From an uncultured Christensenellaceae bacterium (GTDB taxonomy: Bacteria; Bacillota; Clostridia; Christensenellales; CAG-1252): DNA of 64,000 nucleotides. The notes beneath the pieces were generated by a model, which saw nothing but the letters and a program-made list of their open reading frames with translations, was not told the DNA's origin and did no database searches. The translations under genes and the position numbers were made by a program. The stretch covers positions 30,701 through 94,700 of the forward strand of contig CAYMNK010000005.1 of assembly GCA_964391805.1 (NCBI GenBank). The letters are read 5' to 3'. Shown here piece by piece: positions 1 to 64,000 of the stretch; position 1 is the stretch's first letter, and each line of letters starts with the position of its first letter.

Positions 1-75
1 GTTAATGCTTCGTGAAGATATAGCTAAGTGCAATAGATTATTTGGTATCCATAATTGAATATTTTTAAAAATGTG

Positions 76-104
76 TTGATTTTTGAAAGATTATACTCTA
101 TAAT
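76..104 (+). promoter_or_regulatory. Candidate sigma-A-type promoter for the 184-1086 gene
   Basis: TTGATT (76-81), 17-nt spacer, TATAAT (99-104), about 80 nt upstream of the ATG. This is a motif match only. Confidence 0.45.
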
Positions 105-183
105 AGAATTAGGTGATTATGTGATTCGTAAATTAGATTTGCGATTCAAATATCGCTTCTTAAGGAATTTTTAGGAGATTTTT

Positions 184-1086
184 ATGAAAAAATGTTGTTT
201 AGGTTGCTTTATCGCAATCCTCGTTATCGTTATCGCTTGCGGTGTTTGTTGCGCCGTTATTCTTAATTCGACTCCGCTTAAACTCGGTATTTCCGAAACC
301 GATATCGTTGGTGATGTCTCATTGTCAGACCTCGGACTCGAAAATAAAAAATTGATCGACTTGGTAAAAGGTCTCGTTTCATTGAATGATTTCGAGGATT
401 CTCAGGTTATTACCAATCCTTACTTGTCAAATGAAGATAATAAGGCTAAAACTAATCTCGAAAAAAGTTCGATTTATGAAAACGATGAAGTACACTACTA
501 TGCACTCGCAGTCGGTAAGGCTACTTATATCCAAAGATATTTGTATGAATATAACGATACCACTCTTGCGTATATACTCGATACCGCTATAAACACGTCA
601 CTGCCTTCGATTAACTTCGGTGTTAACGATGCAAAAGTTAAAGAGGTCAGTATCAGTAACAATGGTGACAGAGGTCACGCTAAGATAGTTTTAAGCATTC
701 CTTTCATAGCTGAATCCGAATTGAATGTATTTGAAATCGATCATGTTTTATTTTCGGTCGAATTTGACTTCGTTATTACTAATTCGGGCGAAATCGCTAC
801 CCTTAGCAGTAGTGCGGAAGAAGAATTTGTGCCTCAAACAACTATTAATGACGGCAACATTATCATTACCGCAGTTATCGAACATCAACTTAATAAGGCT
901 TTAGAAGGCGGAGTTTCTACAGTCGCTACTAAGACGGTTAACGCATTTGTTAACGTGCTCAACAACCTCGGTCAAGTCGGTACTGCAGACGTTAATTCTG
1001 AAAAGGTTGTAAAAGGGAACGATAAACTCGGTATAGCTGCCGTTAAAAACGGTTCAATTACATTCATTACACATCTTGAAGAATAA
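184..1086 (+). CDS. Hypothetical exported or membrane-anchored protein (300 aa) with a Cys-rich signal-anchor or possible lipoprotein signal
   Basis: 300-codon ORF with AGGAGA (173-178) 5 nt upstream of the ATG. The N-terminus MKKCCLGCFIAILVIVIACGVCC is hydrophobic and contains a possible lipobox, VIAC. A strong intrinsic terminator follows. I recognise no family. Confidence 0.7.
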   Translation: MKKCCLGCFIAILVIVIACGVCCAVILNSTPLKLGISETDIVGDVSLSDLGLENKKLIDLVKGLVSLNDFEDSQVITNPYLSNEDNKAKTNLEKSSIYENDEVHYYALAVGKATYIQRYLYEYNDTTLAYILDTAINTSLPSINFGVNDAKVKEVSISNNGDRGHAKIVLSIPFIAESELNVFEIDHVLFSVEFDFVITNSGEIATLSSSAEEEFVPQTTINDGNIIITAVIEHQLNKALEGGVSTVATKTVNAFVNVLNNLGQVGTADVNSEKVVKGNDKLGIAAVKNGSITFITHLEE

Positions 1087-1106
1087 AAACAGAGAGTTAA
1101 AAAATG

Positions 1107-1135
1107 CGACGGCAAAATGCCGTCGTATTTTTTTA
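1107..1135 (+). terminator. Rho-independent terminator downstream of 184-1086
   Basis: Stem CGACGGCA (1107-1114) pairs with TGCCGTCG (1118-1125) around an AAA loop, followed by TATTTTTTT. An A-run precedes it, so it could act in both directions. Confidence 0.8.
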
Positions 1136-1333
1136 TAATTAAAATATTAGCCAATCAAAAAAAATAAATAGAAACAATGCCATTCATTGAGGACAAAAGT
1201 AAAAGCAAAACGTTCACTTTTCAAAGTGAATATTCAGCGAATATTCGGTCATATTTGCTCAAAAATAATAAATAGTGAACGATAGAGAGATGGTTGAGGT
1301 TAAGTACGCTTTTTACAATATGGAATAAGATTC

Positions 1334-1396
1334 CGATGCCTAAGGCATCGCCATTCGGGTTCGACTGCGGTTTTAAACCTTCGCTCAGTATGACAT
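1334..1396. repeat. Short copy of the intergenic hairpin/core repeat family
   Basis: Hairpin CGATGCC-TAA-GGCATCG (1334-1350) is followed by TTCGGGTTCGAC...TCGCTCAGTATGACAT (1354-1396). The same TTCG(T/G)TTCG...CGCTCAGTATGAC core recurs at 3111-3144, 3375-3395 and 54456-54500. This copy lies between convergent genes. Confidence 0.5.
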
Positions 1397-1429
1397 TTGA
1401 TGGTGCTCGATATAATCTTTTCAGGACGA

Positions 1430-2107
1430 TTATTCGTTTGTTTGGAGTGTGGGCTTCTTAATGCGATAAGGATCGGTGGTGATTTGGAGTGCAAAGCGAA
1501 TGCCGATGAGAATGGACGGAGTCACTACTGCACATATTGCAAGCTCAATGGGAAAATTAATCGACAATATCGCTATCAATAAAGGAAGTCCAATTTCCGT
1601 TTCGCCAAACATATCTCCTGCGTGAAATGCAAACAGCATCCCCATTACAAGTGCGGTATTTGTCAACACGCCTACAATAGAAGATACTAATGACGATACA
1701 TATACCGATAAATGATTCGCCTTATTTTCGTCAAATTCCTTTTTCTTAGCTCCATATATCAATAAAAAAAGCTTTCGCATTCCTATATAACTAAAGTATG
1801 TGGTGACCGGTATTACGATTCTTGGGAAAATCGATATGAGGGGGTTTTGAAATGCCGGAGCCAAAAACGCTCCTGCTCCTGTAGTGTATGACGCTATCAA
1901 ACTCGCTACTCCGAATGCAACACCACAAAATAAGCCCATCCATAGTCCGTCAAACTGACACGCTATCAAGACGGCAATTAACGCAACTACCGCTATATCA
2001 ACCGCTCCGCTAAGATTAATCGGTACTAATAAAAAAATCAAAATTAGTGCAAGCAAAACGCCTGCTACCGCTATTTTTTTAGTTTTTTCGCTTTGTTTAT
2101 TTCTCAT
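1430..2107 (-). CDS. Polytopic membrane protein, ECF-transporter S-component-like (225 aa)
   Basis: About 6 predicted TM helices in 225 aa. The N-terminus KTKKIAVAGVLLALILIFLL and the motif NPLISIFPRIVIP resemble substrate-capture (S) components of ECF transporters. It overlaps the upstream lipoprotein gene by 11 nt, which suggests an operon. The family call is by eye only. Confidence 0.5.
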   Translation of the reverse strand: MRNKQSEKTKKIAVAGVLLALILIFLLVPINLSGAVDIAVVALIAVLIACQFDGLWMGLFCGVAFGVASLIASYTTGAGAFLAPAFQNPLISIFPRIVIPVTTYFSYIGMRKLFLLIYGAKKKEFDENKANHLSVYVSSLVSSIVGVLTNTALVMGMLFAFHAGDMFGETEIGLPLLIAILSINFPIELAICAVVTPSILIGIRFALQITTDPYRIKKPTLQTNE

Positions 2108-3017
2108 TTTTATTTATTTCTGCCTTTAATTTTTCTATTCCGTAGTATGAATCGATATTGCAGTCCTCTAAGTCGTAGGTGTAATATGTCTTATAATCTA
2201 TGGTCGAATTGATATCTATAATAGACATTCTACCTTCCCATTTATCAATCGCATTGAAGTACTTGTAATGTCCGGAATACCATATCTCTATGTACTCGGT
2301 GCATGAGGTGTATTTCGCATTGTTTACATTGGACTGAAGATCGGCCAAGGGATTAGCAATTGCACGAGGATTTTCAACATCGAGTTCGATGGTGACCTCG
2401 TAATAACCGCCCTCGTCGTTAGCTTTTACCGATGCACTCTTAACGGTTTCGCGGTCAATGCAAAAGTCGGTCGGAGTGAATATGCCCTCTTGAGAGAAAT
2501 TGAATATGGGAAGCGCTTCTTCAGTTATTTCCGTATCATCGAGATTTGTTTTGGGGACACCTGTTGTAGAGTCAACCGATATATCTTCATGCGCGGAAAG
2601 AACGACCGTTTTGCCTTTAGACAGTTCACCGTATTTTAAGGTCACAAAAGGAGGTGAAAACAATGCATATAGACCTTCTGAATATTGCGCTTCGCTATAA
2701 TACCATTCGTTGTCATTCTTTACATTGAAAATGTAACGCTCAAATTGTATGTTAAATTGAGATATCAACCCATATGTTTGTGCTTTACGGTATGGCAAGT
2801 TTTTATCAGCATCGTTGGCATGCTCGTAGAGACGAACGGCTAAATCAATCATTGCGGTAGAATCTTCATCATCGGGCACAATTGCCCAATCCGTTATATC
2901 GCCCTCTAATCCGCTGTTGTTACCGCTAATGAAATCATTATCGATATCGTTAGAGGTAGAACAACCGACCATCGTCAATATGGTTATTAATAATAGAAGT
3001 ACTAATACTTTTTTCAC
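2097..3017 (-). CDS. Lipoprotein of unknown function (306 aa), GTG start
   Basis: The N-terminus MKKVLVLLLLITILTMVGC|STS has a signal peptide plus lipobox. The start codon is GTG, preceded by AAGGA. The next in-frame Met would delete the signal peptide. I recognise no family. Confidence 0.75.
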   Translation of the reverse strand: MKKVLVLLLLITILTMVGCSTSNDIDNDFISGNNSGLEGDITDWAIVPDDEDSTAMIDLAVRLYEHANDADKNLPYRKAQTYGLISQFNIQFERYIFNVKNDNEWYYSEAQYSEGLYALFSPPFVTLKYGELSKGKTVVLSAHEDISVDSTTGVPKTNLDDTEITEEALPIFNFSQEGIFTPTDFCIDRETVKSASVKANDEGGYYEVTIELDVENPRAIANPLADLQSNVNNAKYTSCTEYIEIWYSGHYKYFNAIDKWEGRMSIIDINSTIDYKTYYTYDLEDCNIDSYYGIEKLKAEINKNEK

Positions 3018-3072
3018 ATTGTTTTTCCTTTTTTATTTGGATTTTAGTTACAGAATGGTATGTATAGATATC

Positions 3073-3264
3073 GTCCGCAAGATACCAAATTGTTGCACAA
3101 TTTGATTCTCACTTCGTTCGAATTTCGACTACGCTCAGTATGACGGCGGACGAATTCTAAGCTCAGAATGACATAGATATAATTATCCATAATATTGCGT
3201 AGCAATATGTCTTTTGCCGTAGGCAAGCATTATTCAGCATTATGCGTAGCATAACATCATTCGC
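3073..3264. repeat. Intergenic hairpin-rich repeat, copy A (about 190 nt)
   Basis: Aligns with 54419-54615 in the same orientation at roughly 80% identity by eye. The first 62 nt are nearly identical (GTCCGCAAGATACCAAATTGTT..CAATTTGATTCTCACTTCGTTCGAATTTCGACTACGC). It contains hairpins CAAATTGT-TGC-ACAATTTG, TATTGC-GTA-GCAATA, TTGCC-GTA-GGCAA and TTATGC-GTA-GCATAA. Confidence 0.8.
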
Positions 3265-3374
3265 TTTAGCTCATGATTGGGCGCTATCGTTTGCCGTAAT
3301 GTGGATAGGGCGTTTACTAAACGCCCCTACATTTGTAATACTTTGTTGGTGTTTTAATAAAATTGTATGTGCTT

Positions 3375-3395
3375 TTCGTTCGCTCAGTATGACAT
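3375..3395. repeat. Minimal copy of the repeat core (TTCGTTCGCTCAGTATGACAT)
   Basis: Same core as at 1381-1396 and 3131-3144. It lies 10 nt downstream of the giant-1 stop codon. Confidence 0.45.
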
Positions 3396-3404
3396 GATGG
3401 GACG

Positions 3405-6400
3405 CTAAAGCGCAGTGTCGGGGTTGTCGGTATCGTCATCGATAGGAAGAAGCTCGGTTTCGTCGTCGTTATCGGCGGTTTCTTCCGCTCTTTCCTCTTC
3501 GAGCATATTGGCGAAGATTATCTCACGCCATGCCGAATTGGTGATACGCCTACTACGATAAAGCTTATTCGCTCCTACGCTTATCAGTACGATGATTGCA
3601 ATTATCGCTAATGCACCAAGTACGAATACATAGGGCTTTTCTTTGAGATATATCATGAACTTATCCGCTTTGGTATATATCACTTCGACATCGTCAGTCA
3701 AGGTGCTACTCGAATCGATTTCAACTTTTGTACCATCTTGTTCGACATATATCGTCACAAATGCCGGCTCCACCCACGAACCTACAGTATTATACTTCAA
3801 GATTAATCTGTAAGTCAATTCCTCATTAATCGAATAATCGCCTTCTAATTCATATTCGAATGCGGAATTTTCGGACATGTAATGTTTTGCGCCAATTTCT
3901 AATCCTTCTATAACATTATTGAATACATAATGTTCGAGAGCATCGCCATAATCGTCGGTAACCTCTACGATAGCATTCAGTTTTAGTTTGCCGGTTGCGT
4001 ACACGTATTCTATATGTATATTCTTGATGGTATATGCCACGCTGTATACGCTAAAGAATGCCGTCGACGATACTTGTATATTCTGGTTGGTACTGCGTAA
4101 ATACAGGTTGTCGCTGTTACCCGATTGTATGGAATCGCCATTCGCGTACGACGAAAGCGACTTATAGGTAATAGCGAGATTGGATATCAACCATTCACTT
4201 CTTTCCTTATCGGTCGAGTTTTCCGTTATCTCTTCGTCATATTTCGCTCTTAAATATTCGGGTAATTCTCCGTTTAATGTGAAGTGAAGCGTTGCCGATA
4301 TATCACCGTAATACAATACTCCGTTATACGAAACGAAGGTACCGTCTTCTTTATAGTAACCTAAATCGGTGCTCAACGAAACATTGACGGGGCTTATTAC
4401 ATATTTACCATCGATAATATTTCCTATCGTATAGTTATCGAGAAGATATTCCTTATCCGAATTACCCTTCTTTACCGATAATACGCATCCGTACGGTCTA
4501 AATAAATAGGTTCCGGCTTGTGCCTTAACGTCACCGCTGTAACCGGTGCAGGTCACCTCTAAATACTTGGAGTCATTGCCGACAAATCCGCTCACCTTGA
4601 AGTGATTACCCGATGAGCCGAATTTAATATCGTCATCGGTGTCGTACGATCTCGTCACATCTGTCGTTGTGATTGTAAGCTTACAAGGAACGACATAGAA
4701 GGATGAACGCTTGGTATCGAGTACAAACTCAATGCTGTTTTTCAACTCGTCGGATGCCGTTACCGAATACTCGCAGGTGTATTTACCGACGTTCAAGGTT
4801 TCTTTACCGAAGTATCCGACTTTCAGTTTGATGCCTAACCCTTCTAACGTGGTTACGTCTTTCTTGCCGAAAATGCTTGCCATTGTCGATATTACCGATG
4901 ATGCCACATTGGTAGAATACTTCATATTGCCTAATGAAGATGTATCTCCGTAATAATAGTCGCTACCGATATGAGATATGGTTATTACCCTCTTGGTTAT
5001 TTCGTAAGAGTAACCCGATTCGTTAGCGTAACCGATTTCGTAATATGAAGTGATATCTTTGCCGTCACGGTCGTGAACAGCAAAAATAATCGAATATGAA
5101 CCGACTAATTCGCCATCGGCTCTCGATACCGTAATACCGTCACCCGAGACAAGTTTGCTACCTACCGTGCGCACTGCGCTCGAAATATCCTTATCTGCCG
5201 AAGCAAATATCTTGGACGTTGTGCCTGTGTATTCTAAAACAATGTGCCGTTTCTCGACAGTCAATTTGCCGTCCGCATTCAACAAGTACACCTTTTCGTT
5301 GTTCTCGTTGTAGTCGGGCTCTTCTTCGCCTGTAGTCAGATATTCAAAATCTAAATTCGACTCAAAACGATATCTTATACCGTATACAGTGCCGTCGGGA
5401 TATAACTGTGCCGATTGAAGATAATTATCGGTATAGGCATATTCGTAACGGATGTCGAGTGTTAAATACTCTCCGACAAATTCGGCATAACTCATATCGA
5501 GGTCGAACCATTCGGCAAAGGCACTATATTCGCTTTCCGTTATGGTAAATAGTTCGCCGTTTGAATTTATTATAGTATATCCGAGGCTCTCGACGGTATT
5601 ACCGTATTCAATCCTCGTGTCCTCTATTTCGGCTTTCACCTTGGAGGGCAATATACGCAATCTCGCCGTGGAGGTTACAGAGTCGATATTATAGTTGGTC
5701 AAAGCGCCTCTTACGGGGGTGATGGCGTAACTACCGCTATGCTTGATATGATAAACATATCTGAGTTCACCGTTTTCTTCAACTATTTCGTCGCCGTCGA
5801 CTAACAATAGTTTTGCTTTGGTCAGCACATCGTCGTCGCCGTCTTTCAAGCCTTCAACCTTATAATACTTGGCAAATAAAGCATTGATATCAAAGTATCC
5901 GCCCGAATAACTAAATTGATCGAGATAGTCAATGGTTATGGTAGGTATATCTATGGTCAATTTCGCCTTTTCGATACCGAAAGTGTAAGGACTGTGCTTG
6001 ATCGCTTCGCCGTTCTCTACGGTGTATCTGTAAAGGATCTCGCCTTGAGGTAAAACGTAATCCACATTGAAGAAGTATCCGTATGAATTGGTGTCGAGAT
6101 AGGAATCCTCGGTTATCATCACATAATAGCCGTTACCCGCATTCGATACCGCTTGACCTGTGGCGGGATCTATGTAGATCAACTTGATATTGCTGAAATC
6201 AAGTGTCGATATTTTGTATTCGCTATTATCTTCGTCAATAAATCCGAATAAGGTCTTAGAATCGATTTGCGCATCGGGCGTGGTATCGTAACTCTTGTCT
6301 ACCATTGTAAGAGAAGTAAATACCAATTGTTTAGGACTTATGGTAAATGTGAAATTCGCCTCGCCTATCATCAATGAAGATTCTTCATTACCGATCGAGA

Positions 6401-9400
6401 AGGTCACTTCATATGAACCGGCATGCTTGGGTAACGCTATACCTAACGACACATCGGTCACAAGCGGTAAGGTAGACGCATCCGATTTAATCGTTCTAAA
6501 TACCTTAATTTCGGTAGATAGATGTGAGTTCAACTTGTCGAGTAAATTGAGTTGTTCTGCCGATACAGAGAGATACTCGTTAAGTTCGGTTGCGCTCTTG
6601 TCGCCGTAGATAATGTTTGTAAATCCTGCCGTTATCAACGAATAGTATGCTTTGATCCTTATAGAACCTTTCAATTTACTCATATCCGGAATTGTCAAAG
6701 TTCTCAAGTTGGAAGCCATATCGTATACGATAACGCCGTCACCGTCTTCGTACGAGAATCCCAAGAACATATATCCGTCGGTCAAGCCTGCCGTTATTAC
6801 AAGTTCGGATGTCTCGACAGGGAAGTATGCTCCGCCCTCGATTATGTCGGGTCTAATACCTTCTAACAATTGTCCGCTTAAAGGATCATATACGTCGACA
6901 TATACCGTATAACTGTATTGATACTCGGCAACAACGTCGGTAACGGCATTTCCGTTAAGGGTAAACAAGCCGTCCGAAAGCGTTAGGATGTAATTCTTAT
7001 TATTTTCTATATCGCCTTCGACAAAACCGTCGGAAGCGAACCAATGATAGAGTTTATATTCTTCTTGGTCGTTAGTGTTAAATACAAAATGATCATTAAA
7101 TGAATTGACGGTGATGTGACCGTTTAATCCGTCTTTATTGACAACCTTGATTAAGCCGGCATTGGTGGATATATCGCCTACATAGCTTATTACCCAGCAG
7201 TTTTCGACATTGCAGTTTAACACCGACAATACCGATGTGTAGACTTCTACAGCAAGATTGATTACCTTACCGTCGCCATCGGTGGAAACCACTCCGTCAT
7301 ATTCGGAACCCGTAACGGAAACATCGATTAGCAAACTGTTAAAGTTACCATTGATTGTTCCTTTAAAACCATGCAAACCCTTGAGAGAATCGGCATGCGT
7401 AAGGTGTAAATCATTCACAATTACTATTTCGATACCCGAAAGATCGGAACCGACCTCTACACTCGAGTTAACTAAGGCATTCCAAGCATCTTCACTATCA
7501 ATCATTCTATTGACATTGAAAGCAAGTACGGTGAGTTTTTCTGCTGTTTCGCCATCTTTTGTTATTCCGTGAACGAAGGTGGCTTCGTTACTTACACCTT
7601 TATCGTAGACATATCCTAATAATGCGATTTCGTCGCTTTCCGCAAATCCAAAGGTTATCGTATGTTCGGTAGCATCGATACGTGTCACTACTTCGCCTAA
7701 GGTGTAGCCGAATACATTGGACAAAGCCCCCTGCTCACTCAAAACGAAGGAATTGTAATCGGCAATTTCGGTTGACTTAACTATCCATGCATTATTGAGC
7801 GTTCCGCTCATTAAGGCTTTTCCCGCACCGACAAGTTCGATTACGCTATTGGTCAAATTACCGTTTTCGTTGATGCTTACACTTCCGCTTCCATAATAAA
7901 CGACCTTCAAATCGCTGACCGTACCTACAAGAGAGGTAAATAAAGTTATGTCTGCATCAGATTGTATATTGATCGTTTTTCCGTTACCATAGAATGTTCC
8001 CTTTAATCCGTCCACGCCGTCAAACGCGCCGTCAACGGTGATGTCGTCGGTTAGATATACATTCCCCGAGAACTGCCCTACGGATACGGCAATCGAATAT
8101 GCTTTAAGTTGTTTAAGGGTGGATATCTCATTAATGGCGGTTATCGAATAACGCTTGATTTCGCTTCCGTTCGATGAAACCATATTGTAGTTATCATTCA
8201 AAACAACTGCACCCGATTCGTCACGCCACAACAAGAAGTTGTCGCTATTATTGATTCCTACTGTCAACCTTATTTCACCGCTCATACGGTCAAGATATGT
8301 ACTTACCGAAATGTTAGAGAAAACAGATAAGGCATTTACATTTTCGCTCGAAACCGACGGTGCTATGATCCAAACGTTTTGTGCCGATAAATCTCCGCTT
8401 ACCGAAAGTTTTGCGTTATCGGCGTGAGTGGTAACGGTCATATTTGCAACAACAGCGCTTTTGATAACTCCGACGAAAAGATATGCAGAACTGCCGATAT
8501 CGATTACGACGTTGCGTAATTCACCGCCAAAACGCTTAAATAAAGCGTTAGTTGCAGTCATTGTAAAGCCTTGTCCGTCAATTGTACCCTTGAAGGAATA
8601 TAAATCATTACCAATAACAATTTTCGACGGAATATTTACGATGTCGTCAATTAGTTTAAAGGTTTGTTCCGACATTTCGAAACCTCTATTGACTGCGTTC
8701 GCCAATTTTTCAAGGTCGTCTGTATTTGCAATAGAATTGCTTATTACGCTTATCGAATATACTTTTGCTCCGCTAAGCTCAACCGTCAATGATGTGTTGC
8801 CTATGTAATCGAGGTTCAAGTCGTCAATCGATCCAATATACCATCCGCTAAAGACTTCGTCGTTGTCAATAATTGCGGTTGCGGTATAAACGCCTTCGAT
8901 TTCCTTGATTTCGGGGAATATAGCGCAGTCGGCTATAATCAAACCGATGCCGTCATTTAATTCGGGCGTTACAATCGACAATTCTTTATCGGTTACGGCA
9001 TAAACGCCTTGAGCCTTCCAACTTACAGAGTCGTTCGGCGATAATTTCATATTAGAGGTCGCAAATAGTACGCTTACGTTCGTTAACGAACCTAAGTAAC
9101 TATTCTCTAATAGATACATTTCGACATCCGAATCAGCCCAAGCGGTAACGTCTATGACTAAATCTCCAAATAACGCATCGGCACTCGAGTTTTCACCTCT
9201 AAGCACATATCCCTTGTTATCTACAGCCGATGTTGTACCTGTAATAGTTAAGGTGTTTCCGTTACCTAAGAAGGTTCCGCGGAATTTGTTTAACGATAAG
9301 AGTTCGTCTGCAAAAACTGTCAAATCATTGGTCATTATATAAGTTTTTCCGACAGAGAATGTGCTGTAGCCTATGTCCAAAACGCCTGTCAAAGCAAGTA

Positions 9401-12400
9401 AATCACCGCGCGAGGCTATATGATCGCTTATAAATTCTGCGGTAAAGCTGTTTTTGCCCGAATATAGAGGATCTGCCGTTGAGAAAGGACTATCACTCAA
9501 TATTGCAATATTTCCGTCGTCGTTTTCACCGGTAAAGCCTACGAATATGGTATTTTCGTCAATCGGTTCGGGCACAAATGTCAAGACGCTCGAATTGTGG
9601 TCGATTACAAGACTACCGTTACCGTTGATCACTATTGACGAGTACTTATTACTATTATTCGATCCGCTAACGGTGTTTTCGTCGATCGACGCTCTCGAAA
9701 TCAGCCATGCGTTTTCATTATAGGACGAACCCGAAGCAATAACATTCGATAACGTCATGCCTTGTTCGGTATATACCGCAGAATCGCTGATATATCCGCT
9801 ATTATGTACACAAATACCTGCAGAATTATCTCCGCTTAACGAGTATTGATAGGTTACAGCTAAGTTCTTAATAGTGCCCGAACTGTAACCGAATAATGAT
9901 TGTAATTCGCTACCGTAGGTCGTGCCTTTTGTAAATGTGATATTATAATAGTTGCCGTTAAACTGTGCACCGAATTCGTGCGAAGATGTACCGATTGCGG
10001 TAAATTCGCCCGTAATAGAGATATCGTTCGCTAAGGTGAATTCTCCGTCAATGGGTTGAATTCCGTATGATAAAGCGGAAGATAATGCCTTAAGTTCACT
10101 TCCGTCGGCAAATTCCCTTCTAATAGTTGCAATAAGATGCATTCCGCTAACTATACCCGATGGAGATAAAACAAGGGAGTTTTCCGAATACAAGAGGTAT
10201 CCGCTATCAAACAGTAATACACTCTTATAATCGGTATCGGCATCGGCAAATAACGTGATGCCACGCTCGGTATCGAATATTGCATCGAATACGATGTGTC
10301 CGTTGTTAACGATGTCGCCTATGTCACGATACGTAACGCTTACGCTCTCTCCTATATTCACATAGGTCATACAGTTTACAGCATCGATGCGTGAATTGTA
10401 TTTATTATCCCCGTTATATACCCAAACATTAGATATATACGACGTTCCCGATTTATTCCTACCTATAGCACTGTCCGAAACAACGGTGTCCGGTGAAATA
10501 TCAAGGAGAGTGTCGGTTATCGTCGTTCCGTTGGTTCCTACAAGTCCGCCAGATATTTGTTCGATACCGCTTGCGGCACTAATAGATGAATTATTGATTT
10601 TAACATAGTTGGATGCAATGGTACCCATATTGGACCCCGTGAATCCGCCCGAATATGCGGTAACGCTACTTGTCGAGGATATTACAGCTCCCGATATGTA
10701 TAACTCGATATTAGAGATATAGTAACTATTGGTTCCGACAATACCACCCGCATACGAAGCACCCAAACTATTTTCACGTCCTGCCTCTATCCTTCCGTCA
10801 ATATTTGCCTTAATCCTCTTAATGGTTCCAAGGTTACTTCCAACTACTCCGCCGGCATAAGCATTAACAGAAGGATCGTATTCACCTTCCCGAGAAGCGC
10901 TGAGTGTACCCGATAAAAGAATTTCACAGTCGGCTATCTCGCCCGAACGAGTATTTTCACCGACCACTCCGCCTACTCTCGAGGCATTTAGTGTCGCGGT
11001 AGACACTATTTTTACGGTACAATTATATATGCTTCCACTATTGAGTGCGACTATACCGCCAAAAGAGGATGTTTCACCGTTACCGAAAGAACCATTTGAG
11101 TATTCGATGTTAAGATTCTTTATTACCGCAGACGATGACGCATATCCGAATAATCCCATGTAAGATTGCGCCTTGATTGCATCGTTACCGATAATCGTAA
11201 TGGTATGTCCGAGCCCGTCGAAGACGTGTTTAAATCCGTACAATCCGTTATCGGTATACTTACCGATAGAGGAAATCAAGGGATCGTTTTCGCTTATTGT
11301 CAAATCATTGGTCAAAGTAAATACGAGTGATTTGGCGAAAAGACCGTTATTAACTGTGTTAGCCATAACGTTAAGTTCGTCGACACTCGAAATGATTAAA
11401 TTAATAAAGACTACGCTTACCGTTCTACCGGTAATATTATTTAAAGGCTTAAAGGTGTTATCGTCAACGTTACCTATAGAGTCGGTAACAGCTATTCCGT
11501 TTCCTTCGTACCAACCGTCGATTTCGGCTACTTTGCCACCTTCCGAACCGCTCTTTTCGGTTATGTTGATGAAAATCACGTTACCGTCTCCGTCAATATA
11601 TGAGTCAATAATACCGTTACCGCTGACCTCGAGCACGTTTACCGCCTGATAACCGTTACCGATAGCGGTTGCAGTCGTGGGTACGTCGACAACTAACCAA
11701 CTGTTGTTGGCACTACCTTGAATGCTACCTACAAAGTAACCTATATCGGCACCTTCTACGCCCGAAATCGTGCCTTTGGCTATACATACGCTGTCGATAA
11801 GCGTCGCATTGCTTCTACCGACAACGCCTCCTATCGATTGGTTTTTAGAATTGGCAACGATGCTTGAACCTTGATAGGTTCTAACGGTCAAGGATGCTAC
11901 GTATGCTCTATCTTGAGATATACCTATCGCACCGCCACCGTAACCCGACGAACCTTCGCCACCGTCCAAGACCTCGATGGTACCTAAAAGACTGACACTT
12001 GCAAGTTCGCTAAGTCCGCATAACGCTTCACCGCGCAATTCGCTCCATACCGTGAATTGACTGTTATCGCCACCCGATGAACCTAACACATAGCCGTTAT
12101 TCACACCAACGATACCGCCTACGGTCAAACCTACCAATTGAGTATTAGCATTGATAATTACGAGGCTGTTTTCTATTCTGCCGTTCTCGTAATTGTAGGC
12201 AGAAATACCGCCTACCACATTACCTTTTATGGTAACCGAAGCATTCTCGTTAAAGCTTACCGATACTCCGCTGATTGTACCCGAATTATATACGGCAATC
12301 ACGCCGATGTCTCCGGCAGAAAGCCTTATGTCGTTCATTAGTACAACCGATAAATTCTCAATTACGCCTTCATTATATCCGAATAATGGCACGTTGGCCG

Positions 12401-15400
12401 AAATATTACTTCCGTCGATATGACGCTTGGTCATATTTATTGTGATTTTGTAGTAATTACCGTTATAATAGCCCGATAAACTGCCCCTAAACGGAGTGGA
12501 CGCAGTACCTATAGACTCGAATTCGGAGTCTGTAAGCACTATATTCGCTCCTAACGTAAAGTCGGTATTGGCATATGTATATCCACCCTTGTTGACGTCT
12601 AAAGAGATGGATAATAACTGCTCCGCTTCGGTTATGACGGTGTCAATTATTACAACTTCGTATCTTCTATTGATAAGACTTGTCTTCGGATAATAGACGC
12701 CGTGATCGCCTGCCGTTACGTCTGTATCATTAGCGGTAACGCCTAATGCTTTAGATAATTGGTTATCAAGCGAATAGTTGCTGTACCAACCCTTGACAGA
12801 ATAGCGATCTAACGCGCTGTTTTCCATCTTTACGATGTATTCTCCGTTGGTTATCTCGAAGGATAACGACAATGCGCCCATGCCGATTACCTTCATTCTA
12901 TTGATACTCGAGTTACCTATATTTGCAACGTAACCAATATCGCTATTGAGATTATTTGCCTTGGTTATTACCCAAGTATTGGTCAATAGATTTCTTGTAT
13001 CGTAGCCAAAAGCAATTGCACCGTAACGGTTGCCGTCTTCACTCACGGAACAATCTATTTGCGCTTCCGTTCCAATAATTATTACATTTTCGACTGTACC
13101 CTCGAGATATGCTATAGCACCTGCATATTGAGTGTTTACCGAACCTAAAGCAACTTGCTCTTCGGTGTACTTGGTCCAGCCGAATTCACCGTTGATTTCT
13201 ATAATGACATTCTTCAATGCACCGTATTCGCCTATATGACCGAATATACCCGCATATTTACCCTTGACGATGATTCCATCGGCAAGAGTGATTCTATTGC
13301 CCTGTCCGTCAAAGGTCGCATTGAAGGGTACTACCGCGCCTATTCCGACATAATCGGGGTTATTTATGACGACATCGTTCACAAGGGTAAAGGTCAATCC
13401 GTAAAAGTCATAACCGCTATTGGTGTTTTCAGCCAAGGTTATCAAATCTTCATCTGTAGATATTTCCGACTTCAAGAAAGAAGCGTAGAGAATAAGTCCC
13501 GCGCGAGAAGTGTCAAAGGTTATATTGCTTATGTCATTTCCTACTTCGTTAAACGCTTGCTTGTTACCGTCTACGTAACTATACCATTCTTTCCATGCGT
13601 GACCGCCCGTTCTTTGAACATTGACGCCGTTTATAGTATCGTTTTGGGTGCTGAAGGCTATCTTTAACTCACCTGCGCCCACAACGGTGATTACATTGAT
13701 ACCACCGTTATAGACACCGCTTTGTTTGAAAGTTCCGTTCGAGTCGACTGCATCGTAAAATGCTTGCTCGTTATTGTTACTTTCGTTATTGAATCTGTTG
13801 TTGTAGGATAATACCCATACGTTTTGAGCATAATCGATTTCGCTCCAATTCGTAACGTTTCCGTAGGCGTCGGTCGTAATGGATTGATTGACCGCTACCC
13901 TCGAAGCCGACAATGTAGCGACAATGCTTGCCGTTTTCTTAATTTCGACAATTATGTTTTTGAGTACAGCGCCGTTATCTACAGCAGAAAGAGAACCCGA
14001 ATACTTGGTTTCCGCGCCACCAATCGTGCCTGACAATTCAATATACAAATTAGTTACGCTTGCGCCTTTACCGAGTATGCCGAAAATACCCGAATAAGCC
14101 TTATCGATTTTTGCATCCTCGGAAATTATTATCTTATATCCGTTTCCGTTGTATTTACCGATAAACTCTATCAGTTTATATTCGCCTAACGTCGATGAAG
14201 CCAAACTGACCTCTCCGCCTATGGGCGTATAATCGGCGTCGGCCGGAATTGTTATATCCGCTACTTGTGAAAACTCTATACCTCTATACGATCTACCCGA
14301 ATTGGTCAAGGTTGCCAATTTAACGAGATCTTCATAAGTTCTGATAACGGGATTGAGGAATACGGCAAGGAAACTTTCACCGACCATGGGTGAAGATGCT
14401 GAACTTATAAGAGTGGTTTTCCTATCCGTTGTCGAGCCGTCCTCGCTAATAAAGCCGAATACCGGTTCACCATCCGCTATCGCCGTCAACGAGAATACGA
14501 TGGACGTATTCAAATCATCTATGGGCTTGGTCGTGTCGGTACGAGCGAATGTAATATTCAACAATCCCTCTCCGCAAATATAGAGGGTGTCAGGCATATT
14601 TATACCGCTCGAAACTATATCGGTGGATATATTACCCGCTATATCCTTATATCCGCCTACAATGCGGTAATCGCTGTTTTCGGGCAATACCAACCAAACA
14701 TTATTGAACGATGCGCTACCGTCGAATACGCCGACTAAACCGCCTATAGAATCGGTATTGATATTATAAAGTTCGGTTTTTTCGCCTAATACTACTGCCA
14801 CATTCTCTATAGTTCCGCTAAGGAATCCCGCAAGATAACCTGTATATATACTCTTTTTATCTCCAAATGTTTGTCCTCGATACGAACTGTTTTCGGTGAC
14901 GTTATCGGCACGAATAATTATGTTCTTGACTGTACCGCCCTTACCTATGTTACCGAACAAACCGCTGTATGCGTTATAATCGGAAGTTAGGTCTCCTATA
15001 AGTCTAATTGTATAACATGCGTTAGAAGCATTTGCATCAGTGTCGATAAGTCCGTCAAATACACCCGTAAATGGATGTTCGACGGTGCCTATAGGCGTCA
15101 ATTTACCCATATCTATCACAAGTTCGGTGATATAATTATTACCTGCATCCTTACCGAGATCGAGGGTAAACATAGCGCCGTTGTCACCAAAGGTGTTGAC
15201 GTTTTCGGCAAATTCATAGAAGTCCTCTGCCGAACGAATAACAAGGTCGATAAAACTCAATGTAAAATCAATTTTATCGATTTTGGCACTTTCTCTTATC
15301 CCGCCGAGTGCGTTATACACTATTACACCTTCGTCGGGGCGTGAATCTATTGCTCCGTATACATCGGAACGATTTAAACTATCTAAAGTGGTTTTTGACG

Positions 15401-18400
15401 AAATATCATAATACCAATCGTCATAATAAGCAAAAACGTTATCGCTCTCGCTCGACAAAACGCTAAATGTTATATTATTCTTACCGTACTCGGTAAAGGA
15501 AACTCCAAGTTTACCTAAGCCGATTACCGAAAGTTTATTAACAGAATCGTCTTTATTTTCCGCAGTTGAACCTTCTTTTATTCCTATCGAATCGCTTGCA
15601 CCGTTATAGATTACAGTCCATACGTCGACTAGATTTGCCGACTCCGAAACAAAACCTGCAAGCACACCGCCATAGGAATCCGATCTTAAACTATAGGGGA
15701 CGGAAAACGCGTTAACGGTCACATTAGAAACGGTACCGTCTATACGACCTGCAAGCACTCCGGTATAGTTGCTCATTCCCGAACCAACTAAGAAGTCTTC
15801 GCCTACCTCGATAATTAGATTCCTGACAATTGAATCGGAAGATAAATATCCGAAGATACCGCTATAATCGCTTCCCGATATAGCGCCCCTTTGAAGAATA
15901 ATCTTGGTATAATCACCCTCAAAAATTCCGGAGAATGGATGTTCAAGTGTTCCTATGGGATTGACTGTATTTCTAATGACAATGTCCTCGGTAACCGAAA
16001 GTTTTATCATAACGCCGTGGAAAAGATCGTTATCGTTGATGTTTCGATACAATTCGAGGAATTCTTCGCTGTCGTTTATTACCAAGTCGTAGTAGCAAAC
16101 GTGATACGACGCATTTTTCAAGCCGTCTTCGGCAATATAAACGTTGCCGTCGCCGTTAAAACTTTCGTGAGTCGAAATATCCGAATACCAAGTCGTAGGA
16201 GAATCCGCAATGTACGCGGCGGTAAACTTAATTTTGTTACCCGATACGAATTCGGCATCGACATTGGTTTTACCGACTATTTTCAATGTATTGAAACCTA
16301 CGTTTCCATTGCCGTTTTGAATGAGCGTATCGGAGTTACTCGCCACAGCCCAAACATTTATATGAGCTTCCTCAGATAAATCTATCGAATAGCCCGATAC
16401 TAATCCCTTGAATCCGCTTTGTTTGGAATACAGTTTATTACGAATTATTACGTAACTGTCGCTGATTTGGGTAGAGTTGTTTTGTCCAAGCAAACCGCCC
16501 GTGTACACGGTCGATGCAGAACCTAAAATGCCTTGAACGGTTACATCACAAAGCGAAACTTCACCTTCGTTTTTTGCGACTAATCCGCCTACTGCGGTAA
16601 GTGCATCGATAACAACATTAGAATCAATATATACCGATACATCACTAATCGTTGCTTGGTTATTGCCAACTGCTCCGCCCGAATACTTTATGCCCGAAAC
16701 CGAGCCGTATAGGGCAACTTCGCTTTTAACTATACTACCCGAAGTTGACTGCCCTGCTATTCCGCCGAAAGCGGAGCCCTTAGAGGTAATATCAGCATAG
16801 TTATATGCCTTTACAGAATCGTCGTCACTACCGATGATTCCCTTATTTACACCTGCGATAATACCTAACGAACCTTGATTCTCGGTATATAGGTCAGCTC
16901 CTTTATAGACATAACATACGGCAGAAACAATTGTCGATAGGTTTTCACCTACCACACCGCCGACAGCCGTATCCGATAGTTCGAAGGTAACGCTTTCGTC
17001 AATATATGAGTTTCCGCTTATCGCGGGAGCGGATACTTTACCGTATATTCTAACATTGACATTTTGAACTCTACCGTTATTTACACCGATTACACCGCCC
17101 GAAGAATATGCTCCAATTACCGAAGACGATAGATTTCCCGAATTAATGACAAGTTTAACACTGTCCAATCGATCGGAACCGACAAGTCCGTCATTATATC
17201 CTACGATACCGCCAGAAATATATCCCGACACCTTTCCTGTGTACTCTAAGCCTTGAGTATTATCGTAATCGAAAGAAGCAATTATTCCCGATATTTCACC
17301 CGAATTGTATCCTACTAATCCGCCGACGTAACTTGAATCGCTACCGATAACGCTTGCAGTTGATTTAAAAGTGATGTTTTCTATTATACCCTTATTTACA
17401 TTGGCTAAAGTTCCGACTGCTTGGAGACCGTTCCATTCTTGAGAACTACCGAAGACTACACCCGATTCAACGGAATAGGTAAAGTTACTAACCGAAGAAT
17501 ATTCGCTTATTGTGCCGAATAACGCGTTGCCGATTTTACTACCCGAAGAAGAACCCGAATCGGTGCGAACTCGTATAGTATATCCGTTTCCGTTAAAACT
17601 TCCGACAAATTCTTTAGCCGATTGAAGCAATGAATACCTCGAATCGGATGTGGATAGCACTAATTCGTTTTGCCCCGAAAGATTGACGATATAGTTGGCA
17701 TATGCCTTAAAATCGCTATTGACACTCTCTATCATATCATAGAGGTCATCTTTTGTGGTTATTTCCGTTTTAACGAATATAGCATAGTAATCGACACTCT
17801 TTAACGAGGTTTTATTGTTTGTCGCTATGGTGGGTGCAAAACTCTGTCCCGAACCGCCGTCGGTGGACGACACTACACCGCCTCTCGTCATCGATTCGGT
17901 GTAATTGTAGAACGGTACGGTTTGAGTCTTACCGTCGGGAATCATTTCGACTGCCTCAAATACTATACTTCCGCCAAGAGGTTGAACCTCGTTATTTGCA
18001 TAAACGGTAACTTTGACGTCGCCATAACCGTATTTTACCAATCTATTGGCATCATTGGACTGCTCGCCGTTAACAAGCGGGAAGGTAAATTCGCCCGATT
18101 CGTTTTGAGCGGGAGTAAGATGAACGAAACCGTCTATCGTCGAATCAAAAGCGTAAAGTACCCATAATCCGTCCGTCAAGGCATACTCATTATATCCAAT
18201 CAATAGAGCGTGATTGCCCTCTCCGCAGTCGGATACAATAGTTCCAGCCGATGTTTCATATGCAACCTTAAGAACGGCAGAGTATACCTTACTCGCATTG
18301 TAACCTACTACTCCACCTGCATAAGACGTTTCAGAAGAAATTGCTGTTATATTGGCAATATTACGCCCGAAAGAGCATTCGGTAGATATGTAGAGATTCT

Positions 18401-21400
18401 TAACTAAGGTATTTATTCCGTCCTTGTTATATCCTACGGCACCGCCTACTATAGCAGAATCGGCTTCGATATCTCGTCCTGTACCTTGTACGATAAGTTT
18501 ACCTCTTTGACCTACTGCCGTTTCTACAAAATGCACTTCCGCATTTTTTACGACACCCGAATTGATACCGACCAATCCGCCTGCCACTCTAACGCCCAAT
18601 ATAGTTGATTTATATGTAGCGTTAATCTTATTCGAGGAACTGTCAGAACCTACAATTCCTTTATTAATAGCGACAATTCCTCCAAAAATACCGTCATTTT
18701 CATTAATGTCGCTTATATATTCTACACCTAATTGCTTAACAATGGCATTTTCGCCTAAACATCCGAATAATCCTAACAGTTTTTGCTCGGAGGCAAAACT
18801 TTCAACGGTAACCGTATATCCTTTTCCATCTAAAATACCGTCGAAATAATTCTCTTCGCTGTTACCGATAACCTCATATGACGACACAATAATATCGGAG
18901 CCTAAAACAAATTTTACACCAGTGTAACGCTGTCCTGCGTTGGTGGTAACGGCAAGTTTGTTCAATGCATCTTGATCGACTATCAACGAATCGATTACAC
19001 TGCTATATACAGCAAAACCCGACTGTGCACCAGGACGCAATCCTTGAGTTATGCCCTCTGCCGAAATAAGCATATCGTCGTTTACCATTACAGAATGGTC
19101 AAACTCGGTGTACCAACCTGTGAACACCTTGGTGGTATCAACCGATACCGTAAAAATGATATTATCATGAGAACTCGAGGATATATCCATAATACATACC
19201 GCATTACCGCCACGTACATATAATGTGTTTAATCCTTTGTCGAGTGCACCCGAATGAGTCAATTCGCCCTCGTAATAAGGTAAAGGATCGGTGCTGACGT
19301 CGCCCGATTGTTCCGATGGAATTTGAGCATACGAACCCATTACCCAAGTATTATTGTATCCTACGCCGTAACTTGAAGAACTACCGACAAGGGCATAAAC
19401 AGATGCTTTCGAACTACAATCGCTACAAGTAGCCGAACAATTAAAGGTATCTACTATATCTATAACACCCTTAATTTTAGTCTTTTTAACGCTTTCGGTA
19501 TTACTATCGTAATTGCTACTTAGTTGCACTAACTCATTTTTTGCCCTTTCAAAATCACTCTTGGAACGTTTGGCAACACTTAGTCCGCCCTCTTCGAAAT
19601 AGACTTGTAAAATATTGTCTATTGCAGTTTTTCCGTCTAAAAGGTCGGAAGAATAAAGTTCGGCAAGTTCTCTCTGCAAACTCAAGAAAGTGTTTTGATT
19701 ATGATTACAAGATGCGGTTAATACGCTGTTATTATAATTACTGTGGTCCTTTACGTTGACAACGGTATTCTTGGTATATAGATTTTTGGTAATCGCACCT
19801 GCAAAACCGCCTAAATAAGCACCTACATCCGACGCGTCGCTTATAGCCATACTCGATACTACGTCACCGCTAAGTGTTACGTTGATCATTTCGTAATAAC
19901 CTTCGCTTTCGCTACGACCGATAAGACCGCCTACCGTATTGTTAAGTCCTACCGCATTGATTCTTCCGTCAAGATTAAAATCTATCCTATCCAATGCAAT
20001 TCCGTCAATATTGCTCCTATTGACACCGATAAGACCGCCTACTACATTTTCTTTACCGAAGGACTTAATGGTTCCCGCAGTAGTTATATCGAGAGAAACA
20101 TTGCTGATATATCCGTTATTGACACCGCACAAAACTGCCGAAACGGTACTCGAGTCTAAAGAAGATGCATCTTGGTTACCTGCATATATCGTGCCCGCAA
20201 ATACTATATCGGTATTAACAAAACTTGCTCCGTTTGCAATTTCTCCGAATATGCCGACATTACCTCTACCTACAATAGAAGAACCCGATTCGAAGGTGAT
20301 GCTATGTCCTGCTCCGTCAAAGTTTCCTTTAAATTGATTTATTACCGGCATTCCCGACGTAAAGGTGATATCGTTGACCATCTTTACGTCTATCCAAGAG
20401 AAGTTTAATCCCGAATTCATCTCATAAGCGAATTCAACCATATTCCCCGACGTATATATCTCACTCGTGAGGAATACGCAAATAATGGAAGTTTTGGTCG
20501 ACTTATTGACAGAAGGAATATAACTGTATTGAATATATTCGGAATTGCTTCCGCTGTTATATACTATATCCTTACGCGTTTCTATGCTATCGGTGTAAGG
20601 ATTATTGTTTGCTAAATTAGCGTCGCTCGTAAACCATCCGTAGAAAGGTGCATATTGTTCGTTAGCCTTGAATACTATTTCTCCCGACGAATTGATGGTG
20701 TGACCGAGCCAACCGCCACCGTAGACTTTGATATCGTGAATCAGTCCGTATTTACCGTCGTCGCCTACATACTGAAGTCCCGATATACTGCCCTTGATCC
20801 AGTTATTGCCCGAATTAAAGCTGTCGAAAGTCGAGCCGACCGCGCCTGCTATATATCCGTGTTTTTCACTTCCCGCACCCTGCTCGGTGCCCGACGTTGC
20901 GGTAACGGTATAAAATGCGGTACCCTTTTCGAATACACAGTTATGGAAAGAGCCGTTTATCTTGCCGTCAACCTTACCGATCAAACCGCCCTGATAAACT
21001 ACGCCTTGAATATTACGCTTATTCATGGTTTCCTTAGAAAAATTAGTAGTTTTCATCATTCCGCTAAGGCTTATGGTATTTCTGTTTATTTCTAAACTTC
21101 CGCTGTCGGGTACACTTCCTATGATACCGCCCGTAATGGCACCGTCCTTAGATGACAAATAGTGTCCTCTTGCAGAAATGGTTCCGTTCACCGTCATTGT
21201 ATTACCTTGAAGGGTAATGTTCATGGCGCGACCGAAAAGTCCGCCCGAAGGGAATATGTATTCCGACGTATTACATTTAGAAGAAAAATCCAAAAATCCG
21301 CTTATCCAGTCGAACATCAACGAGCCTAACTCGTCGCCTAAATCTACTGAACATAAATCGTTAGTGGAAACGTTAGCTGATACCGTTATCGAAGAAGACG

Positions 21401-22280
21401 TTACCGACGATAAATCATTGACTGTGTTACCGCTGTTTTCGGTGTGTCCCGCCAATCCGCCCGCAAACAATTTGACGTTACGGGCGTCAATATCTTCGTC
21501 ATCTTCGGTCAACATAAGTTTATTATATGCGGAAATGCTACCGCCTATAGATATATTGGAGTTGATTATTTGCGCTCCGAGATATTGACCTGCGATACCT
21601 CCTACGTATACCTCGGTGTTTTTGCGCTGTGCATATACATAAATGGAACCGCTGTTTTTTATGGTGCAGTTCTCTATTTTTCCTGTGAATACTCCGGCTA
21701 AACCACCGCATGAAATTACTAAATTACTGTCATTATATCCATCGCCCTTTATCTCAATTCTACCGGAGAAGCAATAAGTAAGATTGGATAAAGTACCCGA
21801 AAAGGTGGAGAACAGTCCGCCGTACTTAGACTGATGATACAAAGTCTCGCCGTTTGACTGAGGTCTTTCGGCAGAAAAGGTCAACGTACGTGTTTTACCG
21901 CTGATAATGTTATTTTTACTATCTAATACGTATCCGTAAAAATTACTTTTTACAACGGTATTTTCGTTACGATTTACCCACTCGGGATCGGTTATCGTAA
22001 AATCGTGCATCAACAAGAAGTCCACAGCATCTCCGGTATATGTCAAAGCATATACAAGATGTTCGGCATTTTCTATCATATAATACGTTTTTCCGTTAAC
22101 AGAAACGACGTTTTTCATGACTTGGGGATCGCCTAATACGCCGTGCCCTACCTCTATCACCGTTCCTTCGGCGGAGGCAGTATTATCTAATACACTCGTC
22201 AGCGAAAAGATCGCACATACAAGCAATGCGATAATAACTGCACATATAAGTAAATTGTTGTTTTTAATTTTTTGCTTCAT
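3405..22280 (-). CDS. Giant surface protein 1 (6,291 aa): signal peptide, 14-15 GLUG/beta-helix adhesin modules, InlB-B-repeat-like and MBG(YGX)-like repeats, C-terminal TM anchor
   Basis: Uninterrupted 18,876-nt ORF with GGAGAAG 3 nt upstream of the ATG. It carries an N-terminal signal peptide (cleavage motif ASA|EG), 14 readable copies of F-x-G-x-F-D/N-G-x-G-x-T-I ... GLFG/GIFG, and more than 30 GG[LIV][LIVA]G-x-N (GLUG-like) motifs. The C-terminal part has repeats containing KSYDTTPDA / RSYDTDDD / GELVGSYSIIF, then a TM helix and an acidic tail. Confidence 0.95.
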   Translation of the reverse strand: MKQKIKNNNLLICAVIIALLVCAIFSLTSVLDNTASAEGTVIEVGHGVLGDPQVMKNVVSVNGKTYYMIENAEHLVYALTYTGDAVDFLLMHDFTITDPEWVNRNENTVVKSNFYGYVLDSKNNIISGKTRTLTFSAERPQSNGETLYHQSKYGGLFSTFSGTLSNLTYCFSGRIEIKGDGYNDSNLVISCGGLAGVFTGKIENCTIKNSGSIYVYAQRKNTEVYVGGIAGQYLGAQIINSNISIGGSISAYNKLMLTEDDEDIDARNVKLFAGGLAGHTENSGNTVNDLSSVTSSSITVSANVSTNDLCSVDLGDELGSLMFDWISGFLDFSSKCNTSEYIFPSGGLFGRAMNITLQGNTMTVNGTISARGHYLSSKDGAITGGIIGSVPDSGSLEINRNTISLSGMMKTTNFSKETMNKRNIQGVVYQGGLIGKVDGKINGSFHNCVFEKGTAFYTVTATSGTEQGAGSEKHGYIAGAVGSTFDSFNSGNNWIKGSISGLQYVGDDGKYGLIHDIKVYGGGWLGHTINSSGEIVFKANEQYAPFYGWFTSDANLANNNPYTDSIETRKDIVYNSGSNSEYIQYSYIPSVNKSTKTSIICVFLTSEIYTSGNMVEFAYEMNSGLNFSWIDVKMVNDITFTSGMPVINQFKGNFDGAGHSITFESGSSIVGRGNVGIFGEIANGASFVNTDIVFAGTIYAGNQDASSLDSSTVSAVLCGVNNGYISNVSLDITTAGTIKSFGKENVVGGLIGVNRSNIDGIALDRIDFNLDGRINAVGLNNTVGGLIGRSESEGYYEMINVTLSGDVVSSMAISDASDVGAYLGGFAGAITKNLYTKNTVVNVKDHSNYNNSVLTASCNHNQNTFLSLQRELAELYSSDLLDGKTAIDNILQVYFEEGGLSVAKRSKSDFERAKNELVQLSSNYDSNTESVKKTKIKGVIDIVDTFNCSATCSDCSSKASVYALVGSSSSYGVGYNNTWVMGSYAQIPSEQSGDVSTDPLPYYEGELTHSGALDKGLNTLYVRGGNAVCIMDISSSSHDNIIFTVSVDTTKVFTGWYTEFDHSVMVNDDMLISAEGITQGLRPGAQSGFAVYSSVIDSLIVDQDALNKLAVTTNAGQRYTGVKFVLGSDIIVSSYEVIGNSEENYFDGILDGKGYTVTVESFASEQKLLGLFGCLGENAIVKQLGVEYISDINENDGIFGGIVAINKGIVGSDSSSNKINATYKSTILGVRVAGGLVGINSGVVKNAEVHFVETAVGQRGKLIVQGTGRDIEADSAIVGGAVGYNKDGINTLVKNLYISTECSFGRNIANITAISSETSYAGGVVGYNASKVYSAVLKVAYETSAGTIVSDCGEGNHALLIGYNEYALTDGLWVLYAFDSTIDGFVHLTPAQNESGEFTFPLVNGEQSNDANRLVKYGYGDVKVTVYANNEVQPLGGSIVFEAVEMIPDGKTQTVPFYNYTESMTRGGVVSSTDGGSGQSFAPTIATNNKTSLKSVDYYAIFVKTEITTKDDLYDMIESVNSDFKAYANYIVNLSGQNELVLSTSDSRYSLLQSAKEFVGSFNGNGYTIRVRTDSGSSSGSKIGNALFGTISEYSSVSNFTYSVESGVVFGSSQEWNGLQAVGTLANVNKGIIENITFKSTASVIGSDSSYVGGLVGYNSGEISGIIASFDYDNTQGLEYTGKVSGYISGGIVGYNDGLVGSDRLDSVKLVINSGNLSSSVIGAYSSGGVIGVNNGRVQNVNVRIYGKVSAPAISGNSYIDESVTFELSDTAVGGVVGENLSTIVSAVCYVYKGADLYTENQGSLGIIAGVNKGIIGSDDDSVKAYNYADITSKGSAFGGIAGQSTSGSIVKSEVALYGSVSGIKYSGGAVGNNQATISDVSVYIDSNVVIDALTAVGGLVAKNEGEVSLCDVTVQGILGSASTVYTGGLLGQNNSTQISDSYVIIRNKLYSKQSGFKGLVSGYSIDLSEEAHINVWAVASNSDTLIQNGNGNVGFNTLKIVGKTNVDAEFVSGNKIKFTAAYIADSPTTWYSDISTHESFNGDGNVYIAEDGLKNASYHVCYYDLVINDSEEFLELYRNINDNDLFHGVMIKLSVTEDIVIRNTVNPIGTLEHPFSGIFEGDYTKIILQRGAISGSDYSGIFGYLSSDSIVRNLIIEVGEDFLVGSGMSNYTGVLAGRIDGTVSNVTVNAFSVPYSLRSDSYGGVLAGFVSESANLVDVWTVIYNGASDSIGIKEGSTAENKDDSVNKLSVIGLGKLGVSFTEYGKNNITFSVLSSESDNVFAYYDDWYYDISSKTTLDSLNRSDVYGAIDSRPDEGVIVYNALGGIRESAKIDKIDFTLSFIDLVIRSAEDFYEFAENVNTFGDNGAMFTLDLGKDAGNNYITELVIDMGKLTPIGTVEHPFTGVFDGLIDTDANASNACYTIRLIGDLTSDYNAYSGLFGNIGKGGTVKNIIIRADNVTENSSYRGQTFGDKKSIYTGYLAGFLSGTIENVAVVLGEKTELYNINTDSIGGLVGVFDGSASFNNVWLVLPENSDYRIVGGYKDIAGNISTDIVSSGINMPDTLYICGEGLLNITFARTDTTKPIDDLNTSIVFSLTAIADGEPVFGFISEDGSTTDRKTTLISSASSPMVGESFLAVFLNPVIRTYEDLVKLATLTNSGRSYRGIEFSQVADITIPADADYTPIGGEVSLASSTLGEYKLIEFIGKYNGNGYKIIISEDAKIDKAYSGIFGILGKGASVTNLYIELSGTIGGAETKYSGSLSAVDNGAVLKNIIVEIKKTASIVATLSASRVAVNQSITTDAYGNVTNWSEIDYAQNVWVLSYNNRFNNESNNNEQAFYDAVDSNGTFKQSGVYNGGINVITVVGAGELKIAFSTQNDTINGVNVQRTGGHAWKEWYSYVDGNKQAFNEVGNDISNITFDTSRAGLILYASFLKSEISTDEDLITLAENTNSGYDFYGLTFTLVNDVVINNPDYVGIGAVVPFNATFDGQGNRITLADGIIVKGKYAGIFGHIGEYGALKNVIIEINGEFGWTKYTEEQVALGSVNTQYAGAIAYLEGTVENVIIIGTEAQIDCSVSEDGNRYGAIAFGYDTRNLLTNTWVITKANNLNSDIGYVANIGNSSINRMKVIGMGALSLSFEITNGEYIVKMENSALDRYSVKGWYSNYSLDNQLSKALGVTANDTDVTAGDHGVYYPKTSLINRRYEVVIIDTVITEAEQLLSISLDVNKGGYTYANTDFTLGANIVLTDSEFESIGTASTPFRGSLSGYYNGNYYKITINMTKRHIDGSNISANVPLFGYNEGVIENLSVVLMNDIRLSAGDIGVIAVYNSGTISGVSVSFNENASVTIKGNVVGGISAYNYENGRIENSLVIINANTQLVGLTVGGIVGVNNGYVLGSSGGDNSQFTVWSELRGEALCGLSELASVSLLGTIEVLDGGEGSSGYGGGAIGISQDRAYVASLTVRTYQGSSIVANSKNQSIGGVVGRSNATLIDSVCIAKGTISGVEGADIGYFVGSIQGSANNSWLVVDVPTTATAIGNGYQAVNVLEVSGNGIIDSYIDGDGNVIFINITEKSGSEGGKVAEIDGWYEGNGIAVTDSIGNVDDNTFKPLNNITGRTVSVVFINLIISSVDELNVMANTVNNGLFAKSLVFTLTNDLTISENDPLISSIGKYTDNGLYGFKHVFDGLGHTITIIGNDAIKAQSYMGLFGYASSSAVIKNLNIEYSNGSFGNGETSSFGGIVALNSGSIYNCTVKIVSTATLNASRVGGVVGENTRSGEIADCEILLSGTLSASREGEYDPSVNAYAGGVVGSNLGTIKRIKANIDGRIEAGRENSLGASYAGGIVGTNSYYISNIELYISGAVISSTSSVTAYSGGFTGSNMGTIASNYVKINNSSISAASGIEQISGGLVGTNGTTITDTLLDISPDTVVSDSAIGRNKSGTSYISNVWVYNGDNKYNSRIDAVNCMTYVNIGESVSVTYRDIGDIVNNGHIVFDAIFDTERGITLFADADTDYKSVLLFDSGYLLYSENSLVLSPSGIVSGMHLIATIRREFADGSELKALSSALSYGIQPIDGEFTLANDISITGEFTAIGTSSHEFGAQFNGNYYNITFTKGTTYGSELQSLFGYSSGTIKNLAVTYQYSLSGDNSAGICVHNSGYISDSAVYTEQGMTLSNVIASGSSYNENAWLISRASIDENTVSGSNNSNKYSSIVINGNGSLVIDHNSSVLTFVPEPIDENTIFVGFTGENDDGNIAILSDSPFSTADPLYSGKNSFTAEFISDHIASRGDLLALTGVLDIGYSTFSVGKTYIMTNDLTVFADELLSLNKFRGTFLGNGNTLTITGTTSAVDNKGYVLRGENSSADALFGDLVIDVTAWADSDVEMYLLENSYLGSLTNVSVLFATSNMKLSPNDSVSWKAQGVYAVTDKELSIVTPELNDGIGLIIADCAIFPEIKEIEGVYTATAIIDNDEVFSGWYIGSIDDLNLDYIGNTSLTVELSGAKVYSISVISNSIANTDDLEKLANAVNRGFEMSEQTFKLIDDIVNIPSKIVIGNDLYSFKGTIDGQGFTMTATNALFKRFGGELRNVVIDIGSSAYLFVGVIKSAVVANMTVTTHADNAKLSVSGDLSAQNVWIIAPSVSSENVNALSVFSNISVSTYLDRMSGEIRLTVGINNSDNFLLWRDESGAVVLNDNYNMVSSNGSEIKRYSITAINEISTLKQLKAYSIAVSVGQFSGNVYLTDDITVDGAFDGVDGLKGTFYGNGKTINIQSDADITLFTSLVGTVSDLKVVYYGSGSVSINENGNLTNSVIELVGAGKALMSGTLNNAWIVKSTEIADYNSFVLSEQGALSNVFGYTLGEVVTRIDATEHTITFGFAESDEIALLGYVYDKGVSNEATFVHGITKDGETAEKLTVLAFNVNRMIDSEDAWNALVNSSVEVGSDLSGIEIVIVNDLHLTHADSLKGLHGFKGTINGNFNSLLIDVSVTGSEYDGVVSTDGDGKVINLAVEVYTSVLSVLNCNVENCWVISYVGDISTNAGLIKVVNKDGLNGHITVNSFNDHFVFNTNDQEEYKLYHWFASDGFVEGDIENNKNYILTLSDGLFTLNGNAVTDVVAEYQYSYTVYVDVYDPLSGQLLEGIRPDIIEGGAYFPVETSELVITAGLTDGYMFLGFSYEDGDGVIVYDMASNLRTLTIPDMSKLKGSIRIKAYYSLITAGFTNIIYGDKSATELNEYLSVSAEQLNLLDKLNSHLSTEIKVFRTIKSDASTLPLVTDVSLGIALPKHAGSYEVTFSIGNEESSLMIGEANFTFTISPKQLVFTSLTMVDKSYDTTPDAQIDSKTLFGFIDEDNSEYKISTLDFSNIKLIYIDPATGQAVSNAGNGYYVMITEDSYLDTNSYGYFFNVDYVLPQGEILYRYTVENGEAIKHSPYTFGIEKAKLTIDIPTITIDYLDQFSYSGGYFDINALFAKYYKVEGLKDGDDDVLTKAKLLLVDGDEIVEENGELRYVYHIKHSGSYAITPVRGALTNYNIDSVTSTARLRILPSKVKAEIEDTRIEYGNTVESLGYTIINSNGELFTITESEYSAFAEWFDLDMSYAEFVGEYLTLDIRYEYAYTDNYLQSAQLYPDGTVYGIRYRFESNLDFEYLTTGEEEPDYNENNEKVYLLNADGKLTVEKRHIVLEYTGTTSKIFASADKDISSAVRTVGSKLVSGDGITVSRADGELVGSYSIIFAVHDRDGKDITSYYEIGYANESGYSYEITKRVITISHIGSDYYYGDTSSLGNMKYSTNVASSVISTMASIFGKKDVTTLEGLGIKLKVGYFGKETLNVGKYTCEYSVTASDELKNSIEFVLDTKRSSFYVVPCKLTITTTDVTRSYDTDDDIKFGSSGNHFKVSGFVGNDSKYLEVTCTGYSGDVKAQAGTYLFRPYGCVLSVKKGNSDKEYLLDNYTIGNIIDGKYVISPVNVSLSTDLGYYKEDGTFVSYNGVLYYGDISATLHFTLNGELPEYLRAKYDEEITENSTDKERSEWLISNLAITYKSLSSYANGDSIQSGNSDNLYLRSTNQNIQVSSTAFFSVYSVAYTIKNIHIEYVYATGKLKLNAIVEVTDDYGDALEHYVFNNVIEGLEIGAKHYMSENSAFEYELEGDYSINEELTYRLILKYNTVGSWVEPAFVTIYVEQDGTKVEIDSSSTLTDDVEVIYTKADKFMIYLKEKPYVFVLGALAIIAIIVLISVGANKLYRSRRITNSAWREIIFANMLEEERAEETADNDDETELLPIDDDTDNPDTAL
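3570..3632 (-). other. C-terminal transmembrane anchor of giant 1 (YVFVLGALAIIAIIVLISVGA)
   Basis: A 21-residue hydrophobic helix is followed by NKLYRSRR (positive-inside) and a 54-aa tail rich in D/E (3408-3569). Confidence 0.8.
4370..6650 (-). repeat. MBG(YGX-type)-like repeat region of giant 1
   Basis: Repeated units contain ...K/R-S-Y-D-T..., ...SGFVGNDS..., ...AGTYLF / VGSYSII / SGSYAI..., as in adhesin MBG domains. The family assignment is by eye. Confidence 0.5.
6930..22160 (-). repeat. Array of 14-15 beta-helix/GLUG adhesin modules in giant 1 (about 300-450 aa each)
   Basis: Each module opens with a spacer such as EISTDEDLITLAENTNSGYDFYGLTFTLVNDVVI. Next comes PF-x-G-x-FDG-x-G-x-x-I, then ...YxG(L/I)FG...(V/I)xN(L/I). 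Runs of GGLVGxNxG-type turns follow. Confidence 0.7.
22170..22280 (-). other. Sec signal peptide of giant 1
   Basis: MKQKIKNNN + LLICAVIIALLVCAIFSLTSVL + DNTASA|EG shows n-, h- and c-regions with AXA. Confidence 0.75.
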
Positions 22281-22380
22281 AGTCTTCTCCTAAATAGATT
22301 ACTCTATTCTTTTTGCCATTAGCCTTCCTAATGGTCTCGGACTCGTTCGCCCTATATATTTAAAATATATAATTAGATAT

Positions 22381-22409
22381 ATTATATATTATTTATTAGT
22401 TATATTCAA
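22381..22409 (-). promoter_or_regulatory. Candidate sigma-A-type promoter for giant 1
   Basis: On the minus strand: TTGAAT (22409-22404), 17-nt spacer, TATAAT (22386-22381), about 100 nt upstream of the ATG at 22280. The -35 lies inside one arm of the 22404-22453 hairpin. Confidence 0.5.
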
Positions 22410-22453
22410 GCGTTGCTCTAATAAGATTGCTTAAAACTAAGCAACGCTTGAAT
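22404..22453 (-). other. 13-bp hairpin immediately after the giant-2 stop codon (possible terminator, attenuator or processing site)
   Basis: ATTCAAGCGTTGC (22404-22416) pairs with GCAACGCTTGAAT (22441-22453) around a 24-nt loop. An alternative 7-bp hairpin, TTGCTTA (22427-22433) with TAAGCAA (22438-22444), competes for nt 22441-22444. No clean U-tract follows on the minus strand. Confidence 0.35.
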
Positions 22454-22461
22454 AAGTTTAC

Positions 22462-25400
22462 TTAAAACTTTAATACGATGTAGCCTTCGTTACCGTTTGT
22501 CATGATACCCAACGAATGCCCTATCTGCATGGTAACGACTAATCGATATTCGTCAAGGTATTTACCAATTTCGAATTCGCCGTTTACCATTGTTTTATTG
22601 TCGCTATAAGTTATTTGTCCGACTTTAGTTTCGGTTTCGGAATTGTAAATATCTATCGTTATAAGGGTAAATACATCGATAATTTCGCCACCCTCGTTAC
22701 CGCTTAGCGTGATAATCTTATCTATAGACAAAGTCTTTTCGTTTACTATCTTAAGTCTAATCACAGCCAAATAAAGATTTAGTTCAAGATAATCGTACTC
22801 GGTCGTATTGCACATATCTTCCGTTATTCTGTCGCTTGCTTTAAACGGATGCTTCACACCGTCCGTATCTATATAGAACCACGCATAAGACACATATTCG
22901 TTAGCCTCGACCGATAAATCTACCGAGGGCAATGATAAGAATCTGCCTATACCCGAATAGTATGTATCACCATACCGTTCACCCTTTTCGTCATATAGGT
23001 AATAGTGCACCGCTTTAACTATACTGAATCGAGTCGATATTTCGCCGTCATAGTTGGCCGATACTACCTTGACTTTGGCTTGATAATCGCCTACCGCTTT
23101 AGGTGTGTTTACAGTCCACTCGCCGTCGATTAGATAAAGTATTTCGATATCGGCAATTCTTCCGCTAACATATGCCTTAATACCCTGCGCCTCACCGTTA
23201 TAAATAACACTTGTATCGGATATAACTATCTTAGACGATATGTCCGCCTTTTGAACAATGTACGTACAACTCAAAGTTTTGATGTACTCGGTTACAATAT
23301 TTTTATAGGTAACGGTGACTTCATAATAGTATCTGCCAACCTCTTTGGGAAGTTCGTTTTCCGATACTATATCGGTTTTATCTGCATTCGAATAGAAAAT
23401 ACTCGATATTATCTTCACATCGTCGGAAAGAAGTTTAACGGGTGAAATACCGCCGTCGCCGTAATAAGTCAATATATATTCGTTACCTTCGTCGTCCGTT
23501 GCATTGGTATCGAGGACGATTTTAGTGGAAATATCTTCCGAATCGATTACCACGAAATCTACCGTAATGGATTGACCGTTAAGCGTCAATTCCTCACCGT
23601 TTGAAGCGATTATTACCGCTTTAAAGGTGTATTTTGCGCCTACGTCGGTGGCAGTAATTTCAAAGCTATTCGCTTCATTTGTGCTAATATCGGTAACGAC
23701 ATCGCCGACAGTCTTGGTGAGGGGTAGCCAGTTAGCCGATATTTGCTTGCTTAGCGAATATTTGCCATATTTAACAATTACTTCAACCGTTGGCATATCG
23801 AGAGCGGTTATTTTATTACCTTGTCCGATGACGTGAACACTTCCGTCCGTAATAGCCGAAACACTTGCAATCGAAGAACTGTAAACGTGCAAAGTTATAT
23901 CCTTAGTCCATGTTATACCCTGCCCGAACATACAAGCGGTAAGGGTATAACTATCTTCGATAGATAATGACGGAACATTTTCCCATTCAACAGTAAAGAC
24001 TCGTGACGATACCGTGGTATTGCTCTTAGCATCGAATATCGTTTGATACATTTCGTTAGGCAAAGGCGATGACGAACCGCGACGAACACTATAATAATCG
24101 TTAAAACTATCCGACATTACTATTCTATCTTCTACGACGAATATCTTAACCGAAAGCACACAGCCGAAGACGTTCGCATATAGGGTATAATCGCCGTATA
24201 CCTTATTGCCGTCAACGTTACGATATAAGTCGTTTATGGACCAATCGGTGAGAGTATGCTCGCCATTGGAGTCTGTCCAAGTAAGTGTATTCCACTCGAC
24301 AGTTGTATTAAAGGACGTTCCGTCGCTAAATGTCAGCCATAAATCGTTAGGCAATACGAAGTATTCACCAAAGCCCGTGTATATATTGTCAAGCGGTTCC
24401 GTCTCTACTAAGTCGCCCTCTCTCGAAACAACATATTGAACAGTGTTCTTATGATCAAGAGTCTTCTTAGTTACCTCTACGGGTATGCTGACGGGTTGAT
24501 ACTTGCCGTAGGAATTACCTACATACAAAACTGCATAATAAATACCGCCGTCAAGATCGAGTTCAACATTTGAAAGATCCCAACCACCGCATGAGAATAG
24601 ACCGTTCTTACCGTAAGCGGATATTATGCTATCGGTAAACACAAGGTTGTTGCCAGACGCCACAACTCCGAGTTTATAATCTCTTTGCATATACTCGGAT
24701 ATGATCTTAACTTCGAATACTGCCGTAGTACCGTCGGTAAATGTTACGTTAATCAAGCCTTCGGGCAAGTTATTGGTGCCGAATTGATCGATTACAACTC
24801 CGCTCAATCCGTCTACGCTCGCTATGAGTTTTTGCGATACGTTAAGGGTGTATCTATACTCTTGATAACCGCCTCTAACCGAACCTATTTTTGCAACTAA
24901 ATCAAACACTCCGCCATAATAACTGATTGCACTACCGTCAAAGGGCTTACCGTCGCAAATATAGGTGACGCTGTAATCGAAACCGTTATAGCTTATTACA
25001 TCGGGTAATTTGTCGGAGTAAGGATCGAATTTCGACTTAAATTCGCCTGTTATTGCATCGAGATCGATTTCTCTGTTCTCAACGCAAACCGTTCTAAATT
25101 CGTTGCCGTCCTTAAGGTATACGGGTTGATATCCGCCCTTATCGGAACCGATATAGAGAATTATCCTTGCGTTGGAATTGCCTTTATAGTCGACAACATT
25201 TCCGAATTCGTCTACAAAAGCATAATCTTTAATACTCAATCCGTACTTGGCGTCTAAGGTCTTACCGCTCGATAACGTAGCCATTATTCCCTCATTATCC
25301 ATTACTACCATCTCGTGCGGGTTATAAGAGGACTCCGCAAAATACTTTTCGTACAAATCGAAGGTATTAACCAATGCGCCCGATTGTCTAATGCCCTCAA

Positions 25401-28400
25401 CCTTGGATATAATCTCCGATTCAACCTTAATACTCATGGTGAATTGGTTACCGTAAGCATCTTGGCTTACAAATCCCGCAGTATCGTTACCGATAGCAAT
25501 CTTTGCCACTACAATATTATCTAATCCTCTATAATCGTATTCGAGGTCGGAAAGCAATTTTGCGTATAACCATACTGCCTTTCCGCTGTTATTAACGCCG
25601 TTTTCATCTGCTATGTATGCCTTAACTTGCAATAAAGTGCCGTTAAGTAATATTCTGCCCTCGCTATCTATCGTCAAGGGATTAGAATATGCGGAAACAG
25701 CCGAATAGGTCGTGCCGTTATGTTCCTCTCCGTCCAATACGATACTATCGATACCTAAGATTCTATCGTCAACCTTGATAGCACATTCGGTCCACTGATA
25801 TCCGCTTCTATCGTTGCCGATACGGATAAGTGCCTTCAATTCTTTCGAACCTATAGCATACTCTTCGGTTAGTTTAAAGCCGTCAGTTTTGTCTACGCTC
25901 AATCTAAGTGCGTTATCGGTATTTCCGTTAAAGTAAACGTCTACGTAACTCGGTACAACACCCCCGAAATCGAATGGGTTGTATACGAATTCATTACCCG
26001 AATCATTCAGTGGTACGATTGACGAAACGACTCTGCTCTCCACCTTGACGGTAACAGGTATGGTCTGATATCCGCCTTGAGTATTACCTATCAATACATA
26101 GGATTGCCTATCGCAACCTAAATAATTGTAGTCGATATTTGCGTAAGACCAAAGTGCATTGAGTGTGCCCTTTTCGCCGGTTACGTAAACTACCGAGACT
26201 ATTCCTAAAGGTGTATCAGTCGAGCCGTTTAAACCGCCGTAAGGGGTGATATTTTCTATCCAATTACCCTCCGAATCGGTTTCGCCTTCAACTCGTGCTA
26301 TCGTTCTATCTGCAACCTTGAGAAGCATTTGAACCTCTTGATATCCGCCGAGCCTCGAACCTACACGCGCGGTAAGTACATAGTAACCGCCTTGATAGAA
26401 TGCCGTATTATTGTTGAGGTACTCGCTGTGACCGTAAACAACCGAATTAATGTCGTCGATCATTGCTTGGGTTACCTTTTGGGCATTGGCTATATTTGCC
26501 ATAATATCAAGCGTTCCTGCAAGTCTATTACCGGCCTCGTCCTCGAATAATACCTCAATATTAGACGGCAAAGCATTGTAATCGTACGGATCTATTTCGA
26601 ATTCGTCCTTTTCAACCGCTACAATCTTTCTGCCCTCTACCTCGACATACGCTTTGACTGTATAGTAGCCTATAGCTTCGTTACCTACTACAACATTGCG
26701 TACCTCTTGGGTAATGCCCGCAGTCGAGTAGAGATAGTTGATATCGCTCTTTGACCAGTCGGCGTTCATTGTATAGCTTCTCGATACGCACCAACAATCG
26801 CAACTGTCGCTACATACGGTACCTACGCACTTATCACATCTACACAAGTCACGTGTTACGTCGATGTAAACATAATCGTTTATGGAGCTATCCCATAAGT
26901 ACGATCCCGTTTCGGCGTTCCACGCTCTAACCTTTGCTCTGCCTATAGTAACGTTGAGCGACTCGGGCATATCTATATCGTAAGGATCTACATAAATAAT
27001 ACTTATAGACATATCTTTAAGCGACTCTACTTCGTTTATTACGCTATCAAGAGCGGTGCCGAGTGCCGAAGATGCTCTAAGTAGTGCCAACGCTTTGATG
27101 ATGTTACCTTCACCGCCTACCGTTCTTCTATCCATTCTCATACTCAATACAAGAGAATAAATTTCGTCGACATAGTTTCCGAGTGCGTTTCTATCGGTTT
27201 CCACTAAAATACTGTTACCTACATAATGAGCAACCGCCGTAAAGGATACATTCTTTACCTTATTGGCAATACTGTCTACGAGCTGATTATATTCCGCTTC
27301 GTTATCGGGTGTAATGTAACTATCGTATACCACGTCTCTACTTACCTTGTATACCTTAAACGTAAAGGTTTGATATCCGTATGCCGAATTACCGAGAGTG
27401 ATGCTTGCGGTATCTCCGTTCTTAGTCCAACTTACAACCTTGGATAGTACGCTCTCGTTGCTTACGCTCGATTCGGCAAATCCGAAGTATAAAACGTTGG
27501 GATAACTCGATTGACCAAAGACATCGTCTACAATATACTTCAAAGGCTCGTTGTCGGCACTGTCGATGTAATTCGTGTAAATTGCGGGTGTTGTCACAGC
27601 TTCGCCATTAACTATGGTTACGTTGGTGCTGACCTTACGGTTAAGCACTATGGTTCTATATTCTAATGTGATGTAACCGACTTTCGGCGTACCTACCTCG
27701 AGAATTGCACCTGTAGTGCCGTTATTATTGCCCGAGTAGAAATCTTTACCGTTATAGTCAACGTTGATTATACTATCGAACAACCAAGAAGCACTCAAAC
27801 TTCTCGTAGTGCCGTCTTGAGCAAAGTACGCAGTAAGGGTATCCGATACAACGTCTCTAACGTATATACGCTCGATAGCACTATTAGAAAGGTAACTCGT
27901 AACAGTAACCAATTCTATAGTTTGCTCTAACGGATCGATTTCAAAGTAACTGCTGTCTCTCGTATATACGACACCGTCTATTTCATAGGTAAATCCGCTT
28001 GTGGATAACTTCCCGTCTACCATTCCCGCAACAATGTCGTTACCGTTATATAGTGCGGTAATACTCTTATCCATTACGTTGACCTTGACGGGGAATACCT
28101 GATATCCGCCTATATTGTTACCTATTCTTGCGTGTATGGATGCATCGCTATTGTCTACATCTCTACCTAACACAAAGATATCATAATCCTTGTCCGTCCA
28201 CTCGACAGCCATAGAGCCTTCTTGACCGTCCTTAAACAATATAGTTACCGTGCTTGTCAAATCTTCGGTGCTAAACGGATCTACCGTTATTTCGGCGGGA
28301 ATTAATCTCTCAATTTCTCTATTCAATACCCTAACCGTTACGTCATAATACTGATAACCGATACGAGAGTTGCCTACCGCGGCGGTTACTGTATATTCTT

Positions 28401-31400
28401 TATAGTAGTCTACACTTCCGTCGGAATGAACTGTCTTACTCTTATATCCGGAGTAATCGTTGACAATGCTGTTGATATCCCAAGTTACATTGACCGTACC
28501 TGCGATATCGTCTTCGGTTCCCGATAAGAATCCGCCGAATATTACCGATACTTGCGTAGGATAACTATCCGTCAGTCGCGGATCGAGTGCCGATGCCGAT
28601 TGATCTATTCCGTACGGATCGAATGTGAGGAAGTTACCCGCATTGAGTTGGAATTCTGTGATAAATCTATTCTCAATGGTCACAGGAACCTCTATCAATT
28701 GATATCCGCCTAAAGCATTACCTATTTTGGCAGTAACTTTTTTGGTACCGCCGTAGACATTCCATATTTCGTTCAATGCCGTTATATCCCAACTTACATT
28801 AGAGAATTCGAAGTTGGTATCATCGGTAAATCTTACCGTCAACTTGTCGGGATAAGTCGCTTTGTCGAGAGGATCGACACTTAAGTCGTACGGATCGAAT
28901 ACAAGTTCATCTATTAACAGACTCTTGATTACCTTGGGCTGTATAACAACCTTGAAATCAACACTTTGATATCCCGCCACATCAGACCCGATCTTTGCCT
29001 TTGCGCTATACTCACCGCCTGTATAACTAAGGGATATAGCGGAAAGGTCCCAAACGATTGGGTAATACCCTGCCGATTGTGACTCGAAAATAACGTTGCC
29101 AAGTTTGTTTTCGGGCGCGGTTATTAATTCGTAAAGATTAAATCCGTTAGTCGGATACAATGCTTCGTTTAAAGCATAATCGGTATAAACGTACGGATCG
29201 AATACATAAGAATCTCTTACCGCACTTAAGTTGATACTTGCAATCTTCCTACTAACTATCTCTATAGGTACTTCAATGGTTTGATATCCGCCGTAGGAGT
29301 TACCTACCTTAAGCAATGCCGTATATGTACCGCCGTTATAATCGAGACTGATTCCGTCGGTATTCCAAATAACACCACCTTCACCGTCAAATATACCTAA
29401 AGCATTGTATTCTGCTTTAAAGGTGGCAACCGTACCATTCTTATATACCACAGATACTTCGTCGGGATAGCAATCGGCATCGTATGCGTCGGTAGGATCG
29501 ACTATCTTACCGTTGATTACGTCGTATACCGCCAATTCCGGTTTATAAAGCGCTAACTTTTCAAGATCGCTTGCAATAGCCGTGTTGAAGATTGTTCCTG
29601 TATGAGAAATGATTATATTGGTGAATTGATAATCGATATAATCCACTATCTCGCCGTCCTTATCTCTCAATACATACAGCATACGCATAGGATCTATAGT
29701 TGTCGCTAAGCCGTCTATAACATAGTTAGATACGGTGGCGTCGATTATCGATACGGTTACATCGGTGGTTTGATAACCTGCCTTTTCAATCCTACTACGC
29801 TCCGCATCGTCGTCGCTTGTGATACGGAATTGCGCTTGAGATATACCGCCCTTGTAGTTGTTATCGATACCGGATAGATTCCACTCTACCCTCTGAGCTA
29901 TGTAATCGGTGTTGCCTTCGTACTTGACATATAAATACCTCGGGTACATGTTGACATTCAATGCATCGGGCATGATTGCTCCGTCGGTAAAATGATATGG
30001 ATCGAATTCGAGTTCGAGGTCGGATAAACTTCCGTCCGAATTCATAAGTTTCCAATCGGTCATCACGTACGATTTAATCGTTATGGTAATATTCTTATAT
30101 GTATAATATCCTATGTCGAGATTACCGATTTCCGCATCGACTCTATAGGTGTAACCTGTGTATACAGGGGTAATATCACTTGCGGAAATGCTCCACTTGA
30201 TATTATACAGTTCGGGTAATGAATTGCCGAAGGTCGCATATACTTGTGACGGTAATACTATCTCTTGGTAAGGATTGAAAATCAACGAACTTGTTCCGTT
30301 GGCATATCCGCCGTTTTCGTCGGGGAATATGATGCCGTTTAAGGTGTTTGCGTTGACTGTAACGGGGATAATCACTTGATAATTGCCTACAATTCCGTCA
30401 CCGAAGGTCAAGTATAGTTTATAGGTACCGCCGAGATAGGATTTACTCAACTCGTCGGCATTCCATTTTACTATATCGGAACCCATGCCTTCTCTACCGT
30501 CAAAGGTCTTGATAAACTCGTTTTCGCCGTTACCGTCGGTCATTGTTACATAAATAACGGACGGTAAATTCTTGATAAAGTTTTCGACTTCGTAAGCCTC
30601 GAGCACTACAGGATAATCGAAGCCAGATGCGGTAATCATAGGTGTCGGATAATATTCACCGTCTATATTTACCGATAGATTCTCATCGTATTTAACTTTA
30701 CGAGCGGAGCTTTGAGGTACATATACTTCGACATATTCTACATAGTTAAGTACATAGCCCTCGATATAGTAACTCGTGTCGCCCTTAGACGGATCGATTC
30801 TGAATATCGAGTCTGCCCAAGATACGTTGAGATTGCCAAGCGGTGTGTCTTCCGTTCCCTCGGGTACCGTTCCCGACGCAAACTTGTTGATGGTTGCGGT
30901 TTCGGGAAGATTTTCCATATAGTCGACAATACCGTTCTTGTCATAATCGAGTTCGAAAACGTCAGTTACAATACGCTTATCGAGATAATGGGTACTGTCT
31001 ACGTTAATGGTGATATTCGATTTATCCGAGGTATCGATACCGGCAAGTTTCAAGCCGTTCATGGCTATTTCCACTTCCCAGTATTCGCCGGTTGCCACAG
31101 TTTGTATGCTAAACAATATCTTGCTGATAGCGCTCAACTGTCCGTTGACAAGAGTGTCGTCAAATACTATTACCGCGAAGCATTCCGAACTTTCGGTTAT
31201 TGTCGGTAAAGGCAATAATCTTGCCACCAATTCGAATACAAGGTCGCCTGCAATACCTTCAATTAACTCGTTAATCAACTTTCTTGTTGAATTATCGGTT
31301 ATATTGATACTATCGTACAAATAATTGATAAACATGTCATAGATAGCATATAAAGTTTCGTTTTGCTTCAAATTATCGGTATCATAATCGGTTATGCCCA

Positions 31401-34400
31401 CCAATGAACCTAATCCGTCTACTATCAAGGCAGGAAGATCCTCAAACAGTTTCGCCATATATGCTCCGTTGAAATCTATTCTTACATTGGATATACCTGC
31501 TCCCGTTATTGCGTCGGAAGGTCTACCTAATGCACCTACGTCGCCGTCACCGAAAGTTATGCTCAATCCCTTGATCATACCGTCCGAACTATCGCTTGCC
31601 TTGCTTACCTTATTGTCGGAAACGTTTGTACGAGGATCGTGTGAACCCGTTATTCCCGACTTATTGATTAGGTCGTGAATGCTTATAGGTATGTTGATCG
31701 CTCTCTCGATATTATAGTTGATAAGCGGTATCGTGAAGTTGATATCCAAAATCAACTCATCTTGATACCAATAAATTCCTCTGAGTATATCATTGACAAG
31801 ATCGGGCAACATATCGGTAGCATCGAGTTTTAATCCGTGAATATATGTCGCGTTGTCGCTATCCGACGCGCCTATTCTTGTAATCTTGAACAATGTGTCT
31901 CTATCTTGTCCGCTAACAATAGATACACCCGAAGCATCTACATAGTCCGAATTGGATCTTATGGTTAAATCAATGTCCGAATTGAGTGCATCCAAAATGT
32001 TGGCAATGATATCGGCAATCAAAATTCCGTCATAGTTGTTTTCGAATCCGATCAATCCGCCGATATTGATACCCGAATAATCGCTGTATTCCTTATTGGA
32101 AGAATCGTATACGATACCTTCGAGCAATCCGTTTTGAGCGTCGTATCCGAGCTTGAATTTATTCAATTCGAGACTTACCGTGCTTCCTACAGCCTCTCCT
32201 CCATTCATCAATTTGTTGCCCTTTTCGTCCACATCGTAGCTTGTAAGCTCAACCTTTAATAAATCGAAGCCGTTAGCCATTCTAAGGTCGACACCTATAA
32301 CCGTCTCTTCGGGAAGGGTGAAATCGACGCCGAATACCTTGAACATCTTATTGAGCATATTGCCGTTAAAGTCAACGGATAACGCACTGCCCTTGGCACT
32401 ATCCTTAAGATATGATGCAAGCGTTACGGTCAACTTAGCATTGTTGATAACCTCTGCACAATTGTGTTCCACATCGGTCAATTCGCCGTTTGCATTACGG
32501 CATGTGCCGTTAGCAAGACAAGTCGAATTAGTACAACCGCAACTCAATCTCTTAGAATCGTCACCGGCTTCCGAGGTCTCCTTAGGTTCGTTCATTTCTT
32601 CGATTAATTTATTGATGAAGACTGTAACGTCCCTCGTTCCCAATAAACTGTATAAGAGGTCTCCGCCTATGTCAAGAGTACCGCCGGTAACATCTACGCC
32701 TAACATTTCTTTCAAAAGCATTGTAAGACTGATACCCTCTATCTTGGTCTTGAAGAGACCTAAACCGCTAAGGTCTATATAGAAGGAACCCGATGTATTG
32801 GTGGTATCGTCTTTACTATTACTGTTTGCACCCCAATAGTATAAGCCTAAGAGTTGCTTAGCCTCGCTTCCGTCCCTCGAGTAGGTAACCTCAACCTTTA
32901 TTTCGGTTTGTTTCCAATCGCTAAAATCGATGTCGGCAACGATCACAAAGCCCAAGGTTATAGTCGACGAAGCATTCTTAATCAATGTTACGGCACCGTC
33001 CGCAAATAATCCACTCGACTCCAATAAGTCGGTCAACATATCTACCAACGGATTGGTATAACCGTATGCATCCTTAGCAAGGTCTAATACTATTTCACCG
33101 CCTAAGTCGATATGGAATTCTTCCATATTCAATAAATCGACGTATCCGTTCAAGTTATCGAAGGCACTTAAATTATCAAATCTTCCGTTTCCGTACTCAA
33201 CACCCGATATGGTCGCATGAGGGAATTCAAGGAAGGTGGATATCGGTTTGGAAAGTGCATCGTATATCGAATTTAACGAAGTCTTTTCAATTTCATTGAT
33301 TAGTTTTCCGTCAACTACCGTCTTACCATCGCCTATCTTGACGTTAAGGTTGGTAACGGCTAATTCAACGCCCAACCAATCAAAGTTGTTGGTTCCCATA
33401 TTCTCGCCGAATAATCCCGAATCGTTCTTATCGAGATACATTCCGACACCTATAGACAACTTGTTAAGTAAGTTTTCGCCTTCTCTCAATACCTTATCAC
33501 CAAAATCTGCGTACACTTCCACTCTGTCGAATGTCGCCAAGTCGGTAATACTATTCAATATGGTTCCTACCGTTGAATCGAGATCGGCTGCGTTTATGAT
33601 GAGTTTTATCAACGCCATATTAACGGCAAGACCTATGCGTCCGTTGCCTAAAGAGATTGCAAGTTGTGCCGTTTCGGAAACGGTTGCGCTATTTGCTAAC
33701 ATATCGATTACATTTTGTACCGACGATAAATCGAGTCCGAAGGAATCAACGATTAGTCCGTAAAAATCGGGCTTATCGACGTCCGAAGCTGTAGCAAGTT
33801 TATCACCCCATTCAATTCCTGTGAGTCCAGATAAAATTCCCGACAAGTCGACGTTCTTGACGCAAAGACCTTCAATATCCATCATAGGAAGTGTCAAATA
33901 TACCGTTTCGGTTTGATTGATATAGTATAATCCGAGTAAGAGATAGTCGTAAATCTTACCGCCCTCTTGATATTCCTTAGATATTTCAAGTTTGACTTCG
34001 GTATTGTGCGAATCGGATATATCGAGAGCCATGCCTAAATCGATTCTCAATCTAATATCGTAAAAGTCGGTATCCGATGCCTTAGTATCGAATATTACGT
34101 TGAATAAATCGCTAAGTTCGCTATTAATTCCCGAATTGAGATAGAGAGAATTAGCCAATAAGTTGGTAAAGTCTATCTCGACATCTTCATCGTTTACTCC
34201 GCCGTTTGCTTGTAGGTAAATTGTCGTTTCGAATTTTATCTGCAATGCGGTAACGTCTATCCAGTTTTCATGTTCTTGATTATTATTCGGACGAATATCG
34301 GGAGCAAAATAAGTATTTGCGTTCAATGTTACTATAGGTTCGTCGCTATTATTGCCGAATACGCCTATTAAGGTATGCTCGCCGATGTATGCAACGTTAT

Positions 34401-37400
34401 CGTCCGTCATTTCTATGAAGCCAGAACCGTTATCCATCTTCAAAGTCAATCCGCGGAATACGCTATCACGATAAATAGTCCATTTGTCGGATAACTTATC
34501 GCTATTATATAGGTAGTCTCTCGAATATGCAGAATCATAGCCCTTCAACTCGAGATTGTAGAATTTTACTTCGGTTGTATATCGATTTTCTTCTTTACAG
34601 TCATCGATTACAAGTTTAAGATAACTGTTTTCAAAGTCATCATAACCGCGCGCTTCGATATAAATATCGACATCGTCCGAGAATACAGTATTGATAGCAA
34701 GCATTGCAAAGAGATTATTCATAACGTTTTTATTGAACGCTATGAGCAAGCCTTGATTGCCTACAGAAACTCCGCTGACTAAATTGCCTAAGTACTTGGT
34801 CATTCCAAGCACCTTGTCAAGTGTGCTCTCTTCTTTAGCATCGGGAACGATAGTTTTATCACTACACCCACATGTTTCGGAACACAACAATACACCGTTT
34901 TTGTCTATGCACGAACCGTTCTCGAGACATTTTTCGTCTCGACAACCACATGACAACATACAGCAAGAACATGTGCAGTCACCCTTTTCACGACAACGCA
35001 CGATTACTCTATATTCACCGTCGTCGCTTAAGGTCAAACAAGTGCCTGCCTTGACACATTCTTCATCATTGCAACCACAACTTAGTTTAGCGCAACTACA
35101 TCCGCAGTCGGTGCCGTCACATATCCTTAGTCCTGTCTTATCATAACAACTGCCGTTAGCGATGCAATTGGTGTCGGTACATCCGCAAGAGAGTTTACAG
35201 CAAGTACAAGCACAGTCCTCAAGACAGGTGTGCTCGCCGTAAGAAGTACATTTACCGTTGGTCAAACAAGTTTCGCAACGACAACCGCAATCGAGTTTAT
35301 CTTTATCGATATTCACTCTGTTGTCGTTATCGGAGCTGTCAAATGAACCGCCGTTTATATTGTTCGAAATATAGTTCTTGACCAATGAAACAATATCCGC
35401 TTCGACATAGAATGGATCTATTCCTAAAATACTCATATCTATGTACAGTTTGGATAAATCCTTTTGACCTGCGCCGTCGAAGTAGATGACAACGGGTTGA
35501 TCAATGGGCACAAGTGTTGAGCCGACTTCGCGATAATATCCGCCAAGGCTTATCTCAATCTTACCTTCGGACATATATGGCGATGATATATTCAGTTTGA
35601 GATAAAAATCTATCGTAATTTGGGTATCGACCTTAGTGGTCAATAATATAGCTGACTTGATCGCCTCGGCAAGTCCACTCAAATCAACGGAATCGCCTTC
35701 TATGTGCTCGAAGTAACTAAACGGATCGATATTTGCGGTATCGTAATCCAAGGTGATATCCATCGATGCTCCGAGCATATATTCCAAATCGGACCAACGC
35801 AAGTACTCGTCAAGCGGTAAGCCCTTAATCATGGTAAATACGCTCTCTGAAATATATCTATACTCCTCGCTTGCATCGTATAGACCGCTATTACCGAATT
35901 GCTCGGGAAGCTTGAAGTCCAAGCAAATATTGCATATACTCAAAGATATTCCGAAAGCTTGCTTGTTATAGCCCTCTTCGTTCATGGCAATTTTAATAGC
36001 CTTGCTATCGGAAATAATCTCGATATCGGTTAGTTCGCCAACAGATACTCCGCTCGGTGTTATGTAGAAATAGTCACCTATATATCTAATAGATTCCGTT
36101 ATTCCCTTATAAATAAGGATGGGTTCGTAGTTAGTCAAGTCGAGATATGCGCTATCTTCACCGAATTTCACTAAGAACTTTTGTTTTGATAACGAGAACA
36201 ATACTTTCTTACTTACCTTGGCACCTAACGAATCGACTTCAAATGCAAAGTAAGATTTTTCATTTGAGCTATCGCAAAGAGTTACCTTATCGATATCCAT
36301 GGTTATGGACGAAATATTCGATACGGTAAGTTGCTCATAAAGTTCGCTTTCGGTTACCTTTGAAGAATTATAAATGTAGGTAACAGTGCGATTCTTAGCA
36401 ATAACTGCATTAAAGACGTCTACACTACCGTCAAGATAATTAACGTAAATCGTCCAATTGCCGATAGATAAATTCTTTAGAGCATTCGCAGTCAAAGATA
36501 CCGTTTTTGCATCCTTATCGATGCGAATACTTGCGTAGTCGACAGCATTGTTATAAATGGGAGTACCGTTAGCATCATATGCTAAACTCGGTGCAAATAC
36601 CGTTTCTTTTTCTAAATCGATATTTATGGCGCCGTTTATGTAATCTAAGGTCAAGCCTAAATTACCCAACGAAATGTCATAATCGAAGTCGGTAAACATC
36701 TTGAGCAATGTATTGACAAAATTATCGGCAACCTCTATTCCTATGGTTCCTCTACCTATGGTGATATCCTTAAATAACGATAATACCCCTGCAACCGAGA
36801 AGTCCTCGCCGGCTAAAGCGTAATTGTCATAAACAGTGCTCGGCATATTATCGCCTGCTCCGCTAACATTATCGTTCCAATAATTAGATACCTCATCAAT
36901 AGAGATACTTACTTGGGTACAGGTAGCAAATTTAACGAGCGCGGGATTTGCATTGATGAACAATTCGTCGCCGTTAAAGTAAGCCATTAACATATCGACA
37001 TAATCGCCGTCTATTCCGGTGGATACACCCTCAACCGTAAATCCGTAACACTTCTTTTGAAGTTTGAGGTATACCTTGATATTTCTATAAGAGAAAGTGG
37101 TAAAATCGAGAGAATCGAGATGTACCCTGAGTATCAACTTATAGTCGCCGTTTATTTCACTCGATGACATTCCTAAGTTGAGAAGTACCGCTCCGAGAAG
37201 TCCCGACAAATCCTCGCCTAAATTCATTACCGAACCGTTGGTATTATACTTATCGTCGAGATTAGATATATTATTATTCGATACATCGATATTAATATCG
37301 ATATCCGCGGATAAATATAATTCGTCCAAACCGTTGACAACATCGATATATGCATCGCTATCGATATTATAGTTAGAATCATAAGTTTTACTCGGTCTGA

Positions 37401-40400
37401 ATGAATCGTCATTTACATAGTAAGTGCTTAATGAATACTTCAATAAGCTGAATCGATGCTCGCTATCGATAAAATCGTTTTTAAGAAGTACTACCGAGTA
37501 ATTATCGAAAGCTAAGTCGAGAGAGAAGTTTTCTATAGCAAGCGACAATGCCGGACTAATGTATGCACTTACGTTGAAGTAGCCCGTTGCCAAAACGCTT
37601 TCTGCGCCGTCAAACAACTCAAACTTCCACAATCCGTTAGGCAACTCCGAAACAGTCTTGTATATCAAAACAACACTATTTGAACGAACCAAAACATGCT
37701 TAGAAAGTTCGTCTAAGCCTATCGTCACCGCCTTACCGTCACGCGAAGTAAATACCGCCTTATTGACTACGCCCGATACCTTGATATCGAATACAAGATC
37801 ACTGCATACATTACTCTTACCGAATTTATCAACACCATAGGTTGTACCGCTATTATATTCGCTCTCGTTTATGGCGGTAAGCGAATTGATTAGCGACATA
37901 TCCATTCTAACGCCCTCGATTTCGGGAAGTGCGTAATCGATGCCTAAAAGTTCCTCTACTATCATGAGAATGTCTCCGCCGATATTGAGGCTTAAGGTAT
38001 CTTCGCTTGCACCTATGAAACTGATGAATGATAGGACGGTTGATGCAATCTTTTCGCCGTTATCAAAGCCTAAAAGTTTACGGCTACCGACCTTAGCGGG
38101 AATGGTTACGCTTCCACCTTCGGTGGTAACAATAATATTGTAGTAACAGCCTTGTGCGCTTTCGTTCAAAGCAACAGCGTTGGCGTTATTAAGTAATATA
38201 ATCGAGGTCAAATCGCTACCGTTATTAACTATATCGAAGTAGCTCGATATCTTTTCGGGAGTATCTAAAACTATTCTTTCGCGAACGGTACCCGATTTGT
38301 TGATATTGAGGTTTTCTATGACGATACTTTCTATCGACTTACCCTTGAGGGCAACATGGAAGGCTTCGTTATCCTTTTCTTCGGTGTAGAAATACATCCT
38401 ACCCTTATCAGCAAGTTCGGGATTATTTGTCTTTGGATCATATTTGATTTGTGATTCACTATCCGATGCACTCGATACACGTTTTTCGCCCAACAAGTCA
38501 ACTATGTCGAGTTTGATAGAAGGAGTATCACGCAAGATACCGAAGTCAATATATGCCCACCCGTCACTTAGATATAACGAAATCAATAACTGTGATCTCG
38601 ATGAATCGGTCACGTTGACAAACTCCAACAAGATCTCGTTTTCGGACAATATTCTATTAATATCGATATTATCCAATCCGTTTCCGAAAATGCTGTCGAT
38701 AGAGATATTTGCAAGGAAGTTCATCTGTACGATGTACTCGGAATCGTCAAAATCGATGCCTAAATCGGCAGTCGTACCGAATAAATTGGTGAATAAAGTC
38801 GATACGTTCCAATATCCTTCGTACGAATTATTGGTAATGGTTGCCGATGCCGATAATACTATGTTATCGTCTATAGTCAAACTCTTATAAGAACTTAATG
38901 TTTCTTTTACATCTTTGTCAAGGTATTCCCTCACATCCTTAGTATTGAGTTTTAGTCCGATGTCGGAAAGCGTTATAGTCAGTCCGGGATCGGTCAAGAA
39001 CTCATCGTTATCGGTAGTACCTTCGATATTAATACCTAATCCGCTACGTGTGCTTATGATAAATCCTGCCTTGAGCGCGCCTGCGTTTTCAAGGGCGTCT
39101 AAATCGATATCAACGCCGAAATAGTTGAGCAGTTCCGCTGTTATAGACGGACTTATGGCAAGTTGGATACCTCTTTCTTGAGATATATCTATACTTACAA
39201 TGGCTCTAAGTACCTCCAATACCGTATATGTTGTATCGGATGCAAACTTGTTAGTAGCGTTATATTTGCTGACACAACTCGAGTCGGTACAGTATGCACA
39301 TAGGTCATAACAACAGCCTCTACTCGTGCAAATAGGATCGTAACAACCACACTTTAGTGCGTTATCCTTATTCCATAACGGACGATGGCAGTTATTATCT
39401 GAAGAAGGTGCTTTAATATATCCGCAGTCGGTACAACCTATTACGCAACTGCCTCTGGATACACATTCGTCATTATTGCAACCGCATACAAGTTCATGTT
39501 CGCCGGCACTACTAACGGAATGATGATTACACTCACAAGAAGATAGACATTTACCGTCGCACACACCACTCGAAACACATTCGTCGCACTCGCAACCGCA
39601 GTCAAAAGGTTTACAATCACAACAACCGTCACCGCATATTCTACTTCCGTTATCCGAATAACAGCTTCCGTTGGCATTGCAAAGTACGTTTTCACATCCG
39701 CAATCGAGTTTTTCTTTGAAGAATAACGAACTGAGGTCGATACCTACATATTTAACTTTGGATATATTGAATGCCGGGATATCTAAGAAAATCGAACAGC
39801 CTTCGCTATCTAATCCGTCATAGAATATCATTGCTATTCTATTGTTCAACGCGTCCTTACTACCTTCGTAAATAGATAACAAAATTTGCGATGCGTTGAA
39901 ATTATTGAGATCGAGACTTCCGTCGATCACCAAAGTGAATGCCATTTTACCGCCGTAAGGCTCGGTCAAAATCTTGAATATCGAATCGAATCCCGGTATG
40001 ATTTCGTCAATTATGCTACTGAAATCGACGGTCAAGCCTTCGCCGTCCTTGGATTCGCCGAGCTCACCGATTAATTCTATGGCAACGCTGAAACTGATCT
40101 TGGACACCTCGGAGAATAATTGATAATCCGATATGTTCTTAAGTTCGGTTGTTTCTCTACGCGTAGATTCATCTATGCGATAGAAAGGTATATCGAATTT
40201 ACCGGTATCGAGTTTAAACGAACCGACTTTTAACGATACGGTAGATTTATCTCCTATATAGTCCCCAGTTTCGGCAGACCAACCGCCATAGAACCACATT
40301 TCAAGAGATGCATCGAGGTTTTCGAAGAATGCTTCCTCATAATAACCGCCTTTATCCCTGAATGCTTCAAAGTTTGTAAGCGCAATATCGTAGTTCGCTT

Positions 40401-43400
40401 CCGCTCCGTCGGTAACGGTGAGAGCCTTAAAACGTGTGATAAGAGTATCGAGTTCGCTCGATTTACCTAAATCGATATCAAATGCTTCCAATTCGTCAAT
40501 TATCGCATCCAATTCTTCGCCTTCAAGCACACTAACCGCTCTCAAAAGGTCTACAAGCGCCTTGCGTTGCACATCGGTCCGATAGTCTCTGTCTAAGTAA
40601 TTGACGGTAAAGGTCAAGCCCGCCGCGGGTGAATCTTCATAATTAAGTTTCTCATTGGTCAACAACTCGAACAAACTCGACAGCACGTGTGTGGTGGTAA
40701 CGAGTTGCAATTGAGTCTTGGACAGTCTGAATACATCAAACATGTCGGTAATAAGTCCCGTCCAATGTTCACGACAACTTAAGTCGCAATGAGTGTCGGT
40801 GGTGTATGCAAATATACACTCGTCACTATGGGCAAAGCATTCTTCGGCTGTATCGTGTACGGTGCACTTGATGAAAATACACTCATCCTTATCCAAAGGA
40901 CAGTTGTAATCATCGATATGTTCGGGATTGATACATCCGCATTCGAGCACGCTCTTGTGGCATAGACACGGATTTTGGTTATTGATACAATTATCTTCAT
41001 CGTCTCCGCATCTCGTTACGGGCACTTTGGTAAGTTCTTGTTGAATTATGCCGTCGATAATTACGTATGTTCCGTCCGAGTTACGCTTATTTTGATAAAC
41101 ATATTTCCAACCTATGATACAACTACCCGCTTCGACACATCCGGGATTGATACATCCGCACTCCAACGGATTATGACAACTACAAGAACAGTCCTCGCCG
41201 TCGTGACAGTAGATACCCATTACACCGCAAGCGTTTTCGTAATCGCCCGAAATGTGTGCATATTCTAAACAATAACTATCCGTACATCCGCAAGGCAATT
41301 TACAATCTAAGCATTCACAGCCGTCTGCACAAAGTTTTTTGCCTTCCCTATCGTAACAACTGCCGTTAGCAATACATGCGGAATCTTTACATCCGCAGTC
41401 CAATCCGTCTGATACGCTAACGCTCTCCAAGTAGTTTTCTACCGTACTTATCGAGTCAATTAGTGAACTTAAGTCGACATCGAGTTTGATATCGTATAAG
41501 CCGATCATAGGTGCATCGAGATATAACGAATTATCCATACCTACAAGATATGCTCTTGCCAATAGTGCTTCGTTATATTTAGGCGTTCCGTCGTTGTATT
41601 CGCCTATGCGCTCTTTGACCAAAACGCTCAATAGTATTTCGCTGTATCCGATATTTTTGAGATTAATATTAGCATTGATATCTATGGATATAACCATATC
41701 GATGTTTTCAACAATATTCAAGGTCAGTTTATCGTTAAGAAGGTATTGAACGACCTTCTCGAGATTGATATTCGATTTAAGCATATCGATGTCGATATCG
41801 ATACTTCCCTCGAAATAAAGTGTTTCCAATACGAGCATTTCTGGAGCTTGGAAATCGAGTAAAGTGACATAAGAGGTTACGTCTTGTGTGCGTGTGGGAC
41901 GTATACTCTTATCACTCGGTTTAATTGCATCTATTCCTGCCTTGATTCTAAGGTAACCGTATTTATTAACGGCACCGTCTAAGGTGTTTTCGAGTTCGAT
42001 ATCGGCAACAATTTGTTTGTTTGTAATACTTACGCCTACATAACTCAACGCTTTATCCGAATCGACTAAAGAGAATGGCAATTCAATCTTATATTTCGAT
42101 ATAAAGTAATCGAGAAGATTGCCTAAAAGTTCATCGTTCAATACGATATTTAAACCTTCGGGCAAGGTATGCTCGCCGTCCGATATTACTATTCTATCCA
42201 CAAGATTGGAAATCAGGCGAACAATTCCGTACCACTCAGGTTCGTCAGACGCTAACGACAAACCACCAAATAGCGATTGAACAAGAGAGGATGCATCTAT
42301 ACCCGTCAAAGCAATTTTGGGAACCTCGAACCAAGGTAGGTCTATGTATGCCTCGCCTTTATCCATGTCGAAGTATACCGATAACAAAAGCGAACCGATA
42401 TCGTATACGGCATCCTTGTAGTAAACTTCGAGGGCTAATTCGCTATCGAGATAATCGACTATACCGATTTTGGCATCGAGTGTATAATACAGAGTTCCTT
42501 GCATACCTTCGAGTTCGAAAGGAATACTGACATTTTTGATAAGTGACTGTATTACTCCGCCGAAATCATATGTTCCGTCGGGAATAGAATAATCCAAAGC
42601 ACCTGTCGAACTAATGTATAAATGCTTATAATCGTCGCTTGTGGTGTACTTAGATCCGTCAAAAGATATGTCTTGTCTTGTTCCTCTAATATTATAATCG
42701 CGCATCACAAGATCGAGATACGGGTCTTCTGCACCATCTGTCTTAGAATTTAAGGTTACGTTTGCCGAAATATTACGCTTGAATAAATCTACGCTAACGC
42801 TTACCTCTTTCAATTCTTCGATAAGTGCTTCACTGTTAAGAATCTCTAAACCTAATGCGCTCAATATATGCTTATTGAAGAATACCGACAAGGCTCCGTC
42901 ACTATCGATACCTAATTTAGATATCATAAGCAATATAATTTGAGAGGTTGTCAAATCGTCTATCTCACCTGCACTCGACAAAGTATTGGTGTCTTTCTTA
43001 AACAAACCGTAAATCAATTCCGCAATATCGATTCCTTCTATAACTTCGGTGATGCCTAAACTATCGAAAATGTTCTTGATTTCGAAATCTACCCTGATAT
43101 TTAACGACGAATCGAGAACGGGGGCAGATAAATACAAATATCCATTTCCGTCATAATAAACCGTCAAATAATCGTCATCAAGTGAGTACATATGTAAATA
43201 TAACTCGGTTGCATTAACATCGACAATGTTTAAGTTGAGATTTAGATCGAGTATTATTCTATTCGTCAAACTGCTTTCCACCTCAAACGGTACTTCGCTA
43301 AGTCCCAATACCTCACTGAATATATCGGTCAGTACATAGTCAGATACGCCATCGGTGGAAGTACTATTGAGATGATATCCTATTTCGAGAGATAACGATG

Positions 43401-46400
43401 CCGATAGGTATTCGATATCTTCGATAAAAGCATAAGATGTTGCGTCGGTTACGAGTTTGCTGACAAATCCGCCAAGTTTAATGATAGGTTTGCCTAATTC
43501 AACCGATAAAACCGTTTTATTGCTTGAATTATCGATTGCGGTTATACCGATATCGATTAGTTCATCGCTCTCATTGTCAAGCGTGAAACTCATATCTAAT
43601 TCAACGTCGGCATCAAGTAATGAATATCCGAGTTTTTCAAGCAAAAGGTCAATAAACGCAACGCTTCCCCTCAATACCAATTCTTTAGAATGAACAAGTA
43701 TTTCGAATGCGCTACTATAGTCAAGACCGCTCTCGCTCGCTAACGATACCTCGCTACTACCGAAAATAAGTTTTAATAACTCTTCAACCTCGAGTTTCAT
43801 TGCTACTTGAGGTAAACCGAGATTGGATAAATCAAGATAAATATAACTGTTTTGATAATACAGTTCGGCTACCGCTACGCTACCCGACGATGTGGTTTGT
43901 TTTAGTTCGAAATAAATATATAGATCGTCAACTAACGCAAAGATAACTTCTTGGATGCTACCGCCGTCAACGAGTTGACTAAGTTTATCCGAACCCATTC
44001 CAACATTAACTTCGAAATTGAAATCAAGTTTTTGTTCACCTTCACCAAATACTATCTCGGTATCCGCACCCTGAATCTCATTCAAGATATTATCAAATGA
44101 ACTATTTCCGCCGTTGGATTGAAGCAAGTTTCCTATATTAATCTTACTGCCGTCGGAAGACAAGCCGATAGATCCCGACAAGGACATATATAATGCCTTT
44201 GCTTCGGTAATCGTGGTGTACTGTCCTAACGGCGTTTCGTATATCAAATCTTGGTCGAATGAAACTTCCGGCTCGTACACGATTAAATCAAGGTATTCGT
44301 CCTTAACCTCGAAGGCATCGAGCATTGCAATCACCTGTGCTTTTTGTGCATTATCGATACAAATAAATTCGTCCGACTTCACAATCGAGGCAATCACTTT
44401 AAACTCATCGTTACTGTTACGGTCGGGATCAAACGCAATAAGCTTATCGATTATTTCGTTTTTGAGTATGGAACAAGATTCATCGACCTCTAACGCATTT
44501 GCTCCCTCGATAATCTTGGCAAGTGCATTCTTATTGCCGTCATTCATTAGCAATTCAAGTCTTGCTTCTAATAGATTGGAACGAACGGTGTCGTTTTCGC
44601 TTTCTTTCTTGAATACAGTAGTATCCTCGATTCCGTGGATAAAGTTGTTGATCTTAATGTAACTTCTATCGCAGTTGAGTTTAGAAAAATCGATATCGAG
44701 TCCGACAAGTTTACAGATTAGACTCAATAGATCTTCGGCAAAGTCGATTTGAACATTGTCTTCGGTAATTCTAAGCCCTGTAAATAAACTGAGTATATTT
44801 TCGAAGGTAATGTCTTCTTCCGATGCTCTACTTGTTTCGGGAGAAAGTGTCATACTTCCGCCTATTGCATCGTTAATGACAGTACGCCAAGGTGCCTCGT
44901 CTATCTTTAACAATAAATCAAAGTACGGTATGTTGATGTACAATGCACCATTTTCGCCCTCGGAACCTATGTAACTCAAAGCGAGTTTGAGATCTTCAAC
45001 CATTACCTCGTTAGCCGAAATGGTTGAAAGTTTGTAAATTTGTATAACTATCTCCGAACCGCCTAAGTCAATAGGTGTATTCGAATATTGGTCAAAACGA
45101 AGGTTGATTTGTAAATCAAGCAAATAATGTGCGTCAACATCGTCTTCGAGCCATAATCCTATCGGTAATTCTGAGATATCGAAGGGCAATGTTCCCGACG
45201 GAATATACTTGTCGAGAGTTTCGCCGATTAGATCGGTTATAGCAATGAAAACGTCTTCCTTTGCTTGAGCATTAAACTCGATTGCCGTTTTAACGGTAAG
45301 GAATTCTACATTTTCTTTATAAGTCTTAGGAGAGGTTACCTCGTATTTACTTGCATCGAGTTTTAAATTACCTATGCTTATCGTCAAATCGGTAGTGTCG
45401 TTAACCTTTACCGATGCTTCGATTCTATCGTCGACATAGCCTAACGACAGTTTACCGCCCTCGGTATTGAATGCAAAGTAGTTGCCGTACCATTCTGTCG
45501 ATGTATTATCCTCGACTAAGACCTTATTGCTTGCACCAGACAAGGTAATCGATGTAATATCCAATCCGTCTAATTCAATAGCGTCTATGCTCACTTTGGT
45601 AACCGATTTAGTCATTACAAAGGATGTTTCATTTCCGTCCGAATATAAGACATTAATATTGTAAGCACCGACTGATAACGCTTTAACTACATTACTCGAT
45701 ACATTAAATGCTATCGTATTTCTGTTTCTGTCTATTACGAAGTATTCGTTTATTGCTCTCGTTGTAGTCAATTCGGCAATCAATGCAGAACTTCTATAAA
45801 TCGCAATTCTATCTATGCTCTTATAACCGATATTGAGAACGTATTCGACATAATCGTTTTGCTTTTCGAAAGAGAACGAAGTATTGACTATTTCAAATGC
45901 GCTTTCGGTAGAACCGCCGTCTTGATAGTAAACTACAAAACGGTGTACGCCTACACTCAATGCTTTAACCGATGCGGATGCTTTATTAACAGATAGTTTT
46001 TGACCGTCAATGTGGAAGTAATCCTCTATATCGGATAATTCTTTACCGTCTAATTCGATTTTTGCTATCTTTTCCGATTTGAGTGATAACGTATATTTTT
46101 TTGAGTTCACACCGCTACTTACCGAGAAGTCGTTGCCGTAACGAATACCGTCTACCGTTGCTAAATAATCTCCGTCAGCTAACTTGTCGGTGTAATCGTT
46201 GTTTTTAAGCGTTACGCCCTTAATCAATGCGGGCAAATACTTATCATATCCAAAGAAAGATAATACCGCTTGAAGTATTTCACCGGTAACCGATATCTTA
46301 AAGTCGTCGTCTAAAAGCAATACCGAAATACTGCCTTTAAGGGTGTCGAGCAAGCCCAACATGGAATCGTCTTTTCCGTATGTATCGCCGTCCTCGGCAA

Positions 46401-49400
46401 AACTTAGGTTATTGATATCGAATACTCCGCCTATCAAAGTACCGAGATCGACATCTACCATAAAGGGTTCGAGTCCTAAGAAGGTAAGTTCAATACCTAA
46501 AATACCGCTATTGCCCGAGCGTGTATAGTACAAGCTCAATACCGTTTCGCCGTTATCGTAATCAAACAACTCGATAAAGAAGGTCAAACCGTAAAGCGTT
46601 TCGGCACCTTCTGCAAGGTTGAATGCAGCATCAACGCTCAATACATATTTGCCTTTGAGCATATCGGCTATATCGATAGAGAAAGTAGTATCTACGAACT
46701 CTTGAAGTATTGCGCTAAAATCAAAAGCGTTAGTATCGTTAGGATCGTTGGTTGCGCCTATGCTAAAATCGATAATCGCATCAAAAGATGCGTGTCCATG
46801 CATAGCATCCGCTGAAACGTATTCGCCAAGTTGACCGAAGAAGGTCAGTTTGTCGTAATCTCCGCTTCCTTGTGACGGATAAATTACTTCCAAGTCTTGT
46901 CTGAATTGTAGCGACAAATCACCCAACGCAACGTCAAGGAAGAAATCGGCATTATCGGCTAACTCGATATGTACACCTAAACCGTTTTCTATATCTGTCC
47001 CGACTGTGGTCGAACCGTATGCGGTTTCCATACTTAAGTCGTTCAAAACGCCAATGCTGACCATGCTGACGATTTCGGGTAAAGTTAACTCAATACCTGC
47101 CATTACGCATACTCTCGATAGTATTTGTGAACTGAGAGAAAGTACTGCGCCTTCAGGAGATAACTTGAGGGTGTCGAAAAGTTTGATTATACTTATGTAA
47201 TCGGTTGCTTCCTGTACTGCCGATTTCGAGTCATTCGACTTGATTATCGACATCAAAAGTTCGCTTAAATCAAAAGCATCTCTTACCGCAATCTTCAAAT
47301 TGATAGAAGGTATGTTGACATATATTACGTCGTTTATGTTGCTTTCATAGTATATGCCTATCACCGGCTCGCCGTCGGCATAGTTAGCCGTGTTGTTCTT
47401 ATCGCGAACAACAAGCATTACTTCGAGAGTCATGCCGTTAATTATCTTTTGTACCGCTTGTGCCAAAAGTTCGGAATCGCCTATCATAGCAAGCTTTAAT
47501 TCGGATAAATCTAAGCCCGCTATTGCAATCTCGGCGTCCACTCCGTAATAAATTTCTCCGTTAGAATCGGATGTTAGTAACACCCTGAGCAAGTCGTTAT
47601 AACTTGCTATTTCTTTTGCGGTCAATTCACCGTCTACAAAGGTGTCGCCTTTACCCGCTTTTACGGTCATAGAGAAAGCAAAATAGGTTTGCTCTAAATC
47701 TTTCAATAGAATCGCACTATTCTTGAGATCGGCAATTTTACTGCCATATTCGGGACGAGATTCCAATGTTTCGCCGTCATTGGGGAAGAAGATACCGTAA
47801 TCGTTAAGTTCTACCGATAATACGCTTTCACCACCCAAGGCAATCGCCACGCCTGTTCTATCGGCATTAATATAAACGGACGCACCTTCAAACAAAGCGT
47901 TGATATCGCTCCAAACTCCGCCTACTTCTAATGCATCGAGTATAACGCCTATAGCTCCGCCCGTAACTTCAATAAGTATTCCGTTATCGATTTCGGCTTG
48001 GATTATGTTATCCATAGGCTCGCTTGCCATTACGGTCGAAGGCTTGAGCATATCGCCGATAAGGTCGCTAATATAATCGGCAATGCCTAAATCGTCTACT
48101 CTAATCGCATTACCGCTTCCGCTTCCCAATTCAAGGTATATTGCCTCTATGGGTTTATTTTCGACAGAATATCTATCGAGTGAGTCATAATACAAAGATA
48201 ACAGTCTATTATTCTCGGCATAGTCCATAACTCCGTTAGTGGATGCATATAGACTTAACCAAAGTTCGATACCTATATCTTCGAGCGAATTAAATCTAAT
48301 ATTGAGTGCCAACTCGATACCTATATCGAGATGCACCTTACCTGTCGATGAATTGACTTCGATATTGAGCGAGGATCCGGGAATGTTGTCCGATATAACT
48401 TTATTGACAATGTCGGCATATTCCTTGTCTAATACAAGAGATAACTCGACATTGCTGTTTATACCTACGTTTAGTGTATCCCAAGATATATATTTACTTT
48501 CATCGGCAACAAACTTTTCGGGACGAGAGAATGCAACAGCTAAACCGTTCAAACCCAAGTCTAAGGCAAAAACTTTATCGTTACCGTCTAAAATACCTAC
48601 CCCTATTCCTACATTTATTCCGCTTTCCGCCGAAATACCTAACGAAACATTGGCGTTTACATCGGGCAAAACTACATTTTGAAGAACCTCGATAGACAAT
48701 AACGAGGTTAAAACTCCCAATAGGTTGGACGTGCTAATTACCTTAAGATATCCGTCCGCTCCGTTGATTTCGACACTATCGATAATTCCGTTGATAATAT
48801 CATAAACATCGTTTGAATCGCTTGCTTCGGATACCTTGGCACCGCTAAGGAAGGATAATGCTTTGATAATAGAATCACCGATGTTACCTTGTATCTGCTC
48901 TCTTATGTAGGGAATTTCCACATAGAAATCCTTAACTGCCATTGACGGCAACGATACATAGATGCGATCGGTGTTACTGTCGTAGAACACATCGAGTACA
49001 ATGCCATTTCCGTCTGAAAGGGTGATATCGAGCGCTATCTCCGATAAATCGTAAATATTTGCAAAAAGTTCGATATTGAGAACAAATCTCGTATCGATAT
49101 CATAATCGAAGTAAATCGCTAATTGACTGAATAGCGTTTTTATAGTATCTTCTACTTCGACATTTTCCAATATTTGAGAAACAACAGGAGATAAATTAAC
49201 ACCGTTACCGTCGGACGAATCGACAGTTCCGTTAATATCAAATCCGATCGATAACGCAAAGTATATTTCTTTCATAGAAAGTGCGCCCGTTTCATCGGAA
49301 ATCGCTACATATTCGCTTTCGGAAACTTCGGCAAAGGCTATCTTCTCGATATCGCTATATGCTGTCTTTGCAAGCAATCCGCCGATAGATAACTTGACGC

Positions 49401-52400
49401 TTGCTCCCGCAATACCTAAGTCAAGGGCTATTCCGCCCTCTGTGGTAATGCCCAACGATACGGCATCAAAATATTTATCGATGTCGATACCCGATAAATC
49501 TACGCCGAATTGTTCGAGAATAGACATCAACATTGCTCCCGTTAAAGTAACCGCAATACCGTCTTGATTAAACTTGAGCGCAACGAGTTTATCATAAGGA
49601 GTCGACTCGCTTGCACTACTCGTCGATGCCTCACGCGTCATCGAATCGGCTATAAGCGAATAAATATCCAAACCGCGATACTTAACTTCTCCTATACCGA
49701 ATAAGGGAGCGGTCGCATACACGGTATCGCTAATTCCGTTATAGAATACAGAAAGTGCTACATCGCCTCTAACCGAATTTTCGTCTAAGGTGTAGACTTT
49801 CAGTAATAATTGCATATCTTTGAGCAATTCCATAGTTTTATCGCTATCCGAAAAATCAAGATAGGATAAATCTAAATTGGCGAATATATCATATGCAAGT
49901 GCTATATGTAAATCGCCCTCGGTAACCGCCATACCAAAGGTAAGTTCGGGTAATACATCCTTGATAAGGTTTTCGATGGTAGAACCTTGGGTTCCGCTTG
50001 CGAATTTATCGATGTCGAGCCCTATCGTACCCGATAAGGCAAATGACATCTCTTGCAAATTATCAAAATCCAATATATCATAAGATAGAACGTCTTCGGG
50101 GATAAGTGCCTCATTCTTGATGAAGGCAAGCGCAATATTTTGCAATCCTAACGTAACATAACTCAGCCCTTCCGTCGTGTCGGGATCGGAATTGTTATCT
50201 TTAATAAATAACGTCAAGCCTAATCCTAAACCGTCTTTAATACTCAAATCGATACTCGGAATAATGCCGTCAAGCGCTACTCCTGTATAGAAATCGTCAA
50301 TATCGAGTACGGCTACGCCAACAATGTTCAAAATACGCTTTAGAGTATTAGATGCAAGCGTTATTGCTAAGCCTTTATTTCCAACGGATACGGAATTTAG
50401 AATGCCGAGGTTCTGAAGTATCAAATCTGTCACACTTACATCACCGTTTTCGGTAGCTAAAGAGGTAGTTCCGTTACAACTGCATTCGCATGTGTCGGGA
50501 CAACCGACAGCATCGCCTACTAAGCAGGCTCCTCTCGAAATACACGCATCGCAATCGCATCCGCATACCAAAGATCCGACTTTAATTTTAAAACTGTCGA
50601 TATCATAGCCAGATACTTCACTTCCGTTAACCTTACCGTGTGTGGCATCGACGTAAAGATAGATGCCGTCAAAGTAAAGTGTCAATAGCGTTTCGCCCTC
50701 GTTTATCAACTCTATCTTAGCATCCATTCCGCTCATGATTTTGGCGAAATCGGTTCCGTTCGATAGCGAAATATTCGCCGATAATTTGATTAGAATATCG
50801 CCTTTAACATTACTGCCGTTCAAGCCGTCAATGCTTATATTCAAGAATAAATCATTGAGTAGAGTCGCATATTCGCCTAAATCGAAATGGTCGGCTATGG
50901 TCAAAAAATCGCTTACATCGTATGTATTACTCTTAAGATCGTAACGGACGTACAGTTCGGTAGATAATGAAATATCCTCGATTGCCGTAATGTCCTTGTA
51001 CTCCGCATAGTTAATTTTCGGAAAATCGGTATATTTGGCATCGATATTAATATCATAAATATTAACACCTAACTTAAGGTTACCTTGATGAGAATCGGTG
51101 GTGGCTAAGAATAAATCAAGCCCAATTTCCAATCCGTTCTCGGTGGAAATATGTAGATTGCTTTCGGAATCGAGTTCTATCATATCACGAATATCGGCGC
51201 CCATAACTACCGACAAGATAGCATCCAATACATCGCTTGATAGATATATTGCAAGTTGTTCGTTAATAGCAACTTTATTGACGATGCTACCTATCAAATT
51301 AAGTATTTGTGCTGTATCGAGGTCGGATGCCTCAGCAGTATTCTCAAAGGTCAATAGAGCATCGGAAGCCATTGCGCTTGCCGACTTGTTTAACGACTTA
51401 TTGATCATCGATACAAGATCGAGATCGTATTTGATTTTAGGCGCATCGAGTCCTTCGATACCCAAATTATCGAGGTTAATAAAGATTGCGGAAGCATTAT
51501 CGGCGTAATCGTCATAATAAACACTCAAAAGTTCGCTTCCGTCGTTTTTAGCAACGATCTTTAAGGCAAGTTCGAGTTCGCTGATACTAACCGATAATTC
51601 TTCACCTTTAATCAAATCTGCTAAAGAGAAGCCCTCAAAACCTACGTTTCCTGTAAGAAGTAAGGTAATACCGCCTTTAATTCTATTCTCGAACTTGAGT
51701 ACGCATGCCAATTCCGCCAAGTAATCGCGGAGAGACCCGATAGCATCGTTTATGTCGATACTGACACCACCGTCACTATAATCGATGTCGCCCGAATCAA
51801 AATCAATGTCTATACTCAAATTCAACGACATTTCATTCATTTCGTTGAGATCGATAAGGTCGTCTGTAATCTCAACATCTATAAATTTAGGTTCGAATCC
51901 TAAGCCTACAAGAGGAAGTTCAAGCGAAACTACGGTATCTTCTGCAAGATAAATATCAATATCGCACGAAATACCGAAAACGTCGGGCTCGGTGATAAGA
52001 CCTAATTCCAAGTCAATTGATCGAAAAGCTATAGAATCGTCCGAATATGCCTTATCGCTCATAGCATCGGCTATCGCCTTAACTACGGCGCCGTCATCAC
52101 CCATAAAGCCTGCAACTGTTTCAAGAATATTGATAAGAGAAGTTCTGTCAAGAGTCAACGATAAACTTTGAGTTTCACCGTCAAGTTCAAGAGCACGCAA
52201 TACCTCGACCACAAGGGGAATAATATTATTTTTTATCAAGCCCAAAACATCGGTTTCACCCGCAAAAGCAAGATTGAAGGAATTACTCATGAAGTAATTA
52301 CGAATGGCTTGTTCGCGGTTTTCTCCACCGTATAAACGAATAAGTGCCGATTCGACCTCGCTTGCAGATGCGGACGACGAAAGCATCGCCGTCAAAGATT

Positions 52401-53826
52401 CGCCGAGTAATGGTACTAATAATTCATTCAAATCAAAGTTATACTTAAAACTCGGTAAGCCTAATGCCGATAAATCAATCAGCATTTCTTCGTTTCTTCC
52501 GTCGTAGGTCAACTTAATCCAAGCATCTGCGCCCGCACCGCCTAATACCATAACAACTTTGTTGTTAGAATTATCGGCAAGATCGAGAACCGCTTGAGCT
52601 CTAAGGTCTATACCGACTTCGCCTACGCCCAATTCAATCGCAGTGTTACCGAGATTACCTATACTGTCAACTTTAAGAAGTGATGCTATCAACGTACCCG
52701 CCAAGTCACCTACGGTAACGCTTTTGGCACTTCCGTTGGATATTTTAATCGTAGTATCTATATCGAGATTGGTAATAGAAAATTCTCTATAACTCGAAAA
52801 ATCAGGAAGGTTGAAATCGATACCTTGTAAATCGCTACCGATATATTTGGCACCTATGCCGAGTCCAAAGGCAAAAATATCCTCGCCGTACGAAATGTCG
52901 GTATCGACAGACTGAAATAATCCGTCTTTGGTTTTAATATCAAAGCCAAAGCCTATAGTTTCAAAGGAGTAAGAACAAATATCGGAGAAGGTCATTCCGC
53001 ACAATTCTAATAATACACTGTCGATATCGCCAACAACGCTCGTAACGATACTCCACAAGCCCTTGATTTTAGATAACAATCCGCTGATAAACGTATTGAT
53101 GTCGAAGTCGACGGAGAATGTCTTATATTCGACAGATACACCATTTTCGTTGGTAATATCGGTCACTATACGTGCATCACTGATAAGGTCCTTAAGAAGT
53201 TCGATGACGATAGCACCGACATCGATTTGAATTCCGATATCGACTTTGAGATCTTCGAGTTTGTCGCCCAAGTCACCGATAGAGCCTAACGAATCTTTTA
53301 GCGAATCTACAGCGGACATCAACTGAGCAAGACTTAACTCGCTGATATAGAAGGTTGCGCCTTTACCGTCGGCAATGTTGAAATAGAAAACCGAGTTTTC
53401 ATAATAAGCGCCGAAAAGCAAGGATTCGTCTTTTCTCCTAAACTCAAATGACAGAGTGGAGGCGGAATTTTTCGCCTCTTCAGTTTCACCTTTCAAATAA
53501 TAACGAAGTTTGAGTTCGAAATGATAATCTAACGACTTATCTCCGTTAGTAATATTCAATTCGTTACTTCTAAGGTCTACAACGAGATAATCCTCGTCGG
53601 AACTGTACCCCGAGTCAACAAGAAAATCTACCGCATCACCTAAAACTTTGAAGAAATTGGTAGTATCAAGAACGTCGACCTTACTTTCCGTCTTGTCTGT
53701 AATTTCGCCCGGTGAGGGAGGAACTATAGTTCCCGACTCCTGACAGGCGGTTAGAGTTAAGCATGCGACAATAACAAATACTATTGCCACAAGCATAACT
53801 GTAAACAAAAAGCGTTGTTTTTTCAT
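22462..53826 (-). CDS. Giant surface lipoprotein 2 (about 10,454 aa): lipobox, about 19-20 novel modules, Cys-rich CGC mini-domains, C-terminal Ig-like repeat array
   Basis: Uninterrupted 31,386-nt ORF (22462-53847). GGAGG sits 7 nt upstream of the second ATG (53826), so I place the start there. The N-terminus MKKQRFLFTVMLVAIVFVIVAC LTLTAC gives a lipoprotein signal. The internal repeat architecture is described under findings. The protein ends ...NEGYIVLKF with no TM segment or LPXTG motif. Confidence 0.95.
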   Translation of the reverse strand: MKKQRFLFTVMLVAIVFVIVACLTLTACQESGTIVPPSPGEITDKTESKVDVLDTTNFFKVLGDAVDFLVDSGYSSDEDYLVVDLRSNELNITNGDKSLDYHFELKLRYYLKGETEEAKNSASTLSFEFRRKDESLLFGAYYENSVFYFNIADGKGATFYISELSLAQLMSAVDSLKDSLGSIGDLGDKLEDLKVDIGIQIDVGAIVIELLKDLISDARIVTDITNENGVSVEYKTFSVDFDINTFISGLLSKIKGLWSIVTSVVGDIDSVLLELCGMTFSDICSYSFETIGFGFDIKTKDGLFQSVDTDISYGEDIFAFGLGIGAKYIGSDLQGIDFNLPDFSSYREFSITNLDIDTTIKISNGSAKSVTVGDLAGTLIASLLKVDSIGNLGNTAIELGVGEVGIDLRAQAVLDLADNSNNKVVMVLGGAGADAWIKLTYDGRNEEMLIDLSALGLPSFKYNFDLNELLVPLLGESLTAMLSSSASASEVESALIRLYGGENREQAIRNYFMSNSFNLAFAGETDVLGLIKNNIIPLVVEVLRALELDGETQSLSLTLDRTSLINILETVAGFMGDDGAVVKAIADAMSDKAYSDDSIAFRSIDLELGLITEPDVFGISCDIDIYLAEDTVVSLELPLVGLGFEPKFIDVEITDDLIDLNEMNEMSLNLSIDIDFDSGDIDYSDGGVSIDINDAIGSLRDYLAELACVLKFENRIKGGITLLLTGNVGFEGFSLADLIKGEELSVSISELELALKIVAKNDGSELLSVYYDDYADNASAIFINLDNLGIEGLDAPKIKYDLDLVSMINKSLNKSASAMASDALLTFENTAEASDLDTAQILNLIGSIVNKVAINEQLAIYLSSDVLDAILSVVMGADIRDMIELDSESNLHISTENGLEIGLDLFLATTDSHQGNLKLGVNIYDINIDAKYTDFPKINYAEYKDITAIEDISLSTELYVRYDLKSNTYDVSDFLTIADHFDLGEYATLLNDLFLNISIDGLNGSNVKGDILIKLSANISLSNGTDFAKIMSGMDAKIELINEGETLLTLYFDGIYLYVDATHGKVNGSEVSGYDIDSFKIKVGSLVCGCDCDACISRGACLVGDAVGCPDTCECSCNGTTSLATENGDVSVTDLILQNLGILNSVSVGNKGLAITLASNTLKRILNIVGVAVLDIDDFYTGVALDGIIPSIDLSIKDGLGLGLTLFIKDNNSDPDTTEGLSYVTLGLQNIALAFIKNEALIPEDVLSYDILDFDNLQEMSFALSGTIGLDIDKFASGTQGSTIENLIKDVLPELTFGMAVTEGDLHIALAYDIFANLDLSYLDFSDSDKTMELLKDMQLLLKVYTLDENSVRGDVALSVFYNGISDTVYATAPLFGIGEVKYRGLDIYSLIADSMTREASTSSASESTPYDKLVALKFNQDGIAVTLTGAMLMSILEQFGVDLSGIDIDKYFDAVSLGITTEGGIALDLGIAGASVKLSIGGLLAKTAYSDIEKIAFAEVSESEYVAISDETGALSMKEIYFALSIGFDINGTVDSSDGNGVNLSPVVSQILENVEVEDTIKTLFSQLAIYFDYDIDTRFVLNIELFANIYDLSEIALDITLSDGNGIVLDVFYDSNTDRIYVSLPSMAVKDFYVEIPYIREQIQGNIGDSIIKALSFLSGAKVSEASDSNDVYDIINGIIDSVEINGADGYLKVISTSNLLGVLTSLLSIEVLQNVVLPDVNANVSLGISAESGINVGIGVGILDGNDKVFALDLGLNGLAVAFSRPEKFVADESKYISWDTLNVGINSNVELSLVLDKEYADIVNKVISDNIPGSSLNIEVNSSTGKVHLDIGIELALNIRFNSLEDIGIELWLSLYASTNGVMDYAENNRLLSLYYDSLDRYSVENKPIEAIYLELGSGSGNAIRVDDLGIADYISDLIGDMLKPSTVMASEPMDNIIQAEIDNGILIEVTGGAIGVILDALEVGGVWSDINALFEGASVYINADRTGVAIALGGESVLSVELNDYGIFFPNDGETLESRPEYGSKIADLKNSAILLKDLEQTYFAFSMTVKAGKGDTFVDGELTAKEIASYNDLLRVLLTSDSNGEIYYGVDAEIAIAGLDLSELKLAMIGDSELLAQAVQKIINGMTLEVMLVVRDKNNTANYADGEPVIGIYYESNINDVIYVNIPSINLKIAVRDAFDLSELLMSIIKSNDSKSAVQEATDYISIIKLFDTLKLSPEGAVLSLSSQILSRVCVMAGIELTLPEIVSMVSIGVLNDLSMETAYGSTTVGTDIENGLGVHIELADNADFFLDVALGDLSLQFRQDLEVIYPSQGSGDYDKLTFFGQLGEYVSADAMHGHASFDAIIDFSIGATNDPNDTNAFDFSAILQEFVDTTFSIDIADMLKGKYVLSVDAAFNLAEGAETLYGLTFFIELFDYDNGETVLSLYYTRSGNSGILGIELTFLGLEPFMVDVDLGTLIGGVFDINNLSFAEDGDTYGKDDSMLGLLDTLKGSISVLLLDDDFKISVTGEILQAVLSFFGYDKYLPALIKGVTLKNNDYTDKLADGDYLATVDGIRYGNDFSVSSGVNSKKYTLSLKSEKIAKIELDGKELSDIEDYFHIDGQKLSVNKASASVKALSVGVHRFVVYYQDGGSTESAFEIVNTSFSFEKQNDYVEYVLNIGYKSIDRIAIYRSSALIAELTTTRAINEYFVIDRNRNTIAFNVSSNVVKALSVGAYNINVLYSDGNETSFVMTKSVTKVSIDAIELDGLDITSITLSGASNKVLVEDNTSTEWYGNYFAFNTEGGKLSLGYVDDRIEASVKVNDTTDLTISIGNLKLDASKYEVTSPKTYKENVEFLTVKTAIEFNAQAKEDVFIAITDLIGETLDKYIPSGTLPFDISELPIGLWLEDDVDAHYLLDLQINLRFDQYSNTPIDLGGSEIVIQIYKLSTISANEVMVEDLKLALSYIGSEGENGALYINIPYFDLLLKIDEAPWRTVINDAIGGSMTLSPETSRASEEDITFENILSLFTGLRITEDNVQIDFAEDLLSLICKLVGLDIDFSKLNCDRSYIKINNFIHGIEDTTVFKKESENDTVRSNLLEARLELLMNDGNKNALAKIIEGANALEVDESCSILKNEIIDKLIAFDPDRNSNDEFKVIASIVKSDEFICIDNAQKAQVIAMLDAFEVKDEYLDLIVYEPEVSFDQDLIYETPLGQYTTITEAKALYMSLSGSIGLSSDGSKINIGNLLQSNGGNSSFDNILNEIQGADTEIVFGEGEQKLDFNFEVNVGMGSDKLSQLVDGGSIQEVIFALVDDLYIYFELKQTTSSGSVAVAELYYQNSYIYLDLSNLGLPQVAMKLEVEELLKLIFGSSEVSLASESGLDYSSAFEILVHSKELVLRGSVAFIDLLLEKLGYSLLDADVELDMSFTLDNESDELIDIGITAIDNSSNKTVLSVELGKPIIKLGGFVSKLVTDATSYAFIEDIEYLSASLSLEIGYHLNSTSTDGVSDYVLTDIFSEVLGLSEVPFEVESSLTNRIILDLNLNLNIVDVNATELYLHMYSLDDDYLTVYYDGNGYLYLSAPVLDSSLNIRVDFEIKNIFDSLGITEVIEGIDIAELIYGLFKKDTNTLSSAGEIDDLTTSQIILLMISKLGIDSDGALSVFFNKHILSALGLEILNSEALIEELKEVSVSVDLFKRNISANVTLNSKTDGAEDPYLDLVMRDYNIRGTRQDISFDGSKYTTSDDYKHLYISSTGALDYSIPDGTYDFGGVIQSLIKNVSIPFELEGMQGTLYYTLDAKIGIVDYLDSELALEVYYKDAVYDIGSLLLSVYFDMDKGEAYIDLPWFEVPKIALTGIDASSLVQSLFGGLSLASDEPEWYGIVRLISNLVDRIVISDGEHTLPEGLNIVLNDELLGNLLDYFISKYKIELPFSLVDSDKALSYVGVSITNKQIVADIELENTLDGAVNKYGYLRIKAGIDAIKPSDKSIRPTRTQDVTSYVTLLDFQAPEMLVLETLYFEGSIDIDIDMLKSNINLEKVVQYLLNDKLTLNIVENIDMVISIDINANINLKNIGYSEILLSVLVKERIGEYNDGTPKYNEALLARAYLVGMDNSLYLDAPMIGLYDIKLDVDLSSLIDSISTVENYLESVSVSDGLDCGCKDSACIANGSCYDREGKKLCADGCECLDCKLPCGCTDSYCLEYAHISGDYENACGVMGIYCHDGEDCSCSCHNPLECGCINPGCVEAGSCIIGWKYVYQNKRNSDGTYVIIDGIIQQELTKVPVTRCGDDEDNCINNQNPCLCHKSVLECGCINPEHIDDYNCPLDKDECIFIKCTVHDTAEECFAHSDECIFAYTTDTHCDLSCREHWTGLITDMFDVFRLSKTQLQLVTTTHVLSSLFELLTNEKLNYEDSPAAGLTFTVNYLDRDYRTDVQRKALVDLLRAVSVLEGEELDAIIDELEAFDIDLGKSSELDTLITRFKALTVTDGAEANYDIALTNFEAFRDKGGYYEEAFFENLDASLEMWFYGGWSAETGDYIGDKSTVSLKVGSFKLDTGKFDIPFYRIDESTRRETTELKNISDYQLFSEVSKISFSVAIELIGELGESKDGEGLTVDFSSIIDEIIPGFDSIFKILTEPYGGKMAFTLVIDGSLDLNNFNASQILLSIYEGSKDALNNRIAMIFYDGLDSEGCSIFLDIPAFNISKVKYVGIDLSSLFFKEKLDCGCENVLCNANGSCYSDNGSRICGDGCCDCKPFDCGCECDECVSSGVCDGKCLSSCECNHHSVSSAGEHELVCGCNNDECVSRGSCVIGCTDCGYIKAPSSDNNCHRPLWNKDNALKCGCYDPICTSRGCCYDLCAYCTDSSCVSKYNATNKFASDTTYTVLEVLRAIVSIDISQERGIQLAISPSITAELLNYFGVDIDLDALENAGALKAGFIISTRSGLGINIEGTTDNDEFLTDPGLTITLSDIGLKLNTKDVREYLDKDVKETLSSYKSLTIDDNIVLSASATITNNSYEGYWNVSTLFTNLFGTTADLGIDFDDSEYIVQMNFLANISIDSIFGNGLDNIDINRILSENEILLEFVNVTDSSRSQLLISLYLSDGWAYIDFGILRDTPSIKLDIVDLLGEKRVSSASDSESQIKYDPKTNNPELADKGRMYFYTEEKDNEAFHVALKGKSIESIVIENLNINKSGTVRERIVLDTPEKISSYFDIVNNGSDLTSIILLNNANAVALNESAQGCYYNIIVTTEGGSVTIPAKVGSRKLLGFDNGEKIASTVLSFISFIGASEDTLSLNIGGDILMIVEELLGIDYALPEIEGVRMDMSLINSLTAINESEYNSGTTYGVDKFGKSNVCSDLVFDIKVSGVVNKAVFTSRDGKAVTIGLDELSKHVLVRSNSVVLIYKTVSELPNGLWKFELFDGAESVLATGYFNVSAYISPALSLAIENFSLDLAFDNYSVVLLKNDFIDSEHRFSLLKYSLSTYYVNDDSFRPSKTYDSNYNIDSDAYIDVVNGLDELYLSADIDINIDVSNNNISNLDDKYNTNGSVMNLGEDLSGLLGAVLLNLGMSSSEINGDYKLILRVHLDSLDFTTFSYRNIKVYLKLQKKCYGFTVEGVSTGIDGDYVDMLMAYFNGDELFINANPALVKFATCTQVSISIDEVSNYWNDNVSGAGDNMPSTVYDNYALAGEDFSVAGVLSLFKDITIGRGTIGIEVADNFVNTLLKMFTDFDYDISLGNLGLTLDYINGAINIDLEKETVFAPSLAYDANGTPIYNNAVDYASIRIDKDAKTVSLTANALKNLSIGNWTIYVNYLDGSVDVFNAVIAKNRTVTYIYNSSKVTESELYEQLTVSNISSITMDIDKVTLCDSSNEKSYFAFEVDSLGAKVSKKVLFSLSKQKFLVKFGEDSAYLDLTNYEPILIYKGITESIRYIGDYFYITPSGVSVGELTDIEIISDSKAIKIAMNEEGYNKQAFGISLSICNICLDFKLPEQFGNSGLYDASEEYRYISESVFTMIKGLPLDEYLRWSDLEYMLGASMDITLDYDTANIDPFSYFEHIEGDSVDLSGLAEAIKSAILLTTKVDTQITIDFYLKLNISSPYMSEGKIEISLGGYYREVGSTLVPIDQPVVIYFDGAGQKDLSKLYIDMSILGIDPFYVEADIVSLVKNYISNNINGGSFDSSDNDNRVNIDKDKLDCGCRCETCLTNGKCTSYGEHTCLEDCACTCCKLSCGCTDTNCIANGSCYDKTGLRICDGTDCGCSCAKLSCGCNDEECVKAGTCLTLSDDGEYRVIVRCREKGDCTCSCCMLSCGCRDEKCLENGSCIDKNGVLLCSETCGCSDKTIVPDAKEESTLDKVLGMTKYLGNLVSGVSVGNQGLLIAFNKNVMNNLFAMLAINTVFSDDVDIYIEARGYDDFENSYLKLVIDDCKEENRYTTEVKFYNLELKGYDSAYSRDYLYNSDKLSDKWTIYRDSVFRGLTLKMDNGSGFIEMTDDNVAYIGEHTLIGVFGNNSDEPIVTLNANTYFAPDIRPNNNQEHENWIDVTALQIKFETTIYLQANGGVNDEDVEIDFTNLLANSLYLNSGINSELSDLFNVIFDTKASDTDFYDIRLRIDLGMALDISDSHNTEVKLEISKEYQEGGKIYDYLLLGLYYINQTETVYLTLPMMDIEGLCVKNVDLSGILSGLTGIEWGDKLATASDVDKPDFYGLIVDSFGLDLSSVQNVIDMLANSATVSETAQLAISLGNGRIGLAVNMALIKLIINAADLDSTVGTILNSITDLATFDRVEVYADFGDKVLREGENLLNKLSIGVGMYLDKNDSGLFGENMGTNNFDWLGVELAVTNLNVKIGDGKTVVDGKLINEIEKTSLNSIYDALSKPISTFLEFPHATISGVEYGNGRFDNLSAFDNLNGYVDLLNMEEFHIDLGGEIVLDLAKDAYGYTNPLVDMLTDLLESSGLFADGAVTLIKNASSTITLGFVIVADIDFSDWKQTEIKVEVTYSRDGSEAKQLLGLYYWGANSNSKDDTTNTSGSFYIDLSGLGLFKTKIEGISLTMLLKEMLGVDVTGGTLDIGGDLLYSLLGTRDVTVFINKLIEEMNEPKETSEAGDDSKRLSCGCTNSTCLANGTCRNANGELTDVEHNCAEVINNAKLTVTLASYLKDSAKGSALSVDFNGNMLNKMFKVFGVDFTLPEETVIGVDLRMANGFDLLKVELTSYDVDEKGNKLMNGGEAVGSTVSLELNKFKLGYDAQNGLLEGIVYDSSNKEYSDYSGINIGGLIGFENNYDGILIADIIANILDALNSDIDLTIRSNSDYVDASGVSIVSGQDRDTLFKITRIGASDSDNATYIHGLKLDATDMLPDLVNDILRGIYWYQDELILDINFTIPLINYNIERAINIPISIHDLINKSGITGSHDPRTNVSDNKVSKASDSSDGMIKGLSITFGDGDVGALGRPSDAITGAGISNVRIDFNGAYMAKLFEDLPALIVDGLGSLVGITDYDTDNLKQNETLYAIYDMFINYLYDSINITDNSTRKLINELIEGIAGDLVFELVARLLPLPTITESSECFAVIVFDDTLVNGQLSAISKILFSIQTVATGEYWEVEIAMNGLKLAGIDTSDKSNITINVDSTHYLDKRIVTDVFELDYDKNGIVDYMENLPETATINKFASGTVPEGTEDTPLGNLNVSWADSIFRIDPSKGDTSYYIEGYVLNYVEYVEVYVPQSSARKVKYDENLSVNIDGEYYPTPMITASGFDYPVVLEAYEVENFIKNLPSVIYVTMTDGNGENEFIKTFDGREGMGSDIVKWNADELSKSYLGGTYKLYLTFGDGIVGNYQVIIPVTVNANTLNGIIFPDENGGYANGTSSLIFNPYQEIVLPSQVYATFGNSLPELYNIKWSISASDITPVYTGYTYRVDAEIGNLDIGYYTYKNITITIKSYVMTDWKLMNSDGSLSDLELEFDPYHFTDGAIMPDALNVNMYPRYLYVKYEGNTDYIAQRVEWNLSGIDNNYKGGISQAQFRITSDDDAERSRIEKAGYQTTDVTVSIIDATVSNYVIDGLATTIDPMRMLYVLRDKDGEIVDYIDYQFTNIIISHTGTIFNTAIASDLEKLALYKPELAVYDVINGKIVDPTDAYDADCYPDEVSVVYKNGTVATFKAEYNALGIFDGEGGVIWNTDGISLDYNGGTYTALLKVGNSYGGYQTIEVPIEIVSRKIASINLSAVRDSYVFDPYVYTDYALNEALYPTNGFNLYELITAPENKLGNVIFESQSAGYYPIVWDLSAISLSYTGGEYSAKAKIGSDVAGYQSVDFKVVIQPKVIKSLLIDELVFDPYDLSVDPLDKATYPDKLTVRFTDDTNFEFSNVSWDITALNEIWNVYGGTKKVTAKIGNALGGYQLIEVPVTIENRFITEFQLNAGNFLTFDPYGIDQSASALDPRLTDSYPTQVSVIFGGFLSGTEDDIAGTVNVTWDINSIVNDYSGYKSKTVHSDGSVDYYKEYTVTAAVGNSRIGYQYYDVTVRVLNREIERLIPAEITVDPFSTEDLTSTVTILFKDGQEGSMAVEWTDKDYDIFVLGRDVDNSDASIHARIGNNIGGYQVFPVKVNVMDKSITALYNGNDIVAGMVDGKLSTSGFTYEIDGVVYTRDSSYFEIDPLEQTIELVTVTSYLSNSAIERIYVRDVVSDTLTAYFAQDGTTRSLSASWLFDSIINVDYNGKDFYSGNNNGTTGAILEVGTPKVGYITLEYRTIVLNRKVSTNVTIVNGEAVTTPAIYTNYIDSADNEPLKYIVDDVFGQSSYPNVLYFGFAESSVSNESVLSKVVSWTKNGDTASITLGNSAYGYQTFTFKVYKVSRDVVYDSYITPDNEAEYNQLVDSIANKVKNVSFTAVAHYVGNSILVETDRNALGNYVDEIYSLVLSMRMDRRTVGGEGNIIKALALLRASSALGTALDSVINEVESLKDMSISIIYVDPYDIDMPESLNVTIGRAKVRAWNAETGSYLWDSSINDYVYIDVTRDLCRCDKCVGTVCSDSCDCWCVSRSYTMNADWSKSDINYLYSTAGITQEVRNVVVGNEAIGYYTVKAYVEVEGRKIVAVEKDEFEIDPYDYNALPSNIEVLFEDEAGNRLAGTLDIMANIANAQKVTQAMIDDINSVVYGHSEYLNNNTAFYQGGYYVLTARVGSRLGGYQEVQMLLKVADRTIARVEGETDSEGNWIENITPYGGLNGSTDTPLGIVSVVYVTGEKGTLNALWSYANIDYNYLGCDRQSYVLIGNTQGGYQTIPVTVKVESRVVSSIVPLNDSGNEFVYNPFDFGGVVPSYVDVYFNGNTDNALRLSVDKTDGFKLTEEYAIGSKELKALIRIGNDRSGYQWTECAIKVDDRILGIDSIVLDGEEHNGTTYSAVSAYSNPLTIDSEGRILLNGTLLQVKAYIADENGVNNSGKAVWLYAKLLSDLEYDYRGLDNIVVAKIAIGNDTAGFVSQDAYGNQFTMSIKVESEIISKVEGIRQSGALVNTFDLYEKYFAESSYNPHEMVVMDNEGIMATLSSGKTLDAKYGLSIKDYAFVDEFGNVVDYKGNSNARIILYIGSDKGGYQPVYLKDGNEFRTVCVENREIDLDAITGEFKSKFDPYSDKLPDVISYNGFDYSVTYICDGKPFDGSAISYYGGVFDLVAKIGSVRGGYQEYRYTLNVSQKLIASVDGLSGVVIDQFGTNNLPEGLINVTFTDGTTAVFEVKIISEYMQRDYKLGVVASGNNLVFTDSIISAYGKNGLFSCGGWDLSNVELDLDGGIYYAVLYVGNSYGKYQPVSIPVEVTKKTLDHKNTVQYVVSREGDLVETEPLDNIYTGFGEYFVLPNDLWLTFSDGTSFNTTVEWNTLTWTDSNGEHTLTDWSINDLYRNVDGNKVYGDYTLYANVFGCVLSVKIFVVEDRIVMSDSFNDYYSVRRGSSSPLPNEMYQTIFDAKSNTTVSSRVFTVEWENVPSLSIEDSYTLTACMFGQGITWTKDITLHVYSSSIASVSAITDGSVHVIGQGNKITALDMPTVEVIVKYGKYSLSKQISANWLPLTKTVGDVVTDISTNEANSFEITATDVGAKYTFKAVIIASNGEELTLNGQSITVDFVVIDSEDISTKIVLDTNATDDEGNEYILTYYGDGGISPVKLLSDDVKIISSIFYSNADKTDIVSENELPKEVGRYYYEVTVTYKNIVTEYIKTLSCTYIVQKADISSKIVISDTSVIYNGEAQGIKAYVSGRIADIEILYLIDGEWTVNTPKAVGDYQAKVKVVSANYDGEISTRFSIVKAVHYYLYDEKGERYGDTYYSGIGRFLSLPSVDLSVEANEYVSYAWFYIDTDGVKHPFKASDRITEDMCNTTEYDYLELNLYLAVIRLKIVNEKTLSIDKIITLSGNEGGEIIDVFTLITIDIYNSETETKVGQITYSDNKTMVNGEFEIGKYLDEYRLVVTMQIGHSLGIMTNGNEGYIVLKF
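24440..30700 (-). repeat. About 18 tandem Ig-like (beta-sandwich) repeats with the 'K(I/V)GNxxGGYQxxxVxVxV' signature
   Basis: Examples are ALLKVGNSYGGYQTIEVPIEIVSRKI (about 29270), AKIGSDVAGYQSVDFKVVIQPKVI, AKIGNALGGYQLIEVPVTIENRFI, IGNTQGGYQTIPVTVKVESRVV and VGNSYGKYQPVSIPVEVTKKTL (about 24480). The period is about 90-120 aa. Each unit opens with an (F/V)DP(Y/F) motif and contains W(D/N)...Y.GG.Y. Confidence 0.65.
26788..26844 (-). other. Cys cluster 6 (CRCDKCVGTVCSDSCDCWC), a degenerate variant inside the Ig-like region
   Basis: 8 Cys in 19 aa, read directly from the minus-strand translation. Confidence 0.6.
32458..32541 (-). other. Cys cluster 5 (CGCTNSTCLANGTCRNANGELTDVEHNC)
   Basis: One CGC-x4-C-x3-G-x-C unit, read from the minus-strand translation. 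Confidence 0.7.
34859..35296 (-). other. Cys cluster 4: four tandem CGC mini-domains (34 Cys in 146 aa)
   Basis: LDCGCRCETCLTNGKC...CKLSCGCTDTNCIANGSC...AKLSCGCNDEECVKAGTC...MLSCGCRDEKCLENGSC...CSETCGCSD. The Cys count is mine. Confidence 0.8.
39274..39708 (-). other. Cys cluster 3: four CGC mini-domains (31 Cys in 145 aa)
   Basis: LDCGCENVLCNANGSC...FDCGCECDECVSSGVC...LVCGCNNDECVSRGSC...LKCGCYDPICTSRGCC...CAYCTDSSC. Confidence 0.8.
40774..41403 (-). other. Cys cluster 2: composite Cys/His-rich region (about 210 aa)
   Basis: LDCGCKDSACIANGSC...LPCGCTDSYC...CHDGEDCSCSCHNPLECGCINPGCVEAGSC, then a Cys-free insert of about 30 aa, then ...RCGDDEDNCINNQNPCLCHKSVLECGCINPEHIDDYNC...THCDLSC. Confidence 0.8.
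50476..50565 (-). other. Cys cluster 1 (CGCDCDACISRGACLVGDAVGCPDTCECSC)
   Basis: 10 Cys in 30 aa. It lies about 30 residues after the closing motif TLLTLYFDGIYLYVDAT (50641-50700). Confidence 0.75.
53743..53826 (-). other. Lipoprotein signal peptide of giant 2
   Basis: MKKQR + FLFTVMLVAIVFVIV + AC (lipobox IVAC), or the second lipobox LTAC six residues later. The mature protein would start at one of these Cys residues. Confidence 0.7.
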
Positions 53827-53883
53827 AAAATGACCTCCATCCGACATAAGCCCGATGAGGCCATGACGGATAATAATATATTT

Positions 53884-53912
53884 ATTTTAAATATATAGGC
53901 AAGAAAAGTCAA
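53884..53912 (-). promoter_or_regulatory. Candidate sigma-A-type promoter for giant 2
   Basis: On the minus strand: TTGACT (53912-53907), 17-nt spacer, TAAAAT (53889-53884), about 55 nt upstream of the ATG at 53826. Confidence 0.5.
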
Positions 53913-54107
53913 TAAAGGTATTGTCTTTTAGCAGATAATTATACTATAAACAATATTTGCTAATATAAATTATTAAAAAATTAATAAAAAATAAATAAAA
54001 AGTGAGAAAATGCTATATTTGATTCGAGTAGATGTAAAAAACAAATCAATATTATCAAGATAACAGGGAAATTGAAGAAAAGAATCACTATAATTAGACC
54101 GAATTCG

Positions 54108-54136
54108 GCATAATATTTCACTAAAACGCATACCTT
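54108..54136 (+). promoter_or_regulatory. Sigma-E-like (mother-cell) promoter candidate abutting the spoIIID start codon
   Basis: GCATAAT (54108-54114), 14 nt, CATACCTT (54129-54136), compared with the B. subtilis sigma-E consensus as I recall it (ZHATAxx-14-CATACAHT). The -35 matches 7/7 and the -10 matches 6/8. The -10 ends 5 nt before the ATG. Confidence 0.3.
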
Positions 54137-54141
54137 TCATT

Positions 54142-54411
54142 ATGAATTATTCAATTAATGAAAGAACTCTTCTAATAGCGGATTATGTGATTAAACACCA
54201 TTCAACGGTGCGAGATGCCGCTCTTGTTTTCGGTATAGCAAAATCAACCATTCACAAGGATTTAACAAAAAGATTGCCACGATTAAGTCCGACAAAATAT
54301 AGTGAAATACGCAACATTCTCGATGAAAATTTTAAAGAAAGACACATAAGAGGGGGAGAAAGTACAAGAAAGATGTATTTAAGAAAAAGAGAGGAAATAA
54401 GAAAAAAGTGA
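54142..54411 (+). CDS. spoIIID: Sporulation stage III transcriptional regulator SpoIIID (89 aa)
   Basis: MNYSINERTLLIADYVIKHHSTVRDAALVFGIAKSTIHKDLTKRLPRLSP...RHIRGGESTRKMY aligns from residue 1 with B. subtilis SpoIIID (..IKERTIKIGKYIVETKKTVRVIAKEFGVSKSTVHKDLTERLP...RHLRGGEATK..). The size is right, at about 90 aa. Confidence 0.9.
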   Translation: MNYSINERTLLIADYVIKHHSTVRDAALVFGIAKSTIHKDLTKRLPRLSPTKYSEIRNILDENFKERHIRGGESTRKMYLRKREEIRKK

Positions 54412-54418
54412 TGTTTTA

Positions 54419-54615
54419 GTCCGCAAGATACCAAATTGTTAAGCAATTTGATTCTCACTTCGTTCGAATTTCGACTACGCTTACGCTACGCTCAGTATGA
54501 GGGGACGGGAAGTGCTCGTATGACATATATATTTATCCACAATATTACGTAGCAATGCATCATTTGCCGTAAGGCAAACATCATTCATCATTATACGGAG
54601 CATAACATCATTCAT
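54419..54615. repeat. Intergenic hairpin-rich repeat, copy B (about 197 nt)
   Basis: Homologous to 3073-3264 and in the same orientation. It starts 8 nt after the spoIIID stop codon. Hairpins are CAAATTG-TTAAG-CAATTTG and TTTGCC-GTAA-GGCAAA. An extra TTACGCTACGC duplication lies near 54481. Confidence 0.8.
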
Positions 54616-54675
54616 AATGACGTGACGGAAGCGTATAACGGCGGACGGAATTAACAATTGGTACCCATATGTGAG

Positions 54676-55410
54676 TTATTCTTCGGGCTTGGTCGGCCAA
54701 AGATTGTTGCGTTCGGGATGAAAAAGTGCAGACAACATATGCTCTTTGATATCCGGAATACGCTGAATTAATTCCTTTACAAATTCCTTAGCGTGCTCTC
54801 TTTCGGTATGTTTATCCGCAGGACACGGATTGATAACAACAGGCAAATCGAGCCTTTTAGCAGATGAAATTATATATTTTTCTTCCAAATATACCAATGG
54901 TCTTATTACCGTAATCCCCGTTCTATCCAAGTAACTTGTAGGCGAAAAAGTGGAAAAGCGACTTTCATACGCTAACGATAACAACATCGTTTCCAATACA
55001 TCATCGGCATGATGACCTAATGCTACTTTATTACATCCCAATTCTCGCGCTGCGTTACATAGGGCGCCTCTGCGCATTTTACTACACAAAGAACACGGAT
55101 TGCTCTCTTTACGAATATCGAATATTATTTCAGCAAGATCGGTTTCGATTACATGTAACTCCATACCTTCTTTGTCGAAAAATGCCCTTAGTTCGTTAAA
55201 TCTATTTTGATCGGTATCCTTAAACCCCATATCGACGTGTATGCCGATAACGGTAAATTTCTCGGGCGAAAACCTCGAATAATCGTGTAATGCCTTAGCA
55301 AGAACCAAACTATCCTTACCGCCCGATACGCCTACTGCGATTTTGTCACCGTCTTGAATCATCTTATAATCGTCGACGGCACGCCTTAATCCACTCAATA
55401 CTCTTTTCAT
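54676..55410 (-). CDS. ttcA: PP-loop ATPase, TtcA-family tRNA 2-thiocytidine synthetase-like (244 aa)
   Basis: PP-loop SGGKDS (VGVSGGKDSLVL), motif NPCSLCSKMRRG (CxxC), and a third Cys in INPCPADK. This matches the TtcA-type Fe-S ligand pattern. The gene lies 21 nt downstream of the ABC transporter gene, so they probably form an operon. Confidence 0.7.
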   Translation of the reverse strand: MKRVLSGLRRAVDDYKMIQDGDKIAVGVSGGKDSLVLAKALHDYSRFSPEKFTVIGIHVDMGFKDTDQNRFNELRAFFDKEGMELHVIETDLAEIIFDIRKESNPCSLCSKMRRGALCNAARELGCNKVALGHHADDVLETMLLSLAYESRFSTFSPTSYLDRTGITVIRPLVYLEEKYIISSAKRLDLPVVINPCPADKHTEREHAKEFVKELIQRIPDIKEHMLSALFHPERNNLWPTKPEE

Positions 55411-55431
55411 TTAATTATTACCTTTGTACAA

Positions 55432-57903
55432 CTATTCCGTTCTTAATGCAACTACAGGGTCCTTTTTACTTGCAAAGATTGCAGGAATAAGTCCCGAAAT
55501 AATGGTCAAGAACACACTCAACGCCACAAGAATAATTGCATTGGTCGGAGATAAAACTGCCAATCCCGATATACCCGTTAGCGCTCTAAGAATAATGCTT
55601 ATTAATGCATCTAATACATAACTGACTGCAATCGCCAATACACCGCTGGTTAAACCTATCATAAGGGTTTCTGCATTGAATATACGTGTAATATCCAACT
55701 TTCTTGCTCCCATTGCCCTCAATACGCCTATTTCCTTAGTCCGTTCCATTACCGATACGTAGGTTATAATACCTATCATTACCGAACTTACTATCAAAGA
55801 TATCGCGGCAAATGCTATCAATACATAGGATACTGCAGATATCATCGATTGCACCATACCTATCATGGCACTCGTAGTATCGGTGACGGTTATACGGTCT
55901 TCCTTTTCTTTATCCACATTATACGCGTTTAGATATTCGACAACTAATTCTTTATTTGCAAAGTTGGACGGATATATGAATACAACGGCGGGAAGGGTAG
56001 TACCACCGAGTTTGCGCATTGCCTCAAGATATATGGTTTCATCGTCAATACCTATCATTTCATTGGCATCGATACCCGAAAACTTGGATACGAGATTAAG
56101 CATACTTACCCATTCGTTAACAATGGCTTTACCCGTTTTTACATCTATAAATACCGCTTTTTCGTTAGCAGACTTGGCAGCGAGATAATTTTGATATGCT
56201 TGTGCTTGTGCTTGGACTATTTTAGAATTTTGTTCTACCTCTAAAATTTCTTCCATCAATCCGTGAGTGTACGCTATACCCGATGATAGCCACATCGCTT
56301 TAGCATCGGGATTACTTCTCAATATCGCTGTGATTTTGAGTTTCTTACCTTGTGCATACATTTCGGAATACGGAACGGTGCTTTCGGAAAATACGCCGTT
56401 AGCGCCCTCGGTATAATATGTATCGTTATAAACTAAACTAAGTTCGACACCCAACAAACTTTCAAACGGTACCGATAAATATCCTAATCCGTCTTCCGAA
56501 CGAGAATAATCGACATGAAGAACATCGAGTATTTTGGTACTGATTCTATTATACGAGTCGACAACCAAGGCTATCTCGTCGGGTGCGGTAGGATAATAAC
56601 CCGCGACGTTGATGACGTCATATTGCGATTGCATATATTCGGGATTATCTAACAATTCTTGCCATCCGGTATCATCGGCATTAACCAACTGATAAAAATC
56701 TTCTTCATATTTCAATATCAAATGTGCATCATACGTTCGGAAATATTGGACAGCATTGATTAAAGAACTATCCATATTCTCGACATAAGCGATAAACTCG
56801 TCGTTGATCTTACTCTTGGTAACTAAACTATTAAGCGCACTTTGAAAATTGGATTCGTACGGATATACCACCGTTCCGTCGGGATAGTGTATCATTCCGT
56901 CGGCGCCTATCAACAATTCCATACTATCGCTGACGCTACCGCTATTGGCTATATTCATAAGTTTGGAAAAATCACCCGAAATCGCCGAAACACTTATAGG
57001 AAATTCGCTAAGGCTATCCACTTGCATTCCCTGCATATAGGCATTCAATCCGTTGGATACCGATAAAATAAGCGCTATACCTATAATACCGATACTGCCT
57101 GCAATACAAGTAAGCATCGTCCTTGCCTTCTTTGAAACCAAATTCTTAAAACTCGATTTAACCGCCGTCCAAAACGACATCGAAGTTTTACCCGTGATAA
57201 CCTTACTTTCAGAAGACTTCTCTATAACATACGGATCGGTATCACCCTCGACCTTACCGTCCTTGAGTGTAATTATACGTGTACTGTATTCATCCGCTAA
57301 CTCCGGATTATGGGTGACCATGATTACGAGTCTATCACGAGAAACCTCTTTGAGCAATTCCATAATCTGAACACTGGTAACACTGTCCAATGCACCAGTC
57401 GGCTCATCCGCTAAAATGATTTCGGGGTTGGTAATTAATGCACGTGCTATAGCGACTCTTTGCATCTGACCGCCCGAAAGTTGGTTAGGGAGTTTCTTCT
57501 CTTGACCGTTCAATCCGACCTTAGCCAATACTTCCATCGCCCTTTGTTTACGCTCGGACGAATTCTCCCCGCCGATGTTGAGCGCCATCTCGACGTTTTC
57601 GAGCACGGTAAGGTGCGGGATAAGATTATAACTTTGGAATACGAAGCCTATACTGTGATTGCGGTAGACGTCCCAATCGGAATCCTTATATAGACGCGTA
57701 GAAACTCCGTCGATACATATATCGCCCGACGTATAACGGTCCAATCCGCCTATAATGTTAAGCAGAGTAGTTTTACCACATCCGGATGCACCTAAAATAG
57801 ATACGAATTCGCTCTTTCTGAATCCGATAGATACACCGTTAAGAGCAAGAACGGCATTTTCTCCCTCTCCGTAGCATTTTACTATTTCTTTTAATTCCAA
57901 CAT
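55432..57903 (-). CDS. Fused ABC transporter: ATPase plus MacB/FtsX-type permease (823 aa from ATG 57903)
   Basis: Walker A GASGCGKTT, signature LSGGQMQRVAIARAL and Walker B ILADEPTGALD. Then come TM1, a large extracytoplasmic domain, and the C-terminal FtsX-like MERTKEIGVLRAMGARK plus 3 TM helices. GAGGGAAGG sits 6 nt before ATG 57903. The track ORF opens at a TTG at 57933. Confidence 0.9.
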   Translation of the reverse strand: MLELKEIVKCYGEGENAVLALNGVSIGFRKSEFVSILGASGCGKTTLLNIIGGLDRYTSGDICIDGVSTRLYKDSDWDVYRNHSIGFVFQSYNLIPHLTVLENVEMALNIGGENSSERKQRAMEVLAKVGLNGQEKKLPNQLSGGQMQRVAIARALITNPEIILADEPTGALDSVTSVQIMELLKEVSRDRLVIMVTHNPELADEYSTRIITLKDGKVEGDTDPYVIEKSSESKVITGKTSMSFWTAVKSSFKNLVSKKARTMLTCIAGSIGIIGIALILSVSNGLNAYMQGMQVDSLSEFPISVSAISGDFSKLMNIANSGSVSDSMELLIGADGMIHYPDGTVVYPYESNFQSALNSLVTKSKINDEFIAYVENMDSSLINAVQYFRTYDAHLILKYEEDFYQLVNADDTGWQELLDNPEYMQSQYDVINVAGYYPTAPDEIALVVDSYNRISTKILDVLHVDYSRSEDGLGYLSVPFESLLGVELSLVYNDTYYTEGANGVFSESTVPYSEMYAQGKKLKITAILRSNPDAKAMWLSSGIAYTHGLMEEILEVEQNSKIVQAQAQAYQNYLAAKSANEKAVFIDVKTGKAIVNEWVSMLNLVSKFSGIDANEMIGIDDETIYLEAMRKLGGTTLPAVVFIYPSNFANKELVVEYLNAYNVDKEKEDRITVTDTTSAMIGMVQSMISAVSYVLIAFAAISLIVSSVMIGIITYVSVMERTKEIGVLRAMGARKLDITRIFNAETLMIGLTSGVLAIAVSYVLDALISIILRALTGISGLAVLSPTNAIILVALSVFLTIISGLIPAIFASKKDPVVALRTE

Positions 57904-57957
57904 TTCGACCTTCCCTCGTTTGTAGGTTAACAAACGATTATTGTATAAGCTTCTATT

Positions 57958-57966
57958 ATTATAGCA
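57958..57966 (-). promoter_or_regulatory. Extended -10 (TGcTATAAT) candidate for the ABC/ttcA operon
   Basis: On the minus strand, TGCTATAAT lies about 55 nt upstream of ATG 57903. The -35 is weak (TTTAAT). Confidence 0.3.
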
Positions 57967-58112
57967 TTTATATTGAAAGAATTAAACTTTTTGACGCATT
58001 ATTTTTGTTAAAAATATTTATTTTAGGTTAATGATTTTTGATTTTCATTTTTTCAAATCGCAAAATGCCTCATTTTATCGCCTTTATTTAAAATATTTAA
58101 TTATGCTCATCA

Positions 58113-58141
58113 TTGACATATGGGGTATAATGATTTAAAAT
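58113..58141 (+). promoter_or_regulatory. Candidate sigma-A-type promoter for the MFS transporter gene
   Basis: TTGACA (58113-58118), 17-nt spacer, TAAAAT (58136-58141). A leader of about 23 nt contains GGAGAG (58160-58165). Confidence 0.5.
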
Positions 58142-58170
58142 ATTAATGTAGTATAATGCGGAGAGTACGA

Positions 58171-60198
58171 ATGAACGACGAAAAATACAACGACAACATA
58201 AATAACATAGAAGAATCGGTCCAAGAAGACAATAATTCCGATAAATTCACATCCCTTAAACTTAATTATCCTAAAACACTTAAGGTAGGGTTGGGGTTTG
58301 CTTCGGTTATGCTCTTTTGGCATGTATACAATTTCGTAATGCCTCTTCTCCTCGAAGATGCTTTCGGTTTTTCTAATACCGTTAGAAATGTTATCGTAGG
58401 TATCGCAAGCGCCTTATGTATGATCCTTTTGCCGTTCTTCGGTAAAATCAGCGATAAATGCAATTCTAAATACGGTAAGCGCACACCGTTCATCGTAATC
58501 GGGTCGGTAATTACCATACTCGCTCTAATGTTCGTGCCTCTTTCCGTAAACGGTCAGATCAAAAGTTCGTCAATCATCAAAAAAGATTACGAATATTTCT
58601 TCAACGTTGCGGACAGCGATATCACCGTTCAATATATGTTCGATGACCTATCCGACTACGGTATAAATAAAGGCGATACCGTGACAAGACACGAACTACT
58701 CGGCGTTTGGTACGATATGGCGGAAAACGGCGATCATTCTATGATAAGCAAGGCTACATATATGGATCTTATCGATAACGAATCTATAAGTGTAAACCCG
58801 AAACTTCTATTTTGTTCTCTTTATAATCCTAATATATCAAACAACGGATTGCTTGACCTAATAGGCGCAACCGAATACTATAAAACGGAAGTGCATTGTC
58901 AAATAATCGACGGAAATAGAGTATATACCATTTTTGACGGCGAAACTTATACGGCTTCGATATTCGGTTCGCGCGACGGTTCTACCACCACTATAGAAAA
59001 ATCGGAGTTGACCGACGAGCAACGGAATATTCTCGACAACTGTACATTGACAAAGGAAGAATACGATAATCTAACCGATGAGTATATCAAATTCTCGGCG
59101 TACCTTAGCGATGCCGTCAATAACTTTACCGCTAAAAACGTGCAAAGTAAGGTAAATTGGGGGTATTTCACGGCATTCCTCGCCACGATTATCGTTATCA
59201 TTCTCGCACAAACGGTGATTCGCACTCCTGCGGTATCGCTGATGCCCGATATCACGCCAAGTCCCTTGCGTAGTATCGGAAACGCGATGGTCAACCTAAT
59301 AGGCGGTATAGGCGGAGGCGTGGGATTTTTAATTTATACAACTGCATTCCTATTAGATATCGACGTCACAATTCAATATTGGTTGATATTCGGTATTCTT
59401 GCCGTTGCAATAACCATTTGCCTTTTGCTTTACATCATACTGGTTAAGGAAAACAAGTGGAGCTATGAATGCAAGGAAGTTTGCAAAGAATTAGGACTTC
59501 CGACTGAAGAAGAAAAAACCGAGGAACATTCACACAAATTAATAGATACCTTCAAACAATATAAGCCTAAACAAATCGTAGGTTTTTGTCTTATACTCGC
59601 TTCGGTATTTATGTGGTTTATAGGCTACTACGCTATTACAAGCAATATGTCTATCTATTGCGTTAAAGTGCTCAACATTTCGGCAGGTATCGCATCCATT
59701 GTATCGGGCGCAAGTTACCTTATTGCGGCTATAGGCATTATTCCAGTAGGATTCATGGCCAAACATATGGGTAGAAAAATTTCCATTCTCTTCGGATACT
59801 CTATGGCGATTATTTCATACATCCTCGTAACAATTTTCGTTCAGAGAGGTTCCGATACCGCTACAGTCATTTTTATGGTTTGCTACATGGTAAGCGGGTT
59901 CGGGTTGGTATTTGCTAACGTGAACGCACTTCCTATGGTTTTGGAGTTATCCACTCCCAAGGATATCGGTACATTTACCGGTATTTACTATGTTGCAACG
60001 ATGTCTGCTCAAACACTCGGTCCCGTTTTCGGAGGTATCGTAATGGACAACTTAGGCGGTTCGAGAGCACTGTTTGTTTTCTCGGCAGTAATAGTTGCCA
60101 TTGCCATTATACTTATGTGTTTCGTTAAGTCGGGAGAGGCACCCGATTTCGAACTGAGAAGACAACAAAGAAAACAAGCGAAGGCACAAAAAGCCTAA
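58171..60198 (+). CDS. MFS-type transporter with a roughly 200-aa insert between TM3 and TM4 (675 aa from ATG 58171)
   Basis: About 12 hydrophobic helices. The motif GKISDKCNSKYGKRTPFIVIG after TM2 resembles the MFS/GPH loop 2-3 motif. GGAGAG sits 5 nt before ATG 58171. The track ORF opens 15 nt earlier, at 58156. Confidence 0.8.
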   Translation: MNDEKYNDNINNIEESVQEDNNSDKFTSLKLNYPKTLKVGLGFASVMLFWHVYNFVMPLLLEDAFGFSNTVRNVIVGIASALCMILLPFFGKISDKCNSKYGKRTPFIVIGSVITILALMFVPLSVNGQIKSSSIIKKDYEYFFNVADSDITVQYMFDDLSDYGINKGDTVTRHELLGVWYDMAENGDHSMISKATYMDLIDNESISVNPKLLFCSLYNPNISNNGLLDLIGATEYYKTEVHCQIIDGNRVYTIFDGETYTASIFGSRDGSTTTIEKSELTDEQRNILDNCTLTKEEYDNLTDEYIKFSAYLSDAVNNFTAKNVQSKVNWGYFTAFLATIIVIILAQTVIRTPAVSLMPDITPSPLRSIGNAMVNLIGGIGGGVGFLIYTTAFLLDIDVTIQYWLIFGILAVAITICLLLYIILVKENKWSYECKEVCKELGLPTEEEKTEEHSHKLIDTFKQYKPKQIVGFCLILASVFMWFIGYYAITSNMSIYCVKVLNISAGIASIVSGASYLIAAIGIIPVGFMAKHMGRKISILFGYSMAIISYILVTIFVQRGSDTATVIFMVCYMVSGFGLVFANVNALPMVLELSTPKDIGTFTGIYYVATMSAQTLGPVFGGIVMDNLGGSRALFVFSAVIVAIAIILMCFVKSGEAPDFELRRQQRKQAKAQKA

Positions 60199-60207
60199 AG
60201 GATTAAT

Positions 60208-62199
60208 ATGCTATTTCAAGCACAAGACATAAAATTCAGTTTCGAGGATAACGTAATTCTCGATAATGTCAACATCACATTTGACGATAAGGACAGAATA
60301 GGTTTTATAGGCAAAAACGGTGCCGGTAAAACAACTTTTTTGCGTTTAATCGCAGGTGAATTGATTGCCGATAAAGGCGAGATAATCAAAAAACGAAATC
60401 TTTCTATAGGTTATTTAAAACAAAACGCAGGTCTCGATGGCGATAAATCGGTTTATGAAACAATGCTCGATTCGTTTAGTAAGGTTTTTGAGGCTGAAAA
60501 CGAAATGAGAGAAATCGAACAAAAACTATCCAAAACATCTCCCGATTCAATCGAATATACTATACTTGCTTCAAGACACAGAGAGTTAGACAATTATCAC
60601 ACCGCGAAAGGCGGTTACGATATAGATTATAAAATCAAAACCGTTTTGAACGGTATGAGCTTCATGGATTCTTATGATAAGTCGGTTAATGTTATGAGCG
60701 GTGGCGAAAGAACAAGACTTGCGCTTGCTAAATTGTTACTATCTGACGTAGATCTTCTTATACTTGACGAACCTACCAACCACCTCGATGTGGCGACCAT
60801 GAACTGGCTTGAAAAATATCTGCAAGAAGAGTTTAAAGGTTGTTTACTTATAGTATCGCACGACAGATATTTCCTCGACAAAACAGTTAACAAAGTTTGG
60901 GAACTCGAAAACCTGAGTGTCAAAGAATACAGAGGGAACTACTCTAAGTATAAACAACAAAAAGAAGAATACCTCTATGCATGGGAAAGAGCATATAAAA
61001 AACAACACGAACAAGTGGAAGCGATGCTCGATTACGCAGAACGCAACATAGTAAGAGCGACCACCTCGAAAAGTGCAAAAAGCAGGCTTCACAGATTAGC
61101 GAATATGGACATAATCGATAAGCCGACTCCACCTGAAAAGCCACCCATATTCGGGTTTAAACAAAAAAACGAGGCAAATAAAAACGTATTAAGCGTTAAT
61201 GATTTACACCTTACGGTTGCGGATATTACACTATGTAATAGCGTTTCTTTCGAGGTAGCTGTAAAGGATAGACTCGCTATTGTCGGTCCAAACGGTGTAG
61301 GTAAAAGTACTTTAATCAAAACATTGCTCGGTATAGAAAATGCCCAAACCGACCACTACAATCCTGTTCCTAATTTACAAAGTAGCGGTGAAATGAAGGG
61401 ATTGCCACGAGAGAGACATTGTAACGGTGCGATAACTTACGGTAAAAACCTTAGAATAAGCTATTACGACCAAGAAAACGTGAATTTGACACCGACGAAT
61501 ACCGTGCTCGAAGAGTTATGGTACAGATTTCCGTCGTTTACCCAAACTACGGCAAGGTCCATACTTGCAAAAATGCTTTTTACCGCAGAAGATATGGATA
61601 AACGCGTGTCATCGCTCTCGGGCGGTGAAAGAGCAAAACTTGCCTTTGCTATAGTGTTGGCAGAAGAATCCAATCTTCTCTTTTTCGACGAACCGACAAA
61701 CCATTTAGATTTGTTGGCAAGAGAGGCTCTCGAAAAGGGTATCAACGAATATGAAGGTACCGTAATTTATGTTTCGCACGATAGATACTTTATGAATGCT
61801 ACCGCGACATCGGTGCTGGAATTGTCGCCTATGGGTACACGTACTTTCAAAGGATCTTATGATAAGTATCTTCAGACAATCGAAAAAGAAATTAAAGCCG
61901 AACGAGTCAAAAACGAAGAAATCAAAAAAGAAAGAATTGCCGAAGAAAAACCGCAACCGCAATCGGTTCCTAAGTCTTATAAGACTAAAGAGGATAGACG
62001 CAGAGAGGCAAAACGAGTGGAGCGTATAAGGGAAATCGAACAGTTAATCACCCAAAAAGAGGCGCTTATCAAAGACCTTAATAATCAAATATTCAACGGC
62101 AAAGAATATGAGAAGATGAACGAAATATACGCTAATATCGAAAGCGAACAAAAAATATTGGAGGAGTTATACGCGGAATGGGAAACACTATCGGAATAA
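60208..62199 (+). CDS. ABC-F family ATPase (663 aa; two NBDs, no TM domain, C-terminal coiled coil)
   Basis: NBD1: GKNGAGKTTF, MSGGERTRLALAKLL, LILDEPTNHLD. NBD2: GPNGVGKSTL, LSGGERAKLAFAIVL, LFFDEPTNHLD. It has an inter-domain linker and a K/E-rich C-terminal tail. Confidence 0.9.
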   Translation: MLFQAQDIKFSFEDNVILDNVNITFDDKDRIGFIGKNGAGKTTFLRLIAGELIADKGEIIKKRNLSIGYLKQNAGLDGDKSVYETMLDSFSKVFEAENEMREIEQKLSKTSPDSIEYTILASRHRELDNYHTAKGGYDIDYKIKTVLNGMSFMDSYDKSVNVMSGGERTRLALAKLLLSDVDLLILDEPTNHLDVATMNWLEKYLQEEFKGCLLIVSHDRYFLDKTVNKVWELENLSVKEYRGNYSKYKQQKEEYLYAWERAYKKQHEQVEAMLDYAERNIVRATTSKSAKSRLHRLANMDIIDKPTPPEKPPIFGFKQKNEANKNVLSVNDLHLTVADITLCNSVSFEVAVKDRLAIVGPNGVGKSTLIKTLLGIENAQTDHYNPVPNLQSSGEMKGLPRERHCNGAITYGKNLRISYYDQENVNLTPTNTVLEELWYRFPSFTQTTARSILAKMLFTAEDMDKRVSSLSGGERAKLAFAIVLAEESNLLFFDEPTNHLDLLAREALEKGINEYEGTVIYVSHDRYFMNATATSVLELSPMGTRTFKGSYDKYLQTIEKEIKAERVKNEEIKKERIAEEKPQPQSVPKSYKTKEDRRREAKRVERIREIEQLITQKEALIKDLNNQIFNGKEYEKMNEIYANIESEQKILEELYAEWETLSE

Positions 62200-64000
62200 A
62201 AACAACTTTTATAGTTCTTATGGCGGTCCTTGTACTGTTCTTTTTGGTGTGCCCCTATACGGCTTTTGCCGAGGATGTGAGCATCAACTTGTATACCTAC
62301 GGTGGTGAAATAGAAGGGTTTACACCAAACGAATCGGGTGTCGTTTCCGTTGCTGTATCCGATGGCGAAATTATTTTGCCTGTCCCTACTAAACTCGGAT
62401 ACAACTTCCTCGGTTGGACAAGAACCGAAAATGCGGACGATACCGACTACGTAACTGTGTTAAACGGTGACGAAATAACGGCTTCGATAAACCTATATGC
62501 AAACTATTCCTTTGTAGAACCCACCTTAATCGAGCATTTATCCTCCTACAAAGATGTTTATGCTCCCGATATAATTCACACAATGTCGGTCGAGATCGAC
62601 CATCCTCTATCTAAACAAGCCGATATTAGTTATCAATGGTTTAAAGATGATATCTTAATTGAAAATGCTTCGCTTAACGAACTTTCGGTAAAGAATGTAA
62701 GCGATTCTGGTAAATACAAATGCGTCGTATCATTTGACCATCTCGGTATTGAAAGAACATTAACGTCATCGGAAATTACGGTAGATATCCAAAAAGCGAC
62801 ACCGTCCGCACCGATACACCCTATATTAGAAGGAGTGTATGATCCCGAAAAAACACTATCAGATTACCAATTAGAGGATAATTACTATTGGATAGACGAA
62901 AACATAATTCCCGATTGTACGATAAGACAATACCAAGCAGAATATAAACTCGACGAAAACTACAACGTCGTATCAGTAAACATCACATTAATCATAAGCA
63001 AAGCTAAACAAGTTATTTCAGCTCCCGACGTACAAGCGGTTTACGACAAAAATGCTCATAGAATATTCGCAACCGCTACCGACGGAACTATTACATATTC
63101 GAGTAATAACAGTCTAACCGACGTAGGTTTAGTAACTGTGACGATTACGGCAAGCGAAACCGATAATTATCTCGAAGCTACCACTACCGCACTACTCGAG
63201 GTTGTCCAAAAGCCTATAACGGCTGTTTGGAATATCGTTAATTTTGTATACAACGGCCAAATACAACTACCTGTCTATTCTCTTGAAACGGAAGACGAGT
63301 TGACACTTTCCTTCGACAAAGAACCTATCACCGCAGGACAATACGAACTCGTTGCCTCAATAAACAATTCGAACTATGTCCTTACCAATAATACGCTGAA
63401 CATCTCAATAGAAAAGCAGTCGGTTGCGGTTGTGTGGTCGGAAGGCAATTTTGTATACAACGGTCAAGAACAAATGCCCGAATACGTTGCACAAAGTGCA
63501 GAAGGTATAATCCTTAAACTAACTGCCGAAACCATCCCTTCGAACGCCGGCGAACATACCGTATCACTAATACTTGACGAAGAATATGCCGTTAATTATT
63601 TAGTTACGGAGTACGAGCATACCTATTACATTCAAAAAGCCGATATTGATATGTCAAATGTGGTATTCGATGATTTAACCGTTGTTTATGACGGCGAAAA
63701 TCATCGTCCGACGGTGATGGGGCTTCCCGAATTCGTAGAGGTGGAGTATGATGGCGAATTTGCCGATCCGTCTGTTTATACGGTAACAGCAAGTTTCACG
63801 ATAAACAATGCTAATTACAATGATTTGGATGCATTGACTGCTACATTGACAATACTAAGAAAAACATTCACCGCCGATTGGTACGAAATAGAATGCACTT
63901 CAGGAATTGCCCCCGATGTAAACGTATCGCTTCAAAAGATAGATAACCTCGACGGGCTTTATTCTAAGAACAGCGGAAAATACAACTATCTATTCGGTTT
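62178..64000 (+). CDS. Surface protein, 5' partial in window (over 607 aa): signal peptide, InlB-B-repeat-like domain, Ig-like domain, Y(N/D)G MBG-like repeats
   Basis: The frame is open from ATG 62178 to the window edge, so it is absent from the track (no stop codon). GGAGGAG sits 11 nt upstream. MGNTIGIKTTFIVLMAVLVLFFLVCPYTAFA|ED is a signal peptide. LGYNFLGW...LYANY resembles the Listeria-Bacteroides repeat. Other motifs are YQWFKDD...SDSGKYKCVV and the repeats FVYNGQIQLP / FVYNGQEQMP / VVYDGENHRP. Confidence 0.8.
   Translation, partial: MGNTIGIKTTFIVLMAVLVLFFLVCPYTAFAEDVSINLYTYGGEIEGFTPNESGVVSVAVSDGEIILPVPTKLGYNFLGWTRTENADDTDYVTVLNGDEITASINLYANYSFVEPTLIEHLSSYKDVYAPDIIHTMSVEIDHPLSKQADISYQWFKDDILIENASLNELSVKNVSDSGKYKCVVSFDHLGIERTLTSSEITVDIQKATPSAPIHPILEGVYDPEKTLSDYQLEDNYYWIDENIIPDCTIRQYQAEYKLDENYNVVSVNITLIISKAKQVISAPDVQAVYDKNAHRIFATATDGTITYSSNNSLTDVGLVTVTITASETDNYLEATTTALLEVVQKPITAVWNIVNFVYNGQIQLPVYSLETEDELTLSFDKEPITAGQYELVASINNSNYVLTNNTLNISIEKQSVAVVWSEGNFVYNGQEQMPEYVAQSAEGIILKLTAETIPSNAGEHTVSLILDEEYAVNYLVTEYEHTYYIQKADIDMSNVVFDDLTVVYDGENHRPTVMGLPEFVEVEYDGEFADPSVYTVTASFTINNANYNDLDALTATLTILRKTFTADWYEIECTSGIAPDVNVSLQKIDNLDGLYSKNSGKYNYLFG

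Follow-up and report, generated by a model that had tools for sequence, protein, structure and literature searches.

Two adjacent giant genes for predicted membrane-tethered repeat proteins in an uncultured Christensenellaceae bacterium

The window, i.e., the whole 64,000-nt stretch of an uncultured Christensenellaceae contig analyzed here, carries two giant open reading frames (ORFs) lying head-to-tail on the minus strand, with giant A upstream, giant B downstream and a 181-nt spacer (22281-22461) between them. Together they occupy 50,262 of the 64,000 nt (79%). The ORF listing matched exactly the coordinates, codon counts, gap and coverage given in an earlier sequence-only reading of this DNA, and the spoIIID neighbour named there was found as well. 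The longest other ORF within the region encodes 175 aa (33236..33763, plus strand), the length that reading had assigned to the longest spurious ORFs. At a stop probability of 0.065 per codon, calculated from the base composition of the window, stop-free runs of the two ORF lengths have chance probabilities of about 1e-305 and 1e-183. The predicted masses of A and B, 1.147 and 0.675 MDa, sum to 1.82 MDa (previously estimated at about 1.8 MDa), and both proteins are very acidic, with pI values of 4.2 and 4.4. The features of the locus are as follows:

54419-54613, no strand: upstream copy of a flanking direct repeat (blastn)
53884-53912, minus: promoter-like TTGACT-17-TAAAAT upstream of giant A, a consensus match only
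22462-53826, minus: giant A coding sequence, 10,454 aa from Met8 plus stop codon
53743-53826, minus: predicted giant A signal peptide with lipobox (MKKQR n-region, hydrophobic core, L-T-A-C)
32227-52875, minus: array of at least 19 A-modules of about 260 aa, ORF aa 325-7207 (iterated HMM searches)
40774-41397, minus: Cys-rich insert with CGCx4C, aa 4151-4358 (motif scan)
50476-50565, 39274-39702, 34864-35289 and 32458-32541, minus: similar Cys-rich inserts
24271-30465, minus: about 11 Ig-like repeats of about 130 aa, aa 7795-9859, each ending in ..G(G)YQ.h.h.h
23011-23229, minus: MBG_3 match, aa ~10207-10279 (25.9 bits, cut-off 25)
22403-22454, minus: 16-bp hairpin directly past the giant A stop codon (dG -23.8 kcal/mol, z -5.0), without a U tract
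22381-22409, minus: promoter-like TTGAAT-17-TATAAT in the A-B spacer, a consensus match only
3405-22280, minus: giant B coding sequence, 6,291 aa plus stop codon, with AGGAG 7 nt upstream
22167-22280, minus: giant B N-terminal signal sequence (hydrophobic segment), with possible cleavage between ASA and EG
7101-22079, minus: about 17 GLUG-type modules of about 230 aa, aa 68-5060 (Pfam Glug, hhalign)
3408-3632, minus: C-terminal end of giant B, one TM helix (aa 6217-6239, nt 3564-3632) and tail (nt 3408-3563)
3073-3262, no strand: downstream copy of the flanking direct repeat, about 200 bp (blastn)

Both giant ORFs are genuine genes that evolve under purifying selection, and their A-then-B order is conserved. 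Between giant A and its 84%-identical ortholog from a Christensenellaceae MAG, dN/dS was 0.068 over 999 codons, and the ortholog frame is open across all 4,527 available codons. A search for the syntenic pair in relatives, proposed in the sequence-only reading, recovered one metagenome contig of a distant relative on which A is followed by B, collinear at 35-39% identity; the alignments run from aa 2892 to 10460 in A and from aa 3 to 3336 in B, and the B ortholog (36% identity) follows the A ortholog downstream. Orthologs of A are collinear in two independent assemblies. The exact giant B protein is present in NCBI/Logan, its 90% cluster comprises 10 entries of 6,289-6,295 aa, and A-module family members keep the same length across clusters of up to 39 entries. 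Relative synonymous codon usage (RSCU) of the two ORFs correlates with that of the flanking genes at r = 0.93 and 0.87, i.e., codon usage is native.

An artefact, whether by wrong assembly or as an open frame without function, would have in its favour that the DNA probably comes from a metagenome-assembled genome and that the A ortholog of one relative contains a single in-frame TGA. Another member of the A-module family is broken into two parts of 4,300 and 2,384 aa; thus, intactness is not universal. However, blastn self-comparison of the whole window detected no nucleotide repeat inside either giant ORF that could collapse, and the internal protein repeats are 24-45% identical, which bears out the previous impression of diverged repeats lacking long identical nucleotide stretches. 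Given also the low dN/dS, the native codon usage, the collinear A orthologs and the ten B entries, an artefact is exceedingly improbable, and the original description of two complete exported giant genes, with no fusion or mis-assembly, holds.

The mechanical ORF of giant A covers 22462..53847 (10,461 codons), and its aa numbering begins 7 codons before Met8. A GGAGG Shine-Dalgarno sequence sits within these first 7 codons, and the arrangement GGAGG-N6/7-ATGAAAAAACAACG, containing the ATG start, is conserved in two other loci (L001 and L002), one of which lacks an upstream in-frame ATG. The position of GGAGG, the conserved spacing and the missing upstream ATG place the start of giant A most likely at Met8 (53826), giving a protein of 10,454 aa. 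The ORF bounds of the sequence-only reading therefore stand, whereas its start, with the Shine-Dalgarno-like motif inside the ORF, had to be moved. The N-terminus reads MKKQRFLF...IVACLTLTAC followed by QESG, with a hydrophobic core of 20 residues and the lipobox cysteine at position 28 counted from Met8. The lipobox, already recognized by eye, is conserved as L-[TS]-A-C in relatives (L-T-A-C in P0001, L-S-A-C in L002). Among the best 48 A-module family representatives, 21 carry a strict [LVI][ASTVI][GAS]C lipobox, and the remaining full-length ones mostly carry close variants, e.g., F-A-C or L-S-C. By n-region, h-region and lipobox criteria, giant A is a predicted lipoprotein; besides this signal, it contains no hydrophobic segment with a TM-helix-like score.

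The hairpin after A and the promoter-like site before B suggest that each gene may have a separate promoter. The flanking direct repeats (80% identity over 204 nt) are the sole non-self blastn match in the window, and a third exported repeat protein starts at 62201.

Most of giant A consists of the A-module array, whose gaps are filled by clade-specific inserts; some modules are broken up by the Cys-rich CGCx4C inserts, and the protein contains 13 CGCx4C motifs and 151 Cys in total. Profile and Foldseek searches of individual modules, as the earlier reading had advised, matched the B units to GLUG and gave nothing for the A-module in Pfam, NCBIfam, PDB sequences or Foldseek. The AF2 model of the A-module is beta-rich (pLDDT 73, core above 90), with unusually long strands of 14-16 residues and helices; two modules modelled in tandem gave only a low-confidence prediction (pLDDT 54). 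As the fold has no recognizable relative, the term stalk rests only on tandem repetition and beta content.

The long strands and helices would also suit a chain forming an AsmA/TamB/VPS13-like hydrophobic groove, and the top Foldseek rows, LolA, Ups1, SPLUNC1 and vitellogenin, are lipid-binding folds. These rows are insignificant, however (best E at least 0.009, TM at most 0.24), and AsmA and DUF490 profiles gave no match in 52 modules. In the other form of this alternative, the chain is a polyprotein cut into units of about 260 aa at a low-confidence loop that carries a semi-conserved Ala/Ser-acid motif (A-x-A-x-A-x-E) in every module; yet the best position of the motif is only about 60% conserved, and no protease gene was seen in the locus. 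We consider a groove or polyprotein very unlikely.

Searches of 1.84 billion proteins yielded 117 representatives of the A-module family, most of them 'hypothetical' lipoproteins of 5.6-7.9 kaa from Clostridia MAGs, and most full-length members begin with a lipoprotein-type signal. Judged by these profile matches, the A-module is a rare, undescribed family of predicted giant lipoproteins, already deposited without annotation in public data. The remark that the larger giant matches nothing nameable is correct for curated libraries; it does not extend to public data, which hold this family. Its Clostridia/Eubacteriales members (MDY5440424.1, 5,587 aa; P0003-P0023, 5.6-7.9 kaa) have 13-16 A-modules each and share with giant A the N-terminal lipoprotein signal and a region of about 300 aa before the first module, and some also have C-terminal Ig-like or MBG regions. 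By sequence, giant A belongs to the MAG giant-lipoprotein family; at 10,454 aa and with at least 19 modules it exceeds these members in length, and its Cys-rich inserts are more numerous. It also has giant B as a partner, whereas one distant family member examined lacks B, so A and B need not work together.

In the C-terminal part of giant A, the Ig-like region gave one marginal Big_4 match (25 against a cut-off of 22.1), and the C-terminus is a beta-rich domain, conserved and collinear with the ortholog. Matches to the N-terminal domain, the inter-module inserts and the C-terminal third are confined to the clade itself. PDB-sequence searches for a ligand-binding domain in the giants found nothing, and no such domain was assigned with confidence, Big_4 and MBG_3 being just above their cut-offs. 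Contact-dependent antagonism or toxin delivery of the polymorphic-toxin, Rhs or CDI type would agree with the giant size, export and repeats, and giants of other bacteria have been linked to attacking cells (bioRxiv 10.1101/2023.11.21.568195). We nevertheless hold this role to be highly improbable: neither giant shows YD-like motifs or Rhs repeats, HExxH, an immunity domain or any toxin family in Pfam or NCBIfam, leading us to reject the Rhs/polymorphic toxin class, and the conserved, collinear C-terminus leaves no variable tip.

For giant B, Pfam Glug (PF07581) scored 21.9 and 25.7 bits in two 1,000-aa pieces (cut-off 20.5), while single modules reached E < 1 in only 3 of 15 cases. The B unit aligned with canonical GLUG regions in hhalign at 98.9% (E 1e-17, 136 columns), in agreement with the GLUG assignment made by eye. 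The proteins that B hits contain Glug, Flg_new and Cu_amine_oxidN1 domains; the match covers 7-11% of a 1,200-aa query at low identity, and no close relatives of B were found outside its own clade. These profile comparisons show giant B to be a chain of about 17 predicted units homologous to GLUG regions of clostridial surface proteins. In the canonical proteins of this type (Glug + Flg_new + Cu_amine_oxidN1; P0156-P0161), the helix-cap and first GLUG rungs are homologous to the last ~140 residues of each B module, the common motif being I.t.edL..la..vN.G...F.L..DI.l...PIG...F.G.FDG.G.tI...GLFG. Canonical proteins have about 1,000 aa and two such regions, whereas B has about 17, each after an extra beta segment of about 80 aa, and, unlike them, a C-terminal TM anchor. 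This helix with its charged tail (basic KLYRSRR, then acidic) lies where the sequence-only reading had placed it. The N-terminal signal was likewise recovered, although the AXA cleavage claimed for it is only plausible; the B ortholog in L004 has the lipobox LLSAC instead.

Several known classes were compared with the pair. Staphylococcus aureus Ebh (~1.1 MDa) starts with a signal peptide, continues as a long rod of helical FIVAR/GA repeats and ends in a charged tail behind a C-terminal TM anchor. By this description, Ebh is comparable in size to giant A and has the topology of giant B; giant A, unlike Ebh, has an N-terminal lipoprotein anchor. An Ebh-type giant was rejected, as the Pfam search of A and B found no FIVAR/GA. 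The IgA1-protease/Zmp (M26) GLUG class was rejected for B (no HExxH anywhere, no Pfam peptidase), as were the sortase-anchored class (no LPxTG in A or B) and RTX/type I-secreted adhesins (one isolated GGAGAD in A, none in B, and Sec-type signals on both). The gut Clostridia giants surveyed previously are predicted proteins of 10,000-30,000 aa from mammalian guts with repeats and adhesion-type domains, including RCC1 or other beta-propeller, dockerin, LRR and fibronectin-type domains (bioRxiv 10.1101/2023.11.21.568195), none of which was detected in A or B. In the accessible text of PMC12863079, Giant1-5 of the Firmicute Apilactobacillus kunkeei are extracellular proteins of 3,000-8,000 aa whose genes follow one another; a long, extended shape is predicted for them and a part in surface interactions presumed, and Giant1-4 have N-terminal beta-solenoids as in serine-rich repeat proteins. 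Compared with that description, giant A has a new, probably unrelated module and a lipid anchor.

Two traits of fibrillar adhesins were found in the pair: tandem stalk-like arrays (A-modules, Ig-like repeats and B-modules) and a surface anchor, here the A lipobox and the B TM helix, which differs from the usual LPXTG. We think it probable that this native, conserved two-gene locus encodes giant, very acidic exported proteins that are membrane-tethered and project as long fibres. Giant A would be exported by Sec and lipidated by Lgt/Lsp on Cys28, so that its N-terminus would be fixed at the membrane and the Ig-like/MBG end would lie farthest out, and giant B would be anchored by its C-terminus with the N-terminus distal. 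The module chains would form rigid stalks through and past the wall, and the fibres may attach the cell to gut mucus, particles or other cells; we infer an adhesin role of the pair from this arrangement.

The anchoring of both proteins in the membrane would also suit a structural envelope component, i.e., a permanent layer, sheath or spacer, S-layer-like or a wall-spanning scaffold. Cations or wall polymers could bind to proteins of such extreme acidity, a clear adhesive tip domain was not found, and the arrangement next to spoIIID is kept in a relative at 60% identity. Nevertheless, the Pfam search detected no SLH or other wall-binding domain, which led us to reject the S-layer protein class, and the rare, patchy A-module family and the clade-limited B are more typical of accessory surface proteins than of a core part of the envelope; the structural role is rather unlikely. 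Returning to the fibre interpretation, a more ambitious version, in which the A-module is a new fold and A and B together make up a dedicated surface organelle of two components, restricted to an uncultured Christensenellaceae-related gut clade, is offered as a speculative and doubtful proposal. If it were true, giant A, with about 20 chained modules, would be among the longest lipoproteins known, the fibres would be on the order of 100 nm (a rough guess) with A and B oppositely anchored, and the conserved, exposed A-x-A-x-A-x-E loops and the CGCx4C knots would be processing, cross-linking or metal-binding sites.

According to the accessible part of PMC11573180, few proteins exceed 5,000 aa, and these outliers are mostly eukaryotic. 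This bacterium devotes about 50 kb of its chromosome to two such giants, which stay intact under purifying selection. Giant A reveals a domain family absent from curated libraries and solved structures, which recurs across gut Clostridia MAGs in predicted lipoproteins of 5-10 kaa labelled only as 'hypothetical', making the A-module a concrete target for structure determination and a new Pfam entry. If A and B do form surface fibres, they would be prime candidates for the attachment of this uncultured gut lineage to mucus, particles and partner cells.

The ORF listing upheld the sequence-only reading of two adjacent giant ORFs on the minus strand, namely A, upstream, at 22462..53847 (10,461 aa), and B, downstream, at 3405..22280 (6,291 aa). 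Their spacing is 181 nt, as had been claimed, and the longest other ORF in the region reaches 175 aa, the ceiling put forward earlier. At the base composition of the window one codon in ~15 should be a stop, and the chance of open runs as long as A and B is about 1e-305 and 1e-183, respectively. The impression that long nucleotide repeats are absent and that the internal protein repeats are strongly diverged also held: blastn of the whole window against itself found no such repeats within A or B, and the internal protein repeats are 24–45% identical. The proteins have masses of 1.147 MDa (A) and 0.675 MDa (B) and pI values of 4.2 and 4.4. Both N-terminal export signals called before were seen, i.e., a lipobox in A and a hydrophobic N-terminus with ASA/EG in B, together with the TM helix of B (aa 6217–6239) and its charged tail, which consists of KLYRSRR and an acidic stretch.

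The start of A was placed by comparison with two relatives' contigs, L001 and L002. Because the first seven codons of the mechanical ORF contain a Shine–Dalgarno GGAGG (codons 4–5; window 53826–53847), the arrangement GGAGG-N6/7-ATG-AAA-AAA-CAA-CG is kept in L002 and L001, and L001 lacks an in-frame ATG upstream of the conserved start, A most likely starts at Met8 (53826) with 10,454 aa, and the ATG at 53847 is probably unused. Residue numbers of A below follow the mechanical ORF.

That A and B are complete, real genes, as proposed from the sequence, is borne out by orthologs, selection, the recurrence of B and codon usage. L002 (CAZUET010000008.1, an uncultured Christensenellaceae MAG) begins 42 nt upstream of an A ortholog, 84% identical, whose frame is open across all 4,527 codons covered; over the first 999 codons, dS = 1.45, dN = 0.098 and dN/dS = 0.068. 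The L001 protein P0001 is 60% identical to the first 1,130 aa of A, and its frame stops 31 nt short of the contig end, where homology stops too. On L004, a 38.6-kb ENA gut-type metagenome contig, an A ortholog is collinear with A aa 2892–10460 (35–39% identity), and 94 nt downstream begins a B ortholog that matches B aa 3–3336 collinearly (36% identity) up to the contig end. The syntenic pair suggested as a check was thus found in the same A-then-B order, and the collinear orthologs therefore indicate that pair and order are conserved over a large evolutionary distance. The B start region TAGGAGAAGA-YT-ATG is also kept in L004. NCBI and Logan both contain the exact B sequence, which lies on a 175.5-kb contig; the 10 members of its 90% cluster measure 6,289–6,295 aa, and the Logan contigs bearing them are about 31–51 kb long. 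RSCU correlates with that of the flanking housekeeping genes (r = 0.93 for A, 0.87 for B), and GC by codon position is likewise similar. The ttcA-like neighbour protein of the locus occurs in the protein collection (cluster member listing).

An artefactual origin of A and B is the least probable of the explanations considered; it could draw on a single in-frame TGA that interrupts the L004 A ortholog (9998–10000, equivalent to A aa ~6264), but the orthologs, the low dN/dS, the 10-member B cluster and the codon usage argue otherwise. The TGA falls exactly at the last Cys expected by the CGC-x4-C motif (CGCSEED, then the stop). Selenocysteine was considered and rejected, as there is neither a SECIS-like structure (z -0.26) nor an Rfam match; the stop more likely reflects mutation of TGY to TGA or an error in sequencing. 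Metagenome contig scans with the A C-terminus as protein and with a degenerate DNA pattern gave no match.

Iterated HMM searches within A showed that a ~260-aa unit, the A-module, tiles aa 325–7207 in at least 19 copies. Its consensus opens with ..L.L.Lggl.I.f...Y....IsLslsg.Ldl....dLgdlLg.Ll....L.L.AnLDL.Dl..leL.Lel....lLgIYY.dg. and continues directly with LYLDls.LglpKIkIeglDL.dLL.gll....a.a.A.e....I.L.sg.L.I.Lt.dlL..LL..L. The CGCx4C motif occurs 13 times in the Cys-rich inserts that break up several modules, and 151 residues of A are Cys. Aa 7795–9859 comprise about 11 Ig-like repeats, each ~130 aa long with G(G)YQ-h-x-h-x-h at its end, and an MBG_3 match lies at ~10207–10279. The signal peptide is the only hydrophobic segment scoring like a TM helix, one further stretch (aa 1709–1727) being barely over the threshold. 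Over the 10 kaa of A, Pfam returned nothing beyond marginal Big_4 and marginal MBG_3, and NCBIfam matched neither A nor B. Matches of the N-terminal domain, the inserts and the C-terminal third of A are confined to its own clade, and A and B have no detectable similarity to each other.

An exhaustive search with the 19-module profile across 1.84 billion representative proteins recovered 117 family proteins (47 below 1e-30), in a library whose longest entry is 7,924 aa, from which A and its close relatives are absent and very long proteins may be missing. Module instances number 611, in 113 proteins; many members are 5.6–7.9 kaa long with 13–16 modules, and most full-length ones start with a lipoprotein-type signal. 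They come from Logan, ENA and NCBI assemblies, their lengths repeat in up to 39 cluster entries, and they are named no more specifically than 'hypothetical protein', from MAGs labelled 'Eubacteriales bacterium' or 'Clostridia bacterium'. The distant member P0032 (4,300 aa) lies on contig L005, 22 nt before a 2,384-aa MBG_2/MBG_3 gene; the two may be one giant gene since split. The locus and its neighbours occupy 4814–7710 and 10001–30080; upstream of P0032 lies a sigI/rsgI-like pair, one gene of the sigma-70 family and one encoding an RsgI_M domain, and nothing B-like is encoded nearby.

The earlier remark that most of A matches nothing nameable still stands for the module, which is without a Pfam, PDB or significant Foldseek match. 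None of 52 A-modules had a consistent Pfam family match, and PDB sequence searches with the profiles of both the A and B modules and with three terminal regions were empty. An AlphaFold2 model of one A-module (52-row alignment; pLDDT 73, pTM 0.59, core residues 90–170 above 90) contains three long strands of 14–16 residues, nine shorter strands and five helices, and Foldseek found no significant match for it in the PDB (best E 9e-3, TM <= 0.24) or BFVD. A disordered or low-confidence loop of the model bears a semi-conserved motif, A-x-A-x-A-x-E or S-x-A-S-[DE]; each A-module has such a loop, and the motif is conserved family-wide (profile positions 171–177; e.g., A aa 1407–1418). The model of two consecutive modules was too weak for reading inter-module packing. 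It is very unlikely that the module chain works in an unconventional way, either by forming a hydrophobic groove or as a polyprotein. The family to which A belongs is undescribed, as is its module; A has a predicted lipoprotein anchor and is the longest member seen.

B contains about 17 modules of ~230 aa (aa 68–5060), each opening with a ~80-aa beta-rich leader followed by I.s.edL..la..vN.G..f.g..F.L..DI.l...PIG...F.G.FdG.G.tI...GLFG...g.v.NL.v...GG. Its description as a GLUG giant was confirmed by Pfam Glug, over the cut-off twice, and profile–profile comparison matched the module to clostridial Glug + Flg_new + Cu_amine_oxidN1 proteins (98.9% probability, E 1e-17, 136 columns). B aa 5060–6216 had no match in Pfam, PDB sequences or NCBIfam. 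Within the GLUG class, B is a new and extreme case. HExxH, LPXTG, RTX and YD motifs were sought in B and none was found; a function of A and B in toxin delivery is extremely unlikely. The L004 B ortholog (22571 onward) begins with a lipobox, LLSAC, where the window B has ASA/EG instead, and would be tethered at both ends if it also kept the C-terminal TM helix.

A direct repeat of ~200 bp (3073–3262 vs 54419–54613, 80% identical) brackets A and B and is the sole non-self blastn match in the window. It includes a short dispersed motif, GTCATACTGAGCG, also found at 1382–1394 and 3381–3393, among other intergenic spots. Because the recurring ~51.25-kb size of independent Logan contigs for B-cluster members equals the repeat spacing, short-read assemblies probably break at the repeats, which suggests that these contigs contain the whole pair. 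A mobile island bounded by the repeats was rejected on account of the native codon usage, the spoIIID–A arrangement kept at 60% identity and the intergenic occurrence of the motif elsewhere. The spoIIID gene expected beside A lies upstream and divergent at 54142–54411 (+), and the relative L001 keeps a 59%-identical spoIIID at 517–777 (-) in the same divergent arrangement beside P0001. Rfam had no match in the window. A promoter-like site precedes A, and another overlaps the 3' arm of the following hairpin (both by consensus match only):

22403–22454 (-), 16-bp hairpin directly after the A stop, dG -23.8 kcal/mol, z -5.0, without a U tract

Taken together, the promoter-like sites and the hairpin suggest that B may be transcribed on its own; the hairpin could terminate or attenuate transcription or stabilise the mRNA.

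Downstream of B are a 306-aa predicted lipoprotein (2097–3017, -) and a 225-aa polytopic membrane protein (1430–2107, -), with genes overlapping by 11 nt and no NCBIfam match for either. A third exported protein with repeats is encoded at 62201–64000 (+), where at least 599 aa fit before the gene runs off the window end; it has a signal peptide ending AFA/ED, a Listeria–Bacteroides-repeat-like GYNFLGWT segment and MBG-like repeats, seen in the DNA as direct repeats at 63240 and 63447 (207 nt apart).

Together, A and B are long, very acidic chains of diverged beta-rich repeats; A has a conserved lipobox and otherwise lacks membrane segments, and B has a C-terminal TM helix. Because basic residues lie C-terminal of this helix, the positive-inside rule places the B tail in the cytoplasm and the bulk outside. 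We are confident that both genes encode real giant proteins that are exported and stay tethered to the membrane at the cell surface. Firmicutes are already known to carry anchored, repetitive surface proteins of giant size, such as Ebh. Further examples are the A. kunkeei Giant1–5 cluster (PMC12863079), and giant gut Clostridia proteins (bioRxiv 10.1101/2023.11.21.568195). Searching the literature on Christensenellaceae, GLUG, giant proteins or fibrillar adhesins turned up no relevant work. We hypothesize that A is lipidated and would hang from the membrane by its N-terminus via a Pro/Ser/Thr-rich tether (QESGTIVPPSPGEITDK), with the A-module chain serving as a stalk and the Ig-like/MBG region farthest from the membrane, and that B would be held by its C-terminus and point its N-terminus outward, provided that its signal is cleaved. 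An alternative function as a structural layer or spacer is rather unlikely, and whether the two are adhesive fibres specifically is an even call; in the gut they may serve in attachment or in the architecture of the surface.

What the first reader, a model, noticed from the sequence alone, without database searches (positions are those of the whole stretch)
31030..53742. A roughly 7,500-aa array of about 19-20 diverged modules with no family I can name
From the lipobox to about residue 7,600, giant 2 is built from units of roughly 330-480 aa. Two anchor motifs make the units recognisable.
- Opening segment: of the type TDLILQNLGILNSVSVGNKGLAITLASNTLKRILNIVGV, VLEVLRAIVSIDISQERGIQLAISPSITAELLNYFGVDIDLDAL or STVLSFISFIGASEDTLSLNIGGDILMIVEELLGIDYALPEI.
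- Closing segment: (L/V)x(L/V)YY(D)...(I/L)Y(L/I)D(L)...LG...K...DLxxL(L/I). Examples are LLSLYYDSLDRYSVENKPIEAIYLELG, VIGIYYESNINDVIYVNIPSINLKIAVRDAFDLSELLMSII, LLLSVYFDMDKGEAYIDLPWFEVPKIALTGIDASSLVQSLFG and YLLLGLYYINQTETVYLTLPMMDIEGLCVKNVDLSGILSGL.

Between the two motifs are long stretches of alternating hydrophobic and polar residues rich in D/N/G/S, which suggests beta-rich structure. Small Ig-like inserts also occur (for example ...KALSVGVHRFVVYYQDGGSTESAFEI...). Identity between units looks low by eye, so this is an old array rather than a recent amplification. The motifs do not resemble RTX, cadherin, Big, FN3, Rib, GLUG, collagen-like or LRR repeats as I know them.
Basis: seen in the sequence. 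Interest (0 to 1): 0.85.

Follow-up and report, generated by a model that had tools for sequence, protein, structure and literature searches.

The report
Giant lipoprotein built from unknown modules
A 10,461-residue membrane-anchored surface protein of an uncultured gut Clostridia (Christensenellaceae-like) bacterium carries 20 ancient, highly diverged copies of a ~280-residue beta-rich module that matches no described protein family; it most likely forms a ~100-nm stalk for cell adhesion.

Summary
The ORF at window 22462..53847 (minus strand) encodes a 10,461-aa lipoprotein precursor. Twenty tandem modules tile aa 130-7300: 19 are strong and one is degenerate. Reversed and shuffled decoys score at noise level.

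The core module is about 255-300 aa, not 330-480 aa. Longer units carry inserts at two fixed loops, one taking Cys-rich CGC-x4-C-x3-G-x-C repeats and the other Ig-like pieces.

Units within the protein average 16% identity. Each unit's best match is a colinear unit in another species' protein (24-43%), so the array is ancient. dN/dS against an 85%-identical ortholog is 0.06.

The module profile finds only 67 proteins among 1.84 billion representatives. The complete ones are 5.6-7.9-kaa lipoproteins; the named cluster members checked come from Clostridia/Eubacteriales MAGs and are labelled "hypothetical".

There is no match in Pfam, NCBIfam, PDB sequences or E. coli TamB. Foldseek against PDB and BFVD also found nothing, but the AlphaFold models were only medium-confidence (pLDDT 69-72).

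Best reading: an N-terminally lipid-anchored, very acidic fibrillar surface adhesin. The stalk is made of a new module and the distal 2,800 aa are Ig-like. The function is inferred, not shown.

The parts
22462..53847 (-). Giant 2 ORF: 10,461 aa, about 1.14 MDa mature, pI 4.2, net charge about -871
   Evidence: dN/dS is 0.058 against the 85%-identical ortholog L001 over 4,529 codons.
53743..53847 (-). Signal peptide with lipobox L-T-A-C (Cys35). This is the only hydrophobic segment of the protein (aa 10-38).
   Evidence: Sequence and hydropathy scan. Nearly all N-terminally complete homologues also carry a signal peptide followed by a lipobox Cys.
53884..53912 (-). Promoter-like site TTGACT-17-TAAAAT, about 37 nt upstream of the ATG
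   Evidence: This is a consensus match only.
53461..53742 (-). N-terminal segment (aa 36-129) before the first closing motif. It is not matched by the unit HMM.
31948..53460 (-). Array of 20 tandem modules, aa 130-7300
52573..53460 (-). Unit 1 (aa 130-425)
51634..52530 (-). Unit 2 (aa 440-738)
50749..51576 (-). Unit 3 (aa 758-1033)
49861..50703 (-). Unit 4 (aa 1049-1329), containing a small Cys-rich insert at aa 1085-1130
49045..49815 (-). Unit 5 (aa 1345-1601)
48277..49044 (-). Unit 6 (aa 1602-1857)
47515..48270 (-). Unit 7 (aa 1860-2111)
46609..47427 (-). Unit 8 (aa 2141-2413), the most consensus-like unit. It was the target of AlphaFold model 2, taken in the linker-to-linker frame aa 2199-2481.
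45088..46581 (-). Unit 9 (aa 2423-2920), with a 234-aa Ig-like insert at aa 2585-2818
43996..45057 (-). Unit 10 (aa 2931-3284), with a 96-aa insert
43216..43917 (-). Unit 11 (aa 3311-3544)
42445..43206 (-). Unit 12 (aa 3548-3801)
41650..42444 (-). Unit 13 (aa 3802-4066), the target of AlphaFold model 1 (aa 3801-4146)
39898..41592 (-). Unit 14 (aa 4086-4650), with a 198-aa insert holding 30 Cys at aa 4153-4350
38689..39891 (-). Unit 15 (aa 4653-5053), with a 137-aa insert holding 28 Cys at aa 4728-4864
37114..38637 (-). Unit 16 (aa 5071-5578), with two inserts of about 120 aa each
35590..37011 (-). Unit 17 (aa 5613-6086), degenerate and carrying inserts
   Evidence: 15.2 bits against 0.2 bits for the best of 20 shuffles. 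A closing-like MLMAYFNGDELFINA is visible.
34012..35487 (-). Unit 18 (aa 6121-6612), with a 161-aa insert holding 34 Cys at aa 6177-6337
32914..33999 (-). Unit 19 (aa 6617-6978)
31948..32904 (-). Unit 20 (aa 6982-7300), with one CGC motif at aa 7103
30928..31947 (-). Transition segment (aa 7301-7640). By eye it resembles a closing, an SKASD linker and an opening, but the unit HMM does not support it.
22465..30927 (-). C-terminal distal region (aa 7641-10461). It holds diverged Ig-like repeats of about 100 aa (aa ~7760-9860). Big_4 matches at aa 8529-8556 (36.4 bits), and MBG_3 matches at aa ~10207-10279 just below its cutoff.

Best explanation
Giant 2 is a real protein under strong purifying selection. 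It most likely acts as a fibrillar cell-surface adhesin or tether anchored at its N-terminus.

Proposed mechanism, with shown and inferred steps marked:
1. Export and anchoring. A Sec signal peptide with lipobox LTAC is present in the sequence (shown). Lipidation at Cys35 and retention in the outer leaflet of the cytoplasmic membrane follow from the established Lgt/Lsp lipoprotein pathway (inferred).
2. Stalk. Twenty tandem modules of about 280 aa follow (shown). Each module starts with a confidently modelled 3-4-strand antiparallel 'closing' meander, which directly follows the last two long strands of the preceding module in sequence; together they form one confidently modelled run of strands. 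A Ser/Ala/acidic loop comes next, then an amphipathic 'opening' helix-strand-helix, and then further meanders of amphipathic strands. The modules therefore seem to interlock into a continuous rod rather than beads on a string (inferred). The rod would be very acidic, with pI 4.15 for the array region. At about 12 strands per module its length would be roughly 100 nm (inferred).
3. Distal end. The stalk would carry the C-terminal 2,800 aa of Ig-like domains through and beyond the wall to bind partner cells, host glycans or matrix (inferred).
4. Inserts. Two surface loops of the module tolerate insertions. One takes Cys-rich CGC-x4-C-x3-G-x-C repeats, which may bind metal or form disulfide-stabilised knobs. 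The other takes Ig-like domains. Both may add binding surfaces (inferred).

The module is a previously undescribed domain family. It is confined to giant lipoproteins, and all members whose source could be identified come from uncultured Clostridia.
For: Real gene:
- dN/dS is 0.058 over 4,529 codons against ortholog L001 from a Christensenellaceae MAG.

Lipoprotein:
- The lipobox is in the sequence and there is a single hydrophobic segment.
- Nearly all N-terminally complete homologues have a signal peptide followed by a lipobox Cys.
- There is no C-terminal LPXTG motif or transmembrane segment.

Modules:
- 20 units score far above decoys.
- Conservation runs along the full unit.
- The most conserved columns cluster at the module junction: D265|S1, L3, Y23, Y24, Y30 and D32.
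- AlphaFold2 gives pLDDT of about 90 for the stretch running from the last two strands of one unit into the next unit's closing. Both models are mostly long antiparallel strands with short helices.
- A few long-range couplings link closing columns 39-47, opening-helix columns 90-94 and strand columns 134-137 (weak evidence).

Family architecture:
- The family has 67 representative proteins.
- In the six complete homologues analysed in detail there are 14-15 module hits in the N-terminal 4.3-5.1 kaa, followed by about 1.3-3.4 kaa of other sequence. In four of them that tail carries CarboxypepD_reg, SdrD_B or Big_4-type beta-sandwich matches.
- g2 has Big_4 and MBG_3 at its distal end.

Physical properties:
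- The mature protein has pI 4.2 and net charge -871, which is typical of extracellular, cation-binding surface proteins (general knowledge).

Biological context:
- Christensenella forms flocs that enclose Methanobrevibacter (PMC7002349, found; PMC10808311). A cell-cell adhesion role is therefore plausible for this lineage, although it is not linked to this gene.
Against: - No recognised adhesive or ligand-binding domain was found. The C-terminal region has only one Pfam match above its curated cutoff (Big_4).
- There are no expression, localisation or phenotype data.
- The AlphaFold models are of medium quality (pLDDT 69-72, pTM about 0.55). Coordinates could not be inspected, so the continuous-rod geometry and the length estimate are inferences from secondary structure and pLDDT only.
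- Genomic context is not conserved across homologues, so no partner genes support a pathway.
- Fibrillar adhesins of Gram-positives usually have C-terminal LPXTG or wall-binding anchors, not an N-terminal lipid.
- The envelope type of Christensenellaceae is debated. They stain Gram-negative and LPS has been reported (PMC10808311). This affects where a lipoprotein would sit.
Confidence: 0.55

Rival explanations
1. Lipid or hydrophobic-molecule conduit. In this reading the modules form a continuous amphipathic beta-groove. It would be analogous to the repeating-beta-groove bridge proteins (AsmA/TamB/YhdP in bacteria; VPS13/ATG2 in eukaryotes). The groove would be anchored in the membrane by the N-terminal lipid and would reach the wall, an outer layer or a partner cell.
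For: - Strands are long (12-14 residues) and alternate hydrophobic and polar residues. They form meanders punctuated by short helices, and the run of strands carries on across module borders.
- The N-terminus is membrane-anchored.
- Christensenella stains Gram-negative and LPS has been reported (PMC10808311), so an outer layer cannot be excluded.
- The weak, non-significant Foldseek neighbours are open-barrel lipid or lipoprotein binders and porins: a LolA-like protein (3bk5), RseB, LptD, P47, OspA and OmpT.
Against: - There is no Pfam AsmA, TamB or DUF490 match in any unit.
- hhalign of the 82-unit profile against E. coli TamB gives probability 0.07%.
- There is no Foldseek hit at E < 0.1 to any PDB entry, and the PDB library includes bridge-like and Lpt proteins.
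- Amphipathic helices in each module could simply cover the hydrophobic face of the sheet.
- The central closing strand LLLGIYY is hydrophobic on both faces, which suggests a buried core rather than an open groove.
- The protein continues into 2,800 aa of Ig-like domains, which is an adhesin layout.
- To my knowledge, published surveys of diderm Firmicutes list Negativicutes, Halanaerobiales and Limnochordia and do not include Christensenellales; this was not checked here.
Confidence: 0.07
2. Envelope or matrix scaffold rather than a specific adhesin. In this reading the protein is a structural component of a surface layer, sheath or floc matrix. It could work together with the adjacent 6,291-aa giant 1. 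Its role would be mechanical or spacing-related rather than ligand-specific.
For: - It lies next to giant 1, another giant extracellular protein, with a 181-nt gap and no terminator-like site between them.
- It is extremely acidic and very large.
- No identifiable ligand-binding domain is present.
- Christensenella forms flocs (PMC7002349).
Against: - Giant 1 contains no such modules.
- No giant-1-like partner is seen next to the six homologues examined.
- S-layer and matrix proteins are usually abundant, much smaller and self-assembling.
- No SLH, CWB or other wall-binding domains were found.
Confidence: 0.2
3. Delivery arm of a contact-dependent toxin or effector, in the manner of CdiA, MCF or Rhs proteins. 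The repeats would act as a spacer and the C-terminus as the payload.
For: The size is giant, the array is long and beta-rich, and the C-terminal regions vary among homologues.
Against: - No toxin, Rhs/YD, PT-TG, VENN or immunity-gene signature was found in Pfam or NCBIfam scans.
- The C-terminus looks like beta-sandwich repeats.
- The gene downstream is another giant, not a small immunity gene.
Confidence: 0.03
4. Artefact. The long ORF would be a chance open frame, an assembly chimera or a decaying pseudogene, and the repeats would reflect compositional bias.
For: The sequence comes from a metagenome-type source. The protein is rich in D, N, G, S and L.
Against: - dN/dS is 0.058 with dS of about 1.6.
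- Colinear orthologous units occur in several independent assemblies and species.
- Shuffled and reversed decoys score at noise level.
- Intact 5.6-7.9-kaa homologues have been recovered repeatedly, for example 39 and 19 cluster members.
Confidence: 0.01

Closest known systems
Fibrillar adhesins and giant surface proteins of Firmicutes (for example S. aureus Ebh with FIVAR-GA repeats, Bap/Esp-type proteins, and the giant extracellular proteins of Lactobacillus kunkeei, PMC4494060)
   Same: These are megadalton-scale, acidic, extracellular proteins. They have one membrane or wall anchor, a long tandem-repeat stalk and Ig-like beta-sandwich domains. The presumed role is adhesion or aggregation.
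   Different: - The anchor here is an N-terminal lipid, not LPXTG or a C-terminal transmembrane segment.
- The stalk unit is about 280 aa, against about 70-130 aa for usual stalk domains, and it has no Pfam model.
- The units are ancient (16% identity, with positional orthologs across species) rather than near-identical recent repeats.
- The modules appear to be joined through a shared run of strands.
AsmA-like / TamB / YhdP and eukaryotic VPS13/ATG2 repeating-beta-groove lipid bridges
   Same: Both have an N-terminal membrane anchor, very long arrays of amphipathic antiparallel strand meanders separated by short helices or loops, and a run of strands that continues across repeat borders.
   Different: - There is no sequence or profile similarity: Pfam gives nothing, and hhalign against E. 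coli TamB gives 0.07%.
- There is no Foldseek hit.
- The host is probably monoderm.
- The repeat is about 280 aa, against about 100-150 aa per RBG unit.
- The protein ends in Ig-like domains.
Giant proteins of gut Clostridia and Omnitrophota catalogued by West-Roberts et al. (bioRxiv 10.1101/2023.11.21.568195)
   Same: These are very large predicted extracellular proteins from metagenomes. They are repeat-rich, and some come from mammalian-gut Clostridia.
   Different: Those are described through known domains (RCC1, Listeria-Bacteroides repeat, dockerin, LRR, HEAT/TPR, beta-helix) and many have numerous transmembrane segments. This family has a single lipid anchor and a module with no known domain.
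Bacterial Ig-like domain arrays (Big_2, Big_3, Big_4, CarboxypepD_reg, SdrD_B)
   Same: Domains of this type are present in the distal C-terminal part of g2 and its homologues, and as small inserts in module loops.
   Different: The 20 modules themselves are not Ig-like. They are about three times larger, contain helices, and match none of these models.

Membership tests
   - Pfam and NCBIfam on aa 1-4900 gave 0 families; on aa 4701-9700 NCBIfam gave none and Pfam gave only Big_4 at about aa 8530, outside the array.
- 14 and 82 individual units gave only scattered single hits at E >= 0.002, and no family recurred.
AsmA-like / TamB (repeating beta-groove) proteins | Sequence or profile similarity to AsmA, AsmA_2 or TamB (DUF490) models, or to TamB itself | tested here: not met
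   There are no Pfam hits. hhalign of the 82-unit profile against E. coli K-12 TamB gives probability 0.07% and E = 0.68.
AsmA-like / TamB (repeating beta-groove) proteins | Beta-taco fold with an open, continuous hydrophobic groove | tested here: inconclusive
AsmA-like / TamB (repeating beta-groove) proteins | A diderm envelope, with the protein spanning the periplasm to an outer-membrane partner | not testable with these tools
   Only a 64-kb window is available. The literature on the Christensenella envelope is ambiguous.
Bacterial lipoproteins (Lgt/Lsp pathway) | An N-terminal signal peptide ending in a lipobox [LVI]-[ASTVI]-[GAS]-C | tested here: met
   The N-terminus reads MKKQRFLFTVMLVAIVFVIVACLTLTAC|QESG, with L-T-A-C at aa 32-35. 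There is a single hydrophobic segment. The feature is shared by nearly all N-terminally complete homologues.
Bacterial lipoproteins (Lgt/Lsp pathway) | Actual diacylglyceryl modification and cleavage by signal peptidase II | not testable with these tools
   This needs biochemistry, such as globomycin sensitivity, palmitate labelling or mass spectrometry.
Fibrillar adhesins (anchor, tandem-repeat stalk, adhesive domain) | A surface anchor plus a long tandem-repeat stalk | tested here: met
   A lipobox anchor is followed by 20 tandem modules and then by Ig-like repeats.
Fibrillar adhesins (anchor, tandem-repeat stalk, adhesive domain) | A recognisable adhesive or ligand-binding domain at the distal end | tested here: inconclusive
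   Only Big_4 (36 bits) and a sub-threshold MBG_3 were found. There is no PDB sequence relative.
Sortase-anchored (LPXTG) surface proteins | A C-terminal LPXTG motif followed by a hydrophobic segment and a basic tail | tested here: not met
   The only LPxT[GAN] match is the internal LPETA at aa 7647. There is no C-terminal hydrophobic segment.

The most novel reading that the evidence does not exclude
The 280-aa module may be a genuinely new fold whose copies interlock into one uninterrupted amphipathic beta-groove more than 100 nm long. The protein would then be an extracellular conduit for lipids or other hydrophobic molecules, not a passive stalk. It would be a Firmicute counterpart of the VPS13/TamB bridge proteins, extending from the membrane of a gut anaerobe to an outer layer or to a partner cell such as a methanogen. 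The weaker version of this reading is more likely, at roughly 35%: a new fold that builds a rigid interlocked rod with no relative in PDB or AFDB.
Probability: 0.06. Interest if true: 0.9.

Novelty: new variant of a known kind. Interest (0 to 1): 0.58.

Why it matters
About 830 kDa of this protein, and of its 5.6-7.9-kaa relatives, is made of a domain absent from Pfam and NCBIfam and with no detectable relative in the PDB. The few homologues that carry a source name are labelled 'hypothetical protein'. Defining the module as a 269-column HMM, with 484 instances in 67 representative proteins plus two MAG loci, would annotate a whole class of the largest genes in uncultured gut Clostridia, the Christensenellaceae lineage included. 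That lineage is of interest for host leanness and for syntrophy with methanogens.

The module architecture is also unusual for a bacterial stalk:
- The units are large and ancient, with positional orthologs across species.
- The strands of one unit appear to continue into the next.
- There are two fixed insertion loops, one of them carrying dense Cys-rich repeats in a strict anaerobe.

If the function is adhesion, the protein is a candidate for the factor behind floc formation and methanogen co-aggregation. If the modules form a groove, it would be a new kind of extracellular bridge.

Tried and rejected
- The search for homologous proteins failed to return the family. A 5000-aa query timed out and a 7600-aa query was too long. 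A 1400-aa query and the 38-row unit alignment both filled the 8000-candidate limit and scored nothing, although the family is in the collection. I therefore relied on the search of protein representatives.
- A two-unit MSA for structure prediction (A3) failed. MAFFT staggered the overlapping pairs into 3,292 columns, so I switched to single linker-to-linker domains (A5).
I fixed this by shifting one codon and dropping the L002 rows.
- Mean-field DCA on 370 units was dominated by gap-run artefacts. Only a handful of long-range couplings are usable.
- Strict regexes for the closing motif missed most copies. An HMM was needed.
- Self-BLAST detects mainly the Cys-rich inserts and the C-terminal Ig-like repeats, not the modules.
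- Literature searches for a prior description of this family found nothing relevant.
- I considered and rejected TamB/AsmA membership, an LPXTG anchor, a toxin payload, a conserved operon partner and an RNA element in the window.
Full report
**What is there.** The window holds two adjacent giant ORFs on the minus strand: giant 2 (22462..53847, 10,461 aa) and giant 1 (3405..22280, 6,291 aa). The finding's coordinates 31030-53742 correspond to giant 2 aa 36-7606. Giant 2 begins MSDGGHFMKKQRFLFTVMLVAIVFVIVACLTLTAC|QESG. This is a signal peptide ending in the lipobox L-T-A-C (Cys35). It is the only hydrophobic segment in the protein, and there is no C-terminal LPXTG motif or transmembrane segment. 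The mature protein is about 1.14 MDa, with pI 4.2 and net charge about -871.

**Checking the observation.**
- An HMM built from 12 regex-found closing motifs and iterated finds 19 closings at 21-62 bits. Reversed giant 2, shuffled giant 2 and giant 1 never exceed 1.6 bits.
- The starts are spaced at 230-315 aa for 11 units. The longer spacings are 364-1028 aa.
- Aligning the short units shows conservation along the whole unit, not only at the two anchor motifs.
- A full-unit HMM trained on 10 units recovered 17 in its first pass and 19-20 after iteration, with decoys at most 4.3 bits.
- A family-wide 269-column HMM tiles aa 130-7300.
- The one gap, aa 5579-6120, contains a degenerate unit: 15.2 bits against 0.2 for the best of 20 shuffles.
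- The stretches aa 7301-7640 and aa 36-129 are not supported by the HMM.

The core unit is about 255-300 aa (family median 284), not 330-480 aa.

**Where the extra length comes from.** Long units carry inserts at two fixed places in the module.
- After HMM column 71, in the Ser/Ala/acidic linker between 'closing' and 'opening', the inserts are Cys-rich. They hold 30, 28 and 34 Cys in 198, 137 and 161 aa. Across the protein there are twelve copies of C-G-C-x4-C-x3-G-x-C. These inserts have no Pfam match. Homologues carry similar inserts at the same site.
- After column 158 the inserts are Ig-like or other pieces.

**Real gene, ancient array.** A genome-collection scan found two related loci.
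- L001 is an 85%-identical ortholog in an uncultured Christensenellaceae MAG.
- L002 is a 13.6-kb locus in an uncultured Clostridia MAG that is one continuous ORF with the same modules.
- dN/dS between giant 2 and L001 is 0.058 over 4,529 codons, with dS of about 1.6. This is strong purifying selection.
- Within giant 2, units are on average 16% identical, with a maximum of 27%.
- Each unit's best match is a unit in another protein at 24-43%, and the order is colinear. For example, units at aa 1049, 1345 and 1602 match P0016 at 36, 345 and 615. Units at aa 6121, 6617 and 6982 match P0025 at 38, 318 and 684.

The array therefore predates the divergence of these lineages.

**Distribution.**
- A profile of 14 units searched against 1.84 billion representative proteins found only 67 proteins at E <= 1e-3, of which 27 are at E <= 1e-30. 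Many are 5.6-7.9 kaa with 8-18 matched stretches.
- Nearly all N-terminally complete members have a signal peptide followed by a lipobox Cys.
- Named cluster members are 'hypothetical protein' from Eubacteriales or Clostridia MAGs.
- In the six complete homologues analysed in detail there are 14-15 module hits in the first 4.3-5.1 kaa, followed by about 1.3-3.4 kaa of other sequence. In four of the six the tail has CarboxypepD_reg, SdrD_B or Big_4-type matches. With 20 modules, giant 2 has more than any of these six.
- Neighbouring genes are not conserved across the family. A PIG-L/ROK/transglutaminase-Big_2 cluster lies upstream in several homologues, and P0003 and P0010 are syntenic with each other. 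No giant-1-like partner recurs.

**Comparison with known families.**
- Pfam and NCBIfam give nothing in aa 1-4900, and in aa 4701-9700 only a Big_4 match at about aa 8530, outside the array.
- Per-unit Pfam scans of 14 and 82 units give only isolated hits at E >= 0.002, with no recurring family.
- Profile searches of all PDB chain sequences give nothing better than E = 0.18.
- The alternating strands and helices recall AsmA/TamB-type repeating-beta-groove proteins, so I compared the 82-unit profile with E. coli TamB by hhalign. The probability is 0.07%.

**Structure.** Two AlphaFold2 models were obtained.
- Model 1 covers aa 3801-4146, one unit plus the next closing, with a 38-row MSA. It has pLDDT 72.2 and pTM 0.55.
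- Model 2 covers aa 2199-2481, linker to linker, with an 82-row MSA. It has pLDDT 68.9 and pTM 0.54.
- Both show about 12 strands, several of 12-14 residues, and 4-5 short helices per module.
- The confident part (pLDDT about 90) is the run formed by the last two long strands of one unit plus the next unit's closing meander and helix. The Ser/Ala/acidic linker and two loops are disordered.
- The most conserved HMM columns cluster at the junction: D265|S1, L3, Y23, Y24, Y30 and D32, plus Y191.
- Most strands alternate hydrophobic and polar residues. The central closing strand is hydrophobic on both faces.
- Foldseek found no match at E < 0.1 in PDB or BFVD, with TM-scores at most 0.23.
- DCA on 370 units gave mostly gap artefacts. 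A few couplings hint that the closing packs on the following opening helix.

**C-terminal region.** The stretch aa 7641-10461 contains diverged Ig-like repeats of about 100 aa. There is one Big_4 match above cutoff (36.4 bits) and an MBG_3 match just below cutoff. It has no PDB sequence relative.

**Interpretation.**
- Shown: a selected, intact gene; a lipoprotein-type N-terminus; 20 ancient tandem modules of a family absent from Pfam, NCBIfam and PDB; an Ig-like distal region; extreme acidity; and restriction of all source-identified members to uncultured Clostridia.
- Inferred: the protein is lipid-anchored to the outer face of the cytoplasmic membrane. Its modules interlock into a stalk of about 100 nm. 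The stalk presents the Ig-like C-terminal region for adhesion to cells, host glycans or matrix. This is the layout of a fibrillar adhesin, with the usual Gram-positive polarity reversed.
- Context: floc formation by Christensenella and its co-aggregation with Methanobrevibacter (PMC7002349; PMC10808311) make such a role plausible in this lineage. Nothing links this gene to that behaviour.
- Rivals: an RBG-like lipid conduit (0.07), an envelope or matrix scaffold (0.2), a toxin-delivery arm (0.03) and an artefact (0.01).

**Novelty and score.** The kind of protein, a giant repeat-built surface protein, is known. The building block, its size and antiquity, the run of strands shared across module borders, the N-terminal lipid anchor and the Cys-rich loop inserts are not described anywhere I could search. 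I rate it a new variant of a known kind, with interest 0.58. It is a solid, well-delimited new domain family in a biologically interesting lineage. Its function is inferred only, and structural novelty could not be tested against AFDB.

Noticed in passing
window 50458-50595, 40798-41391, 39256-39666, 34837-35319, 32500-32550 (g2 aa 1085-1130, 4153-4350, 4728-4864, 6177-6337, 7100-7116): Dense Cys-rich inserts hold up to 34 Cys in 161 aa. They are built from 12 copies of the motif C-G-C-x4-C-x3-G-x-C. All of them sit at the same module loop, after HMM column 71. Homologues P0001, P0005, P0008 and P0023 carry similar inserts at the same site, and this region is what tblastn matched in L002. There is no Pfam match. 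They may be metal-binding or disulfide knobs, which is odd for an extracellular protein of a strict anaerobe.
   Followed up: partly
window 3405-22280 (-): Giant 1 (6,291 aa) lies directly downstream of giant 2, with a 181-nt gap, no terminator-like site and its own promoter-like site at 22409-22381. It has an N-terminal signal/anchor and a C-terminal transmembrane segment followed by an acidic tail. It has no Pfam hits at all and none of the giant 2 modules. It is a second, unrelated, unannotated giant surface protein.
   Followed up: partly
L004 4286-9647; L006 1-5703; L007 1-5659; L005 6353-7150: In several homologous loci the giant gene is preceded by the same gene set: a ~1000-aa transglutaminase-core/Big_2 protein, a 283-aa protein, a ROK-family protein and a PIG-L (LmbE-like deacetylase) gene. 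This could be lineage synteny or a functional link, for example glycan modification.
   Followed up: no
L002 1-13597 (CAMPCZ010000010.1, uncultured Clostridia MAG): The whole 13.6-kb locus is one open reading frame that runs off both ends (more than 4,532 aa). It holds at least 11 modules of the same family, colinear with g2 units 10-16.
   Followed up: partly
window 53848-54675: An 828-nt stretch with no ORF of at least 150 aa lies upstream of giant 2. It has a promoter-like site at 53912-53884 (-). No Rfam family matches anywhere in the window.
   Followed up: partly
window 55432-57933 (-): An 833-aa fused ABC ATPase and FtsX-type permease (MacB/LolCDE-like architecture) lies two genes upstream of the giant lipoprotein gene. 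Any link to export or lipoprotein handling is untested.
   Followed up: no
window 45394-46095 (g2 aa 2585-2818) and window 37450-37824, 34366-34599: Ig-like and other inserts of 78-234 aa occupy a second fixed loop of the module, after HMM column 158. The module therefore acts as a scaffold that displays extra domains.
   Followed up: partly
window 30928-31947 (g2 aa 7301-7640): The segment between the last supported module and the Ig-like region looks by eye like a closing, an SKASD linker and an opening. It scores at noise with the unit HMM, so it may be a decayed terminal half-module.
   Followed up: partly

Follow-up and report, generated by a model that had tools for sequence, protein, structure and literature searches.

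What is the Cys-dense segment that recurs along a giant, putatively exported protein of a gut bacterium, and is it held together by metal ions or by disulfide bonds? The question arises from the window analysed here, a stretch of 64,000 nucleotides, in which the original prediction had described a recurrent eight-Cys mini-domain and had left both chemistries open. We conclude that the unit is almost certainly a real, conserved domain without an earlier description, and from its sequence pattern we lean towards reading it as a metal-binding, probably Zn-binding, structural bead.

All units belong to one giant open reading frame (Table 1), which runs from an N-terminal lipoprotein-type export signal through beta-rich modules to C-terminal Ig-like repeats. 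Internal HMM iteration delineated at least 18 of these modules, ~290 aa each, between aa ~150 and 7250. Colinear homologues (P0036 and L029) show that the frame is a real gene. The lipobox is a putative assignment by consensus, and P0036 has an equivalent N-terminus; such a lipoprotein signal would place the Cys units outside the cytoplasm. Big_4 and MBG_3, both matched in the C-terminal region, are typical of bacterial extracellular surface proteins. The host is an anaerobic, Christensenellaceae-like gut bacterium of the Clostridia (a Firmicute); a gene neighbouring the giant frame is 93% identical to a gene of a Christensenellaceae MAG. The protein has 151 Cys, 120 of them in six clusters and 31 in the remaining ~9,850 aa, where Cys content is 0.3%. 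This scarcity fits the exclusion of Cys from exported proteins reported for aerobic Firmicutes (PMC2823432), and applying that finding to an anaerobic host like this one is an extrapolation.

Table 1. Features of the giant protein and its Cys clusters (c1 to c6) in the window.
Feature	Coordinates (nt)	Strand	Basis
Giant ORF, 10,461 aa, carrying all Cys units	22462..53847	minus	ORF list and translation
Signal peptide and putative lipobox, MSDGGHFMKKQRFLFTVMLVAIVFVIVAC LTLTAC	53743..53847	minus	Direct sequence reading
c1: one short-type unit, 9 Cys, aa 1095-1124, CGCDCDACISRGACLVGDAVGCPDTCECSC	50476..50565	minus	Translation, Cys count
Acidic Ser/Ala/Glu linker as alternative junction filling, MTREASTSSASESTPY, aa 1403-1418	49594..49641	minus	Junction table
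c2: 33 Cys, 2-3 canonical plus degenerate units, aa 4151-4358	40774..41397	minus	Cys count
c3: 31 Cys, four units, aa 4716-4858	39274..39702	minus	Cys count
c4: 34 Cys, four canonical tandem units, aa 6187-6328 (142 aa)	34864..35289	minus	Cys count
c5: one truncated unit, 5 Cys and 1 His, aa 7103-7130	32458..32541	minus	Cys count
c6: compact 7-Cys variant CRCDKCVGTVCSDSCDCWC, aa 9002-9020, C-terminal region	26788..26844	minus	Cys count
Big_4 match (aa ~9827-9866) and MBG_3 match (aa ~10207-10279)	23011..24369	minus	Pfam scan

The motif C-G-C-x4-C-x3-G-x-C has 12 exact matches, all found where the original prediction had placed them (aa 1095, 4151, 4230, 4716, 4750, 4788, 4833, 6187, 6221, 6257, 6300, and 7103). 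They share the giant frame, span nt 32500-50565, and have no equivalent in any other frame of the window. None arose in 2000 whole-protein residue shuffles (analytical expectation 4e-8), and shuffling residues inside the Cys clusters gave only 0.005 matches. The degenerate copies CGCTDSYC (aa 4186), CGCINPEH (aa 4303), and CRCDKCVGTVC (aa 9002) are also present, the last of them (c6) outside the range first described, and the earlier counts of 31 and 34 Cys were reproduced for c3 and c4. The full unit of ~35 aa has the consensus L-x-C-G-C-x4-C-[ILV]-x2-G-x-C-Y-D-x2-G-x3-C-x3-C-x-C-x-C, so that Leu, Gly, aliphatic, and Tyr-Asp positions are kept besides Cys, and the conserved Cys pairs read directly from the sequence are CxC, Cx4C, and Cx5C. 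Units stand singly or in tandem arrays of 2-8. Repeats between them are weak at the DNA level, which indicates that the duplications are old. In our reading, a mini-domain of ~35 residues, not described before, folds on its own, and the motif makes up its N-terminal half.

Each unit is embedded in the acidic Ser/Ala/Glu linker downstream of a beta-rich module, with the same strand block before it and the same 'GL.I.L....L..LL' block after it, which bears out the predicted placement at module junctions. The five N-terminal clusters each begin ~30-100 aa past the strand block '..[YF][YF]..(x)..[LIF]Y[IVL]D..'; this spacing had been predicted correctly, but the closing motif is looser than proposed, the literal YY..Y.D matching once. 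At 13 of the 18 detected junctions the acidic linker stands alone. Its core A-A-E-[ST] is also present in homologues, and there, as in c3 and c5, the Cys units adjoin the A-S-[DE] / A-A-E-[ST] core. The second unit of c3 ends in C-E-C-N-H-H and is followed by the linker motif SVSSAGE, and the acidic linker ETSEAGDDSKRLS precedes the c5 unit. Cys units had been thought to replace acidic linkers: they do occupy the same junctions, but are inserted beside the linker motif and do not strictly replace it. Their position suggests a spacer role.

An exhaustive search of 1.84 billion protein representatives (1.84e9) with the cluster profile matched six proteins only, and one metagenome scan added one further locus. 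All relatives were fragments or orthologues of a single giant-protein family; among the 1.84e9 representatives, the units occurred only in the linkers of this family and in no case as a small protein of their own. The orthologue L029, longer than 6,968 aa and with 23-31% identity, is colinear and has clusters at the c2, c3, and c4 positions. Across orthologues at 23-40% identity, c1 to c4 are kept at the same junctions with nearly all their Cys, and Cys positions are invariant between the orthologues of organisms with 41% and 58% GC. Cluster c1 corresponds to a single orthologous unit at the same junction of P0036 (aa 1184), and c2 to a cluster of 61 Cys and ~8 units in L029 (aa 1139-1396), with which degenerate copies at aa 1529-1703 (CYCTNPAH among them) belong. 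The counterparts of c3 are four units in P0001 and two in L029 (aa 2072-2134). Cluster c4 corresponds to aa 3380-3567 of L029, and its alignment with P0032 and P0035 left 29 of the 34 Cys columns invariant at ~40% overall identity. The truncated unit of c5 has no counterpart at the orthologous junction of L029, and c6, a marginal match to the unit HMM, is absent from L029. Even at one and the same junction, orthologues differ in how many units they carry and in whether they carry any; units have been gained or lost at some junctions, and copy number at one junction varies from 2 to ~8 between lineages. With its ordered motif and conservation in orthologues, the unit is the genuine recurrent mini-domain that had been predicted, and not low-complexity drift.

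At the eight Cys columns, 8 of the 23 non-Cys residues are His, against a background of 0.9% (binomial p = 1.7e-11), and the last ligand column holds Cys 22 times, His seven times, and Asp three times. Cys number is odd in 18 of 35 well-formed units, ten of which have nine. Units with seven Cys and a terminal His recur in three lineages (window aa 4788, the third unit of c3; P0001 aa 107 and 144; L029 aa 2072 and 2109). In two lineages, degenerate units that are orthologous to each other have His in the place of the third Cys (the c2 copy CGCINPEH at window aa 4303; L029 aa 1679). Column 35 tends to hold Cys or His in units that have an additional Cys at column 8 (Fisher p = 0.02). The Cys/His exchange and the odd Cys counts favour metal binding over disulfides. 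We propose eight conserved ligand positions, with a ninth and a tenth optional. Within the flexible acidic linker of the putative lipoprotein, each inserted copy, whether single or one of an array of 2-8, would fold around bound metal, two tetrahedral Zn sites being favoured over four disulfides; for variants with 9-10 ligands, a small Zn-thiolate cluster would be the alternative. Folded around metal, the units would compact and stiffen an otherwise floppy linker: the resulting bead or short rod would resist proteases and determine how far apart, and how rigidly, neighbouring modules are held. As counterpoints to the metal reading, the CxC, Cx4C, and Cx5C spacings differ from classical CxxC Zn knuckles, some of the His counted may be non-ligands, and the order C..Cx4C..GxC..CxC recalls disulfide-stabilised alpha/beta (defensin-like) motifs.

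Searches of Pfam, NCBIfam, PDB sequences, and Foldseek-PDB gave no match to the unit, in agreement with the original prediction, which had not recognised its spacing as that of EGF, furin-like, zinc-ribbon, or metallothionein domains. With hmmscan against Pfam-A, the clusters and ten homologous clusters retrieved no family even at E<=10, and the best hmmsearch matches to PDB sequences had E = 0.055 (cluster profile) and 0.11 (unit profile). AF2 predicted a short helix and a beta hairpin per unit of c4 with modest confidence (mean pLDDT 60.5; block means ~65-77 over units 1, 2, and 4), and Foldseek of this low-confidence model against PDB returned nothing (best E = 9.3).

Several known systems resemble the unit in part. 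The Tesmin/TSO1 CXC (CRC), LIN54, and MSL2 CXC domains open with a similar C-x-C-x4-C spacing followed by CxC pairs, and the Tesmin/TSO1 domain and the unit both form tandem repeats of ~35-40 aa with ~nine Cys each. Tesmin/TSO1 CXC (Pfam TCR; C-x-C-x4-C-x3-Y-C-x-C-x6-C-x3-C-x-C-x2-C) and related Zn3Cys9 domains fold around a Zn-thiolate cluster. TCR gave no match at E<=10, and hhalign of the unit with an approximate sequence of a LIN54 CXC repeat gave a non-significant probability of 1.6% with Cys in register, which makes this resemblance no more than a lead. The Tesmin/TSO1 domain is eukaryotic, nuclear, and DNA-binding, whereas the unit is bacterial, extracytoplasmic, and in linkers. EGF-like and laminin-EGF domains are also ~35-40-aa Cys-rich tandem beads of very large extracellular proteins, with a common G-x-C ... 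C-x-C pattern, a central beta hairpin, and likely a shared role as rigid spacer. EGF-like domains have an even number of Cys, six (or eight), with disulfides 1-3, 2-4, and 5-6, and differ from the unit with its eight to ten ligand positions, Cys/His exchange, frequent odd Cys number, and anaerobic Firmicute host; EGF, EGF_CA, Laminin_EGF, and relatives had no Pfam-A match at E<=10. SmtA/BmtA (Metallothio_Pro) are bacterial and Cys/His-rich with CxC motifs, a small hairpin, and metal-thiolate chemistry as proposed for the unit, but SmtA is a free cytoplasmic protein of 56 aa and the unit a repeated module within a giant surface protein; hhalign gave a probability of 1.1%, and Pfam no match. In zinc ribbons and treble-clefs, beta hairpins or a helix N-terminus carry two CxxC(H) knuckles; the unit has no conserved CxxC, and its low-confidence AF2 model had no Foldseek match. 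The cyclotide circulin A was the best PDB sequence match, at chance level (E = 0.11 over 15 residues; L-x-C-x-C-x-N-x2-C-x2-N-G, similar in circulin A/B), and cyclotides, unlike the unit, are plant peptides with a head-to-tail cyclic backbone and six Cys. The CxxCH of c-type cytochrome haem attachment is not conserved in the unit, the tails of which are CxCxC(H/C) or CxCxHC.

The units might instead be disulfide-knotted mini-domains, EGF-, defensin-, or knottin-like, with about four disulfides each, formed by Dsb/VKOR-type or spontaneous oxidation and serving as rigid, protease-resistant spacers. Eight conserved Cys and conserved Gly within ~35 aa would suit this, as would the GxC-x9-C hairpin and the order C..Cx4C..GxC..CxC, which resemble cystine-stabilised folds; the first 15 residues are weakly cyclotide-like, and the predicted helix and hairpin would be compatible with such folds. 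Functional DsbA/VKOR occurs in some Clostridia (PMC12453122), which makes the taxonomy compatible with disulfides. We consider this reading a serious rival, though less likely than metal binding: Cys number is odd in half of the units, and the single exchanges to His or Asp and the conserved units of seven Cys and a His would leave a Cys unpaired. The anaerobic host, the Cys-poor remainder of the protein, the documented exclusion of Cys from the proteins that aerobic Firmicutes export (PMC2823432), and the lack of Pfam or PDB matches to EGF, knottin, or defensin families also speak against it.

A metallothionein-like extracellular buffer or scavenger, in which the arrays bind many Zn, Cu, Cd, or Fe ions for acquisition or detoxification and not for mechanics, would account for the Cys density of c4, the CxC and CC motifs, the nine-Cys units (compatible with M3Cys9 clusters), and the variable copy number at one junction, as a dosage-type function predicts. 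It is improbable in view of the conserved non-Cys positions and predicted helix and hairpin, which point to a defined fold unlike most metallothioneins, of the SmtA and Pfam results, and of the confinement of the units to giant-protein linkers. To the view that no domain exists, and that the clusters reflect compositional or low-complexity drift or an error of assembly or reading frame, we give almost no credence, even though the clusters are extreme in composition, the host protein is highly repetitive, and database relatives are very rare. The ordered motif is not recreated by shuffling within clusters, the frame is open over great lengths here and in L029, DNA repeats are weak, and the invariance of Cys positions between divergent orthologues from genomes of different GC refutes it.

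The unit represents an undescribed family to which Pfam, NCBIfam, and PDB offer no detectable relative, so far confined to a few giant proteins of uncultured gut Clostridia. Its motif is a short, clean metagenome marker for giant, unannotated, assembly-breaking genes, and the c4 array (~150 aa) is small, expressible, and suited to metal and structure work. Eukaryotes and aerobes make rigid linker beads by disulfides. The metal reading, if true, would explain by what other means strict anaerobes can equip the proteins they export with rigid, compact linker beads, and would add a rare case of tandem extracellular domains binding Zn (or another metal) in bacteria. More generally, and only tentatively, strictly anaerobic gut Clostridia might use extracytoplasmic metal-thiolate beads (two Zn sites, or Zn3Cys9-type clusters), and not EGF-like disulfide repeats, to rigidify the linkers of giant surface proteins. 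If the beads do hold zinc, they would offer a bacterial extracellular route to stiff proteins of multi-micrometre scale in a reducing environment, with linker length tuned by copy number.

Two giant open reading frames lie on the minus strand of the window, and all 12 strings that the original prediction had read as matches to C-G-C-x4-C-x3-G-x-C fit this motif and fall in the larger frame, while the motif is absent from every other frame of the window. Shuffling the residues of the whole protein 2000 times produced no match (analytic expectation 4e-8), and shuffling confined to the Cys clusters produced 0.005 matches on average; the motif is thus ordered and not mere Cys richness. The predicted Cys counts and coordinates were reproduced. 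Six clusters (c1 to c6, numbered from the N-terminus) contain 120 of the 151 Cys of the protein, and the remaining 31 are spread over about 9,850 residues (0.3%). Cluster c6 is located in the C-terminal region, beyond the N-terminal module series and beyond the range originally described.

Features of the Cys-rich giant protein (aa) and of the window (nt), with counterparts in homologous proteins (P numbers) and in the orthologous metagenome locus (L029/L030)
Feature	Position	Strand	Content	Homologues
Larger ORF	22462-53847	-	10,461 aa
Motif starts	aa 1095, 4151, 4230, 4716, 4750, 4788, 4833, 6187, 6221, 6257, 6300, 7103	-
c1	aa 1095-1124	-	9 Cys	P0036 aa 1184, one short-type unit, same junction
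c2	aa 4151-4358	-	33 Cys, 4-5 units	L029 aa 1139-1396, 61 Cys, ~8 units
c2 tail				L029 aa 1529-1703, degenerate copies
c3	aa 4684-4858	-	32 Cys (31 counted from aa 4716)	P0001, 4 units; L029 aa 2072-2134, 2 units
c4	aa 6187-6328	-	34 Cys	P0032, P0035, L029 aa 3380-3567, 5-6 units
c5	aa 7103-7130	-	5 Cys	no counterpart in L029
c6	aa 9002-9020, nt 26788-26844	-	7 Cys, compact variant CRCDKCVGTVCSDSCDCWC	no counterpart in L029
Junction	aa ~1655	-	acidic linker only	P0036 aa 1733, units
Junction	aa ~3360	-	acidic linker only	L029 aa 286-359 and P0033 aa 1089, units
Acidic-linker junctions	after aa 480, 818, 1402, 1655, 1930, 2202, 2475, 2995, 3360, 3597, 3859, 5119, 6675 (e.g. nt 49594-49641)	-
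Units with 7 Cys and 1 His	aa 4788	-		P0001 aa 107, 144; L029 aa 2072, 2109
C-terminal third	aa ~7760-9866, nt ~24250-30560	-	internal repeats
Second giant ORF	3405-22280	-	6,291 aa
ECF-transporter S component	1430-2107
PP-loop (TilS-like), fused ABC-ATPase/FtsX permease, MFS transporter, ABC-F	within 54676-62199		ordinary chromosomal neighbours
L029 / L030			Ga0265300_10000024 / Ga0310786_10000028, contigs of 205 kb / 227 kb, 20.9-kb loci	identical frame

Alignment of 29 units from the window protein and its homologues gave the consensus x-L-x-C-G-C-x-[DNC]-x2-C-[ILV]-x2-G-x-C-Y-D-x2-G-x3-C-x3-C-x-C-x-C, in which conservation extends beyond the Cys to a Leu, three Gly positions and one aliphatic position. 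Two sub-types were distinguished, a long-hairpin form (NGSCYDxxGxxxC) and a short form (xGxCxGxKC); the short form usually carries an additional Cys two residues past C-G-C and often has His at the end of its tail. Likeness among units is weak at the DNA level (at most 75% over 40-48 nt), which indicates that the arrays are old duplications rather than recent slippage or an assembly artefact. In an AF2 model of the four-unit c4 array (mean pLDDT 60.5; block means of about 65-77 for units 1, 2 and 4), the prediction for each unit is a beta hairpin preceded by a short helix that covers x-x-C-[ILV]-x-N.

In line with the original prediction, which did not recognise the Cys spacing as that of a known repeat, the clusters match no described family in Pfam, NCBIfam or PDB. 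Ten homologous clusters found no Pfam family even at E<=10, NCBIfam likewise gave no family match for the clusters, Foldseek returned no match in PDB for the c4 model, and a literature search found no description of the domain. PDB sequence searches with cluster and unit profiles stayed at chance level (best E 0.055 and 0.11), as did the near-matches themselves, which were an LDL-receptor-like linker, GPCR F1 and circulins; the resemblance to circulin cyclotides covers only 15 residues (E = 0.11). Comparisons by hhalign with the bacterial metallothionein SmtA (probability 1%) and the LIN54 tesmin/CXC repeat (1.6%), which serve as leads only, were not significant, although the Cys of the LIN54 repeat are in register with the unit. 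Haem attachment (CxxCH) was ruled out on motif grounds, and an Fe-S 'wire' because clusters occur at just 5-6 of at least 18 junctions.

An exhaustively read search of 1.84 billion cluster representatives with a cluster profile detected six proteins (P0001 and P0032-P0036), and one metagenome scan added a single further sequence on two JGI contigs (L029, identical to L030). Word-indexed homologue searches were almost blind to the family (1, 0 and 2 matches), and the GTDB species genomes scanned with the cluster alignment yielded no locus. All matches are fragments or orthologues of one giant modular protein. P0036 shares the lipoprotein N-terminus and is colinear with aa 1-3360 of the window protein (~26% identity), and L029, whose frame stays open over more than 6,968 aa, is colinear with aa 3243-9987 (23-31% identity). 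L029 belongs to an organism at 58% GC, against 41% for the window protein, thus the family occurs in organisms that differ widely in base composition. Other relatives were seen solely as fragments of 1-3 kb. The syntenic loci reached via the ABC-F gene next to the giant gene were without a giant gene. A closely related uncultured Christensenellaceae MAG (CAZUET010000057.1) has an ABC-F gene with 93% identity to that of the window, and its contig ends approximately where the giant gene would start (window ~53850). This suggests that the giant repeat genes of the family break short-read assemblies and are hence under-represented in databases, which may partly explain their rarity.

The homologues keep clusters at the same junctions, with variation (P0001, P0032, P0035, P0036 and L029). 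Neither of the two findings that the original prediction had named as speaking against it, membership of a known family and homologues with absent or randomly placed clusters, emerged. In c4, 29 of the 34 Cys columns are invariant at an overall identity of ~40%. The comparison places units, once they have arisen, under strong purifying selection, and shows their gain, loss and duplication at the linkers.

The window protein begins with a lipoprotein-type signal (…VFVIVAC / LTLTAC). Its first ~8,000 aa have no Pfam or NCBIfam match, and the Pfam scan placed Big_4 and MBG_3 matches near the C-terminal end. Iterating HMMs built from the cluster flanks, we found elements that recur every ~270-390 aa from aa ~400 to 7250, defining at least 18 modules: an 'up' strand block (…[YF][YF]D…[LI]Y[IVL]D.P…K…L..L) and a 'down' element (…L..I..V.V…GL.I.L….L..LL..G), both also present in all homologues. 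Two modules modelled together with c1 by AF2 (578 aa, home-made alignment of 18 rows) consisted mostly of long beta strands at pLDDT 51, and Foldseek with this low-confidence model gave only generic all-beta matches and no fold match. The C-terminal third has its own internal repeats of ~100 aa, thus the protein combines two different repeat systems.

The junction after the 'up' block is filled in three ways, by a short acidic Ser/Ala/Glu/Asp linker, by Cys units or by both; of the 18 junctions detected, 13 have the acidic linker by itself. The two kinds of junction described originally were therefore recovered, but mixed junctions (for example AASAESDESVCGC, ETSEAGDDSKRLSCGC and CDCHSSVSAAEGSS) indicate that Cys units are inserted into the acidic linker and do not replace it. 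Within this otherwise variable linker a short core is conserved, which reads A-S-[DE] in the window protein and, in homologues, A-A-E-[ST]. It lies in every case a little past the same strand block and may serve as a hinge or be a site of processing or modification.

Across the eight conserved Cys columns, 23 residues are not Cys, and 8 of these are His (background 0.9%, p = 1.7e-11); the last column is composed of 22 Cys, 7 His, 3 Asp and 1 Val. A form with seven Cys and one His (C-G-C-x4-C-x3-G-x-C-x2-3-C-x2-C-x3-5-C-H) is conserved, and a paralogous window unit without the His has an eighth Cys in its stead. Two lineages have degenerate units, orthologous to each other, in which His stands for Cys3 (window CGCINPEH, L029 CYCTNPAH), and P0034 and P0036 have lost one or two second-half Cys and carry one or two His nearby (for example PTHKHCDESC and CPDEHCNKSC). 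Units with the optional Cys at column 8 tend to have a Cys or His at column 35 as well (Fisher p = 0.02). Such interchange of Cys, His and Asp with the ligand count preserved argues for metal sites rather than cystines, and on these substitution patterns we lean towards units that bind metal. A metallothionein-like buffering role seems quite improbable.

The window protein belongs to a Clostridia bacterium of the gut, of Christensenellaceae type, which we take to be anaerobic. In aerobic Firmicutes, exported proteins tend to be kept free of Cys instead of being stabilised by disulfides (PMC2823432). The exchange at constant ligand count, together with an odd number of Cys in 18 of 35 well-formed units, makes disulfide-bonded units less likely in our view, even though the spacings are unlike those of classical CxxC knuckles, cystine-stabilised alpha/beta peptides have an order similar to C..Cx4C..GxC..CxC and some Clostridia possess DsbA/VKOR (PMC12453122). 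Neither a Dsb-like gene nor a metal chaperone is encoded within the window, and its gene content gives no hint of a mobile element or of a maturation system dedicated to the protein. Directly downstream of the giant gene is the second giant ORF, whose Gly/Ser/Asn/Thr-rich product has a hydrophobic N-terminal segment, a C-terminal transmembrane helix and an acidic tail, without a Pfam match or Cys units. The two giant proteins may work together.

For the putative metal-binding units, a structural reading is the most economical, since they are extracytoplasmic, confined to linkers, arranged as serial beads in variable number and never found as free proteins (none in 1.84e9 representatives). We infer that they function as compact metal-stabilised beads, which would replace part of the flexible acidic hinge and give a stiff, protease-resistant segment between modules, with the unit copy number tuning linker length. 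The analysis supports the proposal of a new, recurrent Cys-rich mini-domain at module junctions. Small Cys-rich structural repeats are already known from giant extracellular proteins, and the domain family itself is undescribed; the finding would gain interest if these are indeed extracellular metal-cluster beads in anaerobes.
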